Shown here: one piece after another, positions 1-64,000 of the stretch
Position numbering within the stretch: the first letter of the stretch is position 1
Layout: each line of letters starts with the position of its first letter
From: an uncultured Pirellulales bacterium
Lineage (GTDB): Bacteria; Planctomycetota; Phycisphaerae; Sedimentisphaerales; Anaerobacaceae
Assembly (NCBI GenBank): GCA_964439135.1
Contig: CAYTNN010000001.1
Location: 3,252 to 67,251, forward strand
Direction of reading: 5' to 3'
Length of the DNA stretch: 64,000 nucleotides
The notes under the pieces: model-generated
What the model saw: only the letters and a program-made list of their open reading frames with translations
The model's database searches: none
Told to the model about the DNA's origin: nothing
Translations under genes and position numbers: made by a program

Positions 1-1064
1 GCGTTTTCATAATCAGCACCCAATGCTCCCTTGATGATTGATTTTCGTAATTCCAGAACTTTTTCTTTTGCTCCCGTGAAATCATCCATCCATTCCGCAT
101 TTTCCTCGCCCGGCCAAAGCAGCGCCTGGGAATTGAACATGTTAGTGCCGTAGTTCTCGTTCAGGTCCCTGACTGCCTTTCCCACGCCGGTCGCAATCTT
201 CCTCGTGATAAGGTAAAACCAGAACCGCCACGAGGCCTTTCTGGCAATCTGCCTGGCTGCGTCAAGTCTGCCGAAGCCAACCTCATTCTTGATATTCGTC
301 AAGGCGATATTTCCAATGTATTGCTCAAATAGCTTGACGTCGCTCTCGTCGAAATAAGCGCCGTCGCACGCATCTTCATACAGATTTAGACAGAAGCCAA
401 TTTGTTTCGCCTGGCTCGACTGCGGCAGGGCATGCCTCAAGGCGTAAATGGATGAAATGATATACCCTTCTCGTGACATTTCTATCTTGTCGCTAAGCGG
501 CTTCTCGGTCATGATTGCCATGACAATATCGTCGAAATCTTTTTCGCTTCCTGCCCCCAGACGCTGAAGCACGTCTTTGTCCCACCCGGAAATCTCTTCC
601 CTGAGATATTTCTTATCCGCGATAATCCGGTCACGCTCCGCCAGCCTCTGGTCATGAGTGTACCTTATATCCGACTCGTACCAAAATACCTTATCCCAAA
701 GTACATTAAGATGCTCAATTACCTGCGACTTCCTGTAGTCTTCCATCAGGTTCAGATCGTTCGCTTCCGCAATAGTCGCTAATTTTTTGGAAATCGTTCT
801 TGGAATATATTTGATTCCGGCGCCGATGCCGAGCATTCCTCCGCCCACGATGAACGGCGCAGCGATTGCCTGCAGTCCTGTAAAACCGGGAAGCCCAAGA
901 TAGCTTGTCAGGTAGCCGGATGAGGTAATGCCGGCGGTCCAAATCGTTGCTTTGGGACTCTTTCGCATCATTACCGTGCCGGCCCTGCTCAGAAGGTCCT
1001 GGGGACTAATCAGTCTCCAGAAATCCTTGAAAGGCTTGGCGCCTGGATTTTTCTGCTTTTTCAT
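1..1064 (-). CDS. hypothetical protein (starts at 1064, 3' end lies beyond the window edge)
   Basis: My own reverse-complement translation from ATG 1064-1062 (MKKQKNPGAKPFKDFWRLISPQDLL...) stays open to base 1. It is absent from the ORF track because no stop lies inside the window. Contains a Gly-rich hydrophobic stretch, LQAIAAPFIVGGGMLGIGAGI. No family recognised. Confidence 0.5.
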   Translation of the reverse strand, partial: MKKQKNPGAKPFKDFWRLISPQDLLSRAGTVMMRKSPKATIWTAGITSSGYLTSYLGLPGFTGLQAIAAPFIVGGGMLGIGAGIKYIPRTISKKLATIAEANDLNLMEDYRKSQVIEHLNVLWDKVFWYESDIRYTHDQRLAERDRIIADKKYLREEISGWDKDVLQRLGAGSEKDFDDIVMAIMTEKPLSDKIEMSREGYIISSIYALRHALPQSSQAKQIGFCLNLYEDACDGAYFDESDVKLFEQYIGNIALTNIKNEVGFGRLDAARQIARKASWRFWFYLITRKIATGVGKAVRDLNENYGTNMFNSQALLWPGEENAEWMDDFTGAKEKVLELRKSIIKGALGADYEN

Positions 1065-1108
1065 GCCTGAGACCTTTTGCGAAACTTAACGATTCAGAAA
1101 AACATATT

Positions 1109-1669
1109 TCAGGAAGAACCTTTGGAGACCCCGCCTGAGACGATAAAGGCCATCGCCTGCGAACTTTCGATGCCCAACGGTTTGACCGCCTCTTTTGGAA
1201 AGAGCACAACGTTGCCGGCGAAGTTGTACGATTGTGGCAGATAGACCGCGACATAATCAGAAAGCCCAAAATTCTCAAGACTCTCTTGTGTAACGAAGCC
1301 GACTACCTTTGCGGCTCCTCCAGGCACAAATGTGGCAATGACGGGCTTGTTGAAACTCTTCTTATCGCCCGCAAACGCCTCAATCATATCCTTCACCGCC
1401 GAATAAAGCAGCTTTATTAATGGGAGCCCCGTAAAAACCTTTTCAATCAGGGCGAATAATCTCCTGCCCAGGAAGTTCGATGCGATAAAACCAATCACGA
1501 TGATCGATGCAACTGTCAGCAGTAGCCCCACGCCGGGTATCTCGATTCTAAATATGGCACGAAAGCCAGCATCCAGGCTGCTAAACGCCCAAAACAGCAA
1601 AAAAACGGTCAGTGCCATAGGAACGAAAATCACCATACCTTTGATGAAATATTCTATAAGTTTCTTCAT
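1109..1669 (-). CDS. DUF502-like small membrane protein
   Basis: 186-aa ORF with two N-terminal hydrophobic helices (GMVIFVPMALTVFLLFWAF, GVGLLLTVASIIVIGFIA) followed by a soluble domain. This layout is typical of DUF502. Family call is from memory. Confidence 0.6.
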   Translation of the reverse strand: MKKLIEYFIKGMVIFVPMALTVFLLFWAFSSLDAGFRAIFRIEIPGVGLLLTVASIIVIGFIASNFLGRRLFALIEKVFTGLPLIKLLYSAVKDMIEAFAGDKKSFNKPVIATFVPGGAAKVVGFVTQESLENFGLSDYVAVYLPQSYNFAGNVVLFPKEAVKPLGIESSQAMAFIVSGGVSKGSS

Positions 1670-1910
1670 TTTATAACTCCAAAAAAAATCGTTTAAGCGA
1701 TAAATCGAAAGTCAAAGCCGGTCATGTTCCCTGCTGGATTTTTACATATATCCGGCGTAAAAATTTATTCTCATCTGAGATTTCCTTTCCGTCAGGCCTC
1801 CATTGCCTTTATCGGAGTTGCCGGACTGATATCAAATATGTATAACTTATACAACATTTTTGAACCGTTTCACAGGACGGTTGTTCTGTCGCGGCGGCGG
1901 GAGAATTCTT

Positions 1911-2909
1911 TTAGTATTTGCTTAGATCGGGATTGAGCAAGTCATGGATTTCCGGCTTCTCGATGTTTTCTTTTGTTACCAGTGTGGATCCCGTATCGAT
2001 TCGCCGGGGCGTTTGCTGGCCCCGGATGTGCCCGACCAAAGTTTTCACACCGAGATAGCCGATCCTCATGGGATTCTGCACGACAAAACCGCTCAGCTCG
2101 CCCGCACGCAGGGCGGCAATCATTTTGTGGGAACTGTCAAAGCCGATGAATTTGACCTTGCCGGCAAAGCCCGCATTCTGCAATGCACGCAGAATCCCCA
2201 GGGCGGTCGGCTCGGTTGCGCAAAAGATGCCGTCGATGCGTAAGTTTCCCTCGGTTGCGCCGAATCGAGAGAGCAGATTTTCCGCCGCCTGTAACGCGCT
2301 TTCCGTAGTTACTCCGGCGTACCGGTTGGAAGTGACAATCTCGATACCCGCAAAGGCCTGCATCGCATCGAGAAAACCGTCCTCACGTCTGGTTGTACTG
2401 TCTGAACCTTCCGCGTATCGCAGCACCGCGACGTTGCCTTTGCCTTCGAGCAGTTTTGCCATGTATTGGCCTGCAAGCTGGCCCGCTTTGAAGTTGTCCG
2501 TTGCTACGTAGCTGATGTAATTGTTCCCCTTCATACCCGAATCGAAGATCACTACAGGTATCCCGCTGCTCATCGCCTCATCGACCGGCCGGTGTAATGC
2601 TGCATCATCGAGCGGCGCCAGCACGATTCCATCAACTCGGCGCGTGATGATATTTTCCACCACGGAGATTTGGGCTTCGCGGTCGTCCTCCTTTAGCGAG
2701 CCCTTCCACAGGATATCAACATCCAGTTCCCGACCGGCCATATCGGCTCCGGCGTGAACCGTTTTCCAGAATTCGTGAATGGTGCCTTTCGGAATGACCG
2801 CAATTGTCAAACGCTGGTTTTCGACAGGGGCCTCTTTCCTGCATCCCGTAAGACAGATACCGATTGTGAAAGCCAGCAATAGAATTGCTTTTGCTCGTAT
2901 CATATTCAA
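1911..2909 (-). CDS. periplasmic sugar-binding lipoprotein (type I periplasmic-binding-protein fold, RbsB/LacI-like)
   Basis: 332 aa. Lipobox LTGC after a hydrophobic signal. Alternating beta-alpha pattern (IAVIPKG, VDGIVLAP, IPVVIFDS, YVATDNF, REDGF) is typical of ribose/monosaccharide-binding proteins. Confidence 0.75.
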   Translation of the reverse strand: MNMIRAKAILLLAFTIGICLTGCRKEAPVENQRLTIAVIPKGTIHEFWKTVHAGADMAGRELDVDILWKGSLKEDDREAQISVVENIITRRVDGIVLAPLDDAALHRPVDEAMSSGIPVVIFDSGMKGNNYISYVATDNFKAGQLAGQYMAKLLEGKGNVAVLRYAEGSDSTTRREDGFLDAMQAFAGIEIVTSNRYAGVTTESALQAAENLLSRFGATEGNLRIDGIFCATEPTALGILRALQNAGFAGKVKFIGFDSSHKMIAALRAGELSGFVVQNPMRIGYLGVKTLVGHIRGQQTPRRIDTGSTLVTKENIEKPEIHDLLNPDLSKY

Positions 2910-4309
2910 TCCCTGTAAGGTTCGATATGAATTCTGGCGTAGCGAAGATTCGGATTGTCATTAGCAATGCCAAAGATGTCTATAATGTCGGATGGTTTTG
3001 ATCCGCCGCGAGGGGTGTTCGTAAAGAAATTGCCGAACGGATGCTTCAGTTCGATATGCTCGAACTTCGGCTTGTTATTGCCTGCCGGTATTCGACCGAG
3101 AAAATTGCCGTATGTGCGTTGTCCATTTACGACGCTCGTGCCGGCTGCGATTACATAAAGCTCTCCGGCGCCGCTGATATGGAAGCGGCTGAACGAGGGC
3201 TCGAAATCTGCCGGTCCACCGGGCTTTTCGGCCAGTGTCCGGCGTGATAAGACTTTGCCGTTTTTGACCACGACATATTCCAGGTAGGCCGTCATCGTCT
3301 CGCCCGGGAAGTACTTATCGCGGATGAATCCGTATTGATGCGGCTGCTTCAGATAGAGCAGGTGGGCGGCGTCTGTCTTGTCGATGTAAAGATCGAGATT
3401 TCGAATATGCCCGCACGTCTTTTCGACGGTATCGATTTCAATCGGGGCACTGAAACCGGTCGAGCGGATATTGTCGGTGTACGTATAAAATAGCCGCCGG
3501 AAGACATAGTCCCAGTTGCTTTTTAGTTTTTCGTATTTGAGTTTCTTCCATTCTTCAACCGGTTCTACGATATCGCCGATAGCCATCACGTGGGCCGAGC
3601 CGTCCAGCAGGGCGACCTGTGGATAGCAGGATCTGACGGGAAATGTGATAGTTCCTTTTTCATGCCATTGGCCGTTGCTGTCGCGGTATGAAACGAATTG
3701 CTCGCTGGTCCTGGCGTTAATGTTCAGGAGCAAAAGCTCGCCGTTAGCTCCATCGGCGGCAAAGCCTCTGTAGGAATGGTCGGTGAAATAAGTCACGTCT
3801 GCCCACGCCGGCGTATGTGTTTTCGCGGCTGCTGCGGGATTGGCCGGGTCAAATTCAAGCACGAGCGGCTTGCAAGGCCCGTATTTCGTCCCGGCAGGCT
3901 CTGTGGAAGGATTGACCGACAGAAAAACATGTCCTCCCTGAAACACCGCCAGGGGGCAGGGCTCTCGTTGCCGATATTCCTTTTCGCTTTGTGCAAGCTT
4001 CCAGCCGTCAGACGAACGATGCCACAACTGCCAGCGCGTATTGCAGAGCAGCGGAACATCCTCGCCGGTCTCGATAACCGAAAGAAAAACGTCGCCGCCT
4101 TGCCGTGCGATAACCGTCGAGCCATAGCACCACAAGGGCCCCGCCCCATTATTCGCCGGCGTATACCTGGTGATAACCTCCTCGACCTCAACCGCACAAA
4201 GAACGTTTTGCTCTTTGCCGGCTGCATCCGCAGCGAATATTGTAAAAAAACAATAAAGGCAGCAAACAATCACCCATGGACAACTCCGAATTCTTAACCG
4301 GTATTTCAT
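2906..4309 (-). CDS. secreted hypothetical protein
   Basis: 467-aa ORF with an N-terminal signal-like segment (VIVCCLYCFFTIFAADA). Its 4-bp overlap with the downstream sugar-binding gene suggests an operon. No motif recognised. Confidence 0.55.
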   Translation of the reverse strand: MKYRLRIRSCPWVIVCCLYCFFTIFAADAAGKEQNVLCAVEVEEVITRYTPANNGAGPLWCYGSTVIARQGGDVFLSVIETGEDVPLLCNTRWQLWHRSSDGWKLAQSEKEYRQREPCPLAVFQGGHVFLSVNPSTEPAGTKYGPCKPLVLEFDPANPAAAAKTHTPAWADVTYFTDHSYRGFAADGANGELLLLNINARTSEQFVSYRDSNGQWHEKGTITFPVRSCYPQVALLDGSAHVMAIGDIVEPVEEWKKLKYEKLKSNWDYVFRRLFYTYTDNIRSTGFSAPIEIDTVEKTCGHIRNLDLYIDKTDAAHLLYLKQPHQYGFIRDKYFPGETMTAYLEYVVVKNGKVLSRRTLAEKPGGPADFEPSFSRFHISGAGELYVIAAGTSVVNGQRTYGNFLGRIPAGNNKPKFEHIELKHPFGNFFTNTPRGGSKPSDIIDIFGIANDNPNLRYARIHIEPYRD

Positions 4310-4343
4310 AAGTTCCTCACTAAAAATTTTTCATAAACAATGC

Positions 4344-6197
4344 TCAATCAATGCGTTGGATCCAGAAGCGGCTTCTGGCGGGGATGGTCAGGTCCAATGC
4401 GATATGGTTCTTGGATTCAGTTGTGCGGACGGGTATGGGTGTTTTGGAAAACGCATCAACGAATTCGTTGGATTTATCCTTTTCAATATTGATGGTGACA
4501 TTGACCATCTTGTCGTTGAAGTTCTGGATAACACAACTGCCGGAGCCGACTGAGGCGAACGGGTGATACGTAACACAACTCGGGCCTTCGAAAGCTGTGC
4601 CGCCGAATGCCTCGCGAAGAGCTGAGAGTGCCGGGCCATTCATTTCAAGCAAGCCCAGCGGCCGGGGACAAAGCAGGACCTCACCGACGGCATCGAAGTC
4701 GGCCTGGCTGTAAGTGTGCGTGTTTAGCAGGGCGATTCGGCCTTGAGGCGTTTCACTGACTGTAAGAAGAGCGAGCTGTTTATCGCCGGAGGTGCATACG
4801 ATATTTCCCGGCACGGCTTTGCCTTCTATCGGCGATTCCAGGTCGATGGTGACATTTGCTTTGCCGGACTGCTGAGTTAGTTGGGCACTGGTCGGTTTTG
4901 ATTGTATATCCGGGCCGACTCCAGCCATGCGGGCGAGTTCCTCGCCGTGCGGGGATGCAATGAGCAGATTTGTTGTAAAGATAATGTCAGCGCCTCTTGT
5001 GCGGGCCTTGTTAATATGGTCCAGCAGGTCAGGATCGGCGGCGGCCTGGGCGGGCAGAAAGATGACAGGGGCGTTTGTGGGAAACTTATGCACCGGTACT
5101 ATGGGAATGCCGAACATGCCGAGGAAGTCCATGATATACATATCGCCGGCTGGGTCGCTGTTCGGCGGCTTATAGGCGGGGATGCCGGTGACGGGATGCT
5201 CGCGGACAAAGGCGGCCAGGTCTGCGAGCTGGTCGTATTGGGCGATGACTTTATCATGGTCGGGGTGGCCTGCCATGACATTGCTAAAGTTGAAAAAGAC
5301 CAACTCCGCCGCGCCGGCCAGAACGCTCGTGTAGGCCTGGTCGATGAAGTCGTGCTCTGCGCAGTCGCCGTGGTCGAACCATGCTCCGCCGATTTTCTCG
5401 CCGGCGATGCCCGCGAGCCAGCGATAGTTTACGAATCCCTCGTAAGGCTGAACGAATCCGAACCGCTGAGTATTTCGCCCGCGTGTTTCCGTGCCGACCC
5501 AGACCTTATCGAATAGCTCCGGCAGCGTTTGCGTGTCGTAGCCGAACAGATGAAATCGGTCGTACCACTGGGGGTATTTGACAATCATGGTAATATCGGG
5601 ATTGACTTCTTTCGCCGGCCCGATGAAAACGGATTGTGCCAGTTCGGTCAGCAACTCCCGGCGGTATTGGCCCCAGGAACGGTCGCCTTTGGCTGCTTTC
5701 GATTCGTCGCTAATATCGCCCGTGCAGAGAAAATCATCCACGATGAATGAATCGAAAATGCCCGCGGCCATGCGGATGACTTTTTCGAGGTCACGCTGTG
5801 TCTTTTCGTTCTGCCAGTTGAACCAGCCGAGCGGTCCTTTCTGCCGGACGCCGAAATCTCCGCCGGGAACGGTCGCTATGCCGCCGACGATCTTGATTTC
5901 ATATCTTTGAAGCCAGTCGCGGGTAAAGATTAAGTGCTCGGGCGAGACCACGTGGCCGCTACGATAGACTTCAATATAGAGCTTTGTGATGCCCATTCGC
6001 CGGATGGTCTGCATGGCCTTAGTGCGAACGGCCGGATCGGTCGCGAGCTGCTCGACTTCCCGTGAGGTGACATAGGACGCCAGACGCAAATCGTTTACGC
6101 GTGCGATGGCCTTATCCTGCTGCGTCTGGGCGGTGGAATGCCCGGGCCAGAGGATTGTGGTTAGTGCTATTGTACCAATCAATACGATGTGTTTCAT
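4344..6197 (-). CDS. secreted hypothetical protein (possibly glycoside-hydrolase-like)
   Basis: 617-aa ORF with a signal peptide (MKHIVLIGTIALTTILWPGHSTAQ). Same strand and close spacing to its neighbours. The GH-like idea is only an impression from alternating beta/alpha segments. Confidence 0.5.
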   Translation of the reverse strand: MKHIVLIGTIALTTILWPGHSTAQTQQDKAIARVNDLRLASYVTSREVEQLATDPAVRTKAMQTIRRMGITKLYIEVYRSGHVVSPEHLIFTRDWLQRYEIKIVGGIATVPGGDFGVRQKGPLGWFNWQNEKTQRDLEKVIRMAAGIFDSFIVDDFLCTGDISDESKAAKGDRSWGQYRRELLTELAQSVFIGPAKEVNPDITMIVKYPQWYDRFHLFGYDTQTLPELFDKVWVGTETRGRNTQRFGFVQPYEGFVNYRWLAGIAGEKIGGAWFDHGDCAEHDFIDQAYTSVLAGAAELVFFNFSNVMAGHPDHDKVIAQYDQLADLAAFVREHPVTGIPAYKPPNSDPAGDMYIMDFLGMFGIPIVPVHKFPTNAPVIFLPAQAAADPDLLDHINKARTRGADIIFTTNLLIASPHGEELARMAGVGPDIQSKPTSAQLTQQSGKANVTIDLESPIEGKAVPGNIVCTSGDKQLALLTVSETPQGRIALLNTHTYSQADFDAVGEVLLCPRPLGLLEMNGPALSALREAFGGTAFEGPSCVTYHPFASVGSGSCVIQNFNDKMVNVTINIEKDKSNEFVDAFSKTPIPVRTTESKNHIALDLTIPARSRFWIQRID

Positions 6198-6201
6198 AGT
6201 T

Positions 6202-7284
6202 TCACTTGCCGGGAGGGCTTTTGGTCAGCATGTCTGTTTTTCCCGCTATCAAATCGGCTATAGCGCGTGTGTAGCCGAATCTCTGGAGAAGTATCTTTAC
6301 GACGCCCGTAATCGGCACCGCCAGGAACATCCCGATGATCCCCCAGATCATCCCGAAGAAAATCAAAGACAACAGTACAACAATCGGATGCAGATCGAGA
6401 GACTCGCCCATCATCTTTGGCTGGAGAAGATTTCCGATGACAAACTGGATGCCGCCTGGAATTACAAGGACGAGTATCTTCGAGATCATGCCGAGCTGCG
6501 GGTCAATCAGAGCCACGGGCAGGGGCAGTAACGTCGCGATGACCGAGCCGATGCTGGGAATGAAATTCAACATAAACGCCAAAAAGCCGAACATCCAGTA
6601 GAACTTGACTTGCAGCAACCACAGCGCTAGCCCCACGAGAACGCCTGTAACCCCGGAAGCAAGCATCATCGTAAGCACGTATCGTTTAATGCGCGACTCG
6701 ACCTCCCACCATAAACTGCCGGGCGAAGCTTTGTATGTCCCCTTTCCGGCGATCATGAATATCATGAAGATTACAACAAGCAGGCCGTTGGATATCACGC
6801 CCATGATACTGCTGGCCGTATCGGTGAGCACTTTTCTAATCGTATTGGTAGGAACGCGAATCAGCGGCTCGGAGGGATCTGCGGAAAGACCGTTGGGATC
6901 GATGACCGACTCATTAGGGTCCGTATACCACTCGGGTGGAAGCAGACCCCGGGTTTTAACGAGCACTTGCTGGATCTGTTTTTCATAGTCGTCTTTGTTT
7001 TTTACAATCTGATTTGCCGCTACCGTAACAAGCAAGGCGCCGAGGATAAGAAGCGCACAACCGACGGCGACTGTTGTTAGAATCGCTGTTAGGCGTGGAA
7101 TACGAAGCAGCTTCATTTGAACGTCGATAGCGGGAATCAGGCAGAGCGTCAGAAAAATGGCCAGAACAAACGGAATCAGCACAGAGGCAAAAAAATACAA
7201 TGCCGCGGTGATGCCCAGAGCCGTCAGAATCAACAGGCATATCGTTTGGACGCGTTGTTCGTAATTTTCACGGTCTTTTGCCAT
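6202..7284 (-). CDS. AI-2E (PerM/UPF0118) family transporter
   Basis: Multi-pass membrane protein. The C-terminal LAVPITGVVKILL block is typical of AI-2E family proteins. The ORF track starts at a TTG (7314); the ATG at 7284 (MAKDRENYEQ) is chosen here, so the start is uncertain. Confidence 0.65.
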   Translation of the reverse strand: MAKDRENYEQRVQTICLLILTALGITAALYFFASVLIPFVLAIFLTLCLIPAIDVQMKLLRIPRLTAILTTVAVGCALLILGALLVTVAANQIVKNKDDYEKQIQQVLVKTRGLLPPEWYTDPNESVIDPNGLSADPSEPLIRVPTNTIRKVLTDTASSIMGVISNGLLVVIFMIFMIAGKGTYKASPGSLWWEVESRIKRYVLTMMLASGVTGVLVGLALWLLQVKFYWMFGFLAFMLNFIPSIGSVIATLLPLPVALIDPQLGMISKILVLVIPGGIQFVIGNLLQPKMMGESLDLHPIVVLLSLIFFGMIWGIIGMFLAVPITGVVKILLQRFGYTRAIADLIAGKTDMLTKSPPGK

Positions 7285-7487
7285 CGAGAAATAATGATAG
7301 CCCCTGAGGCTCAAGGTTTCAAGTCAAAACCGAACGCTTGGAATGTCTGTTCATAGGGTCGAGATGAACATTTTAGCTCTTCGTAATGGGCTTTTCCCCG
7401 TTTTTTGGTGACAAATCGGCAGAATTCTGGTACTATAATATACGGAGTTTGTACTATTGAAAACCATGTTCGTTTGGATAATATGTG

Positions 7488-8648
7488 ATGAAGAGATTGT
7501 CGTATCTTGTAGGAACAGGCCTGGTGTTGTTGTTCTGTTTGACGCGTCCCGTTTTTGCCGCTGATGACTTTGGAGCCAATACCACCGGCGGAGAGGGTGG
7601 GACCACCGCTGTCGTCGACAACGCCAAAGACTTCAAAGAGCTTGTAGAGATGGCGAATGTGCCTTATGTAGTGCGGGTTTCGGGTGCGATCGACCTCGGT
7701 TCGGTAGGTGGAAGGGTCAACATCCGCTCGAACAAAACCATTCAGGGAATGGACCCTAACTCCACGATTACAGGCCAGCTCAGTTTCAAAAAGGGCTCTT
7801 CCAACATAATCATCGAACGGCTGAACATCACCAATCCCGGCCTCTACGGCGAAGGTGACGGCATCAGCTTAAAGGAGGACATTAGTGACGTAATTATTAC
7901 CAAGTGCACTTTTTACGACTGCGAGGACGGCTGTCTGGATATAACCAGGAGGTCCGACCGGATTACCGTATCCTGGTGCAAGTTCTATTTCACTGCTTTG
8001 AACAGCAAACAATCGCGAGTAAGCCTCGTCGGCAGCAGCGACAGCGCCACTGACGACCTCGGCAAGCTCCACATCACCTTCCATCATAACTGGTTCGGCC
8101 CGCTTTGCTGGCAGCGGATACCTTCGGTGCGTTACGGCCGGGTGCACATCTACAATAACTATTACAATTGCCCGGGCAATCTTTACTGCGTTCGCTCGCG
8201 TATTCAGGCCGAGTGCCTTATCGAGAACAATTACTTCGATAGCGTCAAAGACCCGTACTACATTTATGTCCATGACGCCGGCGAGATAATAGGTAAGATA
8301 AGAGCATCCGGCAACATCTTTAATAACTGCACCGGGCGAGTCGATGACGGCGATGACGATGTCTTTGTGCCGCCGTATTCCTATAAGCTGGATAACGTGC
8401 TGGATGTTCCTACAATTGTGCGATTAGGTGCGGGTGCTGACGGCGTTGACTTATTTCCTCACTGGCTCTTCGGTCTTTACGGCGATTTTGACCGTAACGG
8501 CTCAGTGGATGCCGGCGACCTTCCGCAGTTTGTCGATTATTGGCTCAGAGACGATATTGCCGACGCCGACTACAATCAGGATAGTATAGTCAACGGCTTC
8601 GAATTCGCAATTTTTGCCGGCAATTGGCTGCAAACCATAGCTAAGTAG
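7488..8648 (+). CDS. pectate lyase (PL1-like) with C-terminal dockerin-like repeats
   Basis: Signal peptide present. HITFHHNWF...RIPSVRYGRVHIYNNYY matches the PL1 catalytic Arg block (RxPxxRxGxxHxxNN). The C-terminal DFDRNGSVDAGDL and DYNQDSIVNGFEF look like Ca-binding dockerin repeats. ATG at 7488 follows the GTG at 7485. Confidence 0.75.
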   Translation: MKRLSYLVGTGLVLLFCLTRPVFAADDFGANTTGGEGGTTAVVDNAKDFKELVEMANVPYVVRVSGAIDLGSVGGRVNIRSNKTIQGMDPNSTITGQLSFKKGSSNIIIERLNITNPGLYGEGDGISLKEDISDVIITKCTFYDCEDGCLDITRRSDRITVSWCKFYFTALNSKQSRVSLVGSSDSATDDLGKLHITFHHNWFGPLCWQRIPSVRYGRVHIYNNYYNCPGNLYCVRSRIQAECLIENNYFDSVKDPYYIYVHDAGEIIGKIRASGNIFNNCTGRVDDGDDDVFVPPYSYKLDNVLDVPTIVRLGAGADGVDLFPHWLFGLYGDFDRNGSVDAGDLPQFVDYWLRDDIADADYNQDSIVNGFEFAIFAGNWLQTIAK

Positions 8649-8817
8649 CGGTGTAATTCATCCGGCAGCATGTTGCCAATGCAGGAAATTCCAGATTCTA
8701 TACGGACAAACGAAAAGCCGCTGCGTTCCACGAAGCTGAAATCGAAAAGCAGGGACTCTGCAAAACTGGAAATGTTCGATTCCCAGCTCTTTTCAAACGT
8801 AAATTTCGATAATACTC

Positions 8818-9378
8818 TTATAGTGCTCTGCGTCTTCGCAGCCAGCCGACAAGACCTACGCCGATGCTACCTAATAGAATAGCACCCGGAGCGGGAATAG
8901 CCTCAAACTCGATTCGACCGATACCGATGTAGCCAGTTCCATCATGAAAAGTAATCTTTTTGGTAAGGCCGGTAAAGACGCTCCACTGGCCATAGCCCGA
9001 ACTACTAAATCCAGCAATGGGATTGCCGCCAAGATCGTACGCAGTTCCGTAAATAGTGTTTTCAGAGATGGTCACGTAATCAACAGTAAACGAGGTGACC
9101 GGTTGAATGAAGACCACAGTCATTGCGTTGTCCTGCCCGCCTGTTGTTGTAATGCCTCGGTCATCAATTCCGGCGCCAACGAATCGAGAGTCAATTCCCC
9201 AGAAAGTCGTATCCTCAAAAGCAAGACCATATGCGTCAAAGTGCGTAGTTCCGTCAAGCAGCGTAGGTGAGGGAAGATCGACCTCGCTGAACTCAACGAT
9301 TATTCCTGCTTTGGATACCGGTGCTCCAAGAGTAATTATCAAAGCCACTATGACACAAATTGTACTGAATCTCGTCAT
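8818..9378 (-). CDS. PEP-CTERM sorting-domain protein
   Basis: N-terminal signal peptide. The C-terminus IPAPGAILLGSIGVGLVGWLRRRRAL combines a PEP-like motif, a TM helix and an Arg cluster. Confidence 0.75.
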   Translation of the reverse strand: MTRFSTICVIVALIITLGAPVSKAGIIVEFSEVDLPSPTLLDGTTHFDAYGLAFEDTTFWGIDSRFVGAGIDDRGITTTGGQDNAMTVVFIQPVTSFTVDYVTISENTIYGTAYDLGGNPIAGFSSSGYGQWSVFTGLTKKITFHDGTGYIGIGRIEFEAIPAPGAILLGSIGVGLVGWLRRRRAL

Positions 9379-9833
9379 AGTACTCCTCCTCTGTATATAG
9401 TTACCCTAACATTTTCCAACATGAAGGGCCTTGCGCATAGACCCTTCGTGTTGCACGTTCATGTAAGGTTATCAATAGGCAAAGTTGGGTAGACTACAAG
9501 CGCTGTTACAATCTTGGTGATAAGCAACCGGCAAACCCGGCTCAGTGAGCCGATTTCTCCGTCGCCTGACACCTCTCATCCGTTCTTTTGCCGCATTACC
9601 TTACTCCATCTTTGTTCCAAACCTGATAACGCATCAGGCTTTTGCCCAGGAACCGTGGATACGTAATACGGAATAAAGCCACAGGGAATACACACCCTCC
9701 TGACTCTATAAACTAAATGTTAACATAGGTTTTATGGCCTTGTCAAGAAGTAATTGCCAAAATTCTACATATTTCTTATATTTCCATGCTCACATAGGAG
9801 TTTCTCTGGTTCTCAGGTCCTCTTTGATTTGGG

Positions 9834-10112
9834 TCAGCTCAATATGGGTTGGGTAGCTGATATCCAATAATCTTGGCGGGGCTGGATGAGGTAAGTGGGG
9901 TTGGATCGGCGACTGCAGCTCTCTCGCCCGAACAGAAGCGTGAAATCACGCCGCTCGACCGCTTCTCTTGTAAGATGCCGCAGCAATTCCGGATGCAAAG
10001 TCTCGGCGTCGTCACATCCGTTATCCGCCGGATCCCAGATGCACTCTGCAATCAAATAATCCAACGACAGCCGATCCGCATCCAAACAAATATCCTCCGT
10101 CTTCTGTGACAT
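9834..10112 (-). CDS. hypothetical protein
   Basis: 92-aa ORF lying 28 bp downstream of the lipoprotein gene on the same strand. No motif recognised. Confidence 0.35.
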   Translation of the reverse strand: MSQKTEDICLDADRLSLDYLIAECIWDPADNGCDDAETLHPELLRHLTREAVERRDFTLLFGRESCSRRSNPTYLIQPRQDYWISATQPILS

Positions 10113-10140
10113 GAGACTGCTCCTGTTATCAATTAATTAC

Positions 10141-10749
10141 TCACGTTTTCATAGCCGCGACGAGTTGGCGGGTTTGGGGGGATTGGTTCTGGTGGGCCTG
10201 TTTGAAGGCAGGGGTCTGGGCCTGGTTCTGCTTTTTGAATAGCTCGTTGCTGGCGATGATTTCGTGCAGGGCGTTCGATTTGCCTCTGGCGTCTTTTAAG
10301 AAGCGGACCGTTCGCGTGCCGTAGACTCCGCCCAGCAGGGCACAGATTCCAATGCCCATCTCCAGCATCGAATCGGCAACCTGCCACGGATCCGGCCGCT
10401 CGGTACTTTCCTGCAACGCCGTGCCGGCAAGCTGGAAGTTCGATTCGACGAGAATATCCTCGGCGGTCTCGGCCGGCGGAAACTGCTTCGGCAGCCCACA
10501 GTAAGAACTGAACGCCCGGCTCTGCACTTCTCCGAGCTGCGTCAGGGCTTGCAGGCTCGGTGATGTTTCTTCGGCCCTGGCCGTCTCGGCGGTAACAATT
10601 GCCGTGCGGTTATGCAGCCAGGCGTTCTGCTTCTGAGCTTCGCTCGGTGCAAACCGCAGGCTATCGCATCCTGCCAACAAAAGGCAAATACATGCAGAGA
10701 TGAAGACTACGGCTTTTGGCGACGTTGCTTTCTTACATTTTTCTTTCAT
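10141..10749 (-). CDS. hypothetical lipoprotein
   Basis: 202 aa with the lipobox LLAGC after a hydrophobic signal. Confidence 0.55.
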   Translation of the reverse strand: MKEKCKKATSPKAVVFISACICLLLAGCDSLRFAPSEAQKQNAWLHNRTAIVTAETARAEETSPSLQALTQLGEVQSRAFSSYCGLPKQFPPAETAEDILVESNFQLAGTALQESTERPDPWQVADSMLEMGIGICALLGGVYGTRTVRFLKDARGKSNALHEIIASNELFKKQNQAQTPAFKQAHQNQSPQTRQLVAAMKT

Positions 10750-10844
10750 CGTTTCTCTCCTTTGTTTCTGGTTGACCTTAATGGTTTTCCGCTATAATGC
10801 TGAGTACGAGACGTTGCGACTTATAAGACCAGAGAAAATATTCA

Positions 10845-11942
10845 ATGATGGACACAGCAAGAACCTTCAAACCGAAAACGATACTGTTGTGGCGGCAGGT
10901 GGCGGAGGATCCCGAAGCCCGGAGAATATTGAAATTGTTCCCATCGGCTCAGGTCCGGCTGATTGAGCGGCAACGTATGGCTTTTTCGCCGGATATGTCA
11001 CCGTCCCAGGCGCTGCTTGCCGGTAAGAGGACTCTGATGATCGGCCGGACGTCGTCTTTTGTGGGGCGTTTCGACGGCCGGCTCGGCCCGAACGTCCACT
11101 GCTGTCCCTATTACAAGCTCGTTCCGCTCTCAAATGGCTGCCCTTACTTCTGCACATATTGCTATCTGGCGTTTGTCTATCGCAACTACGCTCCATTTAT
11201 CAAAATCAACATCAATTACGACACAATGTTCAAGCAGATCCGAAAGGCTCTCGCCGGGACCAGCGGTAAAGTCAGCTTCAATATGGGCGAGATGCTTGAC
11301 AGCCTTGCGCTCGACCACATCACGAATCTAACGACGATGCTGGTCCCGTTTTTTGCCGGATTGTCACGCGGCTTTCTGATGCTGCTGACGAAAAGCGGCA
11401 ATACCGAGAACCTGCTTGCCGTCGAGGCTAACGAGAAGACTGTTGTATCCTGGAGCCTGAACAGCCGGCGTATGATCGAGCAGTATGAGCTGGGCACAGC
11501 AGTCCTTTCCGAGCGTATTGAGGCAGCCAGGAAATGCCAGCAGCACGGCTATCGAATCCGGATTCGTATCGATCCGGGCATTCTCCATCCGGACTGGCAG
11601 GCGGACTATGCCGACCTGGTTCATAAAACATTAACCATCGTAAAGCCTGAAAATATTACGCTCGGCATGCTGCGGCTGCTACCCGGCCATTACCGCCTGG
11701 CCGTCGGTGCGTATGGCAATCGTGCTCGAAAGCTTCTGGATAACAACTTTGTCAGAGGAGCCTCGGATCACAAGCTCCGCTATCAGCCGAAACAACGCAT
11801 CGAATTCTACACCCACCTAATCGATGTGATTCGCAGCTTCGACAAAGAAGTCTCTATCAGCCTGTGCAGAGAAACATCCGAAATCTGGAGCATCTTCAAA
11901 GACCGCTGCAAAGCAGGAAAATGCAATTGTGTGAACTGGTGA
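10845..11942 (+). CDS. radical SAM protein, spore-photoproduct-lyase (SplB)-like family
   Basis: CPYFCTYCYL is a CxxxCxxC cluster motif followed by YL, as in SPL-family enzymes. Size is 365 aa. Confidence 0.6.
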   Translation: MMDTARTFKPKTILLWRQVAEDPEARRILKLFPSAQVRLIERQRMAFSPDMSPSQALLAGKRTLMIGRTSSFVGRFDGRLGPNVHCCPYYKLVPLSNGCPYFCTYCYLAFVYRNYAPFIKININYDTMFKQIRKALAGTSGKVSFNMGEMLDSLALDHITNLTTMLVPFFAGLSRGFLMLLTKSGNTENLLAVEANEKTVVSWSLNSRRMIEQYELGTAVLSERIEAARKCQQHGYRIRIRIDPGILHPDWQADYADLVHKTLTIVKPENITLGMLRLLPGHYRLAVGAYGNRARKLLDNNFVRGASDHKLRYQPKQRIEFYTHLIDVIRSFDKEVSISLCRETSEIWSIFKDRCKAGKCNCVNW

Positions 11943-11945
11943 AAA

Positions 11946-12578
11946 TTACGCAGCGGAGATATGAGGAATCCTTCCTTTCTTAGCAGGCGGATATAAGCAG
12001 CAATAATACGAATAAGTATAAGTCTCGTTTGTATTTCTCTTGGGATAGACTTCTTGTGTGGACTCTTCTTTCTTCCGTGATATGCCGAGGGCTCTGCTTA
12101 TTTGTCTCATAATTGTTGGTTGGAACTTGTCCTGTAAGATCAGAATTCTTCCGTTACGACTGAAAAGACTCTCGACGTTTAATAGGCCGTTTACGAGATC
12201 CTTGAAGCTTGTATCTTCATTCAGGGGTGACACAACATAAGATAGTGTTGCAATATCATAAGAGCCCAGTTTGCCTTTTATCCTTCGAAGCTGATTCATG
12301 TTTTTGGGGAAAGCTTTTTCGAGTCTGAGTATATGACCGGGTGTGATCTGGCTATTTTGCCTTGTACAAATGCGAAAGTAATCGGTAAGCAATTGTTGGC
12401 CGGTGCCCAGACAGAAGCCGGAGATATCATTTAGAGTATAATCTACTATTACCTTGTTTCCTGACCTATATCCCTCTTCTCTGAGATGTTTCAGAACGCA
12501 GGCAAGCATGTCTGTGATTGCCAAAGAAGTCACTGCAGGGCCTGAACCAATATCGAGAATTCGTAAGTGTCTATCCAT
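11946..12578 (-). CDS. class I SAM-dependent methyltransferase domain (downstream part of a gene split by an in-frame TAA)
   Basis: LRILDIGSGPAVTSL is methyltransferase motif I (DxGxGxG-like). The ATG at 12578 lies 18 nt downstream of, and in frame with, the TAA that ends ORF 12597-12932. Confidence 0.55.
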   Translation of the reverse strand: MDRHLRILDIGSGPAVTSLAITDMLACVLKHLREEGYRSGNKVIVDYTLNDISGFCLGTGQQLLTDYFRICTRQNSQITPGHILRLEKAFPKNMNQLRRIKGKLGSYDIATLSYVVSPLNEDTSFKDLVNGLLNVESLFSRNGRILILQDKFQPTIMRQISRALGISRKKEESTQEVYPKRNTNETYTYSYYCCLYPPAKKGRIPHISAA

Positions 12579-12596
12579 GATAGTTTCAAGAAAGTC

Positions 12597-12932
12597 TTAA
12601 GAGATCATATAGTCCAACAGGCTGTTTTGGGTTTGAAGATAGTGCCTGACGAGAAATTTGACTAAGAAGGCTCTCATGCTTGCAGGGCTTTGCGGATAGC
12701 ATGTTTCATCTTCTGAGACTTTTTTGTTAGGCAAGCGGGATATATGATATCTCAAAACCGATTTCATAACATCGGTTAATTGCCATATCCCGTCCGGGCA
12801 AAGATCTTTTAACACAAGGTTCTTGAGTGTTTTGTTCATGAGAAATATTAACTCCGAAATTATGCCTTTGCTTTTTTTATGCAGTGACAGACGACATGTA
12901 TTTGGACTTTTTTCGAGCTTAAAAGGTGTCAT
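12597..12932 (-). CDS. upstream (N-terminal) part of the split methyltransferase-like gene
   Basis: 111-aa ORF in the same frame as 11946-12578. Overlaps the preceding phage ORF by 14 nt, placing it in the same operon. Confidence 0.45.
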   Translation of the reverse strand: MTPFKLEKSPNTCRLSLHKKSKGIISELIFLMNKTLKNLVLKDLCPDGIWQLTDVMKSVLRYHISRLPNKKVSEDETCYPQSPASMRAFLVKFLVRHYLQTQNSLLDYMIS

Positions 12933-13200
12933 CTGCTATGTTGGTTTTACTTCTCGACTTTTCAACTGCCTGCAGGCGGTATTCGTGAGAGATGCTTTTG
13001 GTCCAGAGCAATTCGAGTTTCCGCTCGATACTGTTTTGCGATTGCAGCAGCATACTCACATCTCTCTGCAATATATCGAGCTGTCGCTGCAGATTGAACC
13101 AACTGCCGACGATAAGCGACGCCAGCAGTACGAGCTGAACGATCACCGAGAGATTGATCTGCCGGTTTAATCGCCAACCTTTTGTATTTTTTGGAGTCAT
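12919..13200 (-). CDS. single-pass membrane / coiled-coil protein (holin- or spanin-like, speculative)
   Basis: 93 aa with one TM helix (INLSVIVQLVLLASLIVGSWF) followed by heptad-like QRQLDILQRDVSMLLQSQNSIERKLELL. It is the last gene of the structural operon. Confidence 0.45.
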   Translation of the reverse strand: MTPKNTKGWRLNRQINLSVIVQLVLLASLIVGSWFNLQRQLDILQRDVSMLLQSQNSIERKLELLWTKSISHEYRLQAVEKSRSKTNIADDTF

Positions 13201-13241
13201 AATTTACCCCGGTCTCGATAGCATGGGCCTTATAGTGTCAG

Positions 13242-13619
13242 TTAAGGTTTTACATGGAAGACGTTTTTGTCGCCGACTCTGGCCATCACGGCGTATGTCC
13301 CGGCGGGCAGGGCTCCGGTCTGGGTGAACGATTCGGCCAGGTTTATCGCCTTTGTCTGCTGGCCGATCTCGGCCGGCTCCGAGCCGGCGTCGTTTATTAC
13401 CACGGCCACGACGTTATAGACGTTGTAGGATGAGTTGCTCTTGACCTTCACGGCCCATGCAGCAGCTCGTGCTCCGGGAGAAGTGACAATAGCGGTCTCG
13501 CCGGTTCCTTGAGAACCGGCCCGGCACAGCCGATCCAGCACCTGTTGACGATTGATAGTGTTTGCCGCGTTGCTCATATACATCAGCTCCTTTGTCGAAC
13601 GATTTTCAAATTCGTGCAT
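13242..13619 (-). CDS. phage hypothetical protein
   Basis: 125-aa ORF overlapping the upstream tail-like gene by 37 nt. Ends in TAA. Confidence 0.5.
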   Translation of the reverse strand: MHEFENRSTKELMYMSNAANTINRQQVLDRLCRAGSQGTGETAIVTSPGARAAAWAVKVKSNSSYNVYNVVAVVINDAGSEPAEIGQQTKAINLAESFTQTGALPAGTYAVMARVGDKNVFHVKP

Positions 13620-15412
13620 TGCTTTTCAAAATCCATCTGCACTCTTACAATCCGGCTTATACTGCAGTTGTCGCTTCGGCAGGCTAAAAGGTCCCTGCTT
13701 TCGGGGCTTGTGCTCACAATGTCACCGAGGCGGTAATCGAGCATCAGGTTCGGTGTCTGGATATTGAAGGTCTCGATTACCTCGGACGATGTCACCGCCG
13801 TCCGACGAACAAATTCATACAAAGCGACTGAATCATCCGCCTCATCGGGCTTGCCGAACATTTGACTGGTTGCTTCGGTGAGGATGCTCTGGTCCGAGAC
13901 TTTGCGATACTTGAACTGCCTGGGCAGCGTTATGACATGCTCGACGACCGGAGCTGTTGAATTGACCGGACCATTGACGGCCACCGCGGTCAACCGCTCA
14001 TCGCTTACGACCGAAGCGGTGATTCGGAATCTCAGGGATCCTTGCAGTGCCGCGGCCCAGGTCTCCATATCGAGCCGGTCACTGCTGAGCCACACGCCGC
14101 ATTCGTCGAGCAAGATATTGAACGCATGAAGGTACTGCCACCAGCCCTGGCCGCCATTGTACGAGACCTGCAGAAAATAGCCGAGTGAATGTCCCTGAAC
14201 ATCGGTAGTCAGAGCCGGCCGGAAACGCCTTCGCCGATGAACGAAATTGCCGCTTTGGAAGATTTGTGAAAAGTCAAACACATCTGACTGATTGTAAGGA
14301 GGCCCACTGTATTGGCCCGCTTCGTTCAGGCACCATTTGCGATAGACGTCTTTGGTCATGCAGAAATTCGGATTTGTCGAGGGCGAGAAGTTGTCATAGT
14401 TGTTCTGTTCGAGGCCGGCGTCCCATGCCTTGATTAGCTCGAAGGTCGCTTCATAGATTTTGAAGTCGCCCTGGCCGATATATTTGTGCGTGATCGGCCA
14501 GAACTTTTTCCTGCTGTGCATCTGTGCGATATTGCTCTTCGAGATGCTGAGCTGCTGACCGGGCGGCTGACAATTCAGCTCAACGACTCTGCCTGTTCCG
14601 GCTCTGTAGAATACAATCGCCTGGTCCGGCCCGTTGGTTGCCAGTCGCGGGACGAACTTGAACTTCAGGCCTATCCGTTCGCAGCAGCGGTGCAGGGCCT
14701 CTGCGAGATTCAGTCCCGTGACATCAAGGTCTCGGACGATTTGATTTTCCGTCAGGGCTTGCAATCGACTGAAGCTCGGCGTTTTTAGTTGCCCTGCCGG
14801 CGTGTATTCGCAGAGCAGATAATCAATCACTTCGGCATAAGTCCAGAGCCTGACTTGCATGGATTCGCCGCAAAAGACTGTGTAACTCTTGCCGTCGAGA
14901 TCGATCGCTGTCTGATTGGCGTTACCTTTGCTGTCAGGATTAAATACTGTATCGAGACCGGCCAGGAATATGCTGGAACCGTCTGTTTTTGCAAGCCGCT
15001 GGCCATATACTGAAAGTCGCTTCAGATTCACGCTGAAGTCTCTGGCAATGATTTCCAGCTTCTCGCCACCGGTTGTTCGTTTTGTCTCGATGCTTTCTAT
15101 CTGCCCGTTGAAGATCGGCAGGCCAAAGACCGCTGAGCCGCACAAATCGGCATTATAATATTGCCGGATGCAGACTGTCTTTCCTGCTGCAAATTCATTT
15201 ACAAGATCTTCGGTGGCTTTTACATCGGCTCCGGTGTGTGCTGCAGGATTGTAGGCTAATTTAGCCAAGCCGAACTCCGGCCAGCCGCAGCGAATAATTT
15301 CAATCACTTCGAGAGTCGGACACAGTGTGCCGTCAATTAGGATAGAGACGTACGCAGCTGGTAGTGACAGTCGCGTTTCCTCTGATTGGAAAAAATCTAT
15401 TCTGTTGGACAT
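13583..15412 (-). CDS. phage tail/baseplate-like structural protein
   Basis: 609 aa, the largest protein of the virion operon, located distal to the capsid genes. No motif recognised, so the function is positional only. Confidence 0.5.
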   Translation of the reverse strand: MSNRIDFFQSEETRLSLPAAYVSILIDGTLCPTLEVIEIIRCGWPEFGLAKLAYNPAAHTGADVKATEDLVNEFAAGKTVCIRQYYNADLCGSAVFGLPIFNGQIESIETKRTTGGEKLEIIARDFSVNLKRLSVYGQRLAKTDGSSIFLAGLDTVFNPDSKGNANQTAIDLDGKSYTVFCGESMQVRLWTYAEVIDYLLCEYTPAGQLKTPSFSRLQALTENQIVRDLDVTGLNLAEALHRCCERIGLKFKFVPRLATNGPDQAIVFYRAGTGRVVELNCQPPGQQLSISKSNIAQMHSRKKFWPITHKYIGQGDFKIYEATFELIKAWDAGLEQNNYDNFSPSTNPNFCMTKDVYRKWCLNEAGQYSGPPYNQSDVFDFSQIFQSGNFVHRRRRFRPALTTDVQGHSLGYFLQVSYNGGQGWWQYLHAFNILLDECGVWLSSDRLDMETWAAALQGSLRFRITASVVSDERLTAVAVNGPVNSTAPVVEHVITLPRQFKYRKVSDQSILTEATSQMFGKPDEADDSVALYEFVRRTAVTSSEVIETFNIQTPNLMLDYRLGDIVSTSPESRDLLACRSDNCSISRIVRVQMDFEKQCTNLKIVRQRS

Positions 15413-15441
15413 AGCTCATTTCTCGTTTTTGAGTCAATGTG

Positions 15442-16959
15442 TTAAATCGTCTCAACCTGCAGTATATTGATCGCATCCGGTCCGGTACCGTTAAGTTCGA
15501 TGGCCATGTGGGCCGACGAACTGTTCTGGATGCCATCGGCATTTTCCGCCCTGATAGCGAACAGGTATCTGCCCGGTTCGAGCGGGTCACTTTCGTAGCT
15601 ATAAAACTTCTGGCCCTTGTAGCTAATCTCAGCCAGAGGATTTTCATGGTCGATTTGCCCGGTCCTGCTGTCATGATATATATTAAAACATGCCGACTGA
15701 GACTCTTGTTCGAGCGGGCAATAGAACCAGGTCAGCCGAACCTGATCGGCGCCCACTTGCTCGACCCTGGCAGCGAAAATTTTATTCGGCAGCGGCTTAT
15801 CCAGCTCGCCTTCGGCATCGAGTGATACCTTTGCCGCGGCAGCCAATGTAAGTTCCTGATAGCCGCAGTGATTGTATCGCCGAAAGACGTAGAAGTATGT
15901 CGAACTACTTGAGTGTAGAAGGTAATTGGGCGGTGAGATATCGCTGGCATTCTGTTCGGTGACAGTCAGGATGGTCGCAAAGTCTATCTGTTCCATGGCG
16001 CCGCCGCGATATAGCACCGAGCAGCCGGCAATGCGGGCCCAGAACCAACCAAGACCTAAGGTTGTTCCCAGCTTAAAAGCGTTGGCGGTCATTCCATTGA
16101 ACAGGGCGTCTCTGAGCCAATTCAGCTCGATGTGCGGCGTGCTGCCCATTGAGGTCAACGTCGCGAATCCCGCTGATGTTGCACTGACAGATCCAGCAAC
16201 GGAAACAGTCGCTTCGGAGGCATGGATCGACGCCGGGCTGATTGGCCTTGCGAACATTGCAAAAGGCTCGTGATAGAGCCATCTTACTTCTTCGGCACTC
16301 AACATACGATTGTAGATAAAGACGTACTCTATCTTGCCGTTCCAGCAGTAATAGTAATCGTCGTTTTCATAGGTCCCTCCGATACCCACGGGCTGAGAAT
16401 CGTTGATAAGGTTCAGATTGCCAGAGCTTGTAGATTCGCTGGCTTCCTGGACACCATTGACATATAGCTTGCCGTTGCCTGCACGCCAGATGCCTGCAAC
16501 GTGCACATATTCACTTCCATTTGTTGCATGAGAAGACGTTGAGTTGATGATACATTCTGTTCCGTCGGTATAAACCAGCCATTTGAACCTTCCACCGTTG
16601 TAGCCTGTAAGTTTGCAAGGTCTTACAAAAGCGCTGCGGGCGAAGATGGTATTTAGCTGGTTGGCACTTTGATTGACTGATGCTACGACACTTACTTCGT
16701 TGGTGGTGTCCAATCCAAATTTGTCGGTTCCGCAATCGATACATCGCTCGGTGCTGAATTCCAGGCATGAGCCGTGCTTAGCCGGTTTCCATGCCGGCGA
16801 GGCTGTGCTGTAATGGAAGCTGCCGTTATTGCGGCGGGGACCGCAATCGGCGACCATTTCGCCGGTCGCTTCGTTCATCAGCCAGCATCCCGCTAATCCC
16901 CTGGCGAGCGGATGGGTCCAGTTTATTTGTATCGCCCTGATTGGTTTAAACAGTGGCAT
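15442..16959 (-). CDS. phage tail fibre/receptor-binding-like protein with LamG/concanavalin-like domain
   Basis: 505 aa. The N-terminal segment (GLAGCWLMNEATGEMVADCG...NGSFHYS...HGSCLEFS...VHVAGIWRAGNGKLYVNGV) resembles the LamG-type lectin domains common in phage tail proteins. Confidence 0.55.
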   Translation of the reverse strand: MPLFKPIRAIQINWTHPLARGLAGCWLMNEATGEMVADCGPRRNNGSFHYSTASPAWKPAKHGSCLEFSTERCIDCGTDKFGLDTTNEVSVVASVNQSANQLNTIFARSAFVRPCKLTGYNGGRFKWLVYTDGTECIINSTSSHATNGSEYVHVAGIWRAGNGKLYVNGVQEASESTSSGNLNLINDSQPVGIGGTYENDDYYYCWNGKIEYVFIYNRMLSAEEVRWLYHEPFAMFARPISPASIHASEATVSVAGSVSATSAGFATLTSMGSTPHIELNWLRDALFNGMTANAFKLGTTLGLGWFWARIAGCSVLYRGGAMEQIDFATILTVTEQNASDISPPNYLLHSSSSTYFYVFRRYNHCGYQELTLAAAAKVSLDAEGELDKPLPNKIFAARVEQVGADQVRLTWFYCPLEQESQSACFNIYHDSRTGQIDHENPLAEISYKGQKFYSYESDPLEPGRYLFAIRAENADGIQNSSSAHMAIELNGTGPDAINILQVETI

Positions 16960-17281
16960 CTAATGTCACCCCGTAGAACTTGTAGGTAAAGTTGTATTTG
17001 TTGTTGTAGTCTACCTTGGTGTTTTGCCAGTCAGCTCGAATTGCATCGGCTATCTGGGCTTGTGTCTGGCCGGCGAGCACCACGATGCTTCGTGATACTT
17101 CAACCAGCGAGCCGGCAGCCAGGGCATCAATCTCGGCCTGCTGAAGCTGTGCCGCGATTGCGCTCTCCGGCGTCGGCACAATTCCGCCGACCGGCGTGTC
17201 GATGGGGATGTGATAGAACAGCTCGGCCTTGCCCTTGCCGGATTCGGTCCTATTGATCCTTCCTATGTGTATATCGGCCAT
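16946..17281 (-). CDS. phage structural-operon hypothetical protein
   Basis: 111-aa ORF whose end overlaps the next gene by 14 nt. Confidence 0.5.
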   Translation of the reverse strand: MADIHIGRINRTESGKGKAELFYHIPIDTPVGGIVPTPESAIAAQLQQAEIDALAAGSLVEVSRSIVVLAGQTQAQIADAIRADWQNTKVDYNNKYNFTYKFYGVTLDATV

Positions 17282-17291
17282 GTTTGCCTCC

Positions 17292-17699
17292 TTATGTTGA
17301 CTGATAGTTCCAGCACTGGACGTACGCTCTGACGTTGTGACTGTCGGTCGAACCGGTTTGCTGGATGCCGATCCTGAAATGTGCCAGGTCTCGAACGACG
17401 AAGCTCAACTGCTGCGGATCGACGCTTTTGTCGCCCTGCATTTCCCAGATTGGTGTGTCATCGTAATTTGAGCCGTCCAGTGATCCGTACAATTTGATCT
17501 TAACTTCATCCGTCGGTGTCGCATCGTAGTCGATTTCCACAGTGACGTGAGTGCCTTCGTAGCCGTTGGTTTCCATATCAATGTCGGACGAATAAGATTC
17601 CGTCGTGCCGGACAGCGTGACGTAGCCGTCGCCCGTCCCGATTATCTGAGACTGCGAGGCCCAGTTTCTGTTTATTGTTGCCATTCTAAACTCCTGCAA
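17292..17699 (-). CDS. phage structural-operon hypothetical protein
   Basis: 135-aa ORF with 10-nt spacing to its neighbours. Confidence 0.5.
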   Translation of the reverse strand: MQEFRMATINRNWASQSQIIGTGDGYVTLSGTTESYSSDIDMETNGYEGTHVTVEIDYDATPTDEVKIKLYGSLDGSNYDDTPIWEMQGDKSVDPQQLSFVVRDLAHFRIGIQQTGSTDSHNVRAYVQCWNYQST

Positions 17700-17709
17700 T
17701 TAGCACTGG

Positions 17710-18105
17710 TTAATCTAAGCTTATATCCAGGTCACCCGCTTCGAATCTGGCTGTATCCGAATCGCCGATCGTTTTGGACTGACTCAATATTCCGTGAGCC
17801 AGCATGTTGCCTGCCGTTGCTGCGTCGAACAAAGCGAAGTGAGTTATCGTTCCCCAGCTCCCGGTTGCTTGGTTGAAGGTGATGTAACTGGCATTGTCCA
17901 GAGAACCGTTCGACGCGGTGTTCCAGTCGGAAGCGGATGTTTGCACCCGTGCGTAGGCGTTGCCGCTCGGCTCGACTAATCCTGAACCGTCATCGGTCGG
18001 ATCTGCGGTCGAGAGTCCTACGTAGATTGTCGGCGGCGTATAACTGCCTTTGCAAAAAATGTGATCCAGAATCTTGTTTTCCCAATAATCTGAAAAGCCG
18101 CCCAT
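17710..18105 (-). CDS. phage structural-operon hypothetical protein
   Basis: 131-aa ORF. The N-terminal YWENKILDHIF...IYVGLSTADPTDDG pattern recalls a recurrent small phage virion protein family, but I cannot name it. Confidence 0.5.
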   Translation of the reverse strand: MGGFSDYWENKILDHIFCKGSYTPPTIYVGLSTADPTDDGSGLVEPSGNAYARVQTSASDWNTASNGSLDNASYITFNQATGSWGTITHFALFDAATAGNMLAHGILSQSKTIGDSDTARFEAGDLDISLD

Positions 18106-18133
18106 ATCAAGTCTCCTGAGTTCTCAAGTGTTA

Positions 18134-18589
18134 TTAACCTGGTGTTCTTGTGATCGCCTCGGCAGCGTCCGTCGGCGTATGGGTCAAAAGGACCGTCTGC
18201 CCATCGTCATCGTAGTATTTGATTTCACCGCTGGATTTGTTCTGGATGGCTTTGTTGGCCAGCAATTTGTCAGCGGTCACTGCACCCGTCCCTGACCATA
18301 CGATTTCATCGCTTCCCACAAGTGTGTCACCATTTGCAGGATTCGCCCCGGCCTGCAGAAAAATCTGAACAGAATATCTGCCGGCCTGTATATTCGTGTC
18401 AAAGCTGCCGACGTACCGGCTGCCGCTCTTGTCCGTCAGGCTGATGTCGTAATCGTCTGCGGTACGGCCGCCCGTCCCCCATGCCTCGAAGGCCTGCCCA
18501 GCGATGTACCATACGTTACCGGCGGCGTTACGAACAACGGCGTACAGTGTACTGCCTGATGCGTAGTTTATATGAATTTCGTTTGCCAT
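18134..18589 (-). CDS. phage structural-operon hypothetical protein
   Basis: 151-aa ORF, tightly packed in the operon. Confidence 0.5.
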   Translation of the reverse strand: MANEIHINYASGSTLYAVVRNAAGNVWYIAGQAFEAWGTGGRTADDYDISLTDKSGSRYVGSFDTNIQAGRYSVQIFLQAGANPANGDTLVGSDEIVWSGTGAVTADKLLANKAIQNKSSGEIKYYDDDGQTVLLTHTPTDAAEAITRTPG

Positions 18590-18616
18590 ATCTGATTCCT
18601 CCGCTGCGGATGCTTT

Positions 18617-19405
18617 TTATGCTTCTTCGCTCCAGGTTCCGTTTTTGGCGATGGTGGCCCAGTTGCCGGCCGATTCAGCGATAATCGTTAATGATGCCCC
18701 GATTGTGCCGGCTGATTTGTATTTGTCCGCTGTCTGGCCTGAGTCGTCACGAATTGCCGCCGTGCCCGGATCGATACGTAACTGCTGGGCTGCCTGCACG
18801 GCGAAACTAAACACCGTTCCCGGAGATGCCGAGGCGGGCAGGGTCAGCGTCACCGTCGCAGAAGCGCCAAGGTTTGTGTGCACGCTGCCTGATTCGGCCG
18901 CCGTCAGTGTGTCGTCGGCAGTATGGGCCTCGATGGTTTTCTTTATCCCGCCGGCCCCGTAAGGCATTGCGATGTTGTGCCCGGCCCGGCAGTCGGTGAT
19001 CGAGTCGATGTCACCGCCTGAGGTGCTGACCTGGGCCAGGCGAATGTGAGGTGTCGCTGCCATATCGGGGAAGCTGCTGTATTCATCAGTGACGAGTGTT
19101 CCGGACGAATCCAGGTAGATGTAAATATTTGCTTTATCGTCGGCCAGCGTATTACCCGTCGAGCCCGCGTAGCTGATCAGTACGGTGCCGAGCCAGAACT
19201 TGCCGAGCTTGACTCCCACGTCCAGGTCGCCTTCATCGTAGACTCTCAGGTCGTTCGCACGCCGGGCCGTCAGCAGTAATCGGTACAGCAGCTTTCTAAA
19301 GTGCAGGTAATATGGCGCCGTCCCGGTCGGGATATACTCGACACCGGTCTCGCTGTCGGACTGCATGTTGAGCAGCTCATTGTCGGATGGATAAACTTCA
19401 GCCAT
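18617..19405 (-). CDS. phage structural-operon hypothetical protein
   Basis: 262-aa ORF, tightly packed in the operon. Confidence 0.5.
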   Translation of the reverse strand: MAEVYPSDNELLNMQSDSETGVEYIPTGTAPYYLHFRKLLYRLLLTARRANDLRVYDEGDLDVGVKLGKFWLGTVLISYAGSTGNTLADDKANIYIYLDSSGTLVTDEYSSFPDMAATPHIRLAQVSTSGGDIDSITDCRAGHNIAMPYGAGGIKKTIEAHTADDTLTAAESGSVHTNLGASATVTLTLPASASPGTVFSFAVQAAQQLRIDPGTAAIRDDSGQTADKYKSAGTIGASLTIIAESAGNWATIAKNGTWSEEA

Positions 19406-19429
19406 AACTTTCTCCTTATTCTTTGGAAA

Positions 19430-20242
19430 TCACGCGTTGTTCTCTATGTTGAGCACCAGTTGATTCGTTTGTTTATCGAACGAAGAAACGCTCAGTCCCT
19501 CGGCAGGTCTTGCCGCCGGCGTCACTGTGATCGGCCCGGTTTCGCTGCCGGTGCTTTGTCTGCCCGATGCGTCTCTGATCTTTACGCCGAATTTGTAAGT
19601 TCCACTCGGCAGGGACGGGCTTGTCCATTCGATTGTATCTGCGTCGAGGCCAAACTGGCCGTAGCCGAAACTGCCCTTGCCCAAGCCGATCGCTGCTGCC
19701 GAATCCCACCCGAAATCACCAAGGCCGAATCGGCTCATGCCCAACCCGGCTTTGTCCTGCCAGGCCGGCCAGATTCGGATCGGTGTATCGGTCATTGGTT
19801 TGTCGTAATCGATTTGGCCTGTGCCGTTGTCAAAGTAAATATCCGCAGAAGCACCCATCGGTAGATTCTGACTCCGTAACAGCGTGATTGTGACACGTCC
19901 GCTGTCAACCAGTGGCTTGGTAAGCTCACTGCTGAAATCCGTATCGGCGTATTCTGCCTCAACGGCAAAAACCTCGATTCGAACAGGACACTCCGGAGAC
20001 GTTGGGAACGGGACGATCAATTGTCTTTGCCCGCTGTCGAGCGTTGTCCCTGCGTATCGGCCGTTGACATACACCTGGTGGAATTTGTCACTGAAGGTCG
20101 ATCGCCATTTGACCAATGCGACACGGGGCTCCTTGACGTACCGGCCGTCCCGCCAAATACCGGCGGGTAAGTCAAATGCTCTGACCGAATCTATGCCGTT
20201 ACTGTTGAGTGACATTCCTTCTGCGTCCTTTTCCGTAACCAA
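19430..20242 (-). CDS. phage structural-operon hypothetical protein (Ig/FN3-like impression)
   Basis: 270-aa ORF. The track start is a TTG; the alternative ATG at 20215 has AAGGA upstream. Confidence 0.5.
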   Translation of the reverse strand: MVTEKDAEGMSLNSNGIDSVRAFDLPAGIWRDGRYVKEPRVALVKWRSTFSDKFHQVYVNGRYAGTTLDSGQRQLIVPFPTSPECPVRIEVFAVEAEYADTDFSSELTKPLVDSGRVTITLLRSQNLPMGASADIYFDNGTGQIDYDKPMTDTPIRIWPAWQDKAGLGMSRFGLGDFGWDSAAAIGLGKGSFGYGQFGLDADTIEWTSPSLPSGTYKFGVKIRDASGRQSTGSETGPITVTPAARPAEGLSVSSFDKQTNQLVLNIENNA

Positions 20243-20245
20243 CTG

Positions 20246-20614
20246 TTAAGCCAACTGTGTGTAGACGATTTCATAATCGACGACGATGCCGGTTCCGCTG
20301 GCGTTTTCTGTGCCTGCCTTGAACGAATCCATGCGGAGATTTGCGAATTCCCGGCCACTGCTTGCTATGAGTGTGTGCGTATCACCGTCCATAAATGCAG
20401 CTATCTTATTGATTCTCTCGTCCAGTTTCGCCCGGCTTTTTGCCCGCAACGTGCCGGTCTGTTTAATCTTCCTGCCGCGTCGTCCAAGGTCGATACTCAG
20501 CACGCCGTCCAGTCCGGGTACGGTCCTTTCGATCGAATCCCTGCTGAAGCTGCCGGTGCTAATCTCCAGTGCCTGCTCGTCAAACAACATCTGTGAATCT
20601 AATGTGACTTTCAT
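20246..20614 (-). CDS. phage structural-operon hypothetical protein
   Basis: 122-aa ORF with 3-nt spacing to the next gene. Ends in TAA. Confidence 0.5.
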   Translation of the reverse strand: MKVTLDSQMLFDEQALEISTGSFSRDSIERTVPGLDGVLSIDLGRRGRKIKQTGTLRAKSRAKLDERINKIAAFMDGDTHTLIASSGREFANLRMDSFKAGTENASGTGIVVDYEIVYTQLA

Positions 20615-20632
20615 CTGTCTTCTCTTTGTAAA

Positions 20633-21289
20633 TTAATCCCGCACTAATCTTCCGGCCGCTCCGATCTTGGTGACATCGGCCACTCCGTCTGTGCCGAAGT
20701 CGATACTGAGTCGGCAACGCCCCCTTGCTTTAGTGAAGAGCTTCTGATAGTACAGGCTCTTGTTCCAGTGGTTCTGGTCCCTGGTTTTGCCGGCCAACAT
20801 CGCGCAGACGCTGGATATCACCGCGAAAACAGATGCCAGCCTCAGCACGCTCGTATCCAGAATATCATCGGCGTCGATGTCACTTGCCGGGTTGCCTGGT
20901 TTGATACCGAAATATTCTGTCAACTGAAAACCGACCTCGGCGGCCTGTGGTCCGAACGTGCTGATTCGATAGGATATGTTCGTCGCTGCCGGTGGCGGTA
21001 CGGCGGTCTGCGTCGAATCGGCTCTGACTACCGATATGCTTAGCTGCGTCGCAGAGTCCACCGAGACGATCTCGTACGCTCCATCCAGCGAACCGTCCGC
21101 CGATTGCAGGTAGATGACACCGCCTGCCCGGACCTGAGCGGCGATGAAATCCGCTCCGCCCGCCGTCAATGTCGTGCCGCTGAGTGCCGCTCCGGTACCC
21201 GTCGTCAATACCTGCCACGGCAGGTGCAATTCGCCGAACAGGATCGGCTCGTATTTCAAAATGTCGGCATCGTTTGAAAAAGTAACCAT
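20633..21289 (-). CDS. phage head-proximal structural protein (connector/decoration candidate)
   Basis: 218-aa ORF, the first gene after the capsid gene. Function is positional only. Confidence 0.5.
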   Translation of the reverse strand: MVTFSNDADILKYEPILFGELHLPWQVLTTGTGAALSGTTLTAGGADFIAAQVRAGGVIYLQSADGSLDGAYEIVSVDSATQLSISVVRADSTQTAVPPPAATNISYRISTFGPQAAEVGFQLTEYFGIKPGNPASDIDADDILDTSVLRLASVFAVISSVCAMLAGKTRDQNHWNKSLYYQKLFTKARGRCRLSIDFGTDGVADVTKIGAAGRLVRD

Positions 21290-21312
21290 TTCTTGTGTCT
21301 CCCTGCGAGGGT

Positions 21313-21339
21313 GGAATCCCGCATATAGCGCGGGATTCC
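21313..21339 (-). other. perfect 10-bp stem-loop between the capsid gene and the next gene
   Basis: GGAATCCCGC (21313-21322), a 7-nt loop, then GCGGGATTCC (21330-21339). Flanking GAGG/CCTC extend the stem. No U-tract follows on the transcribed strand. Confidence 0.5.
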
Positions 21340-21376
21340 CATCCTCGTATGTCCCCCCGATAAATCGGGTAAATGC

Positions 21377-22531
21377 TTAGCTGGTGCTTAGATCGCGAAT
21401 CAAACCGTGTGCCGCTTCGTTTTTAAGCTCCACGGTATATTCGCCGATCAGTTCTCCGCACTCATAGTCACCGCTGCTTGCCAGTGGCTTGAAGTGAAAG
21501 CTTCGGCCGGCTAACGGCAGCACGTTGATGCGCGATGAATCCAGCAGCAGTGCAGCATCCTGCGGCATCCAGCGTGTCGTGACAATTTTGCAGATGCCGA
21601 AGTCGCTTTCATAGATGCCGATCATGTCGGTGAAGGTGGTGTCGTTGGCTCCGTACGCCCGGCTGTCGGAGCAAAATGCGTTGATCTTTCGCTTCTGGAA
21701 GCCGCCGACGACGATAAGGTCCACGTTGCCGCTGCTGCTGTCCCAGATTTTCCTGAGCACGTAGTTGATCATCGCCTCGTCGAGGGCGGTGCCGCTGGGA
21801 AAGCCGCTGTCGCCGGTGTGGAAGATGTTTGTCGAGAGGTGCTGGATAATACCCTTCATCGAGCGTCTGACTGAGCCGCTGCCTTCGGGATTGCTCGCGG
21901 GCTGGCCGGCGTTGATGATGGTGTTTTCCAGGTCGCGAACCAGCTCCCGTATGCGTGCCTGCTTTTGGTTGTCAAGTTCATCGGCAAGACCTAACTGGCT
22001 GGCGGCCATGTCCGTGCCGCTAACTTCGACCGCAGCAGTGAATATCTGAGTGTAGTTGCCGCACCGGCTGCGGTTGGTGAACCGCGCATTGGGCTTGTCG
22101 GCGCCTTCGAGAGCCGCATTGCCGAGGATGTTGATCGCCTGGTTGTCGGCGAGGTTCTCGGCAGTGGTGCCGGCGTAACCGCGAACTATCGTAAGCGTAT
22201 TTGTGCTGATGCCGGTCACCAGCATCAATTCCTCGCTGCCTTCGATCTGTATCTGATCGCCGATGCGGAATCTGCTGCCGTTATCGACGACAAAGTCGGT
22301 GTCGGTGCTCGGATCGCTAAACGTGCTGTCATTTACGGCGTCCTTGTTGGGCAGAAGCTCGTCTTCGAGCCATTCGTGATGCGTGCTGGTTGCCTCACGC
22401 ATCGGATCGCCCAGGGCGTTCAGTAAAGGCGTCTCAAAAGGCGAGACTATGCCGACCAGGTCCGATACATCCTCGGCCAGCTCCGGCAGGGTCGTACCTG
22501 CGGAATACGTTGCTTTTCCTGTAAATGCCAT
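21377..22531 (-). CDS. major capsid protein (DUF5309 / SU10-type, HK97-fold lineage)
   Basis: 384 aa. The N-terminal ...VSPFETPLLNALGDPMREATSTHHEWLEDEL matches the TPxLs...heW.eD.L signature I associate with DUF5309 capsid proteins. Strong RBS (AGGAGA). Follows the scaffold and portal genes. Confidence 0.75.
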   Translation of the reverse strand: MAFTGKATYSAGTTLPELAEDVSDLVGIVSPFETPLLNALGDPMREATSTHHEWLEDELLPNKDAVNDSTFSDPSTDTDFVVDNGSRFRIGDQIQIEGSEELMLVTGISTNTLTIVRGYAGTTAENLADNQAINILGNAALEGADKPNARFTNRSRCGNYTQIFTAAVEVSGTDMAASQLGLADELDNQKQARIRELVRDLENTIINAGQPASNPEGSGSVRRSMKGIIQHLSTNIFHTGDSGFPSGTALDEAMINYVLRKIWDSSSGNVDLIVVGGFQKRKINAFCSDSRAYGANDTTFTDMIGIYESDFGICKIVTTRWMPQDAALLLDSSRINVLPLAGRSFHFKPLASSGDYECGELIGEYTVELKNEAAHGLIRDLSTS

Positions 22532-22596
22532 TTGTTATTCTCCTGTTCTGCACTCCGCGATAAATTGCGGAGCTAAGTATGCTTGCTTTTCATGAG

Positions 22597-23121
22597 TTAT
22601 AGAAAGTTTCTTCGCAGTTTCAGATACTCGTGCAAATCCGTTCGGTTGCCGGTTGTTGCAGCTTTTTTCGCCGCCCTTTCGAGCAGTGTCTGATTGTTTG
22701 TCACCCGGTCCCTTGCACCGGCGGTTTTCGTTGGTGCTGCATCAGGGCTGCTGCCGGTGAACAGATATTGCTTTTCCTTCTTCAACTGCTCGATTACGCC
22801 TGTTACATCCGCATCGTTCTTATCCTGCATTCTGGCCCTGGCAATCAGCACAGCCGTCTCCAGATCGACAGCACCCGCGGCGGCTAATTGCCGCATCAGC
22901 TTCTGTTCGGTCTGAATGTCACTCAATTGCCCGGACAGCTCCGCCGTTTGCGAGTTTGCCTGGGCCAATTGCTCGGTCAAAGTTTCGATTTTCTTCTCGG
23001 CACTCTGTGCCCGCTTGCGATAGCGGATGGATTCGGCCACCGGGACAAGCCTCGTATTGTCATTATCACTTGCCGGCGATATGTCTTCTGACAAAATATC
23101 CTGTGTCTCAATCGGACTCAT
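22597..23121 (-). CDS. phage scaffolding protein
   Basis: 174 aa, acidic and coiled-coil-rich (AEKKIETLTEQLAQANSQTAELSGQLSDIQTEQKL). Lies between the portal and capsid genes. Confidence 0.65.
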   Translation of the reverse strand: MSPIETQDILSEDISPASDNDNTRLVPVAESIRYRKRAQSAEKKIETLTEQLAQANSQTAELSGQLSDIQTEQKLMRQLAAAGAVDLETAVLIARARMQDKNDADVTGVIEQLKKEKQYLFTGSSPDAAPTKTAGARDRVTNNQTLLERAAKKAATTGNRTDLHEYLKLRRNFL

Positions 23122-23139
23122 AAACTCTCCTTTTCTGTT

Positions 23140-24690
23140 CTATGATTTCTCGTATCCTAATTCTCTGAGCACCTGCTCAGCAGGCACGCCCAGCTCTTTC
23201 TTGACCTGGGCCTCTTTTAATTTTTCCATCGTATTCTCCGGCAGCGGGCTGGGAAAAATGACCTCGACGTCCCGGTCCTTCTGGTCGGTTTTGTAGATGT
23301 TGGCGGTATCGAGTATTCCCAGGACCATCCGGCAGATTTTCCTTAGCCCTTCGCTGTAGGTGAATCGTTTGCGATCGTTCTTCGAGAGCATTCCCATCAG
23401 CGTCAAACGAAGGGCCACTGCGCTTGTCAGGTTGCCGAGTTTGTTCTTCAGCACGCCGGCGACGAGCGGCGTGACGGAACTGACCTTGTCCATCGCTTCG
23501 CGTATCTCAGCGATATGCAGTCCCTCGCTGGGCGTGGCGGTGTCGCCGCCGAACTCCTCGATCGACGCCTCCGGATTATCTGTGTACCACATCCTGCCGG
23601 GCGCCACGGGCTTGTCCTCGAAGCCCTCGATTCCTTTGCCGAGGTACATTTTGAACGACTGAAACGTGATTCTGCTGGCCCGGTCGCTCAGCCGGGTGTT
23701 CAGCTCATCCTGCAGCGGGACAAGCGGCTCGACATCGCTTATACCTTCGTAGTAGTATGGCTGAGCGATGTTCTGGATATGGACGACCGGCAGAAAGCCC
23801 CACGGCATCCGGCCCTCGGCGACGAGTTGCTTGTCCTCGTACCGCTGCCATGCATTGGCCGAGGTGATCTCGGTGATGGGCACCACCCGGCGATTGTCGC
23901 CGGCCTGCGTGCCGCCCGAGAGGAGTCTTGCAAGAAACGAGTTTTTCCTGCTCAGGGCGTTTTTCTTCTGCCCGAAGTGCTGCACGTAATAACGGATCTT
24001 TTTATAATCGTTTTCTTCCAGGACAGGCAGTGCTCTTGGCGCCTCAATCAGTTCAAGATCGATTGTCTGCGCGAACTGCAGCACATCATCGATGGACCCC
24101 GCATAGCGTCGGTCCGCAGAGAGGGTTTGTGAGGAGGAGGAAGTGATGCGTTCGATGATTTTATCGCCAGGCCTGACGAAACAATCGACAAAGCCGTAGA
24201 CACTTCCGAGCACTGCCATATCCTGGAAAAATCCGATCTCGCCGTTGGCCGCGAACAATGCCTTTAAGATGCTTTCGATTTCTGCACTTTTTGGCTCATC
24301 CGGCGATTTGGAAACGAATGTAATGGGCTTGCCGAACAGGAAATCGACCGCCGCGTTGACTCGCCATGCGATGTCGTTCTCGATGACAACTTCTTTTCGC
24401 TGCACCTGGTTGACGGGTCTTGCTCCGAAGATTCCCGCCTGGCCGGTGTGCATAAGTCCGGTGATTCTTGCCGGCAGGCCGTATTCCTGAGCTTGCGTGT
24501 AGCACCGGCCGGATTCGTTTATCTTCCTGTCGGTGGCACCGGAACCAGCCGTCTCGACCTTCGGGTTGGCATAGTAATCCCACAGCCGCCCGAAATGTTT
24601 CTGGATATCGACTGACTGTGTATCGACGAGCCACTCAAGGTAATCGCCTTCGAGTGACTTATCTTCAAATATATCAAGTTCAAATCCCAT
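23140..24690 (-). CDS. phage portal protein
   Basis: 516 aa. First gene of the operon, with RBS GGGAGAG. Size and its position before the scaffold and capsid genes fit a portal. General resemblance to SPP1-type portals. Confidence 0.7.
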   Translation of the reverse strand: MGFELDIFEDKSLEGDYLEWLVDTQSVDIQKHFGRLWDYYANPKVETAGSGATDRKINESGRCYTQAQEYGLPARITGLMHTGQAGIFGARPVNQVQRKEVVIENDIAWRVNAAVDFLFGKPITFVSKSPDEPKSAEIESILKALFAANGEIGFFQDMAVLGSVYGFVDCFVRPGDKIIERITSSSSQTLSADRRYAGSIDDVLQFAQTIDLELIEAPRALPVLEENDYKKIRYYVQHFGQKKNALSRKNSFLARLLSGGTQAGDNRRVVPITEITSANAWQRYEDKQLVAEGRMPWGFLPVVHIQNIAQPYYYEGISDVEPLVPLQDELNTRLSDRASRITFQSFKMYLGKGIEGFEDKPVAPGRMWYTDNPEASIEEFGGDTATPSEGLHIAEIREAMDKVSSVTPLVAGVLKNKLGNLTSAVALRLTLMGMLSKNDRKRFTYSEGLRKICRMVLGILDTANIYKTDQKDRDVEVIFPSPLPENTMEKLKEAQVKKELGVPAEQVLRELGYEKS

Positions 24691-24778
24691 TCTTTACTCT
24701 CCCGTATTCAAATGTCATGCCGATCCGGCCGCGGGGTGCTTCGGCTTGCCGTCGGCTTTGCCAAGGCGAAAACAATCG

Positions 24779-24932
24779 CCCCCCATAATTGGAGCTACCT
24801 GCGCGTTTGATGCGAAAATCTACAAAATTGTAGACAGCCTTTTTGATGTAAGTCATTATTTGGAATGGGATAAAAAAATTTTTCAGATTTCCAATTTTAG
24901 TTTCCAGCTACCATCGCTTTTGGTTGAAAATC
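24779..24932 (-). promoter_or_regulatory. conserved upstream element, copy 1 (upstream of the portal/structural operon)
   Basis: About 154 bp, matching 37197-37352 in inverted orientation. A 42-bp block is identical (24796-24837). It contains the palindrome TCTACAA-AA-TTGTAGA (24819-24834), a second block ctaccatcgcttttggt, and a C6 run at the operon-proximal end. Confidence 0.6.
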
Positions 24933-25028
24933 TTGCCATTTCCGGCATCATTTTACCGCCGCATCGCCGGGCGGATTATCTCCGGACGCTCGAAGCTGCT
25001 TGCCGCTCGTCGGAAGAAAACTTCCTGT

Positions 25029-25057
25029 TTGACAAATGTAACCGACATCCGTATATT
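25029..25057 (+). promoter_or_regulatory. sigma70-like promoter candidate for the glycoside hydrolase gene
   Basis: TTGACA (25029-25034), a 17-nt spacer, then TATATT (25052-25057). Confidence 0.4.
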
Positions 25058-25164
25058 ACTCTTGATTCACTGCTTACGCAGAAAGGGTGGTTCGCAAACC
25101 AGTCCTCCTATATCGCTCGCCTCTGTGGGCATCGGGCGGGCTAATCATAATTGAAAGGTAGAAG

Positions 25165-26484
25165 ATGAATCCGAATACAGAATATAGAATACAGAATACA
25201 GAAGACAGTCCTTCGATCTCCGTTTCGCATCTTCGGCCTTCGGCCTTCTTTGTCTTCACGGTTATTCTGTTTCTGGTCATTGGAGTTTTTTCGCCTGCGA
25301 TTATGGGTGCCGAATCGCTGCCCGGGCCGGCAATACCCGACGGTTTCGGCGTCAACATCCACTTCACAGGCCTGCCGCGAGATCTTAAAATGATCGCCGA
25401 CGCGGGATTCAAGTTTATTAGAATGGATCTTGTCTGGTCGCGCATCGAGAAGACCAAAGGCGATTATGATTTCAAGGGATCGGGCTATGACTCTTTAACT
25501 CTTGGGTGCGAAAAACTCGGCATCCGAGTCCTGTATATTCTCGACTACAGCAACGAGCTGTATGAGTCGGACAGGTCCGTCCGCACCGAGGCCGGGCGCA
25601 AAGCGTTTGCAGATTTTGCTGAAGCCGCTGCTAAAAGATACGCCGGCAAAGGCATCCTGTGGGAAGTATGGAATGAGGCGAACATCAAGCAGTTCTGGAC
25701 CCCGCAGCCGAGCGTTGACGATTATTGCAAGCTCGTCGAAGCGGTTGCTCCACGTGTAAGAGAAGCTGATCCGAGCGGCCAGGTTGTTGCCGGAGCTACT
25801 TCGCAAATACCTTTGGGATGGTTTGAGGGTTGTTTCAAAAATGGGCTTCTTAATTGGATCGATGTTCTCAGCGTGCATCCATACCGGTCGCAAAATCCGG
25901 AGACGGTAATTCAGGACTATGCAAAACTCCGCGGACTAATCGCGCGTTATGCACCGGCGTCAAAACAGATTCCCGTAATCTCCGGCGAGTGGGGATACTC
26001 GAATCTTAACTGGGACAAATCTCGCCTGACCGAACAGCAGCAGGCCGAGTACCTGGTCCGAATGTTCCTGATAAATTCCTATCAGAACATTCCGGTCAGC
26101 ATCTGGTATGACTGGAAGAACGATGGTACAGATCCCAACGAGAGGGAGCATCAATTCGGAACGGTCAAACATGACCTTAGTCCCAAGGCGGCGTATCTTG
26201 CCGCTAAGGTTCTGTCGTCCACTCTTGCCGGCTATTCGATAAAGCAGAAATTCGATCTCGGCAATGAAAATGACTTTGCTTTCATGCTGACCAATGGCAA
26301 TCGCCAGGCGGTTGCCTTCTGGACCCTGGGCCCGAAGCATAATGTCACTCTGCCAATAGATCCGACCGAGGTCACGCTCGTCGGCATCTATGGTGCCAAA
26401 GTCATCATCAACTGGAAAACAGAACACCTGAACATACGTGCCGAACAAAGTCCACAGTATCTGCTTATCAAGTCAAAGGATTGA
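25165..26484 (+). CDS. secreted clan GH-A (GH5/GH39-like) glycoside hydrolase
   Basis: 439 aa with a signal/TM segment. ILWEVWNEAN is the typical acid/base NE motif. ISGEWGYS is a nucleophile-Glu-like motif. Confidence 0.65.
   Translation: MNPNTEYRIQNTEDSPSISVSHLRPSAFFVFTVILFLVIGVFSPAIMGAESLPGPAIPDGFGVNIHFTGLPRDLKMIADAGFKFIRMDLVWSRIEKTKGDYDFKGSGYDSLTLGCEKLGIRVLYILDYSNELYESDRSVRTEAGRKAFADFAEAAAKRYAGKGILWEVWNEANIKQFWTPQPSVDDYCKLVEAVAPRVREADPSGQVVAGATSQIPLGWFEGCFKNGLLNWIDVLSVHPYRSQNPETVIQDYAKLRGLIARYAPASKQIPVISGEWGYSNLNWDKSRLTEQQQAEYLVRMFLINSYQNIPVSIWYDWKNDGTDPNEREHQFGTVKHDLSPKAAYLAAKVLSSTLAGYSIKQKFDLGNENDFAFMLTNGNRQAVAFWTLGPKHNVTLPIDPTEVTLVGIYGAKVIINWKTEHLNIRAEQSPQYLLIKSKD
25173..25207 (+). 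repeat. imperfect 7-bp tandem repeat (GAATACA-like, 5 units) inside the first 15 codons of the GH gene
   Basis: Reads gaataca gaatata gaataca gaataca gaagaca directly from the sequence. Confidence 0.8.
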
Positions 26485-26512
26485 TAGTAACATACAGACC
26501 GGTGCGTTACTT

Positions 26513-27487
26513 TTAACCGATGTCTTCTTTCTGCAGCAGTTCAATAATGTCTGCCTTCGTTGGCAGTGCTTCAATCGAACCGAACTTTGTGCAGGCCAGG
26601 GCCCCGGCTGCCGAGGCAAACTTTACCGCCGCTCGTACATCGTTTTTAACGGCACAATAGGCGGCTAACGCTCCTGCAAACGCATCGCCCCGGCCTGTGT
26701 GGTCAACCGGCTCGATTTCGAACGCCGGAATATGGTCGGCACTGTTTCTGTCGACTACCATGCAGCCTCGCCTGCCCATTGTGATGACGGCGGAATCCAC
26801 GCCGCGAGCCACAAGGTCCGAGCCGATAAGCTTGGCGGTCCGAATGTTGGCCGCTGACTGCTCGGTAATATCGGCAGCCTCGTAGAGATTCGGAATCAAA
26901 ATATCCGCTTTGAAATATTCGATGGGTAGATCACTGGTTGTCTGGCCCTGCCGCTCCAGCGGCCTGGCGGGATTGAGGATGACTTTTACGCTGTACAATT
27001 CGGCGCAGCGAAGGGCACTGACGATTGCTTCCTGCGGCAATTGGCCGTGAATCAGGCAGACGTCGGCTTCTGAGATCATCTGCTCGGCTTCGGTAATGTC
27101 CAGGGCCTGTAAGGCGCTGTTGGCGCCGGGATAATAACAGGAGGCGTTTTCGCCTTCAGCGTTAACCAATGTGACAACCAGTCCGGTGTTCATGGCTTCG
27201 GCGGTGTAGACAAAATCCGTATTAACGTTGTACTCTGCCAGGCTGTTTTTAGCCATTTGAGCGAAGGGATCACCGCCGACTTTGCTTATCAGGTGCACCT
27301 CGCAGCCGCACAACGCGGCTTCCACGGCCTGATTGGGGCCCGGACCGGTGGTTGTGTATGAAAGGGCCGAACCGGTCACGCTCTGCCCGGGTGTTGGTAT
27401 TTGGCCGCAGCGTATCGCCATATCCACGTACGTGCCGCCAATAACAACTACTTTAGGTTTAGGACTCCTTCCCGGCATCATATCCAT
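26513..27487 (-). CDS. PfkB-family carbohydrate kinase (ribokinase-like)
   Basis: 324 aa. GPGPNQAVEAALCG (the GG/NQA region) and DHTGRGDAFAGAL (the DTxGAGD anion-hole motif) are typical of ribokinase/PfkB kinases. Confidence 0.75.
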   Translation of the reverse strand: MDMMPGRSPKPKVVVIGGTYVDMAIRCGQIPTPGQSVTGSALSYTTTGPGPNQAVEAALCGCEVHLISKVGGDPFAQMAKNSLAEYNVNTDFVYTAEAMNTGLVVTLVNAEGENASCYYPGANSALQALDITEAEQMISEADVCLIHGQLPQEAIVSALRCAELYSVKVILNPARPLERQGQTTSDLPIEYFKADILIPNLYEAADITEQSAANIRTAKLIGSDLVARGVDSAVITMGRRGCMVVDRNSADHIPAFEIEPVDHTGRGDAFAGALAAYCAVKNDVRAAVKFASAAGALACTKFGSIEALPTKADIIELLQKEDIG

Positions 27488-27623
27488 TATCTTAGTCTTT
27501 CACAGAACTCCTACGTGTTAAATTTTCCTAATCTTATAAAAATCCAGTATAGGTGTCCGGCGTTTGAATGCAAAGGTTTTTTTCGGACAATATTCAGCAA
27601 AGTCATTCCCGGCAGGGAGCTTG

Positions 27624-27980
27624 CTACTGAACGTTCTGCCCAGCCAGCCAGCGTTTCAGAACCTCGACGATATAGTCTATCTGCTCCTGCGTGAGGGACC
27701 TGCCCTTCGGGATGTGGTGCCATTTGGCCAGGCAGCCTCGGCAGCAGGTCCCGGTTGCGTGCTGGGCGATAAAAACCGGATGTTTCCGCATAGGCGTCTG
27801 TTTGCCGTCATTAGCCGGCTCGGCATCGCCCAGCCGTTTGGTTACAAAATCCCGAGCGTGCTGGAGGATTATTTCCAGACCCTTATCCCTGAGATATTGA
27901 GCTTCTTTGCCGGAAAGCCGAAACCGGCTGCGAAACTTCGACCGACCAAGTGCGGCAAATAGCTCATCCATATCACGCAT
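27624..27980 (-). CDS. DUF4186-like protein
   Basis: 118 aa. SKFRSRFRL...HPVFIAQHATGTCCRGCLAKWH resembles the DUF4186 family, from memory. Confidence 0.55.
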   Translation of the reverse strand: MRDMDELFAALGRSKFRSRFRLSGKEAQYLRDKGLEIILQHARDFVTKRLGDAEPANDGKQTPMRKHPVFIAQHATGTCCRGCLAKWHHIPKGRSLTQEQIDYIVEVLKRWLAGQNVQ

Positions 27981-28084
27981 TAGTCATTCCTCATACCTGT
28001 CCCGGAAATAGCCAAATGTAATAAAAATCTACGAAAAGGTCAATTTCACATCATAAAACAAAGTATTTTCCTGAAATAGCCGTA

Positions 28085-28164
28085 TTTCCTATATAGGAAA
28101 ATGCCTGAAATTGAGAAATTTGCTATTGCTTATTTCCTAAAAATACGATATATCCTATATAGGA
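28085..28164 (+). promoter_or_regulatory. two palindromic operator-like sites upstream of the AbiE-like pair
   Basis: TTTCCTATATAGGAAA (28085-28100) is a perfect 16-bp palindrome. TCCTATATAGGA (28153-28164) is a perfect 12-bp core. Their centres are 66 bp apart, in an AT-rich intergenic region ending at the ATG at 28191. Confidence 0.55.
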
Positions 28165-28190
28165 AATAGTCCAATATCAGGAAAATAACA

Positions 28191-29297
28191 ATGAGGCTTA
28201 CAGAAGAACAAGTTATTCAATCTCTTAAAAGCATGGGCGAGCAGTATTCCCCATTGATGATAAATAGCCTTGCGGAGCAGGTTTCTATGCCGGAGGGATC
28301 TCAAGTTGATGCGGTTATTGAGTTCTCAATTCAAAATGGCCCTTCCTTCAAGGCCGTGGCGGAGATTGCACCTGTATCCACTCCGCAGAATATTCTCAGG
28401 AGTGCCCGACAACTTGCTGATTACTTTGGCAAAGCAAAAAAAACAAATATGGTGCCCTTGGTAATCGCTCCCTATATAGGCGCCAAACAGGCTAAGATTC
28501 TGGCGGATAAAGGTATCTCGTGGATAGACCTGTCCGGCAATATGTCCGTAAGGGTTTCGAACCGGGTATATATCGAACGTACCGGCAAGCCCAACTCCTT
28601 CCCCGACACCGCGCCGATCAAAAAGATCTTCCAGGGGACATCGTCTCTTGTCAGCAGGGCGCTGCTCTTGCAGCCGGAAGGCTTCGAATCTTTAACAAAG
28701 ATTACTGACTTTATTACTCAGCGAAGTGGAAAAACCATAATGTTATCAACCGTTTCGAAGGTGCTGAAAAAGCTTGAAGACGAACTCTTGATAAACAGAA
28801 GCAAGTCTCTCATCACGGCGGCTAATCCGGAGAAGCTTTTAGAGAGACTCGCCGAAGGCTACAAGAATTCGACGGAACGAAAAAGACGGAACCCATACAA
28901 ATTCGTAATCGAGGGTATTGAACAATTGTCTGATGGGATGACTGCTCTCAGTAAGGACTATATAGCGTGTGGATTCTATGCGGCGCAAATCAAAGGTATG
29001 GCTGTAACGGATCAGAAGGCGATATTTGTAAAAGATATAGAACAGTTTCGAAGAAAGGCTGAGATAAAGTTGGTTTCAGTCATTCCCGACGCGGAATATG
29101 GAAACTTCATCATCACTGAGACTAATGATCCGGGTGTTTGGTTCAATGCTGATTGGCGAATAACCGGTTCGGTTGTTGACGATATTGAATTGTATCTTGA
29201 GATGATGGTTGATACACCAAGAGGACCGAAGATTGCCGAGCAGCTCAAGCGGCGGATTTTACAGAAAGGCGATAGTAATGGACAGCAGGCTAATTGA
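28191..29297 (+). CDS. putative wHTH regulator/antitoxin partner of the AbiEii-like nucleotidyltransferase (atypical, 368 aa)
   Basis: The central segment SLTKITDFITQRSGKTIMLSTVSKVLKKLEDELLINR looks like a winged helix. Overlaps the downstream NTase gene by 20 nt. Confidence 0.45.
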   Translation: MRLTEEQVIQSLKSMGEQYSPLMINSLAEQVSMPEGSQVDAVIEFSIQNGPSFKAVAEIAPVSTPQNILRSARQLADYFGKAKKTNMVPLVIAPYIGAKQAKILADKGISWIDLSGNMSVRVSNRVYIERTGKPNSFPDTAPIKKIFQGTSSLVSRALLLQPEGFESLTKITDFITQRSGKTIMLSTVSKVLKKLEDELLINRSKSLITAANPEKLLERLAEGYKNSTERKRRNPYKFVIEGIEQLSDGMTALSKDYIACGFYAAQIKGMAVTDQKAIFVKDIEQFRRKAEIKLVSVIPDAEYGNFIITETNDPGVWFNADWRITGSVVDDIELYLEMMVDTPRGPKIAEQLKRRILQKGDSNGQQAN

Positions 29298-30123
29298 GCA
29301 ATTAGCCGAACTGGCGGAATCATTCAACAGGATCGGGCTCAAACCGGTTATCTGTGGCGGTCTGGGTCTCTACCTGTGTTTTCATAAAGCTCAAGGACAA
29401 GCGCGGGAAATGATTCGAGTCACGAACGATATCGATTTGATGCTTACACCAACACAGGTCCTCAAAGAGGCCGAACGGCTGGCTATCGCTGAAACAATAA
29501 CCGATGGCCTGGGATACATTGTGCGCGAAGATTGTGAGTATTTTCAATTTACAAAAGAGCCTGATCAGGACCTGGATATACTTTCGCCGCCAGTTGAGGG
29601 ACTTGAGGTTGATAATTTCAGGGTCAAGATTGTAAAGTCAAAACTGCACGGTCATATTACACCCGAAGCATGTTTCATAGAAGAAGGTTTAAGAACTGTA
29701 TCTTTACGAGAGTTCCTGCCGGAAAGTGAAGAAGGTGGCGGTCTTGAAGTTCATGTACCTTCACCGTCGAATCTATTGCTCCTGAAGCTATTTGCGTTTG
29801 ACGATAGGGACAAAGGCCAAAGTCAGGATTCGGGGCGTGCTCAGGCTCATGCATGGGACATCTATATCACAATTACGTTGGCTACCAGTAGGGGCGATTA
29901 TCTTGAGGGACAAGATTTTCTGGCGAGGCATAAAGATTCGAAGATAATACAAACCGCCCAATCAATTGTTGGAAGTAAGTTTTCATCTATCGAGCATTCC
30001 GGCTGGCACCGTGTGCTCGAATCATCAAATTTTTACCCTGATCTCAACAGGCGGGAAAAAGAAGCCGAACTGGATGAGGCCAGGCGTCGTCTGATCAGGT
30101 GGTTTGATATAGACCGGCAGTAA
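29278..30123 (+). CDS. nucleotidyltransferase, AbiEii/AbiGii (DUF1814)-like toxin candidate
   Basis: VICGGLGLYLC...RVTNDIDLML is the pol-beta NTase GG...DxD motif. LKLFAFDDRD...AHAWDIY resembles the C-terminal K..A...R...D.yD block of DUF1814. ATG at 29278. Confidence 0.55.
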   Translation: MDSRLIEQLAELAESFNRIGLKPVICGGLGLYLCFHKAQGQAREMIRVTNDIDLMLTPTQVLKEAERLAIAETITDGLGYIVREDCEYFQFTKEPDQDLDILSPPVEGLEVDNFRVKIVKSKLHGHITPEACFIEEGLRTVSLREFLPESEEGGGLEVHVPSPSNLLLLKLFAFDDRDKGQSQDSGRAQAHAWDIYITITLATSRGDYLEGQDFLARHKDSKIIQTAQSIVGSKFSSIEHSGWHRVLESSNFYPDLNRREKEAELDEARRRLIRWFDIDRQ

Positions 30124-30155
30124 GCCTGAGATTGTTTGAGTCATTAACATTACTG

Positions 30156-30881
30156 TCACTGGGGCACGCCGATGGCGGCCATGCAGATTGTGCTTTCTTT
30201 GGTGCCGTCGATGTTGATGATGGCGTTTACGTGGTCGTCGTAGAGGGCGCCGACCTCGCATGTTCCGAGGTTCAGGCTGACGGCTGCCAGGGCGAGGTTC
30301 TCGGCGATGTGTCCGGCGTCGAGATAGATATAGCGGTACGCCCGCTGGCCGTACTTCCATTTACAGCGTTCGAATACCGCGGTCCAGATAAAGACCGCCG
30401 CGGCTGTTGCGCACATACTCTGGCCGAGTGCCGCGGCAGCGATTTGTTGCCGGAGGTCACGCTGCTCTAATTGTTCGAGCAGATGAGCCCGGATGGAGTA
30501 GTGATAGACGCCGGGCTCCAGGGCTTTGACGTTGTTGATGATCACATAGGTCTCTATCGGATACAAAGCCCCCGCTGAAGGTGCCGTGCGGAATTCATAG
30601 CCGTCCTCGACTCGTTGGATGCCGGTCGAGGTCCATAAGAGATATGCGAGTTGGCCCTTGCTGATTGGCCTGTCCTGGTAATCGCGGATGCTCTTTCGTT
30701 GTTTGAGCGTCTTATCCAGGCTCATGGGCTGGCCCGGCTCGAACGCCGGCAGCTCGATCTTCTCGGCCTGTGGATACTCCTTATACAAATCTGGCTTTGC
30801 CTCCCAGTCGAGCCTGTGGCCCGGCATTTTTCCCGGATCGTACTTGGTTTCCTTCTGGAATATATCGCCTGTACCGCTCAT
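30156..30881 (-). CDS. SagB-type dehydrogenase / nitroreductase-family protein
   Basis: KQRKSIRDYQDRPISKGQLAYLLW plus the overall nitroreductase pattern. Start is set at MSGTGDIFQKE (30881), because the upstream 40 codons (MDSRFRGNDK...) are read through a REP-like hairpin. Confidence 0.65.
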   Translation of the reverse strand: MSGTGDIFQKETKYDPGKMPGHRLDWEAKPDLYKEYPQAEKIELPAFEPGQPMSLDKTLKQRKSIRDYQDRPISKGQLAYLLWTSTGIQRVEDGYEFRTAPSAGALYPIETYVIINNVKALEPGVYHYSIRAHLLEQLEQRDLRQQIAAAALGQSMCATAAAVFIWTAVFERCKWKYGQRAYRYIYLDAGHIAENLALAAVSLNLGTCEVGALYDDHVNAIINIDGTKESTICMAAIGVPQ

Positions 30882-30974
30882 CTGAACACCTTCGTTTCTT
30901 TCGTTAGTAAAACTGACTCTTATGGAGTCGAACGATATGTTAAATCGTTTGATGACAAAAACATGACATAATTT

Positions 30975-31044
30975 GTCATTCCCGCGAAAGCGGGAATCCA
31001 CTAAATCCGTAATGTTTTTGGATCCCTGCTTTCGCAGGGATGAC
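30975..31044. repeat. pair of inverted REP/BIME-like GC hairpins
   Basis: gtcATTCCCGCgaaaGCGGGAATcc (30975-30999; 8-bp stem with a GAAA loop) and gATCCCTGCtttcGCAGGGATgac (31021-31044). The second is the near reverse complement of the first. Confidence 0.7.
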
Positions 31045-31070
31045 AGTTCGAATCCGTCTTTTTTAGTTCG

Positions 31071-31340
31071 TTAGCCGTCACTGACTCGCAGCACGAGTTT
31101 ACCGAACTGCGACGAGATATTCATTTTCTCCAGCGTTTTATTGCCTTCGCTAAGGGCGAATACCTCATCGACGACCGGGCACTGAATCCCCGGGTATAGT
31201 CCCTGTGTAATCCAGTAATCGCGCCTGTTAAATGCCGCCGCTTTGAGCTTGACGATGATCTGCTCCTTGCCGGCTTCTGGACTGGGCCGCTCCTGCAGAA
31301 CGAGCGGCTGCTTGACTTCGTTCAAAACCAGTGCTTTCAT
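31071..31340 (-). pseudogene. remnant of a zinc-type alcohol dehydrogenase / quinone oxidoreductase (in-frame internal deletion)
   Basis: The 89-aa ORF joins a typical MDR N-terminus (MKALVLNE...VKLKAAAFNRRDYWITQGLYPGI) directly to a typical MDR C-terminus (FALSEGNKTLEKM...FGKLVLRV). The roughly 240-aa catalytic and Rossmann core is missing. Confidence 0.65.
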
Positions 31341-31492
31341 GGCGTATCACTCCGAATCTGAATTCCTGAAATTCCATCCCCAATCATCCCATGAAAGCGT
31401 GGTAACTCAAGCAAAAAAGGTGCCCTTATTGGGAGCCAAAACGCCATTTGGCGAAAAATTATTAAATTTTTGTAAAAATATAACAAAATAAT

Positions 31493-31520
31493 TTGACATT
31501 ATTATTTATTAAGGTAATAT
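31493..31520 (+). promoter_or_regulatory. sigma70-like promoter candidate for the early operon
   Basis: TTGACA (31493-31498), a 16-nt spacer, then TAATAT (31515-31520), in a very AT-rich intergenic region. Confidence 0.4.
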
Positions 31521-31607
31521 TGTAATAATGTGTGATATTTACAAAACTAATTTTATTGACAAAGCACGCTCAAGGGCGGATTGGCAGGCAGGGCAAGGGG
31601 GGCGAAG

Positions 31608-32036
31608 ATGAAACGAATTCATGAAAACATCGCACAGCAGATAAATAACAACAGTCGCGGGCATCGAGGCGGGATAGAGGTGCTCCGCAGCAGGCTGAAT
31701 TTGCTGGCTGGCACGGATAAGCTGCTGATGACCATGTATATCGAGCACGGCAACAGCATCCGGCAGATCGCCCGGATCCGCGGTGTCAGCGAGGCGAGCG
31801 TCGCCCGGAGGATTCGAGCAATTACAAAACGGCTCACGGACGGCCCGTACATCGACTGCCTGAGGAACCGTGACAGACTGACTTGCCGCCAGCTCGCAAT
31901 CGCGAAGGATTACTATCTGATGGGCCTTTCTATGAGACAGATCGCGGCAAAGAGACGCAGGAGCTATTACCATGTTCGCGACATCCTCATCGAAATCCGA
32001 AGCATCGTAACCGCGCCGAAACGCCGGACCGGGTAG
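31608..32036 (+). CDS. phage regulator with two sigma-70 region-4/LuxR-like HTH repeats
   Basis: MTMYIEHGNSIRQIARIRGVSEASVARRIRAITKRL and KDYYLMGLSMRQIAAKRRRSYYHVRDILIEIRSIV are two similar HTH units. ATG at 31608 is preceded by AAGGGGGG. The track start at 31581 is a TTG. Confidence 0.55.
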   Translation: MKRIHENIAQQINNNSRGHRGGIEVLRSRLNLLAGTDKLLMTMYIEHGNSIRQIARIRGVSEASVARRIRAITKRLTDGPYIDCLRNRDRLTCRQLAIAKDYYLMGLSMRQIAAKRRRSYYHVRDILIEIRSIVTAPKRRTG

Positions 32037-32079
32037 CGTTGAGTTTCGTTAGCAATATTCACAATAAGAAGGAGAAGCT

Positions 32080-32730
32080 ATGGCAACGTACAGCATTTCA
32101 AAGACTTTCAAATGGCGGGGCACTGTAACCGACAAGGTCGCCTCGGTCTGCCGGATGTTCGGCCTTTCGCTCGACAGGCTCGCCGGGCAGCGCTTCAAAC
32201 ACTCGTGCCGGCTCGAAATTGATGCCGGTGACATCGTCTACCTCACCGGCCCATCCGGTGCCGGCAAGAGCGTCCTGCTGGGCGAACTTCAGAAGGCCGT
32301 CCCCGCCGGCGAGAGGATTAACCTTGCCGAGATTCCGCTGCCGGACGATAAGACGCTTATCGACTGTATTGACGCTGATCTGGCCGAGAGCCTGCGATTT
32401 CTCAGCGTCGCCGGCCTGAACGACTGCTTCTGCATTCTCAATCAGCCGGTCAATCTCAGTGCCGGCCAGCAGTACCGCTTCAGGCTTGCGATGGCTCTGA
32501 CCGCGGGAAAGAAGTTCGTCTTTGCCGACGAGTTCTGCTCGGGGCTGGACAGCGTCACCGCAGCGGTAATCTCGTATCGCCTGCAAAAGTTCGCAAAACG
32601 CACCGGCACGACTTTCATCCTTGCCTCCAGCCGTGACGACATACTGCTTGACCTGTCGCCCGATGTCCTGGTGGTCAAAGAATTATCCGGCCCCGCCGAT
32701 GTTATCTACAAGTGTGAAAGGAGGAAATAA
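32080..32730 (+). CDS. small ABC-type ATPase (no transmembrane partner)
   Basis: Walker A GPSGAGKS, signature-like LSAGQQYR, Walker B FVFADEF and D-loop SGLD. 216 aa. Confidence 0.65.
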   Translation: MATYSISKTFKWRGTVTDKVASVCRMFGLSLDRLAGQRFKHSCRLEIDAGDIVYLTGPSGAGKSVLLGELQKAVPAGERINLAEIPLPDDKTLIDCIDADLAESLRFLSVAGLNDCFCILNQPVNLSAGQQYRFRLAMALTAGKKFVFADEFCSGLDSVTAAVISYRLQKFAKRTGTTFILASSRDDILLDLSPDVLVVKELSGPADVIYKCERRK

Positions 32731-32731
32731 A

Positions 32732-33466
32732 ATGACAAGCTGTTCTGTTAGTGAGAATCTGCAAATCGTACCGGGCTGTCTCGACGACTACAAGCGGCTC
32801 GCCCACTATCACTACCGCGGCAGTCACACGGGACCCGCTTCGGCGATCTTCGCCCTGAGCCGGGCCGGCTGCAAAACGCCGGTCGGCGTCATCGTCTATT
32901 CGACCGCGCCGGCCGTGCTGGAGCTGCGAAACATCGCGACCGGTCACGTCTTTGCCGGCTTCGACAGGAGCACGCAATTGGCGCTGATAAACGCCAATAT
33001 CCGCCGGATCAGCAGGGTGGTTATCGAGCCTCGGTTCCGTGGCCTTGGCCTGGCGTGCCGGCTGGTCAGAGAAACGATGCCGCTGGTTGATGTCCCAATC
33101 GTCGAGGCACTGGCCGTGATGGGATTGGTCAATCCGTTCTTTGAAAGAGCCGGCATGAAGGCCTACAAAGCAAAGCCGTCCGCAGCCAGCGTGCAATTCG
33201 TAGAGTCGCTCAACATCATTGGCATCGAACAGGCCGGGCTGATCGACCCGGAGCAGGTGCAGCAAAAACTCGATCGGCTCGGCGACTGCGAAGCCCGATT
33301 CATCGAACGTCAAATCCGGCACTTTCTCAAAAGCCACGGCAGACGCAGAGACATGCCGCCCGGCTTAGAACGAACGCGATACATCCTGACAAAACTAACG
33401 GCACGCCCCGTCTATTACATCTGGTTCAATCCAAAACTCACAGATACCGGAGACAACAATCTTTAG
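32732..33466 (+). CDS. GNAT-like acetyltransferase-fold protein
   Basis: ISRVVIEPRFRGLGLACRLV is a beta4 strand plus motif A (R-x-x-G-x-G). ATG at 32732 lies 1 nt after the ATPase stop, with AGGAGG upstream. The longer track ORF (32621) overlaps the ATPase gene. Confidence 0.5.
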   Translation: MTSCSVSENLQIVPGCLDDYKRLAHYHYRGSHTGPASAIFALSRAGCKTPVGVIVYSTAPAVLELRNIATGHVFAGFDRSTQLALINANIRRISRVVIEPRFRGLGLACRLVRETMPLVDVPIVEALAVMGLVNPFFERAGMKAYKAKPSAASVQFVESLNIIGIEQAGLIDPEQVQQKLDRLGDCEARFIERQIRHFLKSHGRRRDMPPGLERTRYILTKLTARPVYYIWFNPKLTDTGDNNL

Positions 33467-33477
33467 GAGGAACAGTA

Positions 33478-34104
33478 ATGCGAGAAACCACAATCCAGAA
33501 TCGAGTATCGAGTATTCCAATCGACAAGCTCACCGCACATCCCGGCAATCCCAACCGGATGAGCAAGAGGAACTTCTCCCGGCTTGTTCGCAATATCGAG
33601 CGGACCGGCCGTTATGAGCCGCTCGTGGTCAGACGGCAGGGCGACGGCTTCCAGATCATCAACGGCCATCATCGCTGCCGGGCTTTGCGGGAGTTGGGCT
33701 ATAATTCTGCCGATGCTGTCGTCTGGGACGTGGACGACGCCGAGGCTGATATTTTGCTTTCCACGCTCAATCGCCTGGGCGGCTCGGACGTGCTGGAGAA
33801 AAAGCTTGCCCTTTTGGAGAGGCTCAATCGCAAAATGCACGCCCGCGAGATGGCGAAGCTTCTGCCGTTCACGCGCTCGCAGATCGAGCGGCTGAAAAAC
33901 CTGAAAGTCCCGTCCGCACCGGCCAATATCTCCGTTAAAAGCTTTGCCGTTCCGATGGTGTTTTTCCTGAGCGATGACCAGCAAAAGATTGTCACCAAGG
34001 CGTTGGCTTCTGTACGAGAGAGCCAAAACGAAAAAACAAAGGCTGCAGGAAACGCCGCGGCCCTTACTTACATTGCCCAACGTTTCATCGAAGGCCCCGG
34101 ATAA
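33478..34104 (+). CDS. ParB/Srx-like N-terminal (nuclease/NTP-binding) domain protein
   Basis: IPIDKLTAHPGNPNRM...LVRNIERTGRYEPLVV...FQIINGHHRCRALRELG is the ParB-like domain pattern. RBS AGGAGG lies 11 nt after the GNAT stop. Confidence 0.65.
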   Translation: MRETTIQNRVSSIPIDKLTAHPGNPNRMSKRNFSRLVRNIERTGRYEPLVVRRQGDGFQIINGHHRCRALRELGYNSADAVVWDVDDAEADILLSTLNRLGGSDVLEKKLALLERLNRKMHAREMAKLLPFTRSQIERLKNLKVPSAPANISVKSFAVPMVFFLSDDQQKIVTKALASVRESQNEKTKAAGNAAALTYIAQRFIEGPG

Positions 34105-34201
34105 TGCCCTGTTACATTCTAAACGAACGGCTTTTATTGAGAGACCAACAAAAGACCATTGAAAGACTATCGAAGCTAATTTTTTTAGGTTGGATTTGAA
34201 G

Positions 34202-34936
34202 ATGAAGATTAAATATGTCCAGTTAGAGTCTGATGCGTTTTTGACGGATATCGACTTCGTTCAGTTCACGCCGGCCGAGAGGGGCTTGTATTGCAGCCTG
34301 ATTCTGCTACTTACCTCTAACGACGGCAAATGCACGTTCGATCCGCAGGCATTGAGTCGGATGTGCAATTGCCAGAGCGTCGAAGAGTTCGAAATAATCT
34401 GGCAGAGAATCTCAAAAAAGTTCCAGCTCCGCAACGGCACAATCCGGCATAAACGCGTCACGCGGGAGCTCGGCAGAGCAAAGAAACTCTTGCAAGCCAA
34501 GCGTAGAGGCGGACTTAGCGCGGCAAGGAAAAGGCAGCAGAGCACCAGCATAGCTGATAGCACTGCTATCGCTAAGGAAAGGGAAGGTAACGTAAAGGTA
34601 AGTAAAGATCTTACGAATACGAATACGGCTGATCACTCAGCTTGTACTTCGGATTCGCTTCGCACTGGCTCGACCACAGGCCAGCAGCTTAGCGCGCTTC
34701 GTTTTAACGATGCGCTTGGCCGGATAATTCCGCCCCGGTCGCGGTCGGACCGGACGTGCTTTCGCAATGTCACTAACTGGCTGGTCGATGGCTGTGCCGG
34801 CGGGCGGTTCAACGCCGAGATTTTCGAACGCGTGCTGGACTACGCCAAGCAGGCCCGGCAGGGCAAAAAGCCCGCCGCCGTGTTTATGGCAATACTCAAA
34901 GAAGAGCTGGGATACGAGAAGAAAGGAAAAAGTTGA
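34202..34936 (+). CDS. DUF1376-like phage replication-associated protein
   Basis: YVQLESDAFLTDIDFVQFTPAERGLYCSLILLL...ALSRMCNC...EEFEIIWQRISKKF resembles the DUF1376 pattern. ATG at 34202 is in frame with the TTG at 34190. Confidence 0.5.
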   Translation: MKIKYVQLESDAFLTDIDFVQFTPAERGLYCSLILLLTSNDGKCTFDPQALSRMCNCQSVEEFEIIWQRISKKFQLRNGTIRHKRVTRELGRAKKLLQAKRRGGLSAARKRQQSTSIADSTAIAKEREGNVKVSKDLTNTNTADHSACTSDSLRTGSTTGQQLSALRFNDALGRIIPPRSRSDRTCFRNVTNWLVDGCAGGRFNAEIFERVLDYAKQARQGKKPAAVFMAILKEELGYEKKGKS

Positions 34937-34952
34937 AAGGAGAACGCGGAAA

Positions 34953-35222
34953 ATGAATGCTGATGTTATGATTGAGGATGTTGAGCCGGCTCGCTGTCGG
35001 ACGATGCGGGCCGAAGCCGAGATCAAGCGCGACCGTTTCGCCCAGCAGCGGGCGGCGTGGGAATGCCTGAAGTTTTTCGAGCAGACGCCGGCCACCGAGG
35101 CGGATTTCCGCATGAGGTTCGCGGGCATGCCTGCCGACGATGTCACGCTACTGAAGGCCTTCTACGGCATTCAAACAGACGCCGAGTTGCTGGCGATGAT
35201 CTGCTGCTTCTGGAACGTCTAA
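34953..35222 (+). CDS. small phage hypothetical protein
   Basis: 89 aa from ATG 34953, with GAAAGGAGAA upstream. The longer track ORF (34767) overlaps the previous gene. Confidence 0.45.
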   Translation: MNADVMIEDVEPARCRTMRAEAEIKRDRFAQQRAAWECLKFFEQTPATEADFRMRFAGMPADDVTLLKAFYGIQTDAELLAMICCFWNV

Positions 35223-35279
35223 GCTGTACACACACCCCAAAGCGGGCGGATCATCCAGCTTGCTGTCACATGTGTCGGA

Positions 35280-36896
35280 TTAGGGCACTACTACTTGAAT
35301 GGAAAAGGTTTTTAAAGGCTCGACACCTTCTTCCCATGATCTGTGATAGACGAGTTCGAGGGTCATCTGTCCTGCGCTTACGGCCTTGAAACGGAAGATT
35401 TCCCAGCCGCCGGCGCCGACCATTGGTGGTTCGCCTGTCTCGGATGACTTGAACTCTGCCTGGCCAAGCTGGACCAGGATAGACTTGCTGTTTTTGGGCT
35501 GCTCCCACCGATAACCGGTTGAGGGATTTGATTCGAGTGTAACGACAAGTATCTCGCCCAGCTCAAGCTCGACTTGTTCGCCGTCATTACCCTCATTGAT
35601 TTCTACAGTTTCAGCCGGCGGGTATACCTCGAGCAGATGTTCGGTAAGGACAGTCAAATCCAGGGCATCTACTATGCCGTCGCCCCAGGGTATCGGGGCA
35701 ATGTCGCACAATTGATTATCTGTGCCCCAGTATTCAATCATGATGTACATGTCGGCAGAATCTACAATCCCATCGCCATTTAGGTCGGCAATATTGTTGT
35801 TCGTGGCTGGCATTCGAACAAGAAATGTTCCTCCAAGCCAGTCATAATCTCGTCGTGTTGGGGGATTCTTGTAGCGATACTCCACACCAAAAATCAGGTT
35901 CTTGTCTGGACTGATAATACCATCCGGCACACCGTCATCGTCAAGATGAAATTCATTTCCGGGGCCAACAGAGCAATCCTTGCTTTTAACTGAATGTTCG
36001 CCGTCGGAATAATTGGCATCCACCAATAGGATTCCATTGGCATCATCAACAGCCTCTATGACACAGGTTCCCTGGCCGCAGGTGTAAGGGACAGCGCCGG
36101 GGCCGGTTTCAAGAAATCGAACCTGATAGGTACCTACAATATCAGCCATTGTTATCGCCTGGTCCGTTTTCTTGATGAAAATGTTGTATCCCAAATCACC
36201 ACTTCTGCCTTCTTCAGGAACAATTTGCCACGCGGATCCGATACCCCCCTTGCCGAGAAAGAGTGCAGCATGTCCAATGTCGTTTATCATAGGTCCAACG
36301 ATATTTATTATGGCGTTTACGTCATCGAGGGTCCAATTTATTATGCCGCCGGGCTCAATACGGCCATCAGCGTTCGTATAAGTAAGTGTTGAGGTACCAT
36401 TGGGGTCGAATGTAAAATTCCCCCATTCACAACTATCAGATGGCAATGGGTATATGGTCATCGAGTTTACTTGATGACCCAAAAAGCTATGGTCACCGAG
36501 AACATCATTAACATCTACATTGGTTGCTTTACGCGTGAAGATATCGATTCCTTCCCCGCCTCCACCAAGAACACTTCCCGCATGAATCATCACGTCGCCA
36601 TTCCAGGCAATATTATAAGTCTCGGCCGGAAAATTGATATTGATCGACCCATCCTGCTGGAATGTAGTGGTGAAAGTCTCCGAGAACATATGATTGCCGT
36701 CGTAGTCCTCCCAGTGCTGAAGCCATTGATTACCGGTGATCGACACGGTTCCCCGTTTAGCCCAGGGCGCATTCGTATTGACATCAACACTGAGACTGCC
36801 GAACCAATACTGCCCGCTTAAGTTTGGACTGCCGAACGAAACAGCAGACAATAACATAACGATTGCGATAACACTTTTTGTGATTGACCGTTTCAT
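35280..36896 (-). CDS. secreted protein with dockerin-like repeats and a C-terminal chagasin-type (I42) peptidase-inhibitor domain
   Basis: Signal peptide present. DLNGDGIVDSADMYIMIEYW...WGDGIVDALDLTVLTEHL are dockerin-like repeats. VVTLESNPSTGYRWEQ...GAGGWEIFRFKAVSAGQMTLELVYHRSWE carries the NPTTGYxW signature of inhibitor family I42. Confidence 0.7.
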   Translation of the reverse strand: MKRSITKSVIAIVMLLSAVSFGSPNLSGQYWFGSLSVDVNTNAPWAKRGTVSITGNQWLQHWEDYDGNHMFSETFTTTFQQDGSININFPAETYNIAWNGDVMIHAGSVLGGGGEGIDIFTRKATNVDVNDVLGDHSFLGHQVNSMTIYPLPSDSCEWGNFTFDPNGTSTLTYTNADGRIEPGGIINWTLDDVNAIINIVGPMINDIGHAALFLGKGGIGSAWQIVPEEGRSGDLGYNIFIKKTDQAITMADIVGTYQVRFLETGPGAVPYTCGQGTCVIEAVDDANGILLVDANYSDGEHSVKSKDCSVGPGNEFHLDDDGVPDGIISPDKNLIFGVEYRYKNPPTRRDYDWLGGTFLVRMPATNNNIADLNGDGIVDSADMYIMIEYWGTDNQLCDIAPIPWGDGIVDALDLTVLTEHLLEVYPPAETVEINEGNDGEQVELELGEILVVTLESNPSTGYRWEQPKNSKSILVQLGQAEFKSSETGEPPMVGAGGWEIFRFKAVSAGQMTLELVYHRSWEEGVEPLKTFSIQVVVP

Positions 36897-37196
36897 TTCG
36901 CCTATCTCCTGTATTTTGTATGTTCTGACATTTCCAATTTAGCGATACCTGACTGCATCGTGCATCTTACGCGCACCTTTCGCGGCATATTTTATTTCGA
37001 TCAGATTCCGCTGATTGCAAGTCATAAGCGAGTTTCTCCTCCAAAAAGCCTATTATACGGGTAAAGAACAGCTTTCTTAATTATGCACAAATCAACTCAA
37101 TTTGTCAAGTGTGTTGATGTATTTTTCCGGACTATTGGTTTACATAAGAAGGCTCCGAGAGCATAAAATCGCGTTAAGATAGGTAATAACTCGGCT

Positions 37197-37352
37197 GATT
37201 TTCGACCAAAAGCGATGGTAGTTGGAAGTAAAAATAAAAAAGTTTAGAAAAATTTTTATTCCATATCAAACAAGGACTTACAGAATAAACACTGTCTACA
37301 ATTTTGTAGATTTTCGCATCAAACGCGCAGGTACGTTCAATTATGGGGGGGG
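37197..37352 (+). promoter_or_regulatory. conserved upstream element, copy 2 (upstream of the 109-aa/DnaB operon)
   Basis: Reverse complement of 24779-24932. The identical 42-bp block is at 37292-37333. The palindrome TCTACAA-TT-TTGTAGA is at 37295-37310. A G8 run (37345-37352) lies at the operon-proximal end. Confidence 0.6.
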
Positions 37353-37428
37353 CGGCTTTTTTTCGGCCGGGGCCGAGAGCCGGTCGCCCGAAATGTGAAT
37401 ATAGCAGCCTGGGACCGGGATTGAACGG

Positions 37429-37758
37429 ATGGTTTCGAATAATAGTGACATTATGACCTGTCACGAGCAAGAGCTACAAGAGATGCTTGAGATCGGCCTG
37501 TATCTCGGTTCCGGGCCGCGATACCTGCTCTATTATTACGGGCAGCTTGCGATTACCAATGGCGTTGGGTTGAATCGTTGGCCGGAAGGGCCGAAGGTGG
37601 TCGTCGCCGTTATCAAGGCTCAGGAATGTGCGGGCGGGCTCAGCCCGGCGAGAAAGGCGTATCTGCTGGCGAAGCTGCGTTCGCTGGAAGATGTCAGGAA
37701 AGTACAAAGCCGGCTCGCGAGCGAGGAAAGAGGCCGGCTCAGTTTGCAAAGGAGTTGA
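37429..37758 (+). CDS. phage hypothetical protein
   Basis: 109-aa ORF ending 1 nt before the dnaB ATG. Start is uncertain. Confidence 0.45.
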   Translation: MVSNNSDIMTCHEQELQEMLEIGLYLGSGPRYLLYYYGQLAITNGVGLNRWPEGPKVVVAVIKAQECAGGLSPARKAYLLAKLRSLEDVRKVQSRLASEERGRLSLQRS

Positions 37759-37759
37759 A

Positions 37760-39112
37760 ATGTCAAAGAAGGATGTCACTATGCCGTTACGAGAGCTTCC
37801 GCAGTCGATAGCAGCCGAGGCGGCGGTGTTGGGCTCGATCATACTCGATCCGGCATGCCTTGCCGAGGCGGCCGAGCTTCTCTGCGTCGAGGCGTTTTAT
37901 TATTACGAAAACCGTGCGATATACGAGGCGTTGCTGCGAATCTCCAACTGTGGTGACGGCGGATCCATCGATTGCGTGCTGCTACGGGATGAGCTGGTCA
38001 CGATGGGCAAAATGGAGGAGGTCGGCATAGAACATCTCGTAAAGATAATGGATAGCGTTCCGTCGGCCGCCAACGCGATATATTACGCGAAGATAGTCAG
38101 AGAAAAATACCTGCTTCGCAAGCTGATTGCAGCCAGCAAGGACATCTGCGAGAAGGCGTACGAGCAGGGCGAGACGGTTGATGAGCTTATCGATATGGCC
38201 GAAGCGAGCATCTTCGCAATTGGCCGGCAGACTCAGGTTTCGACTATGCACACGCTGAGCGAGTTGCTGCCTTTGGCATTTGAAGCCATCGAGATGCGTG
38301 ACCCGAACAGCCTGACGGGATTATCGACGGGATTCTATCAGTTGGATGAGATAACATGTGGCCTACAGAAGGGCGATGTGATTGTGATGGCGGCTCGCCC
38401 GAGTATTGGCAAAACGTCGCTGGCACTGAACATTATCGAGAACCTGCTAATCGGCGAAGATGTGCCGGTCGCTTTGTTCAGTCTTGAGATGGGCGGCGTG
38501 CAGTTAGCCGAGCGGATGATGAGTTCCCTTAGCCGATTGGAAAATCAGAAGGTCAGGAAAAATCATCTGAACGACAAAGACTACGCCGAGCTGGCGGACG
38601 GTATGGGACGGCTTGTGGAAAGACGCCTCTGGATCGAAGAGGCCTCCGTGCTGACGCCGCTTAGCATTCGGTCGAGAGCCAGGCGTCTGAAGGCCGCTTA
38701 CGATATACAATGCATCGTCATCGACTATTTGCAGCTTATCAGCACGCACGGCCGGCATGAAAATCGCCAGCAGGAAATCACGAGGATAAGCCGGTCGATC
38801 AAATCGCTTGCGAAGGAGTTGGATGTCCCTGTCATATTGCTCAGCCAGCTCAACCGGGCGCCTGCCGGCCGCAGCAACTTTATGCCGAGGCTGACCGACC
38901 TGCGTGAGAGCGGCAGCATCGAGCAGGACGCCGATGTCGTTTTGCTGCTGCATCGGGAGGATTATTACCATAAGGGACAGGCCGATTACTGTAATACCAA
39001 CGTGGCGGATATTATCATCGCCAAGCAGCGAAACGGCCCAATCGGAGCGATAAAACTGACGTTCCGCCCGGAATTGTCGAGATTCGAGAGCTATGCGCCT
39101 CCGGAGCAATAA
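37760..39112 (+). CDS. dnaB: replicative DNA helicase DnaB
   Basis: LPQSIAAEAAVLGSIILDP (DnaB N-terminal domain), Walker A ARPSIGKTSLALN, LFSLEM, IVIDYLQL, and SQLNR...DLRESGSIEQDADVV. ATG at 37760 follows GGAG. Confidence 0.9.
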   Translation: MSKKDVTMPLRELPQSIAAEAAVLGSIILDPACLAEAAELLCVEAFYYYENRAIYEALLRISNCGDGGSIDCVLLRDELVTMGKMEEVGIEHLVKIMDSVPSAANAIYYAKIVREKYLLRKLIAASKDICEKAYEQGETVDELIDMAEASIFAIGRQTQVSTMHTLSELLPLAFEAIEMRDPNSLTGLSTGFYQLDEITCGLQKGDVIVMAARPSIGKTSLALNIIENLLIGEDVPVALFSLEMGGVQLAERMMSSLSRLENQKVRKNHLNDKDYAELADGMGRLVERRLWIEEASVLTPLSIRSRARRLKAAYDIQCIVIDYLQLISTHGRHENRQQEITRISRSIKSLAKELDVPVILLSQLNRAPAGRSNFMPRLTDLRESGSIEQDADVVLLLHREDYYHKGQADYCNTNVADIIIAKQRNGPIGAIKLTFRPELSRFESYAPPEQ

Positions 39113-39127
39113 AAAACGAAAAATCTC

Positions 39128-39156
39128 TTGACAAATCACTCGGAAATGCCGATAAT
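39128..39156 (+). promoter_or_regulatory. sigma70-like promoter candidate
   Basis: TTGACA (39128-39133), a 17-nt spacer, then GATAAT (39151-39156), just downstream of dnaB. Confidence 0.45.
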
Positions 39157-39352
39157 ACTTATTAATAAGGTAGTGACAGGATGATTTCATCTCGAAATTT
39201 CTTCCTGAACAATCGGGGCGGCATGCCGCAAAAGAAGTGTAAGTCTTTTTGTTTTAGTACTTTATGTTAGGAGTACTTGTTTCTAATAGGGGTCCCTTTT
39301 TTTCGTTTTTTTGGTGATGTGAACGATTGAGAATAATGAATGAGGTTATGTA

Positions 39353-39733
39353 ATGGCAAACAATGGTGACCAAGATCTTATCAGTGGTCCGTGGTCGTGG
39401 ACAGAGGATGATATAAAGCTGCTAAAAAGGCTTTATCCACGAGGAAATACCAGGATGATAGCCGCGAAGCTTTGCCGGCCCTTGACGGCGGTCAGGCAGA
39501 AGGCTTACGACATGGGTATGAAAACGGACATATACAGCTATTGGACCGAGGATGATTTGAAGCTGCTTGCAAAGCTTTATCCGGAGACAATAACAGACGA
39601 GCTTGCCGAGCGTTTTGGCAGGTCGGCAGGATCGGTAAAGACCAAAGCACGCCAATTGGGGTTAAGAAAAAGCGATAGCTATCTAAAAGCTATTAAATCC
39701 CGCCCTCGAAAACGGCGCAAGAAACAAGCCTGA
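39353..39733 (+). CDS. tandem SANT/Myb-like DNA-binding repeat protein
   Basis: Two repeats: WTEDDIKLLKRLYPRGNTRMIAAKLCRPLTAVRQKAYDMG and WTEDDLKLLAKLYPETITDELAERFGRSAGSVKTKARQLG. Basic tail PRKRRKK. Confidence 0.55.
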   Translation: MANNGDQDLISGPWSWTEDDIKLLKRLYPRGNTRMIAAKLCRPLTAVRQKAYDMGMKTDIYSYWTEDDLKLLAKLYPETITDELAERFGRSAGSVKTKARQLGLRKSDSYLKAIKSRPRKRRKKQA

Positions 39734-39909
39734 TTTTCAACGGCATTAAGTCGTAAATGTTTTAATCTTCAGTTTTGCTGGGGGCCATCTCTGGCAGTAT
39801 GTATTTAATGCGCCATAAGCATAAGTATGTACGCCATCAGTAAATTCAGTCGCAACCGATTTTCATTTCAAGCCGGAATTTTGATAAGGGCAATAAGGGG
39901 GGTACAGCC

Positions 39910-40347
39910 ATGACCAAAGCAAAAGCATTAAGTGCCAAACAGCTTGCCGTGATTGAGGATTTATTTGAAGGCCGGCTGGAAGAGCAGGCAATTCTGGAAA
40001 AACACAGTCTCAGCAGAAAGCTCTTCGACAAGTGGCTGGCCGATGAGGCCTTCACCAGCCACCTCGATTGGCGCACGGCCTGGGAATACCGCAGGAGCGA
40101 GTTTATGCTGGCCCACTACGCCCGGGTGGCTGTGTCAAATCTCGTGCAGCTCACAGATCCTGATAACAAACAACCGGAAACCGCTCGCAAGGCCTGCCTC
40201 GACATAATCACAATGCGCGCCAACCGTTCAGCCGGCACCAACGTGACGCCGGGCGAAAATCCCGCATCGCCCCCCGAATCCCCGCCATTCTCACCCGAAA
40301 CCGCCGGAAAAATCTTAGCCGTCTTAGCAGAAGAAAAAAGCGATTAG
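39910..40347 (+). CDS. HTH protein, terminase-small-subunit-like (uncertain)
   Basis: The N-terminal LSAKQLAVIEDLFEGRLEEQAILEKHSLSRKLFDKWL resembles the helix-turn-helix start of Terminase_2-type small subunits. Assignment is weak. Confidence 0.35.
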   Translation: MTKAKALSAKQLAVIEDLFEGRLEEQAILEKHSLSRKLFDKWLADEAFTSHLDWRTAWEYRRSEFMLAHYARVAVSNLVQLTDPDNKQPETARKACLDIITMRANRSAGTNVTPGENPASPPESPPFSPETAGKILAVLAEEKSD

Positions 40348-40509
40348 TACATCTTAATCAAAGACCAAATTTCTTGCCTTATTATACTTTTCGGCTCTAA
40401 ACTATAATAAGAATTCGCTTATTAAACGGAAGTATAATAAGATATGCTGAGCATGAAAATGCTATTTGCTGGTCGGAAGGTGGCATAAGGCATTAGGGTA
40501 AAGGAGTTT

Positions 40510-41919
40510 ATGAGCATGATATGCAGCAATGACTACACACGGCGGGGATTTTTAAAGACTATGGGGGCTGGGGCGGCCGTTCTGGCTTCGGCGGGGAATA
40601 TAATGGCTGGAGAGCAGAAGGCGGCGGGTAAGCCGAATATTTTGATGATTCTGGTCGATGATTTAGGTTACGGGGATTTGTCGAGCTATGGGGCGAAAGA
40701 TTTGAAGACGCCGCATATCGACAGGCTCATGACGGCCGGGATACGGTTCGATAATTTCTACGCCAACTGCCCGGTCTGCTCGCCGACGAGGGCGGCACTA
40801 CTCAGCGGGCGCTATCCGGACATGGCCGGAGTGCCGGGAGTTATTCGCACGCATATCACCAATAGCTGGGGCCACCTCGCTCCGTATGCAGAGTTGCTGC
40901 CGAAGCTGTTAAAGCCGGCCGGGTATCACACCGCCATCGTCGGCAAGTGGCATCTCGGCCTGGACTCGCCCAATACGCCGAACGAGCGCAGCTTCGACCA
41001 CTTCCACGGCTTTCTCGGCGATATGATGGACGATTACTATAACCACCGGCGTCACGGCAATAATTACATGCGGCTGAACGGCAACCAAATCGACCCCGAA
41101 GGCCACGCCACCGACCTGTTCACGCAGTGGTCGATCGACTACATCAGCGGCCGTGCCAAATCGGACCGGCCGTTCTTTTTATACCTGGCCTACAATGCTC
41201 CGCATACTCCGATTCAGCCGCCGGATGACAGGCTCGACCGAGTGAAGAAACGCGAGCCCGGCATAGATAACAAGCGAGCCAAACTCGTAGCCCTGATCGA
41301 ACAACTCGACGACGGAATCGGTAAGGTCATTGCGGCGTTAAAAGACGCCGGAGTAAGTGACAACACGCTGGTGATTTTCACATCCGACAACGGCGGCCAG
41401 CTCGGTGTCGGAGCCAGCAACGGCCCACTGCGAGCCGGCAAGCAGGACATGTACGAGGGCGGGATTCGCGAGCCGATGTGTGCGGTCTGGCCGGGAAAGA
41501 TTCAGCCGGGCACCCGCAGCGAGCGTGTCGCGCTTACGATGGACCTGTACCCGACCATCTGCGAAGCGGCCGGCGCGAAAATAGCTCACCAGATTGACGG
41601 GCGCAGCATCCTGCCGACGCTGCTGGGTAAATCGCAGCCGGCCGAGGACCGCTTTTTATTCTGGGTCCGTCGCGAGGGCGGCGGCTACGGCGGACGGGCA
41701 TATTACGCTGCACGGTACGGCGACTACAAGCTCGTGCAAAACAATCCTTTCGAGCCGATGGAGCTTTACAATCTCAAAGACGACCCGAAGGAGCAGAAAC
41801 CTCTCGGCAGGAAGAACAAAATGTATCAGAAGCTCTTTAGCGCTCTACGCAACCACATAATTGAGGCCGGAGCAGTACCCTGGCAGAAATACCCGGTCGA
41901 AATAAAGGCGGATCAATAA
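40510..41919 (+). CDS. Cys-type arylsulfatase with Tat signal
   Basis: RRGFLKTMGAGAAVLA is a twin-arginine signal. CPVCSPTRAALLSGR is the sulfatase CxPxR signature. FTSDNGG is also present. Confidence 0.9.
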   Translation: MSMICSNDYTRRGFLKTMGAGAAVLASAGNIMAGEQKAAGKPNILMILVDDLGYGDLSSYGAKDLKTPHIDRLMTAGIRFDNFYANCPVCSPTRAALLSGRYPDMAGVPGVIRTHITNSWGHLAPYAELLPKLLKPAGYHTAIVGKWHLGLDSPNTPNERSFDHFHGFLGDMMDDYYNHRRHGNNYMRLNGNQIDPEGHATDLFTQWSIDYISGRAKSDRPFFLYLAYNAPHTPIQPPDDRLDRVKKREPGIDNKRAKLVALIEQLDDGIGKVIAALKDAGVSDNTLVIFTSDNGGQLGVGASNGPLRAGKQDMYEGGIREPMCAVWPGKIQPGTRSERVALTMDLYPTICEAAGAKIAHQIDGRSILPTLLGKSQPAEDRFLFWVRREGGGYGGRAYYAARYGDYKLVQNNPFEPMELYNLKDDPKEQKPLGRKNKMYQKLFSALRNHIIEAGAVPWQKYPVEIKADQ

Positions 41920-41960
41920 CCGCAAACGCATGAGGTGATAATCACGGAGGCAACGCTGAA

Positions 41961-44900
41961 ATGAGAAAGAAAATCCTGAGCGCATTTATATTTGTGTTTT
42001 TGTTATCGGTGCTGGTTTCTTGTAGCCGGGCGCAGACTGTTTTTATCGAGGCCGAGGGCTTCGCGAACCGTGGCGGCTGGGTAATTGATCAGCAGTTTAT
42101 GGACCAGATGGGCTCGCCGTTTCTGCTGGCTCACGGCCTGGGTATACCGGTCGGCGACGCGGCGACGGCTGTATCGTTTCCGGCAGTGGGCACATACCGC
42201 GTCTGGGTGCGTACGCGCGACTGGGTTGCTCCGTGGAAGGCTCCGGGAGCGCCCGGCAGGTTCCAGCTAATTATCGACAATGAGCCGCTCGATGCCGTAT
42301 TCGGCACAGAAGGGGCCCAGTGGCACTGGCAGAACGGCGGGGTAGTCGCGATCACAAAAAATCAAGTCGTGCTCAAACTGCACGATTTAACAGGCTTCGA
42401 CGGGCGATGCGATGCTATTGTTTTCACGCTGGATATGAACTTTGTTCCGCCGAACGAAGGCGAGCCGATGGCGGCTTTTCGCAGAAGGTCACTCGGCCTG
42501 TCTGAAGTGCCTCAGAACGCAGGCAATTTCGACATGGTAGTAGTTGGAGGTGGGATCGCCGGGACCTGCACGGCGATCTCGGCAGCAAGACTCGGCCTGC
42601 AGGTGGCGCTGATACAGAACCGTCCCGTGCTGGGCGGCAACAACAGCTCGGAGGTTCGCGTCCACTTGAATGGCGAGGTCAATCAACCGCCGTACCCGGC
42701 ACTTGGTGGCGTCGTTAACGAACTCGACACCGGGCTCCAGGGCAACGCCCAGCCAGCCGAGCACTATGACGACCAGCGGAAACTCAAAGTCGTCCAGGCG
42801 GAGGAGAATATCCACCTGTTTCTGAACATGCACGCCTTAAGGGTTGAAAAGCAGGGCGACCGGATTGTAGCGGTTGTCGCCCAGGATATTCAAAAAGGCA
42901 CCATGTCGCGCTTTACCGCTCCGCTGTTTGCGGATTGTTCCGGCGACGGCACGCTCGGATTTCTCGCCGGCGCCGAGTTCCGAATGGGACGTGAAAGCAA
43001 AGAACAGACCGGCGAACCTCTGGCGCCGGAAGAGTCCGACAAAATGACGATGGGCGCATCGGTCCAGTGGTACTCGACTGCAGGCGACAGGCCATCGAGG
43101 TTTCCGGATTGTCCCTGGGCTTTACAGTTTGACGAACAAAGCTGTCACTATCTGATCCGAGGCGACTGGGACTGGGAGACGGGAATGAACCGTGACCAGA
43201 TAACCGAATTCGAGTTCATTCGTGACCACGCCCTTCGCGCCGTCTACGGCAACTGGGCTTATCTGAAGAACAGCAGTCGGGACAGGGCGAAATATGCGGA
43301 CAGTCAGCTCGAATGGGTTGCGTATATTGCCGGCAAGCGCGAATCACGCCGGCTGCTCGGTGACGTCATATTGCAGCAGCAGGACATTCAGCGACGCAGG
43401 AGATTCCCCGATTCGTTTGTCACTTCCACCTGGTCCATCGACCTTCACTATCCGGACCCGAAAAATTCTCAATACTTTCCCGGCGAAGAATTCCGTTCGA
43501 TTGCGAAGTATGCCCAGATAAAGCCCTACCCGATTCCCTACCGCAGCCTGTATTCCCGCAACATCAGCAATCTTATGATGGCCGGACGCTGCATCAGCGT
43601 GACACACGTAGCACTCGGAACCGTCCGCGTAATGCGAACCGGCGGAATGATGGGCGAGCTTATCGGAATGGCAGCGTCACTTTGCACGAAAAACAATACT
43701 ACACCTCGTGGCGTCTATGAGAATCACCTGGCCGAGCTGAAACGGTTGGCCCGAAAAGGTGTCGGAAAGCCCGCTGAGATTGACAAAGATACCTTCCGAC
43801 AGGCCGAAGAGAACGGACGTCTGGCCAATAAAGGATTTATCCACTGCCGGGACTTTGTCAAAGGCTGGCTTCGATATGCCGATAGGAAGACCGGGCTGAT
43901 CCCCAGGAATCTTAGCCGGGACAAAGACATCTGGAATGCTCAGGACAGTGCCGCGGACAATTATCCGTTTATGGTGCTCACCGCGGCCATTATAGACCGC
44001 CCGCTTTTCGACGGCAGGATGCGAAATATGCTGCGCGCTGAAACCATGTTTACATCCCGTATCGGAAGCCTGCCCGATACGTACTCTTTTACCAAGCAGA
44101 ACTTCCATGATTCGAAAGAAAATCTGGGCCGAATAATCTTCGGCTCATCGGAATATGTCAAAGACGGGCTGTTGCCGCTTACCGAATGGCTCGGGCCGAG
44201 TCCATGGTCCGAACGCATGATAAACATTCTCGACGATTTGTGGGAGCGGGCGCCTGTTAAAACAAAATATGGACAAATCGTTTCGGAAAACCAGGAGATT
44301 AACGGCGAGATGCTCCAGACATTGTCCCGTGTTTACTGGATGACCGGCGATAGGAAATATTTACAATGGGCCGTTCGTCTCGGCGATTATTATCTGCTCG
44401 GTGGACATCACCCCACACGCGATGAAGAATCGCTCAGGCTTCGCGATCACGGCTGCGAAATTGTCTCGGGCCTGTGCGAGCTGTACGCGACCGTTAATTT
44501 CGCCATGCCGGCTAAAAAGGGTGCTTATCAAACACCCATTCACGAAATGCTCGATAGCGTTCTCAAATTCGGGACCAACGAGCATGGTCTTTTTTACAAC
44601 GGTATGTATAACAAAACCGGCCGGCACGACAGAGATCTGGCCGACACATGGGGCTATAATCTCAACGGCTTTTATACCGTGTATCTGATAGACAAAACCG
44701 AGGCCTACCGTCAGGCCGTTCAGAAAGCGCTCGGCAACCTGAACGACTACTATAAAAACTATCAGTGGGAAGGCAGCAGCGCCGATGGTTACGCCGATTC
44801 AATCGAAGGCGCGATTAACCTCTACAATCGAGAGCCCGTTGATTCTACTGTGAAGTGGATGGACAGCGAAATCAAAGTGATGTGGGACATGCAACAGCCC

Positions 44901-45305
44901 AACGGCATCATCGAGGGATGGCACGGAGACGGAAACTTCGCACGTACCACAATTATGTACTGCCTCTGGAAGACAAAAGGCCTGACCATCCGTCCCTGGC
45001 GGGAGGATGTGGTTTTCGGAGCTATCCAGGAAGGAGATGGACTAAAAATAAGCATAAGCGCCGACAGAAGTTGGCAGGGAAAGCTGCTCTTTGATACGCC
45101 GCGTCATAAGACGATTATGAATATGCCGCTCGACTGGCCGCGTATCAACCAGTTCCCCGAATGGTTCACCGTAAAGCAGAATAAACGCTACATGGTACGT
45201 GACCTGACTTCCAATACGAGGAAATCCTATACGGCACAACAGTTGGCCGACGGCATAACAATCAGCCTCCAGACCGGCGTTCCGCAGTATTTGATTGTGC
45301 AGTGA
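41961..45305 (+). CDS. large secreted FAD-dependent oxidoreductase-family protein (PF12831-like) with N- and C-terminal extra domains
   Basis: 1114 aa with a signal peptide. FDMVVVGGGIAGTCTAISAARLG is a GxGxxG dinucleotide fold, followed by PVLGGNNSSEVRV. Confidence 0.7.
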   Translation: MRKKILSAFIFVFLLSVLVSCSRAQTVFIEAEGFANRGGWVIDQQFMDQMGSPFLLAHGLGIPVGDAATAVSFPAVGTYRVWVRTRDWVAPWKAPGAPGRFQLIIDNEPLDAVFGTEGAQWHWQNGGVVAITKNQVVLKLHDLTGFDGRCDAIVFTLDMNFVPPNEGEPMAAFRRRSLGLSEVPQNAGNFDMVVVGGGIAGTCTAISAARLGLQVALIQNRPVLGGNNSSEVRVHLNGEVNQPPYPALGGVVNELDTGLQGNAQPAEHYDDQRKLKVVQAEENIHLFLNMHALRVEKQGDRIVAVVAQDIQKGTMSRFTAPLFADCSGDGTLGFLAGAEFRMGRESKEQTGEPLAPEESDKMTMGASVQWYSTAGDRPSRFPDCPWALQFDEQSCHYLIRGDWDWETGMNRDQITEFEFIRDHALRAVYGNWAYLKNSSRDRAKYADSQLEWVAYIAGKRESRRLLGDVILQQQDIQRRRRFPDSFVTSTWSIDLHYPDPKNSQYFPGEEFRSIAKYAQIKPYPIPYRSLYSRNISNLMMAGRCISVTHVALGTVRVMRTGGMMGELIGMAASLCTKNNTTPRGVYENHLAELKRLARKGVGKPAEIDKDTFRQAEENGRLANKGFIHCRDFVKGWLRYADRKTGLIPRNLSRDKDIWNAQDSAADNYPFMVLTAAIIDRPLFDGRMRNMLRAETMFTSRIGSLPDTYSFTKQNFHDSKENLGRIIFGSSEYVKDGLLPLTEWLGPSPWSERMINILDDLWERAPVKTKYGQIVSENQEINGEMLQTLSRVYWMTGDRKYLQWAVRLGDYYLLGGHHPTRDEESLRLRDHGCEIVSGLCELYATVNFAMPAKKGAYQTPIHEMLDSVLKFGTNEHGLFYNGMYNKTGRHDRDLADTWGYNLNGFYTVYLIDKTEAYRQAVQKALGNLNDYYKNYQWEGSSADGYADSIEGAINLYNREPVDSTVKWMDSEIKVMWDMQQPNGIIEGWHGDGNFARTTIMYCLWKTKGLTIRPWREDVVFGAIQEGDGLKISISADRSWQGKLLFDTPRHKTIMNMPLDWPRINQFPEWFTVKQNKRYMVRDLTSNTRKSYTAQQLADGITISLQTGVPQYLIVQ

Positions 45306-45355
45306 TTATTCACAGGAGCGGTTTGCGGGTCGCCAATAAAATAAGGAGAGATCAG

Positions 45356-46432
45356 ATGGACGAGTCAAAAAACACCAAAATTTATGAAGAGCTTGCAGAT
45401 GCACTCAACGCTCTTCCGAACGGTTTTCCGCGGACACCTTCGAATGTCGAGGTACCGATGCTTCAGAAGATTTTCACGCCGGCCGAGGCATCGCTGGCCC
45501 GGCACCTGGGCCGTGAGCTGGAGCCTGTCGATGCAATCGCCAAGCGGGCCGGACTCGACCAGAGACGGGCCGGTGCCGGCCTGATGGCTTTGGCACAGCG
45601 CCGCCTGATATGGTTCAACGGCCGGCCTGATAATCCGCGTTTCAGACTCTCTCCGTTCGTCGTCGGAATATACGAAATGCAGTTGGATAACATGGACTAC
45701 GAGCTGGCTCATCTGATCGAGCATTATATGGCCGACGGCGGAGCGGTCGGAATCATGAGGCCCGACCCGGCCATCCACCGCGTTGTCCCGGCACAGAGCG
45801 CCGTCAAGTCCGAGTGGGTGCTGCCCTACGACGATGTCCGCGAAATTTTGCTGAACGCTAAAACGTTTCGCGTTAATGATTGCGTCTGCCGCAAGCAGCA
45901 GGACCAGCTCGGCCGAAAGTGCGATTTCCCGCTGAAAACGTGCCTGATCTATCATTCGGCTCAGCTTCCGCCTACACCTGATATGATCTCGCGTAATGAA
46001 GCTCTGGCGGTCCTCGACGAAGCGGAGGAAATCGGCCTGGTCCATACGATGAGCAATGTCAGGAATAAGTCGCTATTCATGGGTGATGTCGGCTATATCT
46101 GCAACTGCTGCGGCTGCTGTTGCGGCATACTTCGCGGAATCAACGACTGGGGCATCGAGAATTCCGTCGCTCAGGCAAATTACTATTCCGTCATCGACGC
46201 CGAGCAGTGCACCGCGTGCGGTTTGTGCGAGCAGCGCTGCCAGGTCGGTGCAATCTCTGAACAGGATGGTAGTTTTATTGTAGACACCAGGCGTTGCATC
46301 GGCTGCGGCCTGTGTGTCACCGGTTGCCCGAGCGGCGCTGCAACGCTACAGCCAAAACCCGATGCCGAAATCATCCCTCCGCCTCTGGACCTTGCGGACT
46401 GGGAGCAGCAGCGTATGCAAAACCGCAAGTAG
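45356..46432 (+). CDS. 4Fe-4S dicluster domain protein
   Basis: CTACGLCEQRC and CIGCGLCVTGCP are ferredoxin motifs. There is an extra Cys-rich CNCCGCCCG. ATG at 45356 follows AAGGAGAG. The track start at 45302 is a GTG overlapping the previous stop. Confidence 0.7.
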   Translation: MDESKNTKIYEELADALNALPNGFPRTPSNVEVPMLQKIFTPAEASLARHLGRELEPVDAIAKRAGLDQRRAGAGLMALAQRRLIWFNGRPDNPRFRLSPFVVGIYEMQLDNMDYELAHLIEHYMADGGAVGIMRPDPAIHRVVPAQSAVKSEWVLPYDDVREILLNAKTFRVNDCVCRKQQDQLGRKCDFPLKTCLIYHSAQLPPTPDMISRNEALAVLDEAEEIGLVHTMSNVRNKSLFMGDVGYICNCCGCCCGILRGINDWGIENSVAQANYYSVIDAEQCTACGLCEQRCQVGAISEQDGSFIVDTRRCIGCGLCVTGCPSGAATLQPKPDAEIIPPPLDLADWEQQRMQNRK

Positions 46433-46527
46433 GCGCTGCTATCCACTGCTACAGAAAATTTCTCAAACCGAAGGTGATATTCTTCGTCTTCGACTCAGAA
46501 TGACATTCAATTAAGGGGGGTATCGTC

Positions 46528-48012
46528 ATGACACAACTATCTTTTCCAGCATGTAGTGACATTAAAAGAGTGGCCGGGGTTTACACCGGGCTGCGGCAGA
46601 TTCGGCCGCAGACGAGGCGGGACCTGAAGAATTACGTGAAGGTCTTTCTTGGTATCGACGTGCCGGATAAGAGAATCTGTCCGGAACATCAAAGCCCGAT
46701 GGATTATCTCTGGCATACTTTTCGTGAATCTAAGCACGAACCAAGGGCTGCAAATCACGATTCGATCGTTTGGGCGAATCGTGCTGGCGGTAAGACCGAG
46801 CTTGCAGCCATCGCGACGCTTCTGGATTGCCTCTTTAAGCCGAACTGCCAGGTCAGGATTCTGGGCGGCTCGGGCGAGCAGGCCGGCAGGATGTATGAAT
46901 ATCTGACCGGCTTTCTGCATCACGGCTACGAGCAATCTCTTGCCGGGCCTGTCCGCAAGACTAAATGTCACTTTGTCAACGGTTCAGCGGTCGAGGTCCT
47001 GACGCAGTCTGCAACCAGCGTCCGGGGCCAGCACGTTCAAAAGCTTCGTTGCGATGAGCTGGAGCTGTTTGATGAGGACGTTTTCGCCGCGGCTAAGTTC
47101 ACCACGCAGAGCACGCCGGAAATTACCGCCGGCATGGAACTGATAAGCACGATGCACCGGCCTTACGGCCTGATGCACGAGGTCGTGACATCGGCTCCGG
47201 AGTTCGGCACGCCGGTCTTCAAATGGTGCGTGTGGGAAGTGATAGAAAAGTGCGTCGGCAGAAGCTGCTCGCAATGTCCCTTGTCGGAAGACTGCCGGGG
47301 CAAAGCGAAGGTGGCGAACGGCTATCTGAAAATCGACGATTGCATTACACAGATGCGCCGGTCCAGCAGGGCGTGCTGGGAAGCCGAGATGCTCTGCACG
47401 CGGCCGTCACGGCAGAACGTTGTCTTCGATGAGTTCGACCCGGCCGTGCACGTTGGAACAGTCGATTATGATCCGAATCTTCCGCTGTACCGGGCGCTTG
47501 ATTTCGGATTCGTCAATCCGTTTGTATGCCTGTGGATTCAGGTTGACGATGCCGGCGTTGTGCGTGTGATTGATGAGTACGTTCGCAGCAGGGCGACCAT
47601 CGACGTGCACGCGGTTGAAATGAAGAGCCGCACGCCGGTCGCGGAAGAAAAAGTGACGGCGACGTTTTGCGATCCGGCGGGTAAAAGCGTTAACGATGTC
47701 ACCGGCACCAGCGCTGTCCGCGAGCTGCGGGCGTTGGGAATTGCAGTGCGATTCAAGCGCAGCGGCATCCTGGAAGGAATCGAGTTGATCCGCAGGGCAA
47801 TCCGCTGCGGCGATAGGAAAAGTAGTCTGATAGTCTCGCCGAGATGCCCCCGCCTTATTGAGGCAATGGAATGCTATCATTACCCGGAATCCGCCGCCCC
47901 ACGCGAGCTCCCGCAAAAAGACGGCCTCTACGACCACCCCATCGACGCCCTGCGATACTTCTTCATTAATCATAATCGCATTGAGGGCAAGATGATTACA
48001 CGACTTTACTGA
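46528..48012 (+). CDS. phage terminase large subunit
   Basis: 494 aa. WANRAGGKTELAA (Walker A-like), LRCDELELFD (Walker B), a C-terminal nuclease-like FCDPAG, and YDHPIDALRYF. RBS AAGGGGGG. Confidence 0.8.
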   Translation: MTQLSFPACSDIKRVAGVYTGLRQIRPQTRRDLKNYVKVFLGIDVPDKRICPEHQSPMDYLWHTFRESKHEPRAANHDSIVWANRAGGKTELAAIATLLDCLFKPNCQVRILGGSGEQAGRMYEYLTGFLHHGYEQSLAGPVRKTKCHFVNGSAVEVLTQSATSVRGQHVQKLRCDELELFDEDVFAAAKFTTQSTPEITAGMELISTMHRPYGLMHEVVTSAPEFGTPVFKWCVWEVIEKCVGRSCSQCPLSEDCRGKAKVANGYLKIDDCITQMRRSSRACWEAEMLCTRPSRQNVVFDEFDPAVHVGTVDYDPNLPLYRALDFGFVNPFVCLWIQVDDAGVVRVIDEYVRSRATIDVHAVEMKSRTPVAEEKVTATFCDPAGKSVNDVTGTSAVRELRALGIAVRFKRSGILEGIELIRRAIRCGDRKSSLIVSPRCPRLIEAMECYHYPESAAPRELPQKDGLYDHPIDALRYFFINHNRIEGKMITRLY

Positions 48013-48180
48013 TAGCTATTCATCGAGCAGGATGCCGGACAATATACAGCATAAGCATATTGTTGCGGATATTTACTGAAAATCACTTAAGACGGGAAAG
48101 CTTTTGTTCGATATTGCTAATGATTGAAGGAGGAAACTTGGAAGGGAAAACCCCAGCCGGAGTGAGCACATAAAAAGGAA

Positions 48181-48232
48181 ACAGGGCTGAGGTGCGGAGG
48201 GAGAGGAAAAAGCGAGATATCCTCAGCCCTGT
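48181..48232. repeat. long-loop hairpin repeat, copy A
   Basis: ACAGGGCTGAGG (48181-48192), a 28-nt purine-rich loop (tgcGGAGGgagaGGAaaa...), then CCTCAGCCCTGT (48221-48232). An A-rich run lies upstream, giving a U-run after the stem on the minus strand. Confidence 0.75.
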
Positions 48233-48475
48233 GAATGTGCTCATTCTATCTAACTACTAATATATCATAAAGCTCTACGTAAAGCAATACTATTTTTAAA
48301 AAAATTTGTTCATTTCAAGAAAAAAAAACTTCGCCAAAAAACATTCTAAACCGCCTATTATCAAAAGTTTACAAAACAACTATAGCTTTAGGCTTGTGTT
48401 TTGTCAATTAGATTATTAAAATTTTTTCCAATGAAGCAATTATATTTTAGCACAAATGAAAATTTGAGGACGGCT

Positions 48476-49363
48476 ATGCTCACAGATAACATTCTTGAAC
48501 TGGTAGGAAATACCCCGCTTCTGCAATTGAAGGGCGAAAAGATTTTTGCCAAGGCGGAATTTCTCAATCCCGGCGGGAGTATTAAGGACCGCGTTGCCCT
48601 GGCGATGCTCGAAGCAGCGGAACGCGACGGCAAACTTAAAAAAGACTCCATTATCACCGAGCCCAGCAGCGGCAACACGGGTATCGGTCTGGCTCTGGTC
48701 GGACATCTGATGGGCTATCGCGTCCGAATCGTTATGCCTGAGGGAATGAGTGAAGAGCGGAAGAAGCTCATTAAAGCCCTCGGCGGAGAGCTTGTTCTGA
48801 TCCCCGATGAAGAAGGTCTGGCCGGAGCGGTTCGCAGAGTCGAGCAAATGGCCGCTGAAGATCCGCGTGTTTATGTGCCGCAGCAATTCGAAAATCCGGA
48901 AAATCCCCGTGTTCATTATGAGCAGACCGCACGCGAACTTTGGCGTCAGATGGGCGGCGATATCGATTGCTTTGTCGCCGGCGTGGGCAGTGGTGGAACG
49001 TTACAGGGCGTGGGAAAATTTCTGAAAGAGCACAAAAAGGATGTAAAAATCATCGCCGTTGAGCCGGAGAACTGCTCGGCACTATTGGGCCATGAGCCGG
49101 GCCTGCACCAGATTCAGGGCATAGGCGACGGCTTCATTCCCGCCATACTCGATGTTTCGATGGTCGATGATGTGGTGGAAGTTTCCGACGATAATGCCAT
49201 TCAGACCACGCGTAAATTGGGCACAGATTTCGGCCTGCTGGTCGGTATCAGCTCGGGCGCCAATGTATGGGCGGCGCGCCGGCTGGCTGAGAAAATCGAG
49301 GGTAATATTGCAACCGTTCTGCCGGACAGGGCCGAGCGCTATTTCAGCACTGCCTTGTTATGA
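48476..49363 (+). CDS. cysK: cysteine synthase (O-acetylserine sulfhydrylase)
   Basis: GNTPLLQL, the PLP-lysine motif FLNPGGSIKDRVA, and EPSSGNTGIGLA. ATG at 48476 is chosen inside the longer track ORF. Confidence 0.85.
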   Translation: MLTDNILELVGNTPLLQLKGEKIFAKAEFLNPGGSIKDRVALAMLEAAERDGKLKKDSIITEPSSGNTGIGLALVGHLMGYRVRIVMPEGMSEERKKLIKALGGELVLIPDEEGLAGAVRRVEQMAAEDPRVYVPQQFENPENPRVHYEQTARELWRQMGGDIDCFVAGVGSGGTLQGVGKFLKEHKKDVKIIAVEPENCSALLGHEPGLHQIQGIGDGFIPAILDVSMVDDVVEVSDDNAIQTTRKLGTDFGLLVGISSGANVWAARRLAEKIEGNIATVLPDRAERYFSTALL

Positions 49364-49520
49364 TTTTTTGGGGAAGTGTTTAATTGTTGATTTTTGCCTT
49401 TGCCATTCTGAGCGGAGCGAAGCGTTTGTGTCAAAGAGGCAAAATCAAGAATCTTAACTTCGCTGCGCCCCATTCAGGATGCCAAAAACCCTATTAATGG
49501 GTTCTTTTAAAAAAAGAAAA

Positions 49521-49563
49521 GGGCTGAGGCAAGGAGGAAAGGAGGGTTTAAAAACCTCAGCCC
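49521..49563. repeat. long-loop hairpin repeat, copy B
   Basis: GGGCTGAGG (49521-49529), a 25-nt loop caaGGAGGaaaGGAGGgtttaaaaa, then CCTCAGCCC (49555-49563). Confidence 0.75.
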
Positions 49564-49821
49564 GTAATCCATTACCTGCTAATACGCCGCGCTCCGATAA
49601 AAGTTCGCACCATTTATTGTCCAGAAAAATATTTAGCCTAAACCTGCAAACGCTTTCTGTTAACGGCGTATTTAGGGCGATTTTTTTTGCAATCACGGCC
49701 GCTAAAGCCTTTAAGATTTCATTAAAAAGATTTGTTGTTCGTTATAGAACATTTCCGCACAGAATCACCGGTTCTTGAAGATATGTTTGGCTTTAAGTCT
49801 TAAAAATAGGGATAAAAAAAG

Positions 49822-49866
49822 GGGCTGAGGTCAGGAGGAGGGGAGTGAAGTTTAATACCTCAGCCC
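49822..49866. repeat. long-loop hairpin repeat, copy C
   Basis: GGGCTGAGG (49822-49830), a 27-nt loop tcaGGAGGagGGGAGtgaagtttaata, then CCTCAGCCC (49858-49866). Confidence 0.75.
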
Positions 49867-50117
49867 GTGGCTTTGTGTAAATTTATACGAGCCCATTTTA
49901 CCGAAGTTCGTTTTCTCTGGAAAAACATTTATTTATTTTTAAAAAATATTTATAGGATCGGTTTTTGCTTCAAAATTAGCCCAAAACCGGCAATAATAAT
50001 ACAGAAAAATGCATTCCGGCAAAAATTTAGACACAAATAGAAACGGGGCATTGAGTCATGCTGTCTTTGGCAGTGTGATAAAGCGGGTATGTAAATTACG
50101 TTAGATAAGGAATTTTA

Positions 50118-50516
50118 ATGAATTCGATAAGATTGGTTTATATGGTTCTGCTTTTGATGGTTGCGGGTCTTGAATGCCAGAAGAAAGAATCTGACTCGGA
50201 GAGCATAAGAATCAATCCATCTAAGGCCCGGGGTGAAGAATTCGGTCGGACGCTGTTGCACTTGGCGCCCAACGGGAAAATGGCCGAGCGGCTTATCGCT
50301 CATGGTGCCGACGTCAACGAAAAGGACAACTACGGTATCACACCGCTGCACAGCGCAGCCCACGCAGGCAGTGCGGATTTGGTAGAGCTTCTTATTGCCA
50401 ACGGCGCCGACGTGAATACAACAGATAACGAAAGCCGAACTCCTGTGGACTGTGTACAAGATTCAGGCCACACCGAGATCGTCGATCTGCTCGGAAAGCA
50501 TGGAGCTAAAGAATGA
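50118..50516 (+). CDS. ankyrin-repeat protein with N-terminal signal
   Basis: GRTLLHLA...LIAHGADVNEKDNYGITPLHSAAHAGSADLVELLIANGADVNTTDN are canonical ANK repeats. Confidence 0.8.
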   Translation: MNSIRLVYMVLLLMVAGLECQKKESDSESIRINPSKARGEEFGRTLLHLAPNGKMAERLIAHGADVNEKDNYGITPLHSAAHAGSADLVELLIANGADVNTTDNESRTPVDCVQDSGHTEIVDLLGKHGAKE

Positions 50517-50554
50517 CAGAGAAATGCGAATTTCGATACGAGGAGAGATAGCAT

Positions 50555-50974
50555 ATGTCAGCGAGTGTTTTTGATGATAAAGCAACTTTGCCGGATGATA
50601 AGATGCTGGCTAAGGCGTTGGGTAAATCGAATCGGCTGTGGCTGCAGATTAAAAAGCATCTGAAGGCCGAGTATGGCGAATTGATTGAGGAGTGGAAATT
50701 CTATGGCCAGAAGTCCGGCTGGATACTCAAAACGCTGCGAAAGAAACGCAACTTGTTTTTCTTCATTTCTCTTAAGGGCTCTTTTCAGGTATCTTTTGTT
50801 TTTGGTGAAAAGGCCGTTGCCGCAGTGGAAAAGAGTGATCTGCCTAAGGAGCTAATTATAGAGCTGAAGAACGCCAGAAAATACGCCGAAGGAAGAGGTT
50901 TGCGAATCGATGTCAGAAACTCTGCCGATGTCGAACATATCAAGAAGCTGGTGGAGATAAAGGTCAATAACTAA
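50555..50974 (+). CDS. DUF3788-family protein
   Basis: EEWKFYGQKSGWILKTLRKKRNLFFF...FQVSFVFGEKAV...NARKYAEGRGLRIDV matches my memory of DUF3788. Confidence 0.6.
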   Translation: MSASVFDDKATLPDDKMLAKALGKSNRLWLQIKKHLKAEYGELIEEWKFYGQKSGWILKTLRKKRNLFFFISLKGSFQVSFVFGEKAVAAVEKSDLPKELIIELKNARKYAEGRGLRIDVRNSADVEHIKKLVEIKVNN

Positions 50975-50989
50975 TGGAAGGAATTTGAG

Positions 50990-52165
50990 ATGTTTTATTA
51001 TGACGGTAGAAATGTTTTGCGTTTGTCTGCTATTGTTGTCGTGATTTGTGTGCTTTGCTCCTTGACCTATGCGGGATTTCCGGAATTTGAGTATCACCAG
51101 ATCGCGAAAGTGGGCCGGAGCATGGGCCAGACGTCGCTAGTCGATATCGACAAAGATGGCGATCTCGACTGGGTGGTCGGGGAACGGGCAAGGACGTGGT
51201 GGTTCGAGTACGTCGGCCCGGAGAAATGGATTCAGCATGACGTGGGTCAGGGCGTCCGCACCGATGTCGGCGGTACGGCCTTCGACATCGACGGCGACGG
51301 ATGGATCGATCAGTTCTGCGGCACCGGATGGTACCGCAACACCGGCAAGCCTTGCACCGAATCCTTCGAGCGATTCGACAGCGGCACCATCGTCTGTCAT
51401 GACGACGTAGCGGCCGACATCAACGGCGACAGCAAGCTCGACATGGTCGCCTGCAGCGATCAGCAGAACCACAAAGTCACGGTCTGGTATGAGATCCCTG
51501 TCAATCCTCGCGAAAAGTGGATCGAGCATAAAATAGGCGGCGGCATCCACGGCGGCGTCGGACCGGCAGGTGTCGGCGATATCGACGGCGACGGGGATAA
51601 CGACGTCGTTCGCGGCGACGTGTGGTTCGAGAACGCTGACGGCAAAGGGCTGAAGTGGACAGAGCATGCCGGCCTGACCCCGCCCGGTGGCAACCGGCCC
51701 GACCGCTACGGCCTGGCGATCAAGGTCTGGAACTGTGACCTGGATAAAGACGGCGACCTCGACGTCGTCGAGGCCGAGGCCGACACAGTGGATGGGCGAG
51801 TCTTCTGGTTCCAGAACCAGGGCAAGGGCGTGAGCTGGAAGTGTCACCTGATCTCCGCTAACCATACGAAGCAGGATTTTCATTCGCTGGCCGTGGCCGA
51901 TTTCGATAACGATGGTGACCTCGACGTCTTCTCCGGCGGCGGGCCGCTCTCAGAGGATGAGGTTCACAAGTGTTTCATCTGGGAGGACACCGATGGTCGG
52001 GCCGGCCAATGGAAAGAGCATGTGATCCTGAAAGGCAAGAGATGTCACGAGGCCAAGGCCGCCGACGTGGACGGCGACGGTGACATTGACATCTGCACTA
52101 AACCCTGGGATGGCGACGAACACATTTACCTTCGCAATATGTTTAACGAGAATTCCTCAAAATAA
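50990..52165 (+). CDS. FG-GAP/VCBS repeat protein
   Basis: Repeated Ca-binding loops: DIDKDGDLDWVV, DIDGDGWID, DINGDSKLDMVA, DIDGDGDNDVV, DLDKDGDLDVV, DFDNDGDLDVF and DVDGDGDIDI. Confidence 0.8.
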   Translation: MFYYDGRNVLRLSAIVVVICVLCSLTYAGFPEFEYHQIAKVGRSMGQTSLVDIDKDGDLDWVVGERARTWWFEYVGPEKWIQHDVGQGVRTDVGGTAFDIDGDGWIDQFCGTGWYRNTGKPCTESFERFDSGTIVCHDDVAADINGDSKLDMVACSDQQNHKVTVWYEIPVNPREKWIEHKIGGGIHGGVGPAGVGDIDGDGDNDVVRGDVWFENADGKGLKWTEHAGLTPPGGNRPDRYGLAIKVWNCDLDKDGDLDVVEAEADTVDGRVFWFQNQGKGVSWKCHLISANHTKQDFHSLAVADFDNDGDLDVFSGGGPLSEDEVHKCFIWEDTDGRAGQWKEHVILKGKRCHEAKAADVDGDGDIDICTKPWDGDEHIYLRNMFNENSSK

Positions 52166-52233
52166 TCTCGTGCAATAAGAGGCGAATCTGATAGCATTGG
52201 AAGGTTAATTGAAACTTTGTAGGAGACGATCGG

Positions 52234-54036
52234 ATGTCGCTGAATGTTTTCCGGCTGTCAGTCAGGCCGTTCTGTTTTGTGCTATTAGGTGTCACTTTGC
52301 TTGCTGTGGGCCTTCCTCCTGCACGGGGCGCCGAGTACTACGACAATAAATCCCTGGGCAGGCGTATAACATCGCTTGCCGAACGGAATTCCGCTCTTGT
52401 GCGCGTCGAGAACATTGCCCTGTCGATCGGCAAGCGCAAGGTCTGGCTTATCGAGCTTGGTAAAGGAACAAAACAGGATCGCCAGATACGCCCGGCGATG
52501 CTGGTCGTCGCTGGGATTGAGGGCAGCGATCTGATCGGATGCACAGCGGCGGTCAACTGGGCCGAGCAATTGGCCGGGCAATATCAGGACGACGCCGAAA
52601 TCGCCAAACTGCTTCAGACAACGACGATATACATTGTGCCGCGACTTAATCCCGACGCCGCTGGGCATTATTTCGCCAGCCTTAAAATCGAAACTTCTTC
52701 AAACGAAAAGAGCGTCGATGATGACCATGATGGTCTGTTAGATGAAGATGGACCCGAAGACCTTAACGATGACGGGCTTATTACATGGATGCGAATCGAG
52801 GATCCGGAGGGCGAATATATACTCGATCCGAATGACAACCGGCTGCTCTTGAAGGCCGATCATCTCAAGAGCGAAGTCGGCGCCTGGCGCTATCTTAGTG
52901 AGGGCGTTGATAACGACCACGATGAGCGATGGAACGAGGACGGCCGGGGCGGCGTCAACTTCAATCGCAATTTTCCGTATGGTTATAAATTCTTCGCCGA
53001 AGACGCCGGCGTCCACCAGGTCAGCGAGGCGGAGACTCGGGCGCTGGCCGATTTTGTGGTCGAGCATCCGAATATCGCCATGGTGGTGACATACGGCTCG
53101 GCCGACAATCTATCGAAGGCTCCCAAAGGCGCGGAACCAGCCGGCCGCCGAAAGGCAATGACCGAGATTCATCAGGACGATGCGGGCTACTATCGCGTGA
53201 TGGGCGAGCTGTATCGCGAAGTGCTTGGCCTGGACAAAGAGCTTGAGGGTGCTTCGATGCCCGGCTCGTTTAGCGACTGGATGTATTATCACCGGGGCCG
53301 GCTCTCGCTGGCGGCAAAGGCCTGGAGCCCTGCCGTAGCAGTTGAGCTTTCAAAAGCCGCCGACAAAGAGGACAAAGAACCGCAGGAACAAGCAGAAGAC
53401 CAGGAGCAGCAGGATTCCGAATCGGAGCCTGAGAAAAGTGACAAGAATTCAGACAAGGATGCTAAGAAAGACGAAGATAAGCGTAACCAGCAGGAGCGTA
53501 AAGAACTCAAGTGGTTCGACGAACACGCGCCGGAGGCCTTCGTCGAATGGCAGCCGATCGAGCATCCTGATTTTCCCGGCCAGCGTGCCGAGGTCGGCGG
53601 TTATCGTCCTTTCGCCCTGACGAATCCTCCTGCTGAGATGGTTGGCGAAATTGCCGCCAAACACGCCGATTTCCTGACCAAAGCGGCGCAGCGACTGCCG
53701 CGTATCGGCGTGCGAAAAATCGAGTGCCGCCATCTGGGCCGGTCGGTTTACGAGGTGAAGATTCAGGTGGAGAATACCGGATTTTTGCCGACTTTGCTGG
53801 AGCATGGGCGAACGACGCGCGAGATCCATCCTACCCGGCTGGTAATGGAGCTGGACGATGAATCGTTTTTATCGGGAAGCCGAATTACGAATCTGCCGGC
53901 AATCCGGGGTAGCGGCGGGATGGTCGAGCTGCGATACATCGTCAGGGTACCGGAGCGAGAGAAAATCGATTTCGAGATTGTCTCGATGTTAGCCGGGAAG
54001 GTCAAAAGCTCGGTCGAACTGCCGAATGCCGAATGA
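52234..54036 (+). CDS. M14 carboxypeptidase-like protein lacking the canonical HxxE zinc motif (possible pseudo-peptidase)
   Basis: Paralogous to the next gene (shared DDDHDGLLDEDGPEDLNDDGLITWMRIEDPEG block). It has GIEGSDLIG where the paralog has GNIHGNEVQAG. Contains an acidic low-complexity insert (KEDKEPQEQAEDQEQQDSESEPEKSDK...). Confidence 0.6.
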   Translation: MSLNVFRLSVRPFCFVLLGVTLLAVGLPPARGAEYYDNKSLGRRITSLAERNSALVRVENIALSIGKRKVWLIELGKGTKQDRQIRPAMLVVAGIEGSDLIGCTAAVNWAEQLAGQYQDDAEIAKLLQTTTIYIVPRLNPDAAGHYFASLKIETSSNEKSVDDDHDGLLDEDGPEDLNDDGLITWMRIEDPEGEYILDPNDNRLLLKADHLKSEVGAWRYLSEGVDNDHDERWNEDGRGGVNFNRNFPYGYKFFAEDAGVHQVSEAETRALADFVVEHPNIAMVVTYGSADNLSKAPKGAEPAGRRKAMTEIHQDDAGYYRVMGELYREVLGLDKELEGASMPGSFSDWMYYHRGRLSLAAKAWSPAVAVELSKAADKEDKEPQEQAEDQEQQDSESEPEKSDKNSDKDAKKDEDKRNQQERKELKWFDEHAPEAFVEWQPIEHPDFPGQRAEVGGYRPFALTNPPAEMVGEIAAKHADFLTKAAQRLPRIGVRKIECRHLGRSVYEVKIQVENTGFLPTLLEHGRTTREIHPTRLVMELDDESFLSGSRITNLPAIRGSGGMVELRYIVRVPEREKIDFEIVSMLAGKVKSSVELPNAE

Positions 54037-54070
54037 ATCGGCAAATAAAAATATTTCAGGATATCAGATT

Positions 54071-55864
54071 ATGAAGCTCCGAATCGAAATTAAATGCTGC
54101 ATAGCCGTTTTGATTTTTTCATGCATAATTTTATTGCTTGCCGGGTCGGCCCTTGCCTCAGACGGTGCCCGCAAGCCAAGAGTCGGTAATCCCGCCAGGC
54201 ATTCGTATCCGGCGCTGGGGGCAGGGAGCGAGCGTAAAGTTAGAGTTGCGTGGAACCGGTACTACGATCACGCCGGGCTCACAGCCATCCTGACGCGTCT
54301 GAACAAAGCTTTTCCAGATTTGGCCCGGCTGTATTCGATCGGCAAGTCAACCCAGGGCAGGGATATATGGTGTCTTGAGGTAACGGCGCGGAACGTCGGC
54401 GATCCGGACCGTAAGCCGGGGATGTATATTGACGGCAACATTCACGGCAACGAAGTCCAGGCCGGCGAGACGGTGGCCTACACAGCATGGTATCTCTGCC
54501 ATCAATACGGTCGGCTCGAAAAGGTGACGGAACTGCTCGACGAGCGTGTTTTCTATCTTGTGCCGACCATCAATCCGGACGGGCGCGATTCCTGGCTTAG
54601 TCTGGGCGGCCGTGCTCGGTCCGGCCTTGAGCCGACGGATGACGACCGCGACGGCCTGGCCGATGAGGATGACAGCGAGGATCTCAATGGTGACGGCCAA
54701 ATCACCATGATGCGAATCAAAGATCCTCACGGGCGTTTCAAGCTGCACCCGGATTATCCAGAGCAGGTGATGATCAGGACCAAACCGGGCGAGGCCGGAG
54801 AATATAATCTGCTCGGCTGGGAGGGGATCGACAATGACGGTGACGGTGAGATTAACGAAGACGGCAGGGGCGGTTATGATCTCAATCGCAACTGGGCATA
54901 CGACTGGCAGCCGGTCTATGTCCAATACGGTGCCAAGGATTATCCGTTCAGCCAGCCGGAGCCGCGTGCGGTTGCCGAGTTTGTGCTGGCCCATCCCAAT
55001 ATCGCAGGGGCCCAGTCGTATCACAATGCCGGCGGGATGATACTGCGGAGTCCCGGCAGGGAGGGCGGCGAGATACAAGGACGGGACGAACGAGTGCTCA
55101 GCCTGATCGCCGAGCGGGGAGAAAAAATTCTGCCCTATTACCGTTCGATGATCATCTGGAAGGACCTCTACACGGTCTGGGGCGGCGAGATAGACTGGTT
55201 CTATGGAGGCCGGGGCATTCTTACCTTCACGAACGAGCTTTGGACCTCCAGGAACCTGTACAAGAGTTCCGAATCGTTCTCGGATGAGCAGGAAGCTGAG
55301 TTTATAAAATATGTGCTGATGGGCGACGGTTTTGTGCCCTGGCAGCCATACGAGCATCCGACATATGGCAAGATTGAAATCGGGGGCCAGAAGAAGGAAT
55401 GGGGCCGTATGCCGCCATCTTTCCTGCTGGAAGAAGAGCTTCACCGGAACATGGCCTTTACACTCTATCACGCCGATATGTTGCCGCTGCTGGAAATCAG
55501 CGAGGTGAAGGTCGAGCTGCTCGGCGAGAACTTGTTTAAGATTTGGGTCACCATTGAGAACAAGCGTCTGATCCCGACGAGGACCGGCCAGGATGTGGCT
55601 CACCATATAAGCCCGCCGGATATCGTTTCTATCGAAGGCGATGAACTTCGGGTCCTCTCAAGCGGGCGGATTACGGATCGATTCTTCAAGCGTGTTCAGG
55701 CCGTCGAGCGGCGTCCCGAGCGCGTAGAATTGGACACGATTGACGGGATGAGCGCCGTCCGCGTCCAGTTTGTCGTCGATGGAAAAGGCAAATTTACCAT
55801 AACCGTCGATTCCGCCAAAGCCAGCCTGCTAAAGAGAAACCAACTACTACCTTCCACAAACTGA
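54071..55864 (+). CDS. M14-family metallocarboxypeptidase
   Basis: MYIDGNIHGNEVQAGE is the HxxE zinc motif. Signal peptide from ATG 54071 (MKLRIEIKCCIAVLIF...). Confidence 0.7.
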   Translation: MKLRIEIKCCIAVLIFSCIILLLAGSALASDGARKPRVGNPARHSYPALGAGSERKVRVAWNRYYDHAGLTAILTRLNKAFPDLARLYSIGKSTQGRDIWCLEVTARNVGDPDRKPGMYIDGNIHGNEVQAGETVAYTAWYLCHQYGRLEKVTELLDERVFYLVPTINPDGRDSWLSLGGRARSGLEPTDDDRDGLADEDDSEDLNGDGQITMMRIKDPHGRFKLHPDYPEQVMIRTKPGEAGEYNLLGWEGIDNDGDGEINEDGRGGYDLNRNWAYDWQPVYVQYGAKDYPFSQPEPRAVAEFVLAHPNIAGAQSYHNAGGMILRSPGREGGEIQGRDERVLSLIAERGEKILPYYRSMIIWKDLYTVWGGEIDWFYGGRGILTFTNELWTSRNLYKSSESFSDEQEAEFIKYVLMGDGFVPWQPYEHPTYGKIEIGGQKKEWGRMPPSFLLEEELHRNMAFTLYHADMLPLLEISEVKVELLGENLFKIWVTIENKRLIPTRTGQDVAHHISPPDIVSIEGDELRVLSSGRITDRFFKRVQAVERRPERVELDTIDGMSAVRVQFVVDGKGKFTITVDSAKASLLKRNQLLPSTN

Positions 55865-55984
55865 GCGGACTGTCCTGTTATTCTTAGCTTAGCGGCCCCG
55901 CATGACATATCAAAACACCCCGGCGGCCCGATGGCCGGGTAAGGATGAGGGGTTGGCCGGCTCGCTTCGAATATCGCAAGCCTA

Positions 55985-56014
55985 TTGACAAAATGGCTTT
56001 TTGTCGGTTATGCT
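55985..56014 (+). promoter_or_regulatory. sigma70-like promoter candidate for the MscS-ParB gene
   Basis: TTGACA (55985-55990), an 18-nt spacer, then TATGCT (56009-56014). Confidence 0.4.
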
Positions 56015-56124
56015 TTGTGGCGAACTAAAGGCCGGACAGGAATGTAGAATATAGAGTGCGAAATTTCGCACCATCTAATTATGAGGCCAGAGAATTGGTG
56101 CGAAACATCTACCAAGGTCTTGAT

Positions 56125-57384
56125 ATGAAACATCGTAAAACTAGGTTATGGCTGTTCGTTGGAGTCTTTCTTTCGGCCGCCGGCTGTCTATTGATAGCCG
56201 ATTTTCTGCTGCCCAGGCCGGTGACCAAAAGCGGGATGCCCCTGCTGCGCCTGATGGCGATTTTGGCGATGGTGCCGGGATTGACGGCCCTGCTCAGCCT
56301 GGCGACCCGCGAGCACTTTGCCAGGAAGAAAAAGCCGGTCGCCGAATGGATGATGGTGAACCGGCTGTACTGGCTGGTGGGAATTTTAGCCTGTTTCGCA
56401 GTCGTATTCTATGGGCTGGGGGTCATGGGGAAGGTCAGCACGCTCTTGAGCCTTTTCGGCGGCATGGTCATCGGCTGGTCGCTTCAGCAGCCTTTGAGCG
56501 GCTTAGTGGCGTGGGTGCTGATCAATTTGCGGCGTCCCTTCCGGCCGGGCGACAGGGTGCAATTCCCAAAGCTCGAACTGACTGGAGACGTCAAGAATAT
56601 CGGCGCCATGTATATGGAGCTTAACGAGGTCGGCGGCACCATCGGCAGCGAGGAAGCCGTCGGACGCAGCGTCTTTATCCCCAACGCCATGCTGTTTGAT
56701 CATGTCGTTATCAACTATGCCAGCGCCCACGAAGCGCCCTATATTCTCGATGAGCTCGTGGTGCGAATCACCTACGATTCGAAGTGGGATGTGGCCGAGC
56801 GACTCCTTATTGACGCGGCCCGGCAGGTCACCAAAGACGTTATCGAGGCGACCGGCGCGACGCCGTATATCCGCTCGGAGCTTTATGACTACGGCGTTTA
56901 TATGCAGCTTCGATACCAGACCCGGGTCAACGACCGGGCCAAGACGTCGTACAAGATCACCAAGCTGATATTCGAGGAAATCCAGCGAAATTCCCTGGTT
57001 GATATAGCGATTCCGTACATCTATTCTTATCGAGCCAGCCAGCAGGAGCGAACACGGGATGATCGAAGAAGGCCCACGTCGGAAGAGCTTGACCAGAACG
57101 TCCGGGAGATCGATGCTTCACTGATCGAGCAGGGTTCCCTTATGGATGCCTATGATGTCGAGCAACTGGCGCGAAGTATCGAGATGCTCGGGCTGCTTCG
57201 GCCCATCGTCTTGAAAGAGAATCCCGACTTCGGCAGGTATGAGATACTGGCCGGAAATCTACGCTTTCAGGCCTGTAGGAAATTAGGCTGGAAGACTATT
57301 CCGGCGCTGGTCCTCGCCGGCCCGGGCAATAAGATCGAAGAAAAAGCCTTGGACCAATCCGAGACTCGTTCTGTAATGTCTTAG
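56125..57384 (+). CDS. MscS-family mechanosensitive channel fused to a C-terminal ParB/Srx-like domain
   Basis: TM helices followed by LINLRRPFRPGDRVQF...GDVKNIG...VFIPNAMLFDHVVINYAS (the MscS beta-domain). The C-terminal VREIDASLIE...VEQLARSIEMLGLLRPIVLKEN...YEILAGNLRFQACRKLGWKTIPALVL matches the ParB N-domain pattern. ATG at 56125 is preferred over the GTG at 56056, which lies inside a palindrome. Confidence 0.65.
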   Translation: MKHRKTRLWLFVGVFLSAAGCLLIADFLLPRPVTKSGMPLLRLMAILAMVPGLTALLSLATREHFARKKKPVAEWMMVNRLYWLVGILACFAVVFYGLGVMGKVSTLLSLFGGMVIGWSLQQPLSGLVAWVLINLRRPFRPGDRVQFPKLELTGDVKNIGAMYMELNEVGGTIGSEEAVGRSVFIPNAMLFDHVVINYASAHEAPYILDELVVRITYDSKWDVAERLLIDAARQVTKDVIEATGATPYIRSELYDYGVYMQLRYQTRVNDRAKTSYKITKLIFEEIQRNSLVDIAIPYIYSYRASQQERTRDDRRRPTSEELDQNVREIDASLIEQGSLMDAYDVEQLARSIEMLGLLRPIVLKENPDFGRYEILAGNLRFQACRKLGWKTIPALVLAGPGNKIEEKALDQSETRSVMS

Positions 57385-57425
57385 CCGAAACCGGGTCAAT
57401 TCTCACGGACTGCAGAACTCCATTA

Positions 57426-57454
57426 TTGACGCGACGGCAGTTTTTGACTATTAT
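57426..57454 (+). promoter_or_regulatory. sigma70-like promoter candidate for aspS
   Basis: TTGACG (57426-57431), a 17-nt spacer, then TATTAT (57449-57454). Confidence 0.4.
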
Positions 57455-57519
57455 GTTCCTCTGGTGTTTCCGTGCGCGCGGGAATCCGGGATATCTTTTT
57501 TATTAAGAGAGATTTAGTA

Positions 57520-59337
57520 ATGCTCAAGAGAACACATAATTGCGGCCAGCTTCGTTTGGAAGACGCCGGCAAAAAAGTTGCGTTGGCAGGATGGGTCCAC
57601 TCCTATCGCGACCACGGCAATCTGGTATTCATCGACCTGCGTGACAGAGAAGGTTTGACACAGATTGTTTTCGACCCTGAGACTAAGCCGGAAATGCATA
57701 AACTGGCCAAGACGGCCCGCTGCGAATGGGTCATTGCAGCCGAAGGCGTGGTTCAGCCCAGAAGCGAGGGCATGGAGAACCCGAAGCTGGCGACCGGGGA
57801 AATCGAGATTGCCGCCGAGCGGCTGGAGATTCTCAATACATCGAAAACGCCGCCGTTCGAAATGGACAGCGCCGAGAAAACGGGCGAGGAGCTGCGCCTG
57901 GAGAACAGGTATATCGATCTTCGCCGGCCCCAGATGCAGAAAAAACTCCGCACGCGGCACCGGGTGACGATGGTTGTGCGGGATTATTTCGACAAGCTTG
58001 GCTTCTGGGAGATCGAGACGCCGATGCTGGCAAAGAGCACGCCGGAAGGGGCGAGAGATTTTCTCGTGCCGAGCAGGTTGTCCCAGAACTGCTTCTACGC
58101 GCTGCCGCAATCGCCGCAGCTCTTCAAGCAGATTCTCATGGTCAGCGGCGTCGATAAATATTTCCAGATTGTGCGCTGCTTCCGCGATGAAGACCCGCGA
58201 GCCGACCGGCAGGCCGAGTTTACGCAGATCGATGTCGAGATGAGCTTTGTCGATGTGGACGATGTCATCGCCGTTCACCAGAACCTTGTGGCGCGAGTCT
58301 GGAAGCGGATTCTGGATATGGATGTCCCGATGCCGATGCGGCGAATGACTTACAAAGACGCGATGGCCGATTACGGGACCGACAGGCCGGACCTGCGTTT
58401 CGATATGAAGCTCAAAGATATTTCCGACCTGGCTAAACAAACTTCGTTTAACGTTTTTACTTCGACCATTGAAAAAGGTGGAGTCGTCAAAGGCCTCTGC
58501 GTCCCGGGTGGCGATAAGTATTCAAGAAGCGATATCGAAAAAACGCTCACGAGTTTCGTCGGCGACTACGGCGCCAAGGGCCTGGCCTGGTCCAAGGTCA
58601 AGGCCGAAGACGGCGCATTTTCACTGCTGGGCGGCACCGCCAAGTTCTTCGGCCCTGATTTGCAGAAGCAACTATTCGAACGCTTTGGGGCGAAGGATGG
58701 CGATTTGCTTTTGTTTGTTGCCGATAGCGAAGAAGCTGCCAACAAGGCTCTGGCACCTTTGCGATGCAGGCTCGCCCGCGAATTGAAGCTCTACGACAAG
58801 GGCCGATTCGAATTCGTGTGGATTGTGGACTTTCCGCTGTTCGAGTGGAACGAGGACGAAAAGCGTTACGATTCACTTCACCATCCTTTTACTTCTCCTG
58901 TCGAAGAGGATTTGGGCAAGCTTGAGACGGACCCTGCCAACATTTGTTCGCAGGCTTATGATATCGTGGTCAACGGCTCTGAAATCGGCGGCGGCAGTAT
59001 TCGTATCCACGATCCGAAAGTGCAGCAGAAGGTCTTCGACCTGCTCAATATCTCAAGAGAACAGGCAAAGCAGCGTTTCGGGTTTTTTTTGAAGGCCCTG
59101 GAATACGGCGCTCCGCCTCACGGGGGAATCGCCTTCGGCCTCGATCGGATGGTTATGCTGCTGACCAACACAGAAAACATTCGGGATGTTATCGCTTTTC
59201 CAAAGACCCAGAAAGGCCAGTGTCTCTTAACCGATGCGCCGAGCGAGGTGGACCAAAAACAGCTCGACGAGCTTAACCTGCGAATGCAGAGACACTCGCG
59301 TGTAATCGAGCAGCAAATCGAAGAGCAGAAGCAGTAG
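57520..59337 (+). CDS. aspS: aspartate--tRNA ligase
   Basis: MLKRTHNCGQLRLED...GWVHSYRDHGNLVFIDLRD (OB-fold N-terminus). FYALPQSPQLFKQ, FRDEDPRADRQAEFTQID (class II motif 2) and GGIAFGLDR (motif 3). Confidence 0.9.
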   Translation: MLKRTHNCGQLRLEDAGKKVALAGWVHSYRDHGNLVFIDLRDREGLTQIVFDPETKPEMHKLAKTARCEWVIAAEGVVQPRSEGMENPKLATGEIEIAAERLEILNTSKTPPFEMDSAEKTGEELRLENRYIDLRRPQMQKKLRTRHRVTMVVRDYFDKLGFWEIETPMLAKSTPEGARDFLVPSRLSQNCFYALPQSPQLFKQILMVSGVDKYFQIVRCFRDEDPRADRQAEFTQIDVEMSFVDVDDVIAVHQNLVARVWKRILDMDVPMPMRRMTYKDAMADYGTDRPDLRFDMKLKDISDLAKQTSFNVFTSTIEKGGVVKGLCVPGGDKYSRSDIEKTLTSFVGDYGAKGLAWSKVKAEDGAFSLLGGTAKFFGPDLQKQLFERFGAKDGDLLLFVADSEEAANKALAPLRCRLARELKLYDKGRFEFVWIVDFPLFEWNEDEKRYDSLHHPFTSPVEEDLGKLETDPANICSQAYDIVVNGSEIGGGSIRIHDPKVQQKVFDLLNISREQAKQRFGFFLKALEYGAPPHGGIAFGLDRMVMLLTNTENIRDVIAFPKTQKGQCLLTDAPSEVDQKQLDELNLRMQRHSRVIEQQIEEQKQ

Positions 59338-59398
59338 GTGAGGGTCCCCATTTCGTATAAAACAGCGAAATGTGGGCCCGACAGCAGGTTCTGAATTT

Positions 59399-61066
59399 AT
59401 GCGTATAAATGTACGGCATATTTGGCAAAGGCTCTTGAAGTATTTGCGGTTCTGGCCTTTGCCGCTGGCGAAGAAGGTTCAAGTCACCTTTGGTGCCGCT
59501 GTGCTCCTGGTCCTGACACTGGCACTATCGATACCTTATATATGGATGGGCCAGCTTATAAAAAAAGACCTGCTCGATACCGGGCGGTCAAGGTCAATAG
59601 TGCTGCTCGACCGACATTTCCAGTCAAAAGAGCCCAGCCAGACTCTTCTGCCGCTGGATAGTATTGGTCAGGTCCGTGATCCTAACGATAGCGATATATC
59701 CTGGATTCGCTTCACACAAGACGATGGAAACATACTCCTGGAACTGGATACAGACGTCAGAGACATGATCGAGACTCTGAAAGAAGATCCGGATCGGTAT
59801 GAAGATATCCTGCTTGAGAAAAATGAAGGTCGTTTGGAGAGCCATTACGTACGAATATTCAGGGCTACTGGTCACTGTGTAAGCTGCCACAATCCGCAGG
59901 GTTCCGCCGGTCCCTTTGCGCTCAATAAGTTGATCGGTGCGGCGATTATTCGAAACCGGGACCTCGCCAGTGAAATCAATAAAACAGTCTTTATGAATCG
60001 CATCTGGATTATCGTGGCCGGCCTGATCGGCGGCGCCGGCGCGATAGTCGTTTTCTACATGATAACCCAGCGTCTGATCCTTCGGCCAATCCGGCAGTTG
60101 CGGGCGCTGGCAAACAACGTCGCCGAGGGAAATCTCGAAATAAGAAGCTCAATCGCAACAAGGGACGAATATGAAAAGCTGGCCAAAGCATTCAACCACA
60201 TGCTCGATACACTGCAGGCGATGCAGGAAAAATTGCGGCAGGCGAACAAGCAGCTCGACGCCAAAATCGCCGAGCTTTCGGGGCGGAATATCGAGCTGTT
60301 CAAGGCCAACAAGATCAAAGGCGAATTCCTGGCAAATATCTCACACGAATTCAGAACGCCGTTGAATGCGATTTTGGGATTCGCCCAGGTCTTGAAGGAC
60401 AAACCTCTTTTATTAAAAAAGGAGAAAGCACAAAGATACGCTGAGAATATTATCACCAGCGGCAACAATCTTCTGAATATGATTAACGACCTGCTGGAAC
60501 TGGCAAAAACCCAGGCTGGAAAAATGGAGCTGCATATAGGAGAAGCTTCCGTAGCCGATTTACTTAAGAATCTCCTGTCTCAGTTTTCACTACTTACAAA
60601 GAAGAAGAAAATCAAAGTCAAGCTGATTGTCCAGCCGGATTTGCCGCTCGTTGTCACCGACGTCGGCAAGGTCCAGCAGATCCTTTATAATTTCCTGAGC
60701 AACGCGGCGAAGTTTACTCCCGCTCGTGGCAGGATTGAGATTGAAGCTCAATTCCCGTCGCCCGGAGCGCGGGGCACGGGCCCTGAGTCGCGAATGATAC
60801 GAATTGCCGTAACCGATACCGGCTGCGGAGTTGCCGAGTCTGACAGGGAAAAGATATTTGAGAAATTCAGCCAGGCTGACGGCTCGCTGACCCGCGAAAC
60901 GACCGGCAGCGGGCTGGGGCTTGCCATCTGCACCGAATTGGCCGCCATGCTTGCCGGTAGTATTGGGATGGAAAGTCCGCCGAAGGGACGCAGCGAAGGC
61001 TCTACGTTCTGGCTCGATATCCCGATTACCCTTACAAAAGAAGAAAATAAGACTGCTTCAACATAA
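59399..61066 (+). CDS. sensor histidine kinase with heme-c-type (CxxCH, DUF3365-like) sensor domain, HAMP, HisKA and HATPase domains
   Basis: GHCVSCHNPQG (CxxCH). A TM segment followed by LILRPIRQLRALANNVAEGNL (HAMP). FLANISHEFRTPLNAI (H-box). GSGLGLAI (G2 box). Start may be ATG 59399 or GTG 59372. Confidence 0.75.
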   Translation: MRINVRHIWQRLLKYLRFWPLPLAKKVQVTFGAAVLLVLTLALSIPYIWMGQLIKKDLLDTGRSRSIVLLDRHFQSKEPSQTLLPLDSIGQVRDPNDSDISWIRFTQDDGNILLELDTDVRDMIETLKEDPDRYEDILLEKNEGRLESHYVRIFRATGHCVSCHNPQGSAGPFALNKLIGAAIIRNRDLASEINKTVFMNRIWIIVAGLIGGAGAIVVFYMITQRLILRPIRQLRALANNVAEGNLEIRSSIATRDEYEKLAKAFNHMLDTLQAMQEKLRQANKQLDAKIAELSGRNIELFKANKIKGEFLANISHEFRTPLNAILGFAQVLKDKPLLLKKEKAQRYAENIITSGNNLLNMINDLLELAKTQAGKMELHIGEASVADLLKNLLSQFSLLTKKKKIKVKLIVQPDLPLVVTDVGKVQQILYNFLSNAAKFTPARGRIEIEAQFPSPGARGTGPESRMIRIAVTDTGCGVAESDREKIFEKFSQADGSLTRETTGSGLGLAICTELAAMLAGSIGMESPPKGRSEGSTFWLDIPITLTKEENKTAST

Positions 61067-61126
61067 AGTTAATCTTAAGCGGCCCATAACTGTTTTATTT
61101 CGACAATGTCGGGTTAGGAGAAAATC

Positions 61127-63172
61127 ATGCGTTGGATATATTTATTTTTATTTCTTCTGTTTGTAGTGGCCGGTTCGGGTTTTGCGGCCGGTCTCGACCA
61201 GACTCATCCGTTTTCCATTCACGATATGCTGGCGATGGATAGACTTTCAGACCCGCAGGTTTCGCCGGACGGCAAGTGGATTGCTTTCGTGCTGCGCAAG
61301 ACGGACCTCGAAGAAAACAAAGGACTGGCCGACCTCTGGCTGGTTGGTGCCGATGGAACCGCTCTTCGCCGGTTGACATCTCACAAGGCGTCGGATTCGA
61401 ATCCCCGCTGGGCTCCGGACGGCAAATCGATCTGGTTTGTATCGGCGCGAACCGACACTTCACAAGTTTGGCGTATTGCGATTGACGGCGGCGAGGCCGA
61501 GCAGGTGACCCAGCAGCCTCTTGATGTGGGTAATCTGATTGTCGCTCCTGATGGCCGGCACATCGCTTTTACGATGGAAGTTTTCCCGGACTGCAACACG
61601 CCGGGCGAGACGAAAGAAAAGCTCGATGAAATCGAGAAAAGAAAAACGAGCGGACGAATCTACGAGAGCATCTTCGTGAGGCACTGGGACACATGGAAGG
61701 ATGGCCGGCGTTCGCATTTGTTCGTGATGCCCGCCGCCGAGGGCAAGGCCGCCGATGTGATGAGCGGTATGGACGCCGATACCCCATCCAAACCGTTCGG
61801 CGGCCCTGAGGAAATAACATTCACTCCCGACGGCAGGGCCGTAATTTTTGCCGCTCGCGATGTGGGCGCCGAAGAGCCCTGGTCGACGGACTTCGACCTG
61901 TACATGGTGCCCGTTGACGGCACGGAGCCGCCGAAATGTCTGACTGAGAAAAACCAGGCGTGGGATACGAATCCTGTTTTTTCGCCCGACGGCAAGACTT
62001 TGGCTTACCTGGCTATGGCCAGGCCCAGATACGAAGCCGACCGCTTTCGCATTATCCTGCGCCGCTGGCCGGGAAATCTGGAGCGGGTCTTAACCGAAGA
62101 CTGGGACCGCAGCCCATCATCCATTTGCTTCTCCGCGGATGGAAATACCATTTATACCACGGCAGACAACACGGGCCAGGGATCCCTGTTCGCCATTGAC
62201 GTAAAAACCGGTGCGACCCGGACCATCGTCAAGGAGGGCCGAGTCGGCTCGCCCGGCATCGCAGCCGATAGAATTATTTACGGCCTTTCTAATCTAAGCT
62301 CTCCAGTGGAATTGTATTCGGTAAGTCGGGAAGGCAGCGATGGTCGGCAAATCACCAAAATAAACGCAGAAAAAATCGCCGCTGCTCGCACGGGACAGTA
62401 CGAGCAGTTTACCTTCGCCGGCTGGAACGATGAAACTGTCTATTGCTACGTAGTCAAACCGATCGATTTCGATGCCGATAAGAAATACCCGGTAGCTTTT
62501 CTGATTCACGGTGGCCCGCAGGGTTCTTTCGGCAACTCTTTTCACTATCGTTGGAATCCACAGGTTTATGCCGCTGCGGGCTATGCCGCTGTGATGGTCG
62601 ATTTCCACGGCTCGACCGGTTACGGCCAGACCTTTTGTGATTCTATCCGGGGCGACTGGGGCGGCAAGCCTTTGGAGGATTTGCAGAAGGGGCTGGCTGC
62701 CGCTTTGGAGCGTTATCCCTGGATGGACGGCGAAAAAGTGGGGGCTCTCGGAGCTTCGTTCGGCGGCTATATGATCAACTGGATCGCAGGCAACTGGCCC
62801 GATCGCTTCCGCTGCCTTGTCAACCATGATGGCAACCTTTGCGAGCGAATGGCTTATTACGATACCGAAGAATTATGGTTCCCCGAGTGGGATCATCTCG
62901 GCACGCCTTGGGACAATCCTGAAAACTACGAAAAACACAATCCTGTGAACTTCGTCAAGAACTGGAAGACCCCGATGCTCGTAATCCACGGAGCGCAGGA
63001 CTTTCGCGTGGCCGATACCCAGGGCCTGGGCACGTTTAACGCCCTGCAGCGGCGGGAAATTCCAAGCAAGCTGCTCTATTTCCCCGATGAAAACCACTGG
63101 GTCATGAAACCGGCAAATTCCGTCCTCTGGCACGAAACCGTCATTGACTGGCTCGACCAATGGCTAAAATAA
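61127..63172 (+). CDS. S9-family serine peptidase (prolyl oligopeptidase / dipeptidyl-peptidase-like)
   Basis: Signal peptide and an N-terminal beta-propeller-like region (SPDGKWIAF, APDGKSIWF, SPDGKTLAY). Nucleophile motif GASFGGYM. HGAQDFRV and a His near the C-terminus. Confidence 0.8.
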   Translation: MRWIYLFLFLLFVVAGSGFAAGLDQTHPFSIHDMLAMDRLSDPQVSPDGKWIAFVLRKTDLEENKGLADLWLVGADGTALRRLTSHKASDSNPRWAPDGKSIWFVSARTDTSQVWRIAIDGGEAEQVTQQPLDVGNLIVAPDGRHIAFTMEVFPDCNTPGETKEKLDEIEKRKTSGRIYESIFVRHWDTWKDGRRSHLFVMPAAEGKAADVMSGMDADTPSKPFGGPEEITFTPDGRAVIFAARDVGAEEPWSTDFDLYMVPVDGTEPPKCLTEKNQAWDTNPVFSPDGKTLAYLAMARPRYEADRFRIILRRWPGNLERVLTEDWDRSPSSICFSADGNTIYTTADNTGQGSLFAIDVKTGATRTIVKEGRVGSPGIAADRIIYGLSNLSSPVELYSVSREGSDGRQITKINAEKIAAARTGQYEQFTFAGWNDETVYCYVVKPIDFDADKKYPVAFLIHGGPQGSFGNSFHYRWNPQVYAAAGYAAVMVDFHGSTGYGQTFCDSIRGDWGGKPLEDLQKGLAAALERYPWMDGEKVGALGASFGGYMINWIAGNWPDRFRCLVNHDGNLCERMAYYDTEELWFPEWDHLGTPWDNPENYEKHNPVNFVKNWKTPMLVIHGAQDFRVADTQGLGTFNALQRREIPSKLLYFPDENHWVMKPANSVLWHETVIDWLDQWLK

Positions 63173-63260
63173 GACCCAACGATCATACACTTGGCGAGTT
63201 CTTTGGCTGCGCAGTGCAATATAAAGAATAAAATTGACAATCACCCCACTATTTGATAAC

Positions 63261-63274
63261 CTTACTCGAGTAAG
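63261..63274 (+). promoter_or_regulatory. perfect 14-bp palindrome upstream of hicB (operator candidate)
   Basis: CTTACTCGAGTAAG, read directly from the sequence, 74 nt upstream of the hicB ATG. Confidence 0.3.
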
Positions 63275-63347
63275 ACATGGGCAATAAGCGCAAGATATTA
63301 GACAGCCTTAATATGCCTGGGTATTTGGCAGATAGAGGGACACGATT

Positions 63348-63563
63348 ATGAAAGGTGAGTTTACGGCAATCATTGAAAGTGCTCCGGAAGGAGGCTATTG
63401 GGCCGTATGTCCGGAGATTCCGGGAGCAAACGGCCAGGGAGAAACAATCGAACAGGCAAAAGAAAGTCTAAAAAATGCGATAATTCTTATACTTGAAGAT
63501 CGCCTGGAGGATATTCGACGCGGCTTGCCTGATGATGCAATTCAGGAAATAATTGCGATCTAA
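63348..63563 (+). CDS. hicB: HicB-family antitoxin (UPF0150-type)
   Basis: FTAIIESAPEGGYWAVCPEIPGANGQGETIEQAKESLKNAI is the typical HicB N-domain. Confidence 0.75.
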   Translation: MKGEFTAIIESAPEGGYWAVCPEIPGANGQGETIEQAKESLKNAIILILEDRLEDIRRGLPDDAIQEIIAI

Positions 63564-63742
63564 TGAAAAGAAGACGGTTAGAAAAAAGACTCAGGATTGC
63601 CGGCTGTTTTTTGAAAAGAGAAGGCTCATCACATTCGCTTTGGATAAATCCAAAAACAGGAATTATAGAGGCCGTACCCCGCCACACCGAAATTAAAGAA
63701 CCTCTGGCCCAAAAAATCTTAAAAAGCCTGAATGCTGAATAA
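63563..63742 (+). CDS. hicA: HicA-family mRNA interferase toxin
   Basis: Not in the ORF track (59 aa). My translation from ATG 63563 (TAATG overlap with the hicB stop) is MKRRRLEKRLRIAGCFLKREGSSHSLWINPKTGIIEAVPRHTEIKEPLAQKILKSLNAE. GSxH...vP.H.ei is the HicA pattern. Confidence 0.7.
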   Translation: MKRRRLEKRLRIAGCFLKREGSSHSLWINPKTGIIEAVPRHTEIKEPLAQKILKSLNAE

Positions 63743-64000
63743 AAGTCTTTTTGAATCGAGGGTTAGGAAAGAATGATTATTTAACTCCCCAAATATTATA
63801 TGGTTTTTTGAGACGCCGATTTTCGATAAAAGATAAATTCATTAAAACATATTCGAATCTGAGCGAGCAAAAAAACAAATTCAACATAACAAGATAAAAA
63901 TGGCGGGACAAGCCCTACCTCACCGCTACCCGCTGATTTTTTAATGCTTTGTAACAACAGAATTGCCTGCTATATTTGACATATGGCGTGGTTTAGCTAT

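Follow-up and report, generated by a model that had tools for sequence, protein, structure and literature searches.

A 64,000-nt stretch of contig CAYTNN010000001.1 (hereafter the window) from an uncultured Pirellulales bacterium (GCA_964439135.1) carries the head, tail, and DNA-packaging genes of a short-tailed phage in two divergent arms. These phage-type genes are the fixed part of the locus across relatives, while the "cargo" between them is the variable part (Table 1). On comparative evidence, the locus is no mobile prophage but probably a domesticated, vertically inherited particle-producing locus and a candidate new family of gene transfer agents (GTAs). Its GTA-like look comes from its one fixed place in hundreds of Sedimentisphaerales species together with its divergence in step with neighbouring host genes. 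The initial annotation had left three options, namely a functional temperate phage with cargo, a rearranged decaying prophage, or a domesticated particle-producing locus, and comparison with relatives strongly supports the last and contradicts the other two.

Table 1. Features of the locus, in window coordinates.
Feature	Position	Strand	Basis
Accessory genes t210 + t111	11946..12932	-	matched in 8-9/80 best genome loci
Virion operon, 15 genes	12919..24690	-	Pfam matches; order kept in 80 MCP-anchored + 62 SPL-anchored loci
t125 + t93	12919..13619	-	module end; conserved in 47-49/80 best genome loci
t609, large conserved tail protein, 609 aa	13583..15412	-	1100 homologues
Variable tail-fibre cassette: t151, Gp80, t135, t111b, 505-aa lectin-like	15442..18589	-	Pfam, PDB
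Lectin-like fibre protein, 505 aa	15442-16959	-	Laminin_G_3 2e-15
Gp80, GP4 podophage fibre I homologue	17710-18105	-	PF23140 1e-43; PDB 8jou_a 1e-11
t218, t122, t270, t262; conserved, putative head-completion/tail	18617..21289	-	present in 66-74/80 best genome loci
Major capsid protein (MCP), SU10/DUF5309 type, 384 aa	21377..22531	-	SU10_MCP PF17236, 5e-86
Scaffolding protein, 174 aa	22597..23121	-	Phage_scaffold 1e-6, under Pfam cut-off
Portal, 516 aa	23140..24690	-	SPP1_portal (Pfam), 7e-15
Element copy 1, 150 bp	24780..24929	-	inverted repeat with copy 2; nhmmer
Block A: GH5, PfkB, DUF4186, AbiEi/AbiEii, nitroreductase, ADH fragment	25165..31340		Pfam, PHROG
HTH regulator, 151 aa, first gene of arm	31581..32036	+	Sigma70_r4_2, HTH_58, weak antiterminator-Q matches
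ABC-like ATPase 1	32080-32730	+	Pfam, PHROG, NCBIfam
ABC-like protein 2	32732 (likely start)-33466	+	Pfam, PHROG, NCBIfam; start codon with RBS
ParB_N-domain protein	33478-34104	+	Pfam, PHROG, NCBIfam
Block B: DUF1376, 151-aa ORF, chagasin-dockerin protein (minus strand), 109-aa ORF, bacterial-type DnaB	34190..39112		
Element copy 2	37200..37349	+	42-nt identical core shared with copy 1; nhmmer E 1e-33
DNA-binding repeat protein	39353-39733	+	phrog_323, 6e-18
TerS-like protein	39910-40347	+	phrog_2538 (terminase small subunit), 3e-4
Block C: TAT-signal sulfatase, 1114-aa FAD oxidoreductase, Fer4 protein	40510..46432	+	Pfam
Large terminase TerL, 494 aa	46528..48012	+	Terminase_6C; phrog_2 3e-17

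The minus-strand arm is an intact podovirus-type virion operon, as first annotated and now confirmed by Pfam. It is transcribed in the order portal, scaffold, MCP, t218, t122, t270, t262, fibre cassette, t609, t125, and t93. The portal is matched over at least 90% of its length in 65 loci (dN/dS ~0.08), the scaffold gene lies between portal and MCP in every locus, and the MCP, found in >120 clusters at 88-100% identity, is full length in 82/82 loci (dN/dS ~0.05). Searches of Pfam, PHROG, and PDB gave no sequence match for t218, t122, t270, or t262, and for most tail proteins PHROGs and PDB contain no detectable homologue. The fibre cassette is variable, and about a dozen loci have no match to any of its genes. 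The named homologues of t609 all come from Planctomycetota metagenome-assembled genomes (MAGs). Its AF2 model is poor (pLDDT 40.6), and its best fold matches are baseplate-hub proteins at TM <= 0.14, so the hub reading is a hint only; t609 is possibly a hub or nozzle. A hydropathy scan of t93 found an N-terminal transmembrane segment and a coiled coil, and t93 may be a protein of lysis or of the membrane. Since no virion protein exceeds 609 aa, the next largest having 505 aa, and none of the virion genes encodes a tape-measure- or sheath-like protein, the podovirus-type tail initially proposed is a fair reading. The conserved module stops at 12919, short of the 11946 end of the originally drawn span; t210 and t111 are accessory genes in the gap that separates it from the host gene SPL. 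The t210 sequence contains a SAM-methyltransferase-like DIGSGPA motif.

The plus-strand arm comprises a regulator, two ABC-like ATPases, a ParB_N protein, a TerS-like protein, and TerL, with host-like genes in between. The initial annotation placed these genes correctly and called them early and replication genes; they are instead mainly regulatory and packaging-associated. The regulator has two sigma-70 region-4-like helix-turn-helix (HTH) units (TIGR02937 at positions 109-161) and is matched in 29/80 best loci, with many contigs ending short of this region; it lies beside ABC1, divergent from the portal. The order HTH-ABC1-ABC2-ParB is kept in relatives. The gene at 39910-40347 is weakly assigned as TerS. 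Together with the DNA-binding repeat gene, it is kept 5' of the sulfatase/TerL block in the related loci L012, L013, L094, and L095, and in L081 a TerS-like match lies ~0.9 kb from TerL. The TerL call itself was confirmed. This protein occurs in >120 Planctomycetota clusters at 73-94% identity (dN/dS 0.10), with Walker A (ANRAGGKT), Walker B (LRCDE), and the nuclease residues D325/D382/D469/D473 invariant among homologues. The DnaB of the window passes TIGR00665 (bacterial replicative helicase), fails the phage_DnaB cut-off, and is missing at the corresponding position in several relatives. No endolysin was identified, nor is a conserved module for replication or lysis part of the element.

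Both arms carry a 150-bp element with two boxes of ~22 bp each (TTTCNNNCAAANGCGCAGGTA), ~112 bp apart. Copy 1 ends ~90 nt before the start codon (ATG) of the portal gene, and nhmmer found the element upstream of the portal in ~65 loci/species (E 1e-8 to 1e-38). Copy 2 has the same orientation to its downstream genes (the 109-aa ORF, DnaB, the DNA-binding protein, and the TerS-like gene) as copy 1 has; second copies on the TerS side were found in six genomes, those of the window and of L044, L046, L074, L093, and L095. No RNA structure was found in the 150-bp element, which is likely the promoter/operator of the particle operon.

The three non-phage-looking blocks reported between the modules are real, as judged from Pfam/PHROG assignments. 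Block A consists of host and mobile genes outside the machinery: PfkB is often beside the portal, and GH5, DUF4186, nitroreductase, and AbiE come and go by lineage. Block B, which spans element copy 2, is made up entirely of lineage-specific genes that are missing here in L013, L094, L095, and L081. Block C lies between TerS and TerL and is kept there in L012, L013, L094, and L095 and missing in L081; its Fer4 protein is confined to the window, L095, and part of L096. The possibility that the cargo forms a backbone conserved in relatives lacking the phage genes turned out to be inverted, as the phage genes are the backbone and the cargo comes and goes. L081 is a compact form of the locus (~20.5 kb), of a size that could fit an ordinary capsid; this weighs against the GTA reading, since a GTA should be unable to package its own genes.

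Scanning with the MCP as anchor yielded relatives in 406 species-representative GTDB genomes, all of them MAGs with inconsistent taxon labels. Among the best 80 of the 406, which are 83-98% identical, all Planctomycetota, and drawn from 80 different assemblies (complete chromosomes among them), gene order and flanks are unchanged and the SPL/h202 flank is constant. A second scan, anchored on the host gene SPL, placed the module beside SPL in 62/66 informative contigs, with no clear empty site in this sample. The host neighbourhood of TerL (FG-GAP, two M14 peptidases, and PALP or MscS-ParB) is likewise constant in relatives of 74-88% identity. No integrase, excisionase, att-like repeat, or tRNA was found at the locus. 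The divergent two-operon layout is common to all relatives, and thus the distant, opposite-strand position of TerL relative to the portal is genuine and is not a rearrangement. Three loci (L061, L073, and L036) look rearranged or truncated, which indicates that loss does occur.

The locus has diverged together with its surroundings: virion-protein identity follows SPL identity (Spearman r 0.83-0.93), and virion-gene divergence follows that of neighbouring host genes (Mantel r 0.54-0.87, p <= 0.0005), both tests taking as reference host genes in physical linkage with the element and not a species tree built genome-wide. Virion genes and TerL have the same dS as the host genes next to them, and GC3 is 0.636 in virion genes vs 0.638 in the flanks. 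Judged by dN/dS, which stays within 0.04-0.3 in each of them even where dS approaches 1, the core genes are under purifying selection across deep divergence; they are also intact in most loci covering them.

This fixation and selection evidence would equally fit a domesticated particle that serves some purpose other than gene transfer, either a PBSX-like killer that packages DNA without productive delivery or a particle with a role in kin competition, biofilms, or surfaces. We consider this unlikely, although the exchangeable lectin-like fibre cassette would suit it as a targeting device. TerL, the TerS-like gene, and the portal are all kept under strong constraint, so DNA packaging is evidently needed; yet the same holds for PBSX. 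PBSX of Bacillus, phage-derived and conserved at a fixed chromosomal position, does not excise but still produces particles that contain DNA; it is of myovirus type, and its particles kill. Our locus is likewise chromosomally fixed, conserved, phage-derived, and apparently non-excising, but it has no homology to PBSX.

That the locus is a functional temperate phage heavily loaded with metabolic and defence genes, very widespread and strictly site-specific beside SPL, is highly improbable. The locus does have complete virion and packaging sets and a dedicated regulator, and one IMG/VR record classes a related contig as viral, but that contig bears the same host flanks. The missing integration, excision, and replication functions, the host-like synonymous divergence, and module positions that are fixed although the genes in between differ by species all argue against it, as does the lack of close phage kin: megablast against phage genomes gave no match, and the nearest cultured-phage MCP is 32% identical. 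We give similarly little credence to a decaying prophage in which inversion or insertions parted TerL from the portal and genes are drifting to pseudogenes. Insertions between modules, a nearby ADH pseudogene fragment, and occasional truncated copies (e.g., L061 and L073) fit decay, but the dN/dS values, the intact genes, and the invariant catalytic residues do not, and because TerL is on the opposite strand in all relatives, L081 included, no inversion parted it from the portal. That the segments are independent phage remnants with unrelated relatives, neighbours by chance, is scarcely credible: host-like genes do separate the modules, and a TerL search in viral contigs found no match, but both arms co-occur, constant in order and orientation, wherever a locus is long enough to show them, are adjacent in the compact L081, L084, and L085, show similar divergence levels, and have the 150-bp element in common, and on one 323-kb relative contig TerL lies ~25 kb from the MCP, as in the window.

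GTAs were defined as viriforms by Kogay et al. 2022 (PMC9662315), with RcGTA-type, BaGTA, and VSH-1 as examples. Like these, the locus has caudoviricete-derived head, tail, and terminase genes; is fully endogenised, without an integrase and with host genes separating its parts; and combines vertical inheritance, co-divergence with neighbouring host genes, purifying selection, and host-like composition. None of its genes matched RcGTA-type families in the Pfam, PHROGs, and NCBIfam scans. RcGTA has a long non-contractile tail, whereas the ancestry of our locus is that of an SU10/GP4-type podovirus without a tape-measure protein. The host phylum, Planctomycetota, also differs from those of the known GTAs listed, and our literature search found no paper linking Planctomycetota, Phycisphaerae, or Sedimentisphaerales to a GTA. 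SU10/GP4-like podophages (PF17236, PF23140, PDB 8JOU) share the capsid family, one homologous fibre protein, and a short tail with no tape-measure or sheath protein; the GP4 capsid is given as T=9 in PMC9698820. Unlike the locus, these are free lytic phages, and unlike them, the locus has no conserved replication or lysis module. Lateral transduction is carried out by late-excising prophages of Staphylococcus and Salmonella. As in their case, an element that has TerS and TerL of its own but is not excised would begin to package in situ and continue into adjacent host DNA. Those prophages are functional phages, whereas our locus appears permanently fixed. No pac site was identified at the locus.

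Altogether, the locus probably descends from a short-tailed SU10/GP4-type phage that was endogenised long ago and is now host-fixed; its ancestral layout would have been two divergent operons of ~20 kb together. The particle operon would have encoded the head (portal, scaffold, and capsid), proteins of connector and tail, a set of fibres open to exchange, and a hub-like protein, and the second operon a sigma-region-4-like regulator, two ABC-like ATPases, ParB_N, and small-terminase-like and large terminase proteins. Movement has probably been lost, with vertical inheritance in Sedimentisphaerales and related Phycisphaerae, and host and mobile genes, among them glycoside hydrolase, kinase, sulfatase, oxidoreductase, toxin-antitoxin, and defence genes, were inserted between the parts differently in each lineage. 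In the window, element copy 2 probably drives the TerS-side operon, which an inserted minus-strand gene appears to have cut off from the regulator operon. Under the GTA-like reading, the HTH regulator would act on the boxes, particles would then assemble, and TerS and TerL would package DNA in situ, mostly host DNA because excision is impossible. The particles would be released and deliver their DNA to relatives in the manner of a gene transfer agent. A GTA-like system of this kind appears to be undescribed, and the locus is a candidate new family.

Scans of the listed ORFs with Pfam, PHROG, and NCBIfam bore out the map of phage modules and gene positions in the initial annotation, which had described a mosaic prophage-like element. 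The virion operon opens with an SPP1-type portal, a scaffold, and an SU10-type major capsid protein (MCP; PF17236, 5e-86), followed by four conserved proteins without a match to a known fold in these scans, a fibre cassette, and finally a tail protein of 609 aa with two small proteins behind it (virion and accessory proteins are named here by length, e.g., t609). The fibre cassette includes a homologue of the podophage GP4 fibre protein Gp80 (PF23140, 1e-43; PDB 8jou_a, 1e-11) as well as a Laminin_G_3 lectin-like protein. One of the two small proteins, t93, has a transmembrane segment as well as a coiled coil and is a possible membrane or lysis protein; no endolysin was found among the window ORFs scanned. 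There is no tape-measure- or sheath-like protein in the operon. The PF17236 capsid, the GP4-type fibre I protein, and the short tail point to structural ancestry in an SU10/GP4-type podovirus, an assignment that concerns ancestry rather than lifestyle and rests on capsid and fibre, the remaining virion proteins being without a match. Sequence and profile searches gave no usable PDB match for t609, t262, or ABC2 (the second ABC-like ATPase of the plus-strand arm). An AlphaFold model of t609 built from 30 homologues reached a pLDDT of 40.6, and its Foldseek matches were baseplate hubs at TM ≤ 0.14, so the modelled likeness is only a hint.

Positions in the window of the virion operon, the plus-strand arm, and neighbouring features
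Feature	Position	Strand	Remarks
Pectate lyase	7485–8648		dockerin type I
202-aa host protein (h202)	10141–10749		
Virion operon, 15 genes	12919–24690	minus	ORF listing; Pfam, PHROG, and NCBIfam scans
Fibre cassette	15442–18589		
Repeat element, copy 1	24779–24932		precedes portal operon
GH5, PfkB, DUF4186, AbiEi/AbiEii pair, nitroreductase, 89-aa Zn-ADH fragment			between portal and HTH gene
AbiEi/AbiEii pair	28064–30123		
89-aa Zn-ADH fragment	31071–31340		
HTH protein, two sigma-70 region-4-like units		plus	first in plus-strand arm
Two ABC-like ATPase proteins, ParB_N protein, DUF1376		plus	after HTH
Chagasin-dockerin gene	35280–36896	minus	between DUF1376 and 109-aa ORF
Repeat element, copy 2	37197–37350		precedes operon of 109-aa ORF, DnaB, DNA-binding protein, and TerS-like protein
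109-aa ORF, DnaB, repeat-type DNA-binding protein		plus	after chagasin-dockerin gene
TerS-like protein	39910–40347	plus	weak small-terminase match (phrog_2538, 3e-4)
Sulfatase, 1114-aa FAD oxidoreductase, Fer4 protein		plus	between TerS-like gene and TerL
TerL	46528–48012	plus	
442-aa MscS–ParB_N protein	56056–57384		

The locus is flanked by ordinary host genes, with an SPL-like radical SAM gene (SPL), a pectate lyase, and an AI-2E transporter to its left and PALP, two M14 peptidases, and AspRS to its right. The 442-aa protein is an unusual combination of an MscS domain and a C-terminal ParB_N domain, and this fusion is kept at the same place in the related loci L013 and L094. Pfam scans of ORFs, including every ORF of at least 200 aa between 11.9 and 48 kb, detected no integrase, and there is no tRNA in the window. 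The search for att repeats proposed in the initial annotation returned no flanking direct repeats, only short ones at chance level. Megablast matched neither the region to GenBank phages nor the left flank to E. coli genomes, TerL peptide patterns had no match in IMG/VR, and the nearest cultured-phage capsid is 32% identical to the MCP. The MCP did match one IMG/VR contig filed as viral (IMGVR_UViG_3300031673_016560; L007/L008). This contig proved to be a piece of host chromosome, with SPL and h202 of the host beside the module. On its portal side lie two radical SAM proteins, DUF6804, and three large ORFs (1010, 417, and 813 aa), and the portal match begins at residue 144.

Within the locus, it is the phage-derived genes that stay constant. 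MCP sequences 88–100% identical fall into >120 distinct 90%-identity clusters, with all named sources being Sedimentisphaerales or Planctomycetes MAGs, and TerL and t609 give the same cluster pattern. When one genome per GTDB species was scanned with an MCP alignment, 406 genomes proved to contain relatives. The best 80 of these 406 (83–98% identical) come from 80 different assemblies, including four complete chromosomes (CP070806.1, CP070675.1, CP070830.1, and OY970194.1), and were compared with the window proteins by tblastn. The relatives are all MAGs with inconsistent taxon labels (Sedimentisphaerales, Phycisphaerae, "uncultured Pirellulales," and one "Aegiribacteria"). Wherever the contig is long enough, the gene order is portal, scaffold, MCP, t218, t122, t270, t262, (fibre cassette), t609, t125, t93, and across the 80 loci the tail end always adjoins SPL and/or h202. 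On the portal side PfkB is usual, with or without GH5, DUF4186, nitroreductase, and AbiE, and beyond PfkB lies the divergent arm of HTH, ABC1, ABC2, ParB, (DUF1376), and TerS-like genes. In about a dozen species (L029, L036, L042, L064, L070–L073, L075, L077, L082, and L092), none of the cassette proteins t151, Gp80, t135, t111b, and the Laminin_G_3 protein was matched between t262 and t609, which suggests that the fibre module is exchangeable.

As these loci were found through their phage genes, we also anchored a scan on the host SPL protein, aligning it against metagenome contigs so that loci were picked without phage genes. In 66 loci the contig reaches at least 1.2 kb past SPL, and in 62 of these the virion module sits beside SPL; the left-flank host genes are syntenic as well. 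Among the other four, the contig ends after accessory genes only in two (t210, alone or together with t111) and after an inserted island in one, and one (L174) has no match in 1.9 kb beyond SPL. The initial annotation had also proposed looking for an empty site in relatives; no clear one was found beyond SPL among these 66 loci. A functional prophage would have an integrase or recombinase, flanking att repeats, and a presence or site that varies among relatives; neither of the first two was found in the scans of the window, and in nearly all sampled relatives the module is at the same site. L061 (CAZZHL010000001.1) departs from the pattern and retains at 7474–11155 only the regulatory element described below, portal, scaffold, and MCP. 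Upstream lie AspRS and a histidine kinase, and the MCP is followed by unrelated genes on the minus strand. Either this copy was rearranged or has decayed, or the contig is misassembled.

TerL does lie far from the portal and on the opposite strand, as the initial annotation placed it. TerL contexts in five further genomes (74–88% identity) show that the order of ParB, DNA-binding protein, TerS-like, sulfatase, FAD oxidoreductase (with or without Fer4), and TerL is kept in L012, L013, L094, and L095; L096 deviates upstream of TerL. The host neighbourhood 3′ of TerL is as in the window in all five, with an FG-GAP protein, and two M14 peptidases in 4/5. On a 323-kb contig, ~25 kb separates MCP from TerL, and their orientation is that seen in the window. 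In the compact relative L081, TerL, TerS, ParB, ABC2, ABC1, and HTH are packed into 5.7 kb, PfkB and the virion operon come next, and the locus spans about 20.5 kb, compared with 35 kb in the window. Because the divergent layout is found in relatives, including L081, the TerL–portal split is a native divergent two-operon design that involved no rearrangement. We considered an inversion of 24.7–48.1 kb and rejected it, since this layout is common to all relatives, and the only long inverted repeat is a regulatory element and not a recombination scar.

The three blocks of host-like genes between the phage modules were inserted at different times. The sulfatase–oxidoreductase block upstream of TerL (40510–46432) is an old one that many relatives share. 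In the window, L012, L013, L094, and L095, a sulfatase with a TAT signal and a FAD oxidoreductase of ~1115 aa, with or without Fer4, always neighbour each other directly upstream of TerL, at a spacer of ~100 nt. Every gene from 37.4 to 48.0 kb is on the plus strand; TerL may be transcribed by read-through from upstream, and the sulfatase and FAD oxidoreductase may be co-transcribed with it. The block at 34190–39112 is lineage-specific; DnaB is of a bacterial, lineage-specific type, and DUF1376 is present in some loci only. The block next to the portal (25165–31340) holds long-standing residents (PfkB) as well as recently arrived mobile DNA (AbiE). Only a small number of relatives have the AbiE pair here and others have it elsewhere, which gives it the look of a recent mobile insertion; the repeats upstream of it, both palindromic and direct (TTTCCTATATAGGAAA), are likely its operator. 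The 89-aa ORF is the N-terminal piece of a Zn-dependent alcohol dehydrogenase, and as L009 and L010 have an intact 325-aa gene in this position, it is a pseudogene produced by local rearrangement.

Relatives carry further inserts between the modules or in the gap between module and SPL. Defence-like inserts in L012 (1919–4819), L013 (2873–4772), and L142 (1383–4444) include a KAP NTPase with LRR repeats and an AAA_15/SMC_N protein with DUF4276, and reading of the L142 sequence gave a possible nuclease and a dCTP-deaminase-like protein as candidates. The locus looks like a hotspot for insertions. The regulator, ATPase, and ParB genes of the arm itself were considered as a defence system, and PADLOC returned only weak mad3 and MTase_II N-terminal matches and no recognised system. 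Dockerin type I domains, which are unexpected outside cellulosome-forming Firmicutes, occur in the pectate lyase and in the interleaved chagasin-dockerin protein, where the dockerin is combined with a peptidase-inhibitor domain of the chagasin family (I42).

Apart from one 154-nt inverted repeat, whose two copies have an identical 42-nt core, the region has no long repeats. Since the two arms are on opposite strands, the copies have the same orientation relative to their downstream genes. Iterated nhmmer searches found the element upstream of the portal in about 65 loci, almost always at 150 nt (E 1e-8 to 1e-38), and it ends ~90 nt before the portal ATG in the window and L009. In L044, L046, L074, L093, and L095, a second copy faces the TerS side. 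The element comprises two ~22-nt boxes (consensus TTTCNNNCAAANGCGCAGGTA) ~112 bp apart, with conserved A- and T-tracts between them; CCAATTATAG follows the second box and could be a −10 region. RNAalifold found no consensus structure on either strand, Rfam gave no match, and the leaders between element and portal ATG are variable rather than conserved. We therefore rejected a structured RNA and read the element as a DNA-level promoter/operator. Q-type antitermination was likewise set aside, as the variable leaders have no conserved terminator and the Phage_antitermQ match is weak and below cut-off. In the compact relative L084, the element lies between the divergent HTH and portal genes. In the window, the packaging arm is cut by the minus-strand chagasin-dockerin gene, and the duplicate element now stands before its distal part. 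No box is present upstream of TerL, only a conserved RBS-proximal motif. We infer that the HTH protein may act on the boxes.

The virion genes diverge together with the host genes around them. Identity of virion proteins to the window tracks SPL identity across loci (Spearman r 0.83–0.93) and, to a lesser degree, PfkB identity (r 0.5–0.7), and pairwise distance matrices correlate (Mantel r 0.54–0.87, p ≤ 0.0005), the comparison being with linked neighbour host genes and not a species tree. Nei-Gojobori dN/dS over seven relatives is 0.04–0.3 for every virion gene and 0.10 for TerL, and adjacent host genes are in the same range. Compared with L009, dS is 0.5–1.2 for phage-derived genes and 0.8–1.0 for host neighbours; compared with L012, it is 0.61 for TerL and 0.55–0.86 for neighbours. 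The genes are also intact: the MCP is full length in 82/82 loci, t609 in all 53 loci without a contig-end cut, and for the portal, 65 loci give a match of at least 90%, 6 are truncated where the contig stops, and 4 have a partial match. In TerL, the Walker A and Walker B motifs and the nuclease carboxylates do not vary among 13 sequences of 73–88% identity. GC3 is 0.636 in virion genes and 0.638 in flanking host genes. Taken together, the descent, selection, GC3, and capsid-distance data rule out a phage that is mobile or was acquired recently, a remnant in decay, and a set of unrelated fragments. The initial annotation had left both a temperate phage and a decaying prophage in play; dS and the fixed site contradict the first, and selection contradicts the second. 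Within the module, dS between close relatives is a mosaic: 0.02 for t609 and the lectin protein but 0.20 for the MCP versus L014, and 0.03 for t262 but 1.25 for t93 versus L015. This points to recent homologous exchange inside the module.

Altogether, the sequence data make it probable that this is a domesticated, vertically inherited, GTA-like particle locus. By definition, GTAs form caudovirion-like particles from caudoviricete-derived proteins, have a genome fully endogenised in that of the host (often over several loci), are mostly inherited vertically and co-diversify with their hosts, package mostly random host DNA in a head too small for all of the GTA genes, and deliver this DNA to other cells (PMC9662315). 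The locus matches the parts of this definition that can be read from sequence. The portal, scaffold, SU10-type MCP, Gp80-like GP4 fibre, and TerL are caudoviricete-derived, as known from their genes; endogenisation is full, with no integrase or att, the same flanks in 80 loci and in 62 of 66 SPL-anchored ones, and modules split by host genes; and inheritance is vertical by the Spearman and Mantel correlations and by dS equal to that of linked host neighbours. We are much more confident in the domesticated, vertically inherited locus than in DNA transfer; a less probable reading is a PBSX-like particle that transfers nothing. Known GTAs are the closest functional likeness. RcGTA (Rhodogtaviriformidae) is a head-tail cluster with a siphovirus-type tail and a tape-measure protein; here the capsid is SU10-type, no protein is of tape-measure size, and Pfam, PHROGs, and NCBIfam scans of the window genes gave no match to that family. 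A tailocin, which has tail genes only, without capsid, portal, or terminase, is contradicted by the presence and constraint of capsid, portal, scaffold, and TerL.

What the sequences show is a full set of head, connector/tail, fibre, and packaging genes under constraint, fixed at a single chromosomal site, co-diverging with the host genes next to it, and sharing a regulatory element. In the GTA-like reading, host signals would switch on the HTH regulator, both operons would fire from the boxed promoters, and podovirus-like particles would assemble. TerS and TerL would package chromosomal DNA in situ, with no excision system. The particles would then leave the cell, possibly with t93 acting in the membrane or in lysis, and would attach to relatives via the exchangeable lectin-like fibres. 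A further step, which we consider unlikely, is that this is the first GTA family of the PVC superphylum, domesticated independently from a podovirus, fixed order-wide, and acting as a permanent lateral-transduction engine. Packaging would then start at the fixed chromosomal TerS/TerL site, and DNA in and beside the locus would be mobilised preferentially. Such lateral transduction would account for the accumulation of polysaccharide-degradation (GH5, sulfatase/oxidoreductase) and defence/toxin-antitoxin genes between the modules, for the dS mosaic among close relatives, and for retention of the duplicated promoter element, by which the divided packaging operon would stay under joint control.

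The genetic basis is known for only a few of the GTA lineages that were domesticated independently, and to our knowledge no GTA has this podovirus ancestry. Our literature search returned nothing relevant linking GTAs with Sedimentisphaerales, Phycisphaerae, or Planctomycetes/Planctomycetota, and none of the three GTA groups evaluated for formal classification is from Planctomycetota (PMC9662315). The locus offers a clean test case of how a host genome keeps a split phage machine co-regulated, presumably by means of the sigma-like regulator and the second copy of the 150-bp element. Cultures and viromes can be screened with simple markers, namely the box TTTCNNNCAAANGCGCAGGTA and, in the MCP, the motifs MAFTGKAT and T[SG]THHEWL. 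If the GTA-like reading is true, virus-prediction tools count a host organelle-like system as a prophage, with one contig already in IMG/VR. The carriers are hundreds of species of abundant polysaccharide degraders in anoxic sediments, among which the locus would then represent a major unrecognised route of gene exchange, or a particle-mediated interaction.

Follow-up and report, generated by a model that had tools for sequence, protein, structure and literature searches.

The window analysed here is a stretch of 64,000 nt that carries two phage-derived operons: a virion operon that begins with a portal gene, and a second operon that begins with a 109-aa ORF and includes DnaB, a TerS-like gene and TerL (Table 1). 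Each is preceded by one copy of an element of about 155 bp. The two copies form an inverted pair, as the first-pass annotation of this DNA had stated, and a repeat search places the arms at 24779-24932 and 37197-37350 (154 nt, 82% complementary, 12,264 nt apart). The finer observations of that annotation were reproduced as well. The window holds exactly two matches to the 42-mer shared by the copies, one on each strand (24796-24837, plus strand; 37292-37333, minus strand), with 0 matches in 100 shuffles, and direct reading of the 31-nt block in both copies gives 2 mismatches. A homopolymer of 6 C (24779-24784) or of 8 nt (37345-37352) closes the operon-side end of each copy. Both copies have the same orientation relative to their own operons, which run outward, and the gaps measure 89 nt to the portal ORF start at 24690 and 77 nt to the start of the 109-aa ORF at 37429. 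The palindrome TCTACAA-AA-TTGTAGA is present in both. A strong sigma-70 consensus, reported absent, was found inside neither copy, the best internal matches being 9/12.

Table 1. Features of the two element copies and of the associated genes; positions are counted from the first nucleotide of the window.
Feature	Position	Strand	Remarks
Element copy 1	24779..24932	-	Points to the portal operon; orthologue upstream of portal in ~70/80 species
Element copy 2	37197..37352	+	Points to the 109-aa/DnaB/TerS...TerL operon; orthologues before the 109-aa gene in congeners
Box 1, copy 1, TTTTCAACCAAAAGCGATGGTAG	24908..24930	-	Distal direct repeat; order-wide conserved island, co-varies with box 2, genome-specific variant
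Box 2, copy 1, TTTTCGCATCAAACGCGCAGGTA	24796..24818	-	Proximal direct repeat; ends 4-5 nt before AATTAT
-10-like AATTAT, copy 1	24785..24790	-	Followed by G-run 24779-24784 (discriminator-like)
A/T tract, copy 1, GAAAAATTTTTTTATCCC	24867..24884	-	Between the boxes; possible bend or IHF/HU site
Palindrome, copy 1, TCTACAAAATTGTAGA	24819..24834	.	Lineage-specific; includes the -10-like hexamer TACAAT
Box 1, copy 2, TTTTCGACCAAAAGCGATGGTAG	37199..37221	+	From alignment
Box 2, copy 2, TTTTCGCATCAAACGCGCAGGTA	37311..37333	+	From alignment
-10-like AATTAT, copy 2	37339..37344	+	Followed by G-run 37345-37352
Palindrome, copy 2	37295..37310	.	By direct reading
Variable leader, copy 1 to portal start	24691..24778	-	GC hairpins, GGGAG ribosome-binding site
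Variable leader, copy 2 to 109-aa ORF	37353..37428	+	Hairpin GGCGGC...GCCGG
Portal gene (SPP1 Gp6-like)	23140..24690	-	Pfam PF05133, E 6.7e-15; first gene of the virion operon behind copy 1
109-aa ORF, function unassigned	37429..37758	+	First gene behind copy 2; no family matched
DnaB	37628-39112	+	After the 109-aa ORF; DnaB_C E 8e-95
TerS-like gene	39910-40347		No element copy located there
Candidate reader, 142-aa, two sigma-region-4-like HTH domains	31608..32036	+	Pfam, PHROG, model, synteny

Outside the element, near-consensus sigma-70 promoters with 11/12 matches lie at 25029-25057 (plus strand, TTGACA-17-TATATT) and at 37108-37080 (minus strand, TTGACA-17-CATAAT). These two serve the inward-facing cargo, namely a GH5 gene and the gene of a chagasin-dockerin protein, so that each intergenic region consists of a housekeeping promoter placed back to back with a special module.

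A search of the window's own assembly (4.5 Mb, 339 contigs) identified eight copies of the element in this genome, two in the window and six elsewhere. Between 4 and 25 copies are present in all eight congeneric genomes and between 2 and 16 in eight distant relatives, and diverged copies are found in other genera of the same family. With 2-25 copies per genome, the element is not confined to the two operons of one phage. Similarity between copies is bounded at about -25 to +170, where ~70 of 83 partners could be matched; over the downstream ORF this number falls to 8-15 of 83, and in the flanks to ~1.5. The element is thus a discrete, sharply bounded module.

Its neighbours were compared for 84 oriented copies from nine congeneric and five other genomes. 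The commonest gene behind the element encodes an HNH_3+AP2 nuclease of 160-220 aa (domains by Pfam; HNH endonuclease by PHROG), which follows ~43 of the copies, while eight copies precede a portal gene and another eight the 109-aa/DnaB operon. All of these neighbours are co-oriented with the element and start 16-500 nt downstream of it, an upstream and co-oriented placement that is repeated in the eight distant genomes; a few copies precede other genes or no co-oriented gene. In this genome, four copies are paired with HNH-AP2 genes, one of which is a fragment and another is cut off by a contig break. The copies thus head the virion operon, the replication/terminase operon and dispersed HNH_3+AP2 genes, which suggests one regulon.

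Several individual loci deserve mention. A decayed element/HNH-AP2 unit is seen at G000:C102:13515-13785, where a copy breaks off after ~95 nt and is joined to a 46-aa AP2-domain fragment. The copy at G000:C244:3081-3241 (plus strand) is an orphan, past which a convergent 248-aa gene ends after 48 nt, and its orthologue L036 is arranged alike; the orphan may be either a remnant or a driver of antisense transcription. One HNH-AP2-like paralogue, extended at its N terminus by a Cys-rich segment (G000:C46:14036-14494, minus strand), has a canonical TTGAAA-17-TACAAT promoter in place of the element, and therefore some members of the HNH-AP2 family lie outside the regulon. A-rich tandem repeats of ~8 nt form the leader between element and HNH-AP2 gene at G000:C256 (~1240-1470, minus strand) and G000:C222 (~2490-2640, plus strand), and also at L002, L005, L011, L013 and others. 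The repeat unit varies by locus (AAGGTAAA, CTAAATAC, CGAAATAT, TTGAGAAT), and these leaders look like unstructured 5' UTRs.

The distribution of the portal gene speaks to the age of the system. Relatives of the portal protein with 59-98% identity were found in 80 species named Sedimentisphaerales, Phycisphaerae or Planctomycetota. The two operons had previously been called those of a phage; they belong instead to an ancient phage-derived cluster fixed in the chromosome: among 121 genomes sampled from the class Phycisphaerae, 71 have the portal gene in single copy, including 18 of 18 from the same order. By profile search, the element lies directly upstream of the portal gene, and co-oriented with it, in ~70 of 80 portal loci, and outside that order it precedes the portal gene in one genome at least (G114). 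A distant blastn search of a phage genome collection gave no match to the element, and an exact scan of IMG/VR gave none to box 2. Judged from this distribution, the element is a very old putative control module of a chromosome-fixed, phage-derived cluster in Sedimentisphaerales planctomycetes. In many Phycisphaerae genomes (families f9, f10 and f14 of the class) the portal match is split, with one part covering residues ~1-175 and the other ~200-514 of a single open frame, which points to an inserted segment in the portal protein of those lineages.

Footprinting on alignments of orthologous portal copies and of paralogues resolved six conserved islands, in the order box 1, CAAAAAT, an A/T tract, ACTTA, box 2, and AATTAT followed by RGRGG. 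Boxes 1 (consensus TTTCAAyCAAAnnGCnnnnTAG) and 2 (consensus TTTTCGnATCAAAnGnGCAGGTAG) are 22-nt direct repeats of one motif, separated by 113 nt in 68 of 85 copies. The gap from box 2 to AATTAT is still more regular (4 nt in 83/85). The AATTAT hexamer is exact in 56 of the 85 aligned copies, its A, A, T and T positions being near-invariant; it matches TATAAT at 4/6 positions and is accompanied by no good -35 hexamer. Inspection of the promoter motifs by eye gave no sigma-54, sigma-32, ECF or Bacteroidetes-type match. The A/T tract has the consensus AAAATTTTTTTAyTC, in which T59-T63 and A64 are invariant or near-invariant across the order. An IHF-like AATCAA-N4-TT often precedes the tract in orthologues; the window copies have no strict match to WATCAANNNNTTR. 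The palindrome, to which the first-pass annotation had given prominence, is confined to the genus and a few others and is replaced elsewhere by non-palindromic, A-rich sequence. As read from these alignments, the conserved determinants are the two co-varying direct repeats, the A/T tract and AATTAT.

Some copies carry additional boxes. A third complete box lies ~67 nt upstream of box 1 at G000:C324:2762-2783, in G008 (C120, C796 and C438) and in G007 (C18). At L057, L078, L079 and L085, a GC-rich insert of ~55 nt follows the G-run and is itself followed by a second box 2 (TTTTCGCATCAAACGCGCAGGT), which indicates that part of the module was duplicated around an insertion.

The two boxes change together. 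In-register identity between box 1 and box 2 of the same element is 0.645, and shuffling the partners among species lowers it to 0.556 +/- 0.008 (z = 11; the observed identity was reached in 0 of 2000 shuffles). In the eight distant genomes, with 2-16 copies each, every copy has the genome's own variant in both boxes, independently of which gene comes next; examples are GTTTGCGCAAGTA, AACGAATCGTGCAGG, AAAGCGCACAT and AAAGTGAACAT, and the variant of the genome studied here, GCGCAGGTAG, differs from AAAGTGAACAT. Since direct repeats cannot pair as RNA, the co-varying signal does not reflect RNA pairing. It is the pattern expected if both boxes are sites for one sequence-specific protein whose specificity drifts between lineages, and the extra boxes found in some copies would also fit binding sites. 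Identity within genomes exceeds that between genomes for box 1 (.80 vs.56), box 2 (.85 vs.61) and the -10 region (.87 vs.70). For the middle of the element, too, identity is somewhat higher within genomes (.65 vs.51), and some concerted evolution by gene conversion therefore probably contributes. Gene conversion may produce a share of the variant signal, yet it offers no reason for the stronger homogenisation of the boxes relative to the stretch that separates them.

Taken together, these observations make it probable, in our judgement, that the element is a factor-dependent composite promoter module for the regulon of an ancient, domesticated phage cluster of Phycisphaerae that resembles a gene transfer agent (GTA). 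Promoter activity, the transcription start, the identity of the factor and the sign of regulation are inferred from sequence. In the proposed mechanism, a sequence-specific protein would bind the two 22-nt boxes, which are 113 bp or ~11 helical turns apart, and the A/T tract would bend the DNA, perhaps with IHF or HU, bringing the distal box to the proximal one. The proximal box would take the position of the -35 region and spacer, 4 nt upstream of the -10-like AATTAT, and RNA polymerase would start in or just after the G-run, into the variable, hairpin-containing leader. A second -10-like hexamer, TACAAT, lies within the palindrome, and the start site could therefore be upstream of box 2. The idea of a common control region, advanced from the two window copies, holds as far as the same placement before both operons is concerned; the module extends far beyond two operons, and the palindrome is not its core.

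The double-HTH protein encoded at 31608-32036, already named as a possible reader, is the best candidate by single copy, synteny and fold. It gives weak Pfam matches to Sigma70_r4_2, HTH_58 and Phage_antitermQ; against the Q family it scores 24.9 bits with PF06530, under the cut-off of 26, and E 1e-5 with phrog_79. A confident structural model (pLDDT 84) matches only sigma region 4 or -35-recognition domains and their relatives, with weak E-values and domain rmsd of 1-3 Å. The Pfam scan gave no match to the GafA-type DUF6456, and hits were to sigma region 4 and HTH families only. The gene is single-copy in 11 of 11 genomes tested, lies 1.4-12 kb from the portal copy of the element in the seven genomes with both on one contig, and is transcribed divergently from the portal operon at the 10 portal loci with a flank long enough to include it. 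Only 10 of 80 loci have it within 3 kb of the portal gene; at the others, inserted cargo separates the two. The recognition helices and the box variants were compared by eye in 11-16 sequences, a comparison that is confounded by phylogeny and does not count as evidence. By synteny and fold only, the double-HTH protein is the most likely reader; in the proposed mechanism it could act as an activator and perhaps also as an antiterminator of the Q/GafZ kind on the long operons that cargo interrupts. Other readers could be the Myb-like protein, the 109-aa protein or an HNH-AP2 protein. The Myb-like protein (39353-39733, plus strand), a second possible reader of the boxes, has 126 aa and two internal repeats; it matches PHROG 323 (transcriptional regulator, D5-like) with E 6e-18 and also the N-terminal parts of phage HNH endonucleases.

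The main rival to the composite promoter, which we nevertheless consider quite unlikely, treats the boxes as operators of a looping repressor, in the style of gal OE/OI with HU, around an internal promoter; box 2 would then be transcribed. Such a promoter would use TACAAT or TAAAAAT, both within the variable region, as its -10, with the conserved ACTTA island near its -35. The 113-bp spacing of the boxes and the A/T-rich centre agree with such an arrangement, as does a sigma-70-like ATGACT-18-TACAAT inside copy 1 (9/12 matches). An A-rich hexamer ending in T recurs at the place of TACAAT in orthologues, and the palindrome overlaps TACAAT in this genus. However, the region in which this promoter would lie is the least conserved part of the element, its putative -35 matches TTGACA at only 0-4 of 6 positions, and AATTAT with its fixed 4-nt gap to box 2 is far better conserved.

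Alternatively, the element might be a DNA-processing site, either pac/cos-like, or a nuclease entry site whose boxes are bound by TerS or HNH-AP2 proteins, or an iteron-type origin, and sites dispersed in this way would let GTA-like machinery begin packaging or replication at many chromosomal places. In the pac site of SPP1, repeated boxes bound by TerS flank bent DNA, in or next to terS. The repeated boxes around an intrinsically A/T-rich centre, the additional boxes in some copies, the genome-specific box variant, and the vicinity of HNH nuclease genes and of the DnaB/TerS operon would all suit such a site. The strict upstream and co-oriented placement at distances like those of 5' UTRs is needed by a promoter and not by a pac site or origin, the conserved -10-like motif, with its constant spacing from box 2, likewise suits a promoter, and no copy lies within or beside the TerS gene; we therefore regard this explanation as improbable. 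A pac site of the SPP1 type in particular was rejected: the boxes and the A/T centre are present, but no copy is found at the TerS-like gene, and placement tracks gene starts.

It is very improbable that the element acts as RNA, that is, as a cis-acting leader or a small RNA gene such as a put/nut-like antitermination RNA or an attenuator. Copies do head two long operons, like putL/putR, and they contain a terminator-like hairpin, GCTCC-N8-GGGGC, with a T-rich tail; stable hairpins also occur just downstream, usually at the start of the variable leader, and are somewhat more stable on the forward strand (50:28, p = 0.004). However, Rfam gave no match at the gathering threshold for the window or at E <= 1 for six loci, and RNAalifold found no consensus pair in 81 copies. 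Single-sequence folding gave z-scores of -0.4 and -1.3, with neither strand beating shuffles; the GCTCC/GGGGC hairpin, which surrounds AATTAT, shows no covariation (z = 0.6); and the signal that does co-vary joins direct and not inverted repeats. The leader RNA that had been offered as an alternative is thus largely refuted for the core, with no Rfam match, consensus structure or core covariation. Three individual pairings were also examined and rejected: an ACGGC..GCCGT stem has many A-C mismatches, pairing of the G-run with a downstream CTCTA involves uncorrelated positions, and a helix closing box 1 with the upstream flanks is inconsistent from copy to copy.

Least probable of the explanations considered is a selfish or structural repeat, either MITE-like or a pair of recombination sites by which the intervening 12.3-kb segment would be inverted; the multiple copies with sharp bounds, often at contig ends, and the inverted arrangement in the window recall such elements, but the alignments of copies show no terminal inverted repeats or target-site duplications at the sharp boundaries, orientation follows the downstream gene, and orthologous copies are kept at the same loci across the order. 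The GH5 gene lies beside the portal copy in 4 of 4 congeners checked, with the orientation of the interior unchanged, so that no inversion isomer is seen, and no recombinase was found among the interior ORFs scanned, which are a minority of the interior ORFs. Coding on the reverse strand was rejected: 50 of 81 copies keep an open frame, but the three codon positions vary to much the same degree (0.18/0.17/0.17) and indels shift the frame. Two ORFs run through the element opposite its operon, at 24746-25144 (plus strand, 132 aa) and 37174-37470 (minus strand, 98 aa); they lack codon periodicity and are probably spurious gene calls.

If the composite promoter is the right reading, the element would be the cis-regulatory handle of a GTA-like domesticated phage system in Planctomycetota. 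A literature search on gene transfer agents in Planctomycetes or Phycisphaerae returned none described among the matches listed, and no paper was found on the combination of HNH and AP2 domains in Planctomycetes. The regulon could then be read from the sequence as the virion operon, the replication/terminase operon and 2-20 HNH-AP2 nuclease genes, and the element would mark genes that probably stay silent before induction of the cluster. The natural set of species-specific regulator/site variants would make a specificity-swap experiment straightforward. At a practical level, the element accounts for assembly breaks in these MAGs and for the probably spurious ORFs at 24746-25144 and 37174-37470. 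In a bolder version, which we hold to be unlikely, the module would be the induction regulon of an undescribed GTA-like system, ancient in Phycisphaerae, in which an expanded, co-induced set of sequence-specific HNH-AP2 nucleases cuts the host chromosome and the ends feed terminase packaging, while regulator and boxes co-evolve and species-specific variants insulate the lineages. The element might also double as the entry site of the nucleases or of TerS, which would make each copy both a switch and a packaging station.

Four known systems were compared with the element. The gal operators OE and OI are 113 bp apart, are looped by GalR with HU, and are inverted repeats that bracket known promoters. 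The gal repressosome resembles the element in having two sites of one protein at about this distance around an A/T-rich centre, whereas the sites of the element are direct repeats, with the second box upstream of the best-conserved -10-like motif. The late promoters PR' of lambda and 82 control long late operons, as the candidate factor would here, and their Q site abuts the -10 within the promoter, a position that box 2 would fit; the candidate factor has weak, below-threshold Q-like matches. Unlike PR', the element has a second, distal box and no known pause-inducing -10-like repeat or nearby terminator.

Among gene transfer agents, that of Rhodobacter capsulatus (RcGTA) is controlled by GafA, a protein with two HTH regions, one of them sigma-like, that binds near the -10/-35 region (PMC9638019; also Fogg 2019). 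GafA binds the promoters of the GTA cluster and of its own gene (Sherlock & Fogg 2022, PMC9638019); it is a 42-kDa protein with a DnaA-like N-terminal HTH and an omega-binding centre (PMC9638019). One dedicated regulator with two HTH regions is common to that system and, as a candidate, to the one described here, whereas no dual-box 155-bp module has been described for GafA.

By analogy, the closest known architecture would be that of PgtaT, the GTA promoter of Caulobacter crescentus, which requires the region -153 to +1 (Tran & Le 2024, PMC11150451). In PgtaT, a distal GafY site at -123 to -113 and an IHF site are combined with a sigma-like GafZ site between -35 and -10 (PMC11150451). The two differ in that the distal and proximal sites of the element are co-varying direct repeats of one motif, and in that the element is present in 2-25 copies which mostly stand before genes of HNH-AP2 nucleases. 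With its 142 aa and tandem sigma-4-like domains, the candidate reader resembles GafA, GafY and GafZ in fold class only, and PgtaT has been dissected experimentally in Alphaproteobacteria, whereas the element is known from the sequence of Planctomycetota. Both are regions of ~150 bp ahead of a domesticated phage cluster's first head/packaging gene. In PgtaT, and by prediction in the element, the factor binds at a distal site, the DNA bends in the centre, and a sigma-like HTH protein has its own site proximally, in the -35/-10 region. Likewise, accessory loci elsewhere in the genome share the regulator of PgtaT and would share that of the element, and the long operons of both need read-through. 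By this analogy, the element belongs with the known factor-dependent promoters of phage-derived or GTA clusters, in what would be a new form, whose unusual features are the co-evolution of its two boxes and the unexpected regulon of HNH-AP2 nucleases.

Follow-up and report, generated by a model that had tools for sequence, protein, structure and literature searches.

An AbiE-type gene pair with a long AbiEi_2-class partner protein and conserved upstream palindromes in a phage-derived planctomycete gene cluster

Layout of the locus and its upstream region

The locus lies within a 64-kb stretch of DNA from an uncultured Pirellulales bacterium (the window, i.e., the entire stretch that was analysed) and comprises a promoter/operator region and two genes on the forward strand. 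In the window the module is flanked by the start of a DUF4186 gene on one side and the end of a nitroreductase gene on the other. It is set apart by a dip in GC content (0.43–0.47 across the module versus 0.53–0.58 in the flanks) and by its alternative placement in two related loci (L009 and L012), where the DUF4186 and nitroreductase genes adjoin each other and the same module lies beyond the nitroreductase gene. The following features were delineated:

27981–30155, + strand: whole accessory module (promoter/operator region and two genes)
28067–28118, no strand assigned: candidate operator unit 1, with outer TTTCC (28067–28071), inner palindrome O1 (TTTCCTATATAGGAAA) and a degenerate outer GAGAAA (~28113–28118)
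28126–28154, + strand: putative sigma-70-type promoter, with −35 TTGCTT (28126–28131), a 17-nt spacer and −10 TATATC (28149–28154)
28133–28184, no strand assigned: candidate operator unit 2, with outer TTTCC (28133–28137), inner palindrome O2 (TCCTATATAGGA, 28153–28164) and outer GGAAA (28180–28184)
28191–29297, + strand: ORF1, encoding the partner protein P0001 (368 aa)
28191–28580, + strand: partner residues 1–130, PD-(D/E)xK-like (restriction-endonuclease-fold) domain (Foldseek)
28626–28865, + strand: partner residues ~146–225, winged helix-turn-helix (wHTH; sub-threshold HTH profiles, Foldseek)
28866–29270, + strand: partner residues ~226–360, AbiEi_2-type C-terminal domain, the putative antitoxin domain (PF09952 in relatives, hhalign)
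29278–30123, + strand: ORF2, encoding P0002 (281 aa), a DUF1814/AbiEii-family nucleotidyltransferase (NTase; PF08843, invariant residues, Foldseek)

The two genes share 20 nt (29278–29297), as had been read from the sequence at the outset, and neither reading frame is interrupted in the window. The N-termini of homologues favour the ATG at 29278 as the start of ORF2 over an upstream TTG at 29209. Terminal repeats and target-site duplications were looked for around the 2.2-kb module and none were found.

The two upstream palindromes proposed in the sequence-only reading were recovered: the 16-bp O1 (28085–28100) and the 12-bp TCCTATATAGGA, which occurs at 28087 and again at 28153 as O2, with the two starts 66 bp apart. 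At up to one mismatch these are its only two matches in the 64 kb, against 0.07 expected by chance, and two or more matches were reached in 0 of 100 shuffles. TTTCC/GGAAA pentamers occur six times within 131 bp (0.23 expected; six reached in 0 of 5000 shuffles) and build two units of ~52 bp, each composed of an outer half-site, 18 bp, an inner palindrome, 18 bp and a further outer half-site. O2 overlaps the putative −10 element and the expected start site, and the outer GGAAA of unit 2 coincides with the Shine-Dalgarno sequence AGGAAAA. The promoter was called purely from conservation: its position and spacing are kept in the upstream alignment (A4), including an invariant CGATA, and many relatives have TTGACA at −35 versus TTGCTT in the window. 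A consensus promoter scan did not list it because the scanner demands T as the sixth base of the −10 element, which here ends in C.

When 31 upstream regions were aligned from loci with only 44–94% protein identity, both palindromes fell in nearly invariant columns, those of O1 being invariant or at least 90% conserved across all 31; both are kept in at least 27 related loci, and in the same loci synonymous sites within the gene vary freely. The palindromes thus behave like operators, as the sequence-only reading had supposed, in being conserved and in the overlap of the proximal one with the putative promoter. A candidate third operator within the partner gene (CCTATATAGG, 28472–28481) was rejected: it codes for the conserved residues P-Y-I-G, with free variation at its synonymous positions in 37 loci. 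Likewise rejected was the idea that the outer half-sites covary cleanly in divergent loci, where the change from TTTCC to TTGCR is too asymmetric to be compensatory.

The nucleotidyltransferase and its three-domain partner

P0002 matches the AbiEii/DUF1814 profile PF08843 over residues 24–200 with 27.0 bits (E = 5.3e-6), a margin of 4.5 bits over the cut-off of 22.5. It carries the pol-beta NTase motifs from which its identity had initially been read: VICGGLGLYL, RVTNDIDL, DLDIL and LKLFAFDDRD...AHAWDIY. Across 38 homologues conservation of the pol-beta core residues G27-G28, D51-I-D53 and D100 is complete or at least 90%, and T49 (29422–29424), K170, R177, D194 and Y196 are invariant, T49 standing two residues before the catalytic Asp51; the catalytic residues remain invariant among homologues down to ~64% identity. 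A precomputed PF08843 match is present in about half of the homologues, several of which are named as AbiEii/AbiGii toxin family. These observations support the assignment of P0002 to the DUF1814/AbiEii family. Searches of the PDB with the NTase profile and of PADLOC-DB 2.0 and NCBIfam with the NTase returned no match, as did the 38 homologues against the PADLOC AbiE models. The best Foldseek match is an NTase-like protein (5uvd, E = 5.5e-4), followed by MenT1 (8rr5) with a probability of 0.98 but an E-value of 2e-2 and TM-scores of 0.31/0.45; the fold matches are weak because the AF2 model is mediocre (pLDDT 68, central sheet below 50).

The N-terminal domain of the partner, modelled by AF2 with a pLDDT of ~80, retrieves the nuclease domains of EndoMS/NucS, Card1 and Cdn1 in Foldseek (probability 1.0, E = 2.6e-3 to 6e-2, ~118 aligned columns). 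The catalytic triad is incomplete, with D40 and E58 present and Ala60 where a Lys is expected. The D, E and K positions are kept in 58, 59 and 45, respectively, of 67 diverse relatives, and position 60 toggles among A/K/V/T/R in close relatives; D113, G116 and N117 are invariant. The sole nuclease Pfam match among the 67 relatives is one hit to the TnsA-like endonuclease N profile (E = 0.006). A central winged helix, anticipated in the sequence-only reading, is suggested by sub-threshold HTH_Crp_2 and MarR matches at residues 186–218, by HTH_Crp_2 matches in 20 of the 67 relatives and by Foldseek matches to MarR, Fur and Zur. With a mean pairwise distance of 0.31 the wHTH evolves more slowly than the rest of the pair; the distance is 0.44 for the C-terminal domain and 0.48 for the N-domain, the fastest-evolving part of the partner.

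The C-terminal domain, for which the AF2 model is poor, was classified through relatives. P0001 itself does not match PF09952 (AbiEi_2, which equals COG4861; PMC7251935) even at E ≤ 1, and the model found nothing in the window's own genome; in Pfam as a whole, P0001 matched no AbiEi model and only the sub-threshold HTH profiles. PF09952 is, however, matched by nine of the 67 diverse relatives, e.g., over residues 197–345 of P0413 (26.3 bits), to which the partner aligns by BLASTP at 2e-38, and over residues 203–349 (36.7 bits) of a Haematobacter plasmid protein, annotated in RefSeq as an AbiEi-family antitoxin, to which it aligns over its full length (E = 2e-18). An hhalign comparison of the partner alignment (A1) with an alignment (A5) of six partner-type proteins from Planctomycetota, a plasmid and an ICE, five of which individually exceed the PF09952 cut-off (25.1–68.9 bits), gave a probability of 99.5% and an E-value of 8.6e-23 over 310 columns, reaching residue 359. 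By these profile and homology criteria, the partner is a member of the long AbiEi_2 class.

Other searches set the bounds of this placement. The Pfam models AbiEi_1/3/4 (COG5340-type) matched neither P0001 nor its 67 relatives; AbiEi chains are absent from the partner's Foldseek top 50; PDB sequence searches with the partner profiles A1 and A3 found no match among solved chains; NCBIfam and PADLOC gave no match to P0001; and a BFVD fold search returned only generic PD-(D/E)xK-like and wHTH viral proteins. PADLOC, which had been suggested as a check on the pair, thus called neither protein. The profile and homology comparisons uphold the initial view of an AbiE-type bicistron, given the family membership of the NTase and the homology of the partner to AbiEi_2. 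The description of the partner as atypical holds with respect to the well-studied COG5340 AbiEi proteins, but not within the long AbiEi_2/COG4861 class. The N-terminal domain had been read as possibly adding a new function, and its status as an addition did not survive: it is common to ~1,700 clusters of 350–380-aa relatives and to bona fide AbiEi_2 proteins, which argues that it is ancestral to the long-antitoxin class and no later addition. Almost the entire partner family is annotated as “hypothetical protein”.

Linkage, decay and distribution of the pair

In 32 of 38 loci both genes are near full length and the NTase directly follows the partner, mostly overlapping it. The NTase is deleted in one locus (L005) and truncated in another (L009), and both genes have decayed in a third (L034); no locus was found to combine a broken partner with an intact NTase. 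This pattern, seen in three loci, fits toxin-antitoxin logic. Among close loci, the partner C-terminal domain correlates best with the NTase (r = 0.72), ahead of the N-domain (0.61) and the wHTH (0.51). Since shared ancestry confounds the correlation, it is only suggestive of co-evolution between the C-terminal domain and the NTase.

Of 121 genomes in the order, 99 carry the surrounding phage-like cluster, which is single-copy and syntenic and whose identity follows taxonomy; it is therefore an old, fixed element rather than a recent prophage. The partner occurs in only 16 of the same 121 genomes, and its best matches lie beyond the window's own family, at 55–57% identity in f5 and f7 as against 44–51% in f1. 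The pair occupies at least four positions, in both orientations, always in or beside the same variable slot of the cluster, and in 25 of the 38 loci one or more cluster genes are found no farther than 6 kb from it. In two genomes (G024 and G074) it lies megabases away from the capsid gene, and in two others (G049 and G106) the partner is present and a capsid match absent. The pair is thus an accessory, horizontally moving insert in a variable slot of a phage-derived planctomycete cluster. The earlier suggestion of prophage cargo stands insofar as the pair is such an insert, and fails insofar as the cluster is old and fixed. No relative of the partner was found in 50,697 phage records, leaving carriage by known sequenced phages unsupported.

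Relation to known systems and proposed function

Gene pairs of COG4861 with COG4849/DUF1814 were reportedly predicted by Makarova et al. Dy et al. 2014 (PMC3985639) likewise predicted COG4861-COG4849 pairs, and in the literature that we searched this branch has been known since 2014 from gene-neighbourhood statistics only, with no experimentally characterised COG4861/AbiEi_2 member found. RefSeq examples include a pair on the Haematobacter massiliensis plasmid pOT1-8 (WP_232831352.1, AbiEi antitoxin, followed by WP_112309830.1, an AbiEii-annotated NTase), adjoining Tn3-family and IS21 transposase genes, and one in a Klebsiella pneumoniae ICE region (WP_004150897.1 and WP_004227625.1, AbiEi antitoxin followed by AbiEii toxin); neither has the phage cluster nearby. 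The window pair shares with these a ~350–370-aa partner, homologous over its full length, with the layout PD-(D/E)xK-like N-domain, wHTH and AbiEi_2 C-terminal domain, followed directly by a ~230–285-aa NTase that scores weakly against PF08843. It differs in that its partner (22–26% identity) is too divergent for a direct PF09952 match, in that the NTases align around motif III only (pairwise BLASTP, E = 0.004) and in two traits of the window's Planctomycetota subfamily, a conserved operator architecture of its own and a location within a phage-derived cluster.

With the AbiEi-AbiEii systems of Streptococcus agalactiae and Lactococcus (COG5340-COG2253) the pair shares the bicistronic arrangement of a wHTH-containing protein, a putative antitoxin in the window, upstream of a DUF1814 NTase and, putatively, both autoregulation, established for AbiEi as acting through inverted repeats in the promoter (PMC3985639, PMC7319586), and the location of the antitoxic function in the C-terminal domain. 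In contrast to the window partner, however, AbiEi is a shorter protein with an N-terminal wHTH; it lacks a PD-(D/E)xK-like domain and shows no detectable sequence similarity. Its operators also differ in layout from those of the window, where a palindrome framed by outer half-sites makes up each of two units spaced 66 bp apart. The third comparison is with Mycobacterium tuberculosis MenA1-MenT1, in which MenT1 is a COG4849-type DUF1814 NTase with the conserved core T39-x-D41, K137 and D152, where T39 is a phospho-site (PMC11375011); these residues correspond to T49/D51/K170/D194 in P0002. MenT toxins lengthen the acceptor stems of tRNAs, and their antitoxins inactivate them by inducing auto-phosphorylation (PMC11375011, PMC10435456). 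Unlike the window partner, MenA1 is small and lacks a wHTH, and it does not autoregulate (PMC11375011); the 176-residue MenT1 chain is much shorter than P0002, and their structural match, as given above, is weak.

Taken with the above, we regard the pair as probably a toxin-antitoxin (abortive-infection-type) module of the AbiE/MenAT class, belonging to the branch with COG4861-type long AbiEi_2 antitoxins. In such a module the wHTH, as part of a dimer or a higher oligomer, would bind the TTTCC/GGAAA-based operators and the bound partner would repress the bicistronic operon, as expected from the proximal operator covering the putative −10 and start site. The PD-(D/E)xK-fold N-domain, having lost the catalytic Lys, would most likely help the protein to dimerise or to contact DNA, not to cleave it. 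The C-terminal AbiEi_2 domain would neutralise the putative toxin by binding it directly and/or by inducing auto-phosphorylation of Thr49. MenT1, MenT3 and AbiEii toxins are neutralised by such binding and/or auto-phosphorylation, the phospho-acceptor being a Ser or Thr placed two positions ahead of the catalytic Asp. Once freed from the partner, the NTase may add nucleotides to tRNA 3' ends and so stop translation, and the 20-nt overlap suggests translational coupling that would fix the ratio of the two proteins. The pair may also have a role in phage defence.

A plain toxin-antitoxin role leaves unexplained the strong tie to the phage-derived cluster seen in 25 of the 38 loci. The pair could alternatively be a regulatory or maintenance part of that cluster, itself possibly gene-transfer-agent-like, with the wHTH protein controlling cluster genes, the NTase acting on a cluster-specific substrate and no autonomous toxin-antitoxin function. 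This proximity, the confinement of its several positions to one variable slot or its borders, and the fact that it brings neither mobility genes nor terminal repeats would all be in keeping with that. We nevertheless hold it to be quite unlikely, as the cluster, present in 99 of 121 genomes against 16 for the partner, works without the pair; the pair also occurs far from a capsid gene, or its partner without a capsid match, in the four genomes mentioned above; the operator palindrome stands before the pair alone within the 64-kb window; and the distant homologous pairs on the plasmid and ICE lie apart from any phage cluster.

A different alternative makes the partner an active effector or sensor, its PD-(D/E)xK domain cleaving or sensing foreign DNA, either in a two-effector defence of nuclease and NTase or as a DNA-triggered switch that releases the NTase. 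The restriction-endonuclease fold is matched with a probability of 1.0, D40 and E58 are ~88% conserved, the ExK lysine is kept in 45 of 67 diverse relatives, D113, G116 and N117 are invariant, and the N-domain evolves fastest, as expected of a part that meets phage factors. Against this, the Foldseek E-values are modest (~3e-3), the only nuclease Pfam match is the single TnsA-like hit, and the Ala at the catalytic Lys position of the window partner, toggling in close relatives, argues against an essential nuclease activity, making this reading unlikely. Also improbable, in our estimate, is its broader form, in which the N-domain of all COG4861-type partners is a DNA-sensing or -cleaving trigger rather than a passive dimerisation module and the present subfamily is functionally tied to the order-wide phage-derived cluster that it favours as its location, such that foreign or packaged DNA, or ends made as the neighbouring particle cluster fires, releases or activates the NTase; if true, it would make the long-antitoxin AbiE branch sensor-coupled. 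Finally, the natural deletion and truncation variants (L005, L009 and L034) and the borderline Pfam match of the NTase might point to a decaying or domesticated remnant without toxin activity, the NTase being inactive or repurposed and the partner a mere transcription factor. With both frames unbroken in the window and in 32 of the 38 loci, all catalytic residues invariant down to ~64% identity and the operator and overlap architecture preserved, we consider this very improbable.

The favoured toxin-antitoxin reading makes the pair a divergent member of a predicted class and no new system, and as such it would be unsurprising to a specialist. That its partner family is almost wholly annotated as hypothetical and escapes Pfam, NCBIfam and PADLOC implies that defence and toxin-antitoxin censuses under-count this family in Planctomycetota. 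The locus and the ~1,700 sequence clusters of its relatives provide a clean test case for the branch: the putative antitoxin has three clearly delimited domains, the layout of the operators is strongly conserved, T49 is an invariant candidate phospho-acceptor, and natural variants exist in which the putative toxin gene is deleted.

The gene pair and its family

The pair consists of two overlapping genes on the same strand, as the sequence-only reading had described:

28191-29297, + strand, partner gene (product P0001, 368 aa, putative antitoxin/regulator)
29278-30123, + strand, nucleotidyltransferase (NTase) gene (product P0002, ATG start, 281 aa)

The overlap is 20 nt, with the NTase start placed at the ATG at 29278 rather than at an upstream TTG because the N-termini of all homologues in the alignment begin MD(x)R... 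P0002 contains the NTase motifs quoted in that reading and scores narrowly above the Pfam AbiEii/DUF1814 cut-off (27.0 vs 22.5 bits), in agreement with the type first proposed for it; neither PADLOC, whose kind of defence-system models had been suggested as a check, nor NCBIfam recognized it. A first search recovered 349 relatives, nearly all from metagenome-assembled genomes of Planctomycetota (Sedimentisphaerales/Phycisphaerae); about half carry a precomputed PF08843 match, and the annotation of several reads AbiEii/AbiGii toxin family. Across 38 NTase homologues, G27-G28, T49, D51, D53, D100, K170, R177, D194 and Y196 are invariant or nearly so. The conserved core of MenT1 comprises T39, D41, K137 and D152, and its T39, two residues ahead of the catalytic Asp, is auto-phosphorylated with the antitoxin present (PMC11375011); T49-x-D51 of P0002 has the same geometry as T39-x-D41. 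The top PDB fold matches of a mediocre AF2 model (pLDDT 68) are 5uvd, an NTase-like protein of the fungus Paracoccidioides (E 5.5e-4), and MenT1 (8rr5, probability 0.98, E 2e-2). Three other PF08843 (AbiEii-type) matches occur on contigs of the same genome (C153:1388-2050, C23:24855-25106 and C59:10906-11028; loci L039-L041), the best at 96.8 bits, far above the window NTase, which went unflagged in this genome-wide family scan.

P0001 has no direct match to any curated family (Pfam, PADLOC, NCBIfam); residues 186-218 match HTH_Crp_2 and MarR below threshold, and profile searches of PDB sequences found nothing. An exhaustive profile search retrieved 1,679 clusters (50% identity) of relatives, most of 350-380 aa, that align end to end. 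Pfam AbiEi_2 (PF09952), which corresponds to COG4861 (PMC7251935), is matched by 9 of 67 diverse relatives over the C-terminal ~145 residues. Bona fide AbiEi_2 proteins from other Planctomycetota (361-385 aa, 28.7-68.9 bits on PF09952) match the P0001-family profile over both the N-terminal and C-terminal domains. With P0001 as query, tblastn against plasmids retrieved relatives along the full length (96-97% coverage, best E 3e-11). RefSeq names the plasmid and ICE relatives “type IV toxin-antitoxin system AbiEi family antitoxin”, and each is followed by an “AbiEii/AbiGii toxin family” NTase gene; one such pair adjoins Tn3-family and IS21 transposase genes on a Haematobacter plasmid, another lies in a Klebsiella ICE region, and both pass PF09952 and PF08843. 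In profile-profile comparison, the Sedimentisphaerales partner subfamily matched six AbiEi_2-type proteins with 99.5% probability (E 8.6e-23, 310 columns). Because of these PF09952, plasmid/ICE and profile-profile matches, we assign the partner, on sequence grounds, to the long COG4861/AbiEi_2 class as a divergent member. Its unlikeness to known AbiEi antitoxins, noted at first, holds against the well-studied COG5340 AbiEi but not against this long class. DUF1814 genes adjoin COG5340 or COG4861 regulators, two families with no sequence identity between them (Dy et al. 2014, PMC3985639). The pair thus adds a divergent member to a known class for which the literature searched gave no experimental work; it is not a new kind of system.

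In the AF2 model of P0001 (pLDDT 67), residues 1-130 form a confident N-terminal domain, whereas the C-terminal third is poorly modelled. In fold searches the matches of the N-terminal domain are PD-(D/E)xK nuclease domains (EndoMS/NucS, Card1 and Cdn1), and those of the central winged helix are MarR, Fur and Zur proteins. It had been suggested that the N-terminal domain may add a new function; its presence in bona fide AbiEi_2 proteins speaks against this, and the PD-(D/E)xK-like domain is ancestral to the class. D113, G116, N117 and R156 are invariant in 67/67 diverse relatives. The most conserved stretch of the whole family is GISWIDLSGN...RTGKPN..PDT.PIKKIFQG.S.LV.R (residues 110-156, window 28518-28658). 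In the alignment of close relatives (A1) the sequence takes two alternative forms over residues ~232-258 and ~283-300, with a further one over ~60-88; at locus L010 the partner is ~75% identical where neighbour genes are 85-96% identical. These alternative forms and the lower conservation suggest mosaic alleles or fast evolution of the partner.

Putative operators and promoter

Two related palindromes 66 bp apart, noticed at the outset, are present upstream of the partner gene:

28085-28100, distal palindrome O1, TTTCCTATATAGGAAA, 16 bp
28153-28164, proximal palindrome O2, core TCCTATATAGGA

These are the only two matches to the palindrome core in the 64-kb window, against 0.07 expected. The 131 bp upstream hold six TTTCC/GGAAA pentamers (0.23 expected; six or more in 0/5000 shuffles), which make two ~52-bp units, each an inner palindrome with inverted outer half-sites at 18-bp spacing. 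We aligned 31 upstream regions whose partner proteins are 44-94% identical to that of the window. Nearly invariant among them are the distal palindrome (ATTTCCTATnTAGGAAAT), a TTGACA-like -35 element separated by 17 nt from TATATC, the proximal palindrome (ATATCCTATATAGGAAA) lying across this putative -10 and the expected start site, and the flanking TTTCC/GGAAA half-sites. This promoter was not listed by a simple consensus promoter scan. Since synonymous positions within the partner gene vary freely in the same loci, the non-coding conservation reflects selection. Within the pair, the winged helix-turn-helix (wHTH) evolves most slowly (mean distance 0.31 vs 0.44-0.48 in other domains), consistent with a conserved protein-operator pair in which it would bind these sites.

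In the most divergent loci (L025, L026, L028, L030-L032 and L036), TTGCR/YGCAA repeats replace the outer half-sites; the distal inner palindrome is kept and the proximal one is degenerate in four. The replacement may reflect a shift of operator specificity.

The phage-derived surroundings

The pair is flanked by phage-type genes (SU10-type major capsid protein, SPP1-type portal, Gp80-like fibre protein, ParB_N and DUF1376), among which metabolic genes (GH5, PfkB, DUF4186 and nitroreductase) are scattered:

13583-24690 and 31581-47000, phage-like cluster around the pair
21377-22531, SU10-type capsid gene
23140-24690, portal gene

The capsid gene is single-copy in 8/8 genomes with related loci (79-94% identity) and occurs in 99 of the 121 genomes that sample the order; its identity tracks taxonomy, at 79-86% for most members of the window's own family and as low as 57% in other genomes, and the neighbours of the pair are syntenic. 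The cluster is therefore not a recent prophage. It resembles an old, fixed element of phage origin, possibly a particle system akin to gene transfer agents; in the literature searched, no paper connects such agents with Sedimentisphaerales.

The pair, by contrast, is accessory: the partner occurs in 16/121 genomes, with its best matches outside the window's own family, and the GC content of the module is 0.43-0.47 vs 0.53-0.58 in the flanks. The original view of prophage cargo is imprecise: the pair is an accessory insert, but the phage-derived cluster that carries it is old and fixed. The pair is often found in this cluster, whose variable slot takes it up in either orientation and at no fewer than four positions (DUF4186|nitroreductase, nitroreductase|HTH-sigma, g281|DUF1376 and HTH-sigma|DUF4186); at L029 it comes after the tail genes. 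No mobility gene or terminal repeats of the module were found, and 50,697 phage records held no relative of the partner. The orientation of the segment containing the pair differs among related genomes (Type C loci), which would be compatible with inversion. The nitroreductase ORF as listed (30156-31001, GTG start) adds a ~40-residue N-terminal extension, and its Pfam domain begins at residue 99; spacing in L012 suggests that translation really begins at an internal Met (MSGTGDIFQ...), for a product of about 241 aa.

Proposed mechanism and alternatives

We consider it probable that the pair is an AbiE/MenAT-type module, with a self-repressed operon and a partner-neutralised NTase that arrests translation when freed. 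Repression of the bicistronic operon by the partner would run through the wHTH and both operator units. Neutralisation of the NTase would fall to the AbiEi_2 C-terminal domain of the partner, by binding it, by inducing T49 phosphorylation, or both; once free, the NTase would modify the 3' ends of tRNA, leading to translation arrest. The tRNA and T49-phosphorylation steps are carried over by analogy from MenT1, MenT3 and AbiEii (PMC11375011; PMC10435456; bioRxiv 10.64898/2026.01.19.700257).

Regulation of the surrounding phage-derived cluster by the pair is a very improbable alternative; in genomes G024 and G074 the pair lies megabases away from the capsid gene. We give equally little credence to the partner N-terminal domain being an active nuclease or sensor. 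Across the wide family the consensus does carry the nuclease signature D40...E58-x-K60 (58, 59 and 45 of 67, respectively), but P0001 has Ala at position 60, which toggles among close relatives, making essential nuclease activity in the window partner unlikely. There is likewise only a slight chance that the pair is a dead remnant.

Three loci are decayed: L005 keeps the partner and has lost the NTase save ~20 codons, the NTase of L009 is truncated at about residue 148, and at L034 the proximal operator, the partner's start codon and part of its interior, and the entire NTase are gone. In 32 of 38 genome loci the NTase lies directly 3' of the partner with both near full length, and no locus has an intact NTase beside a broken partner. 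This pattern is what toxin-antitoxin logic predicts, although the numbers are small.

L003 and L005 both come from the MAG Zod_Metabat.683, and the context of L005 (GH5-PfkB-DUF4186-partner-nitroreductase) is that of L003; their origin in one bin suggests that toxin-bearing and toxin-free strains coexist.
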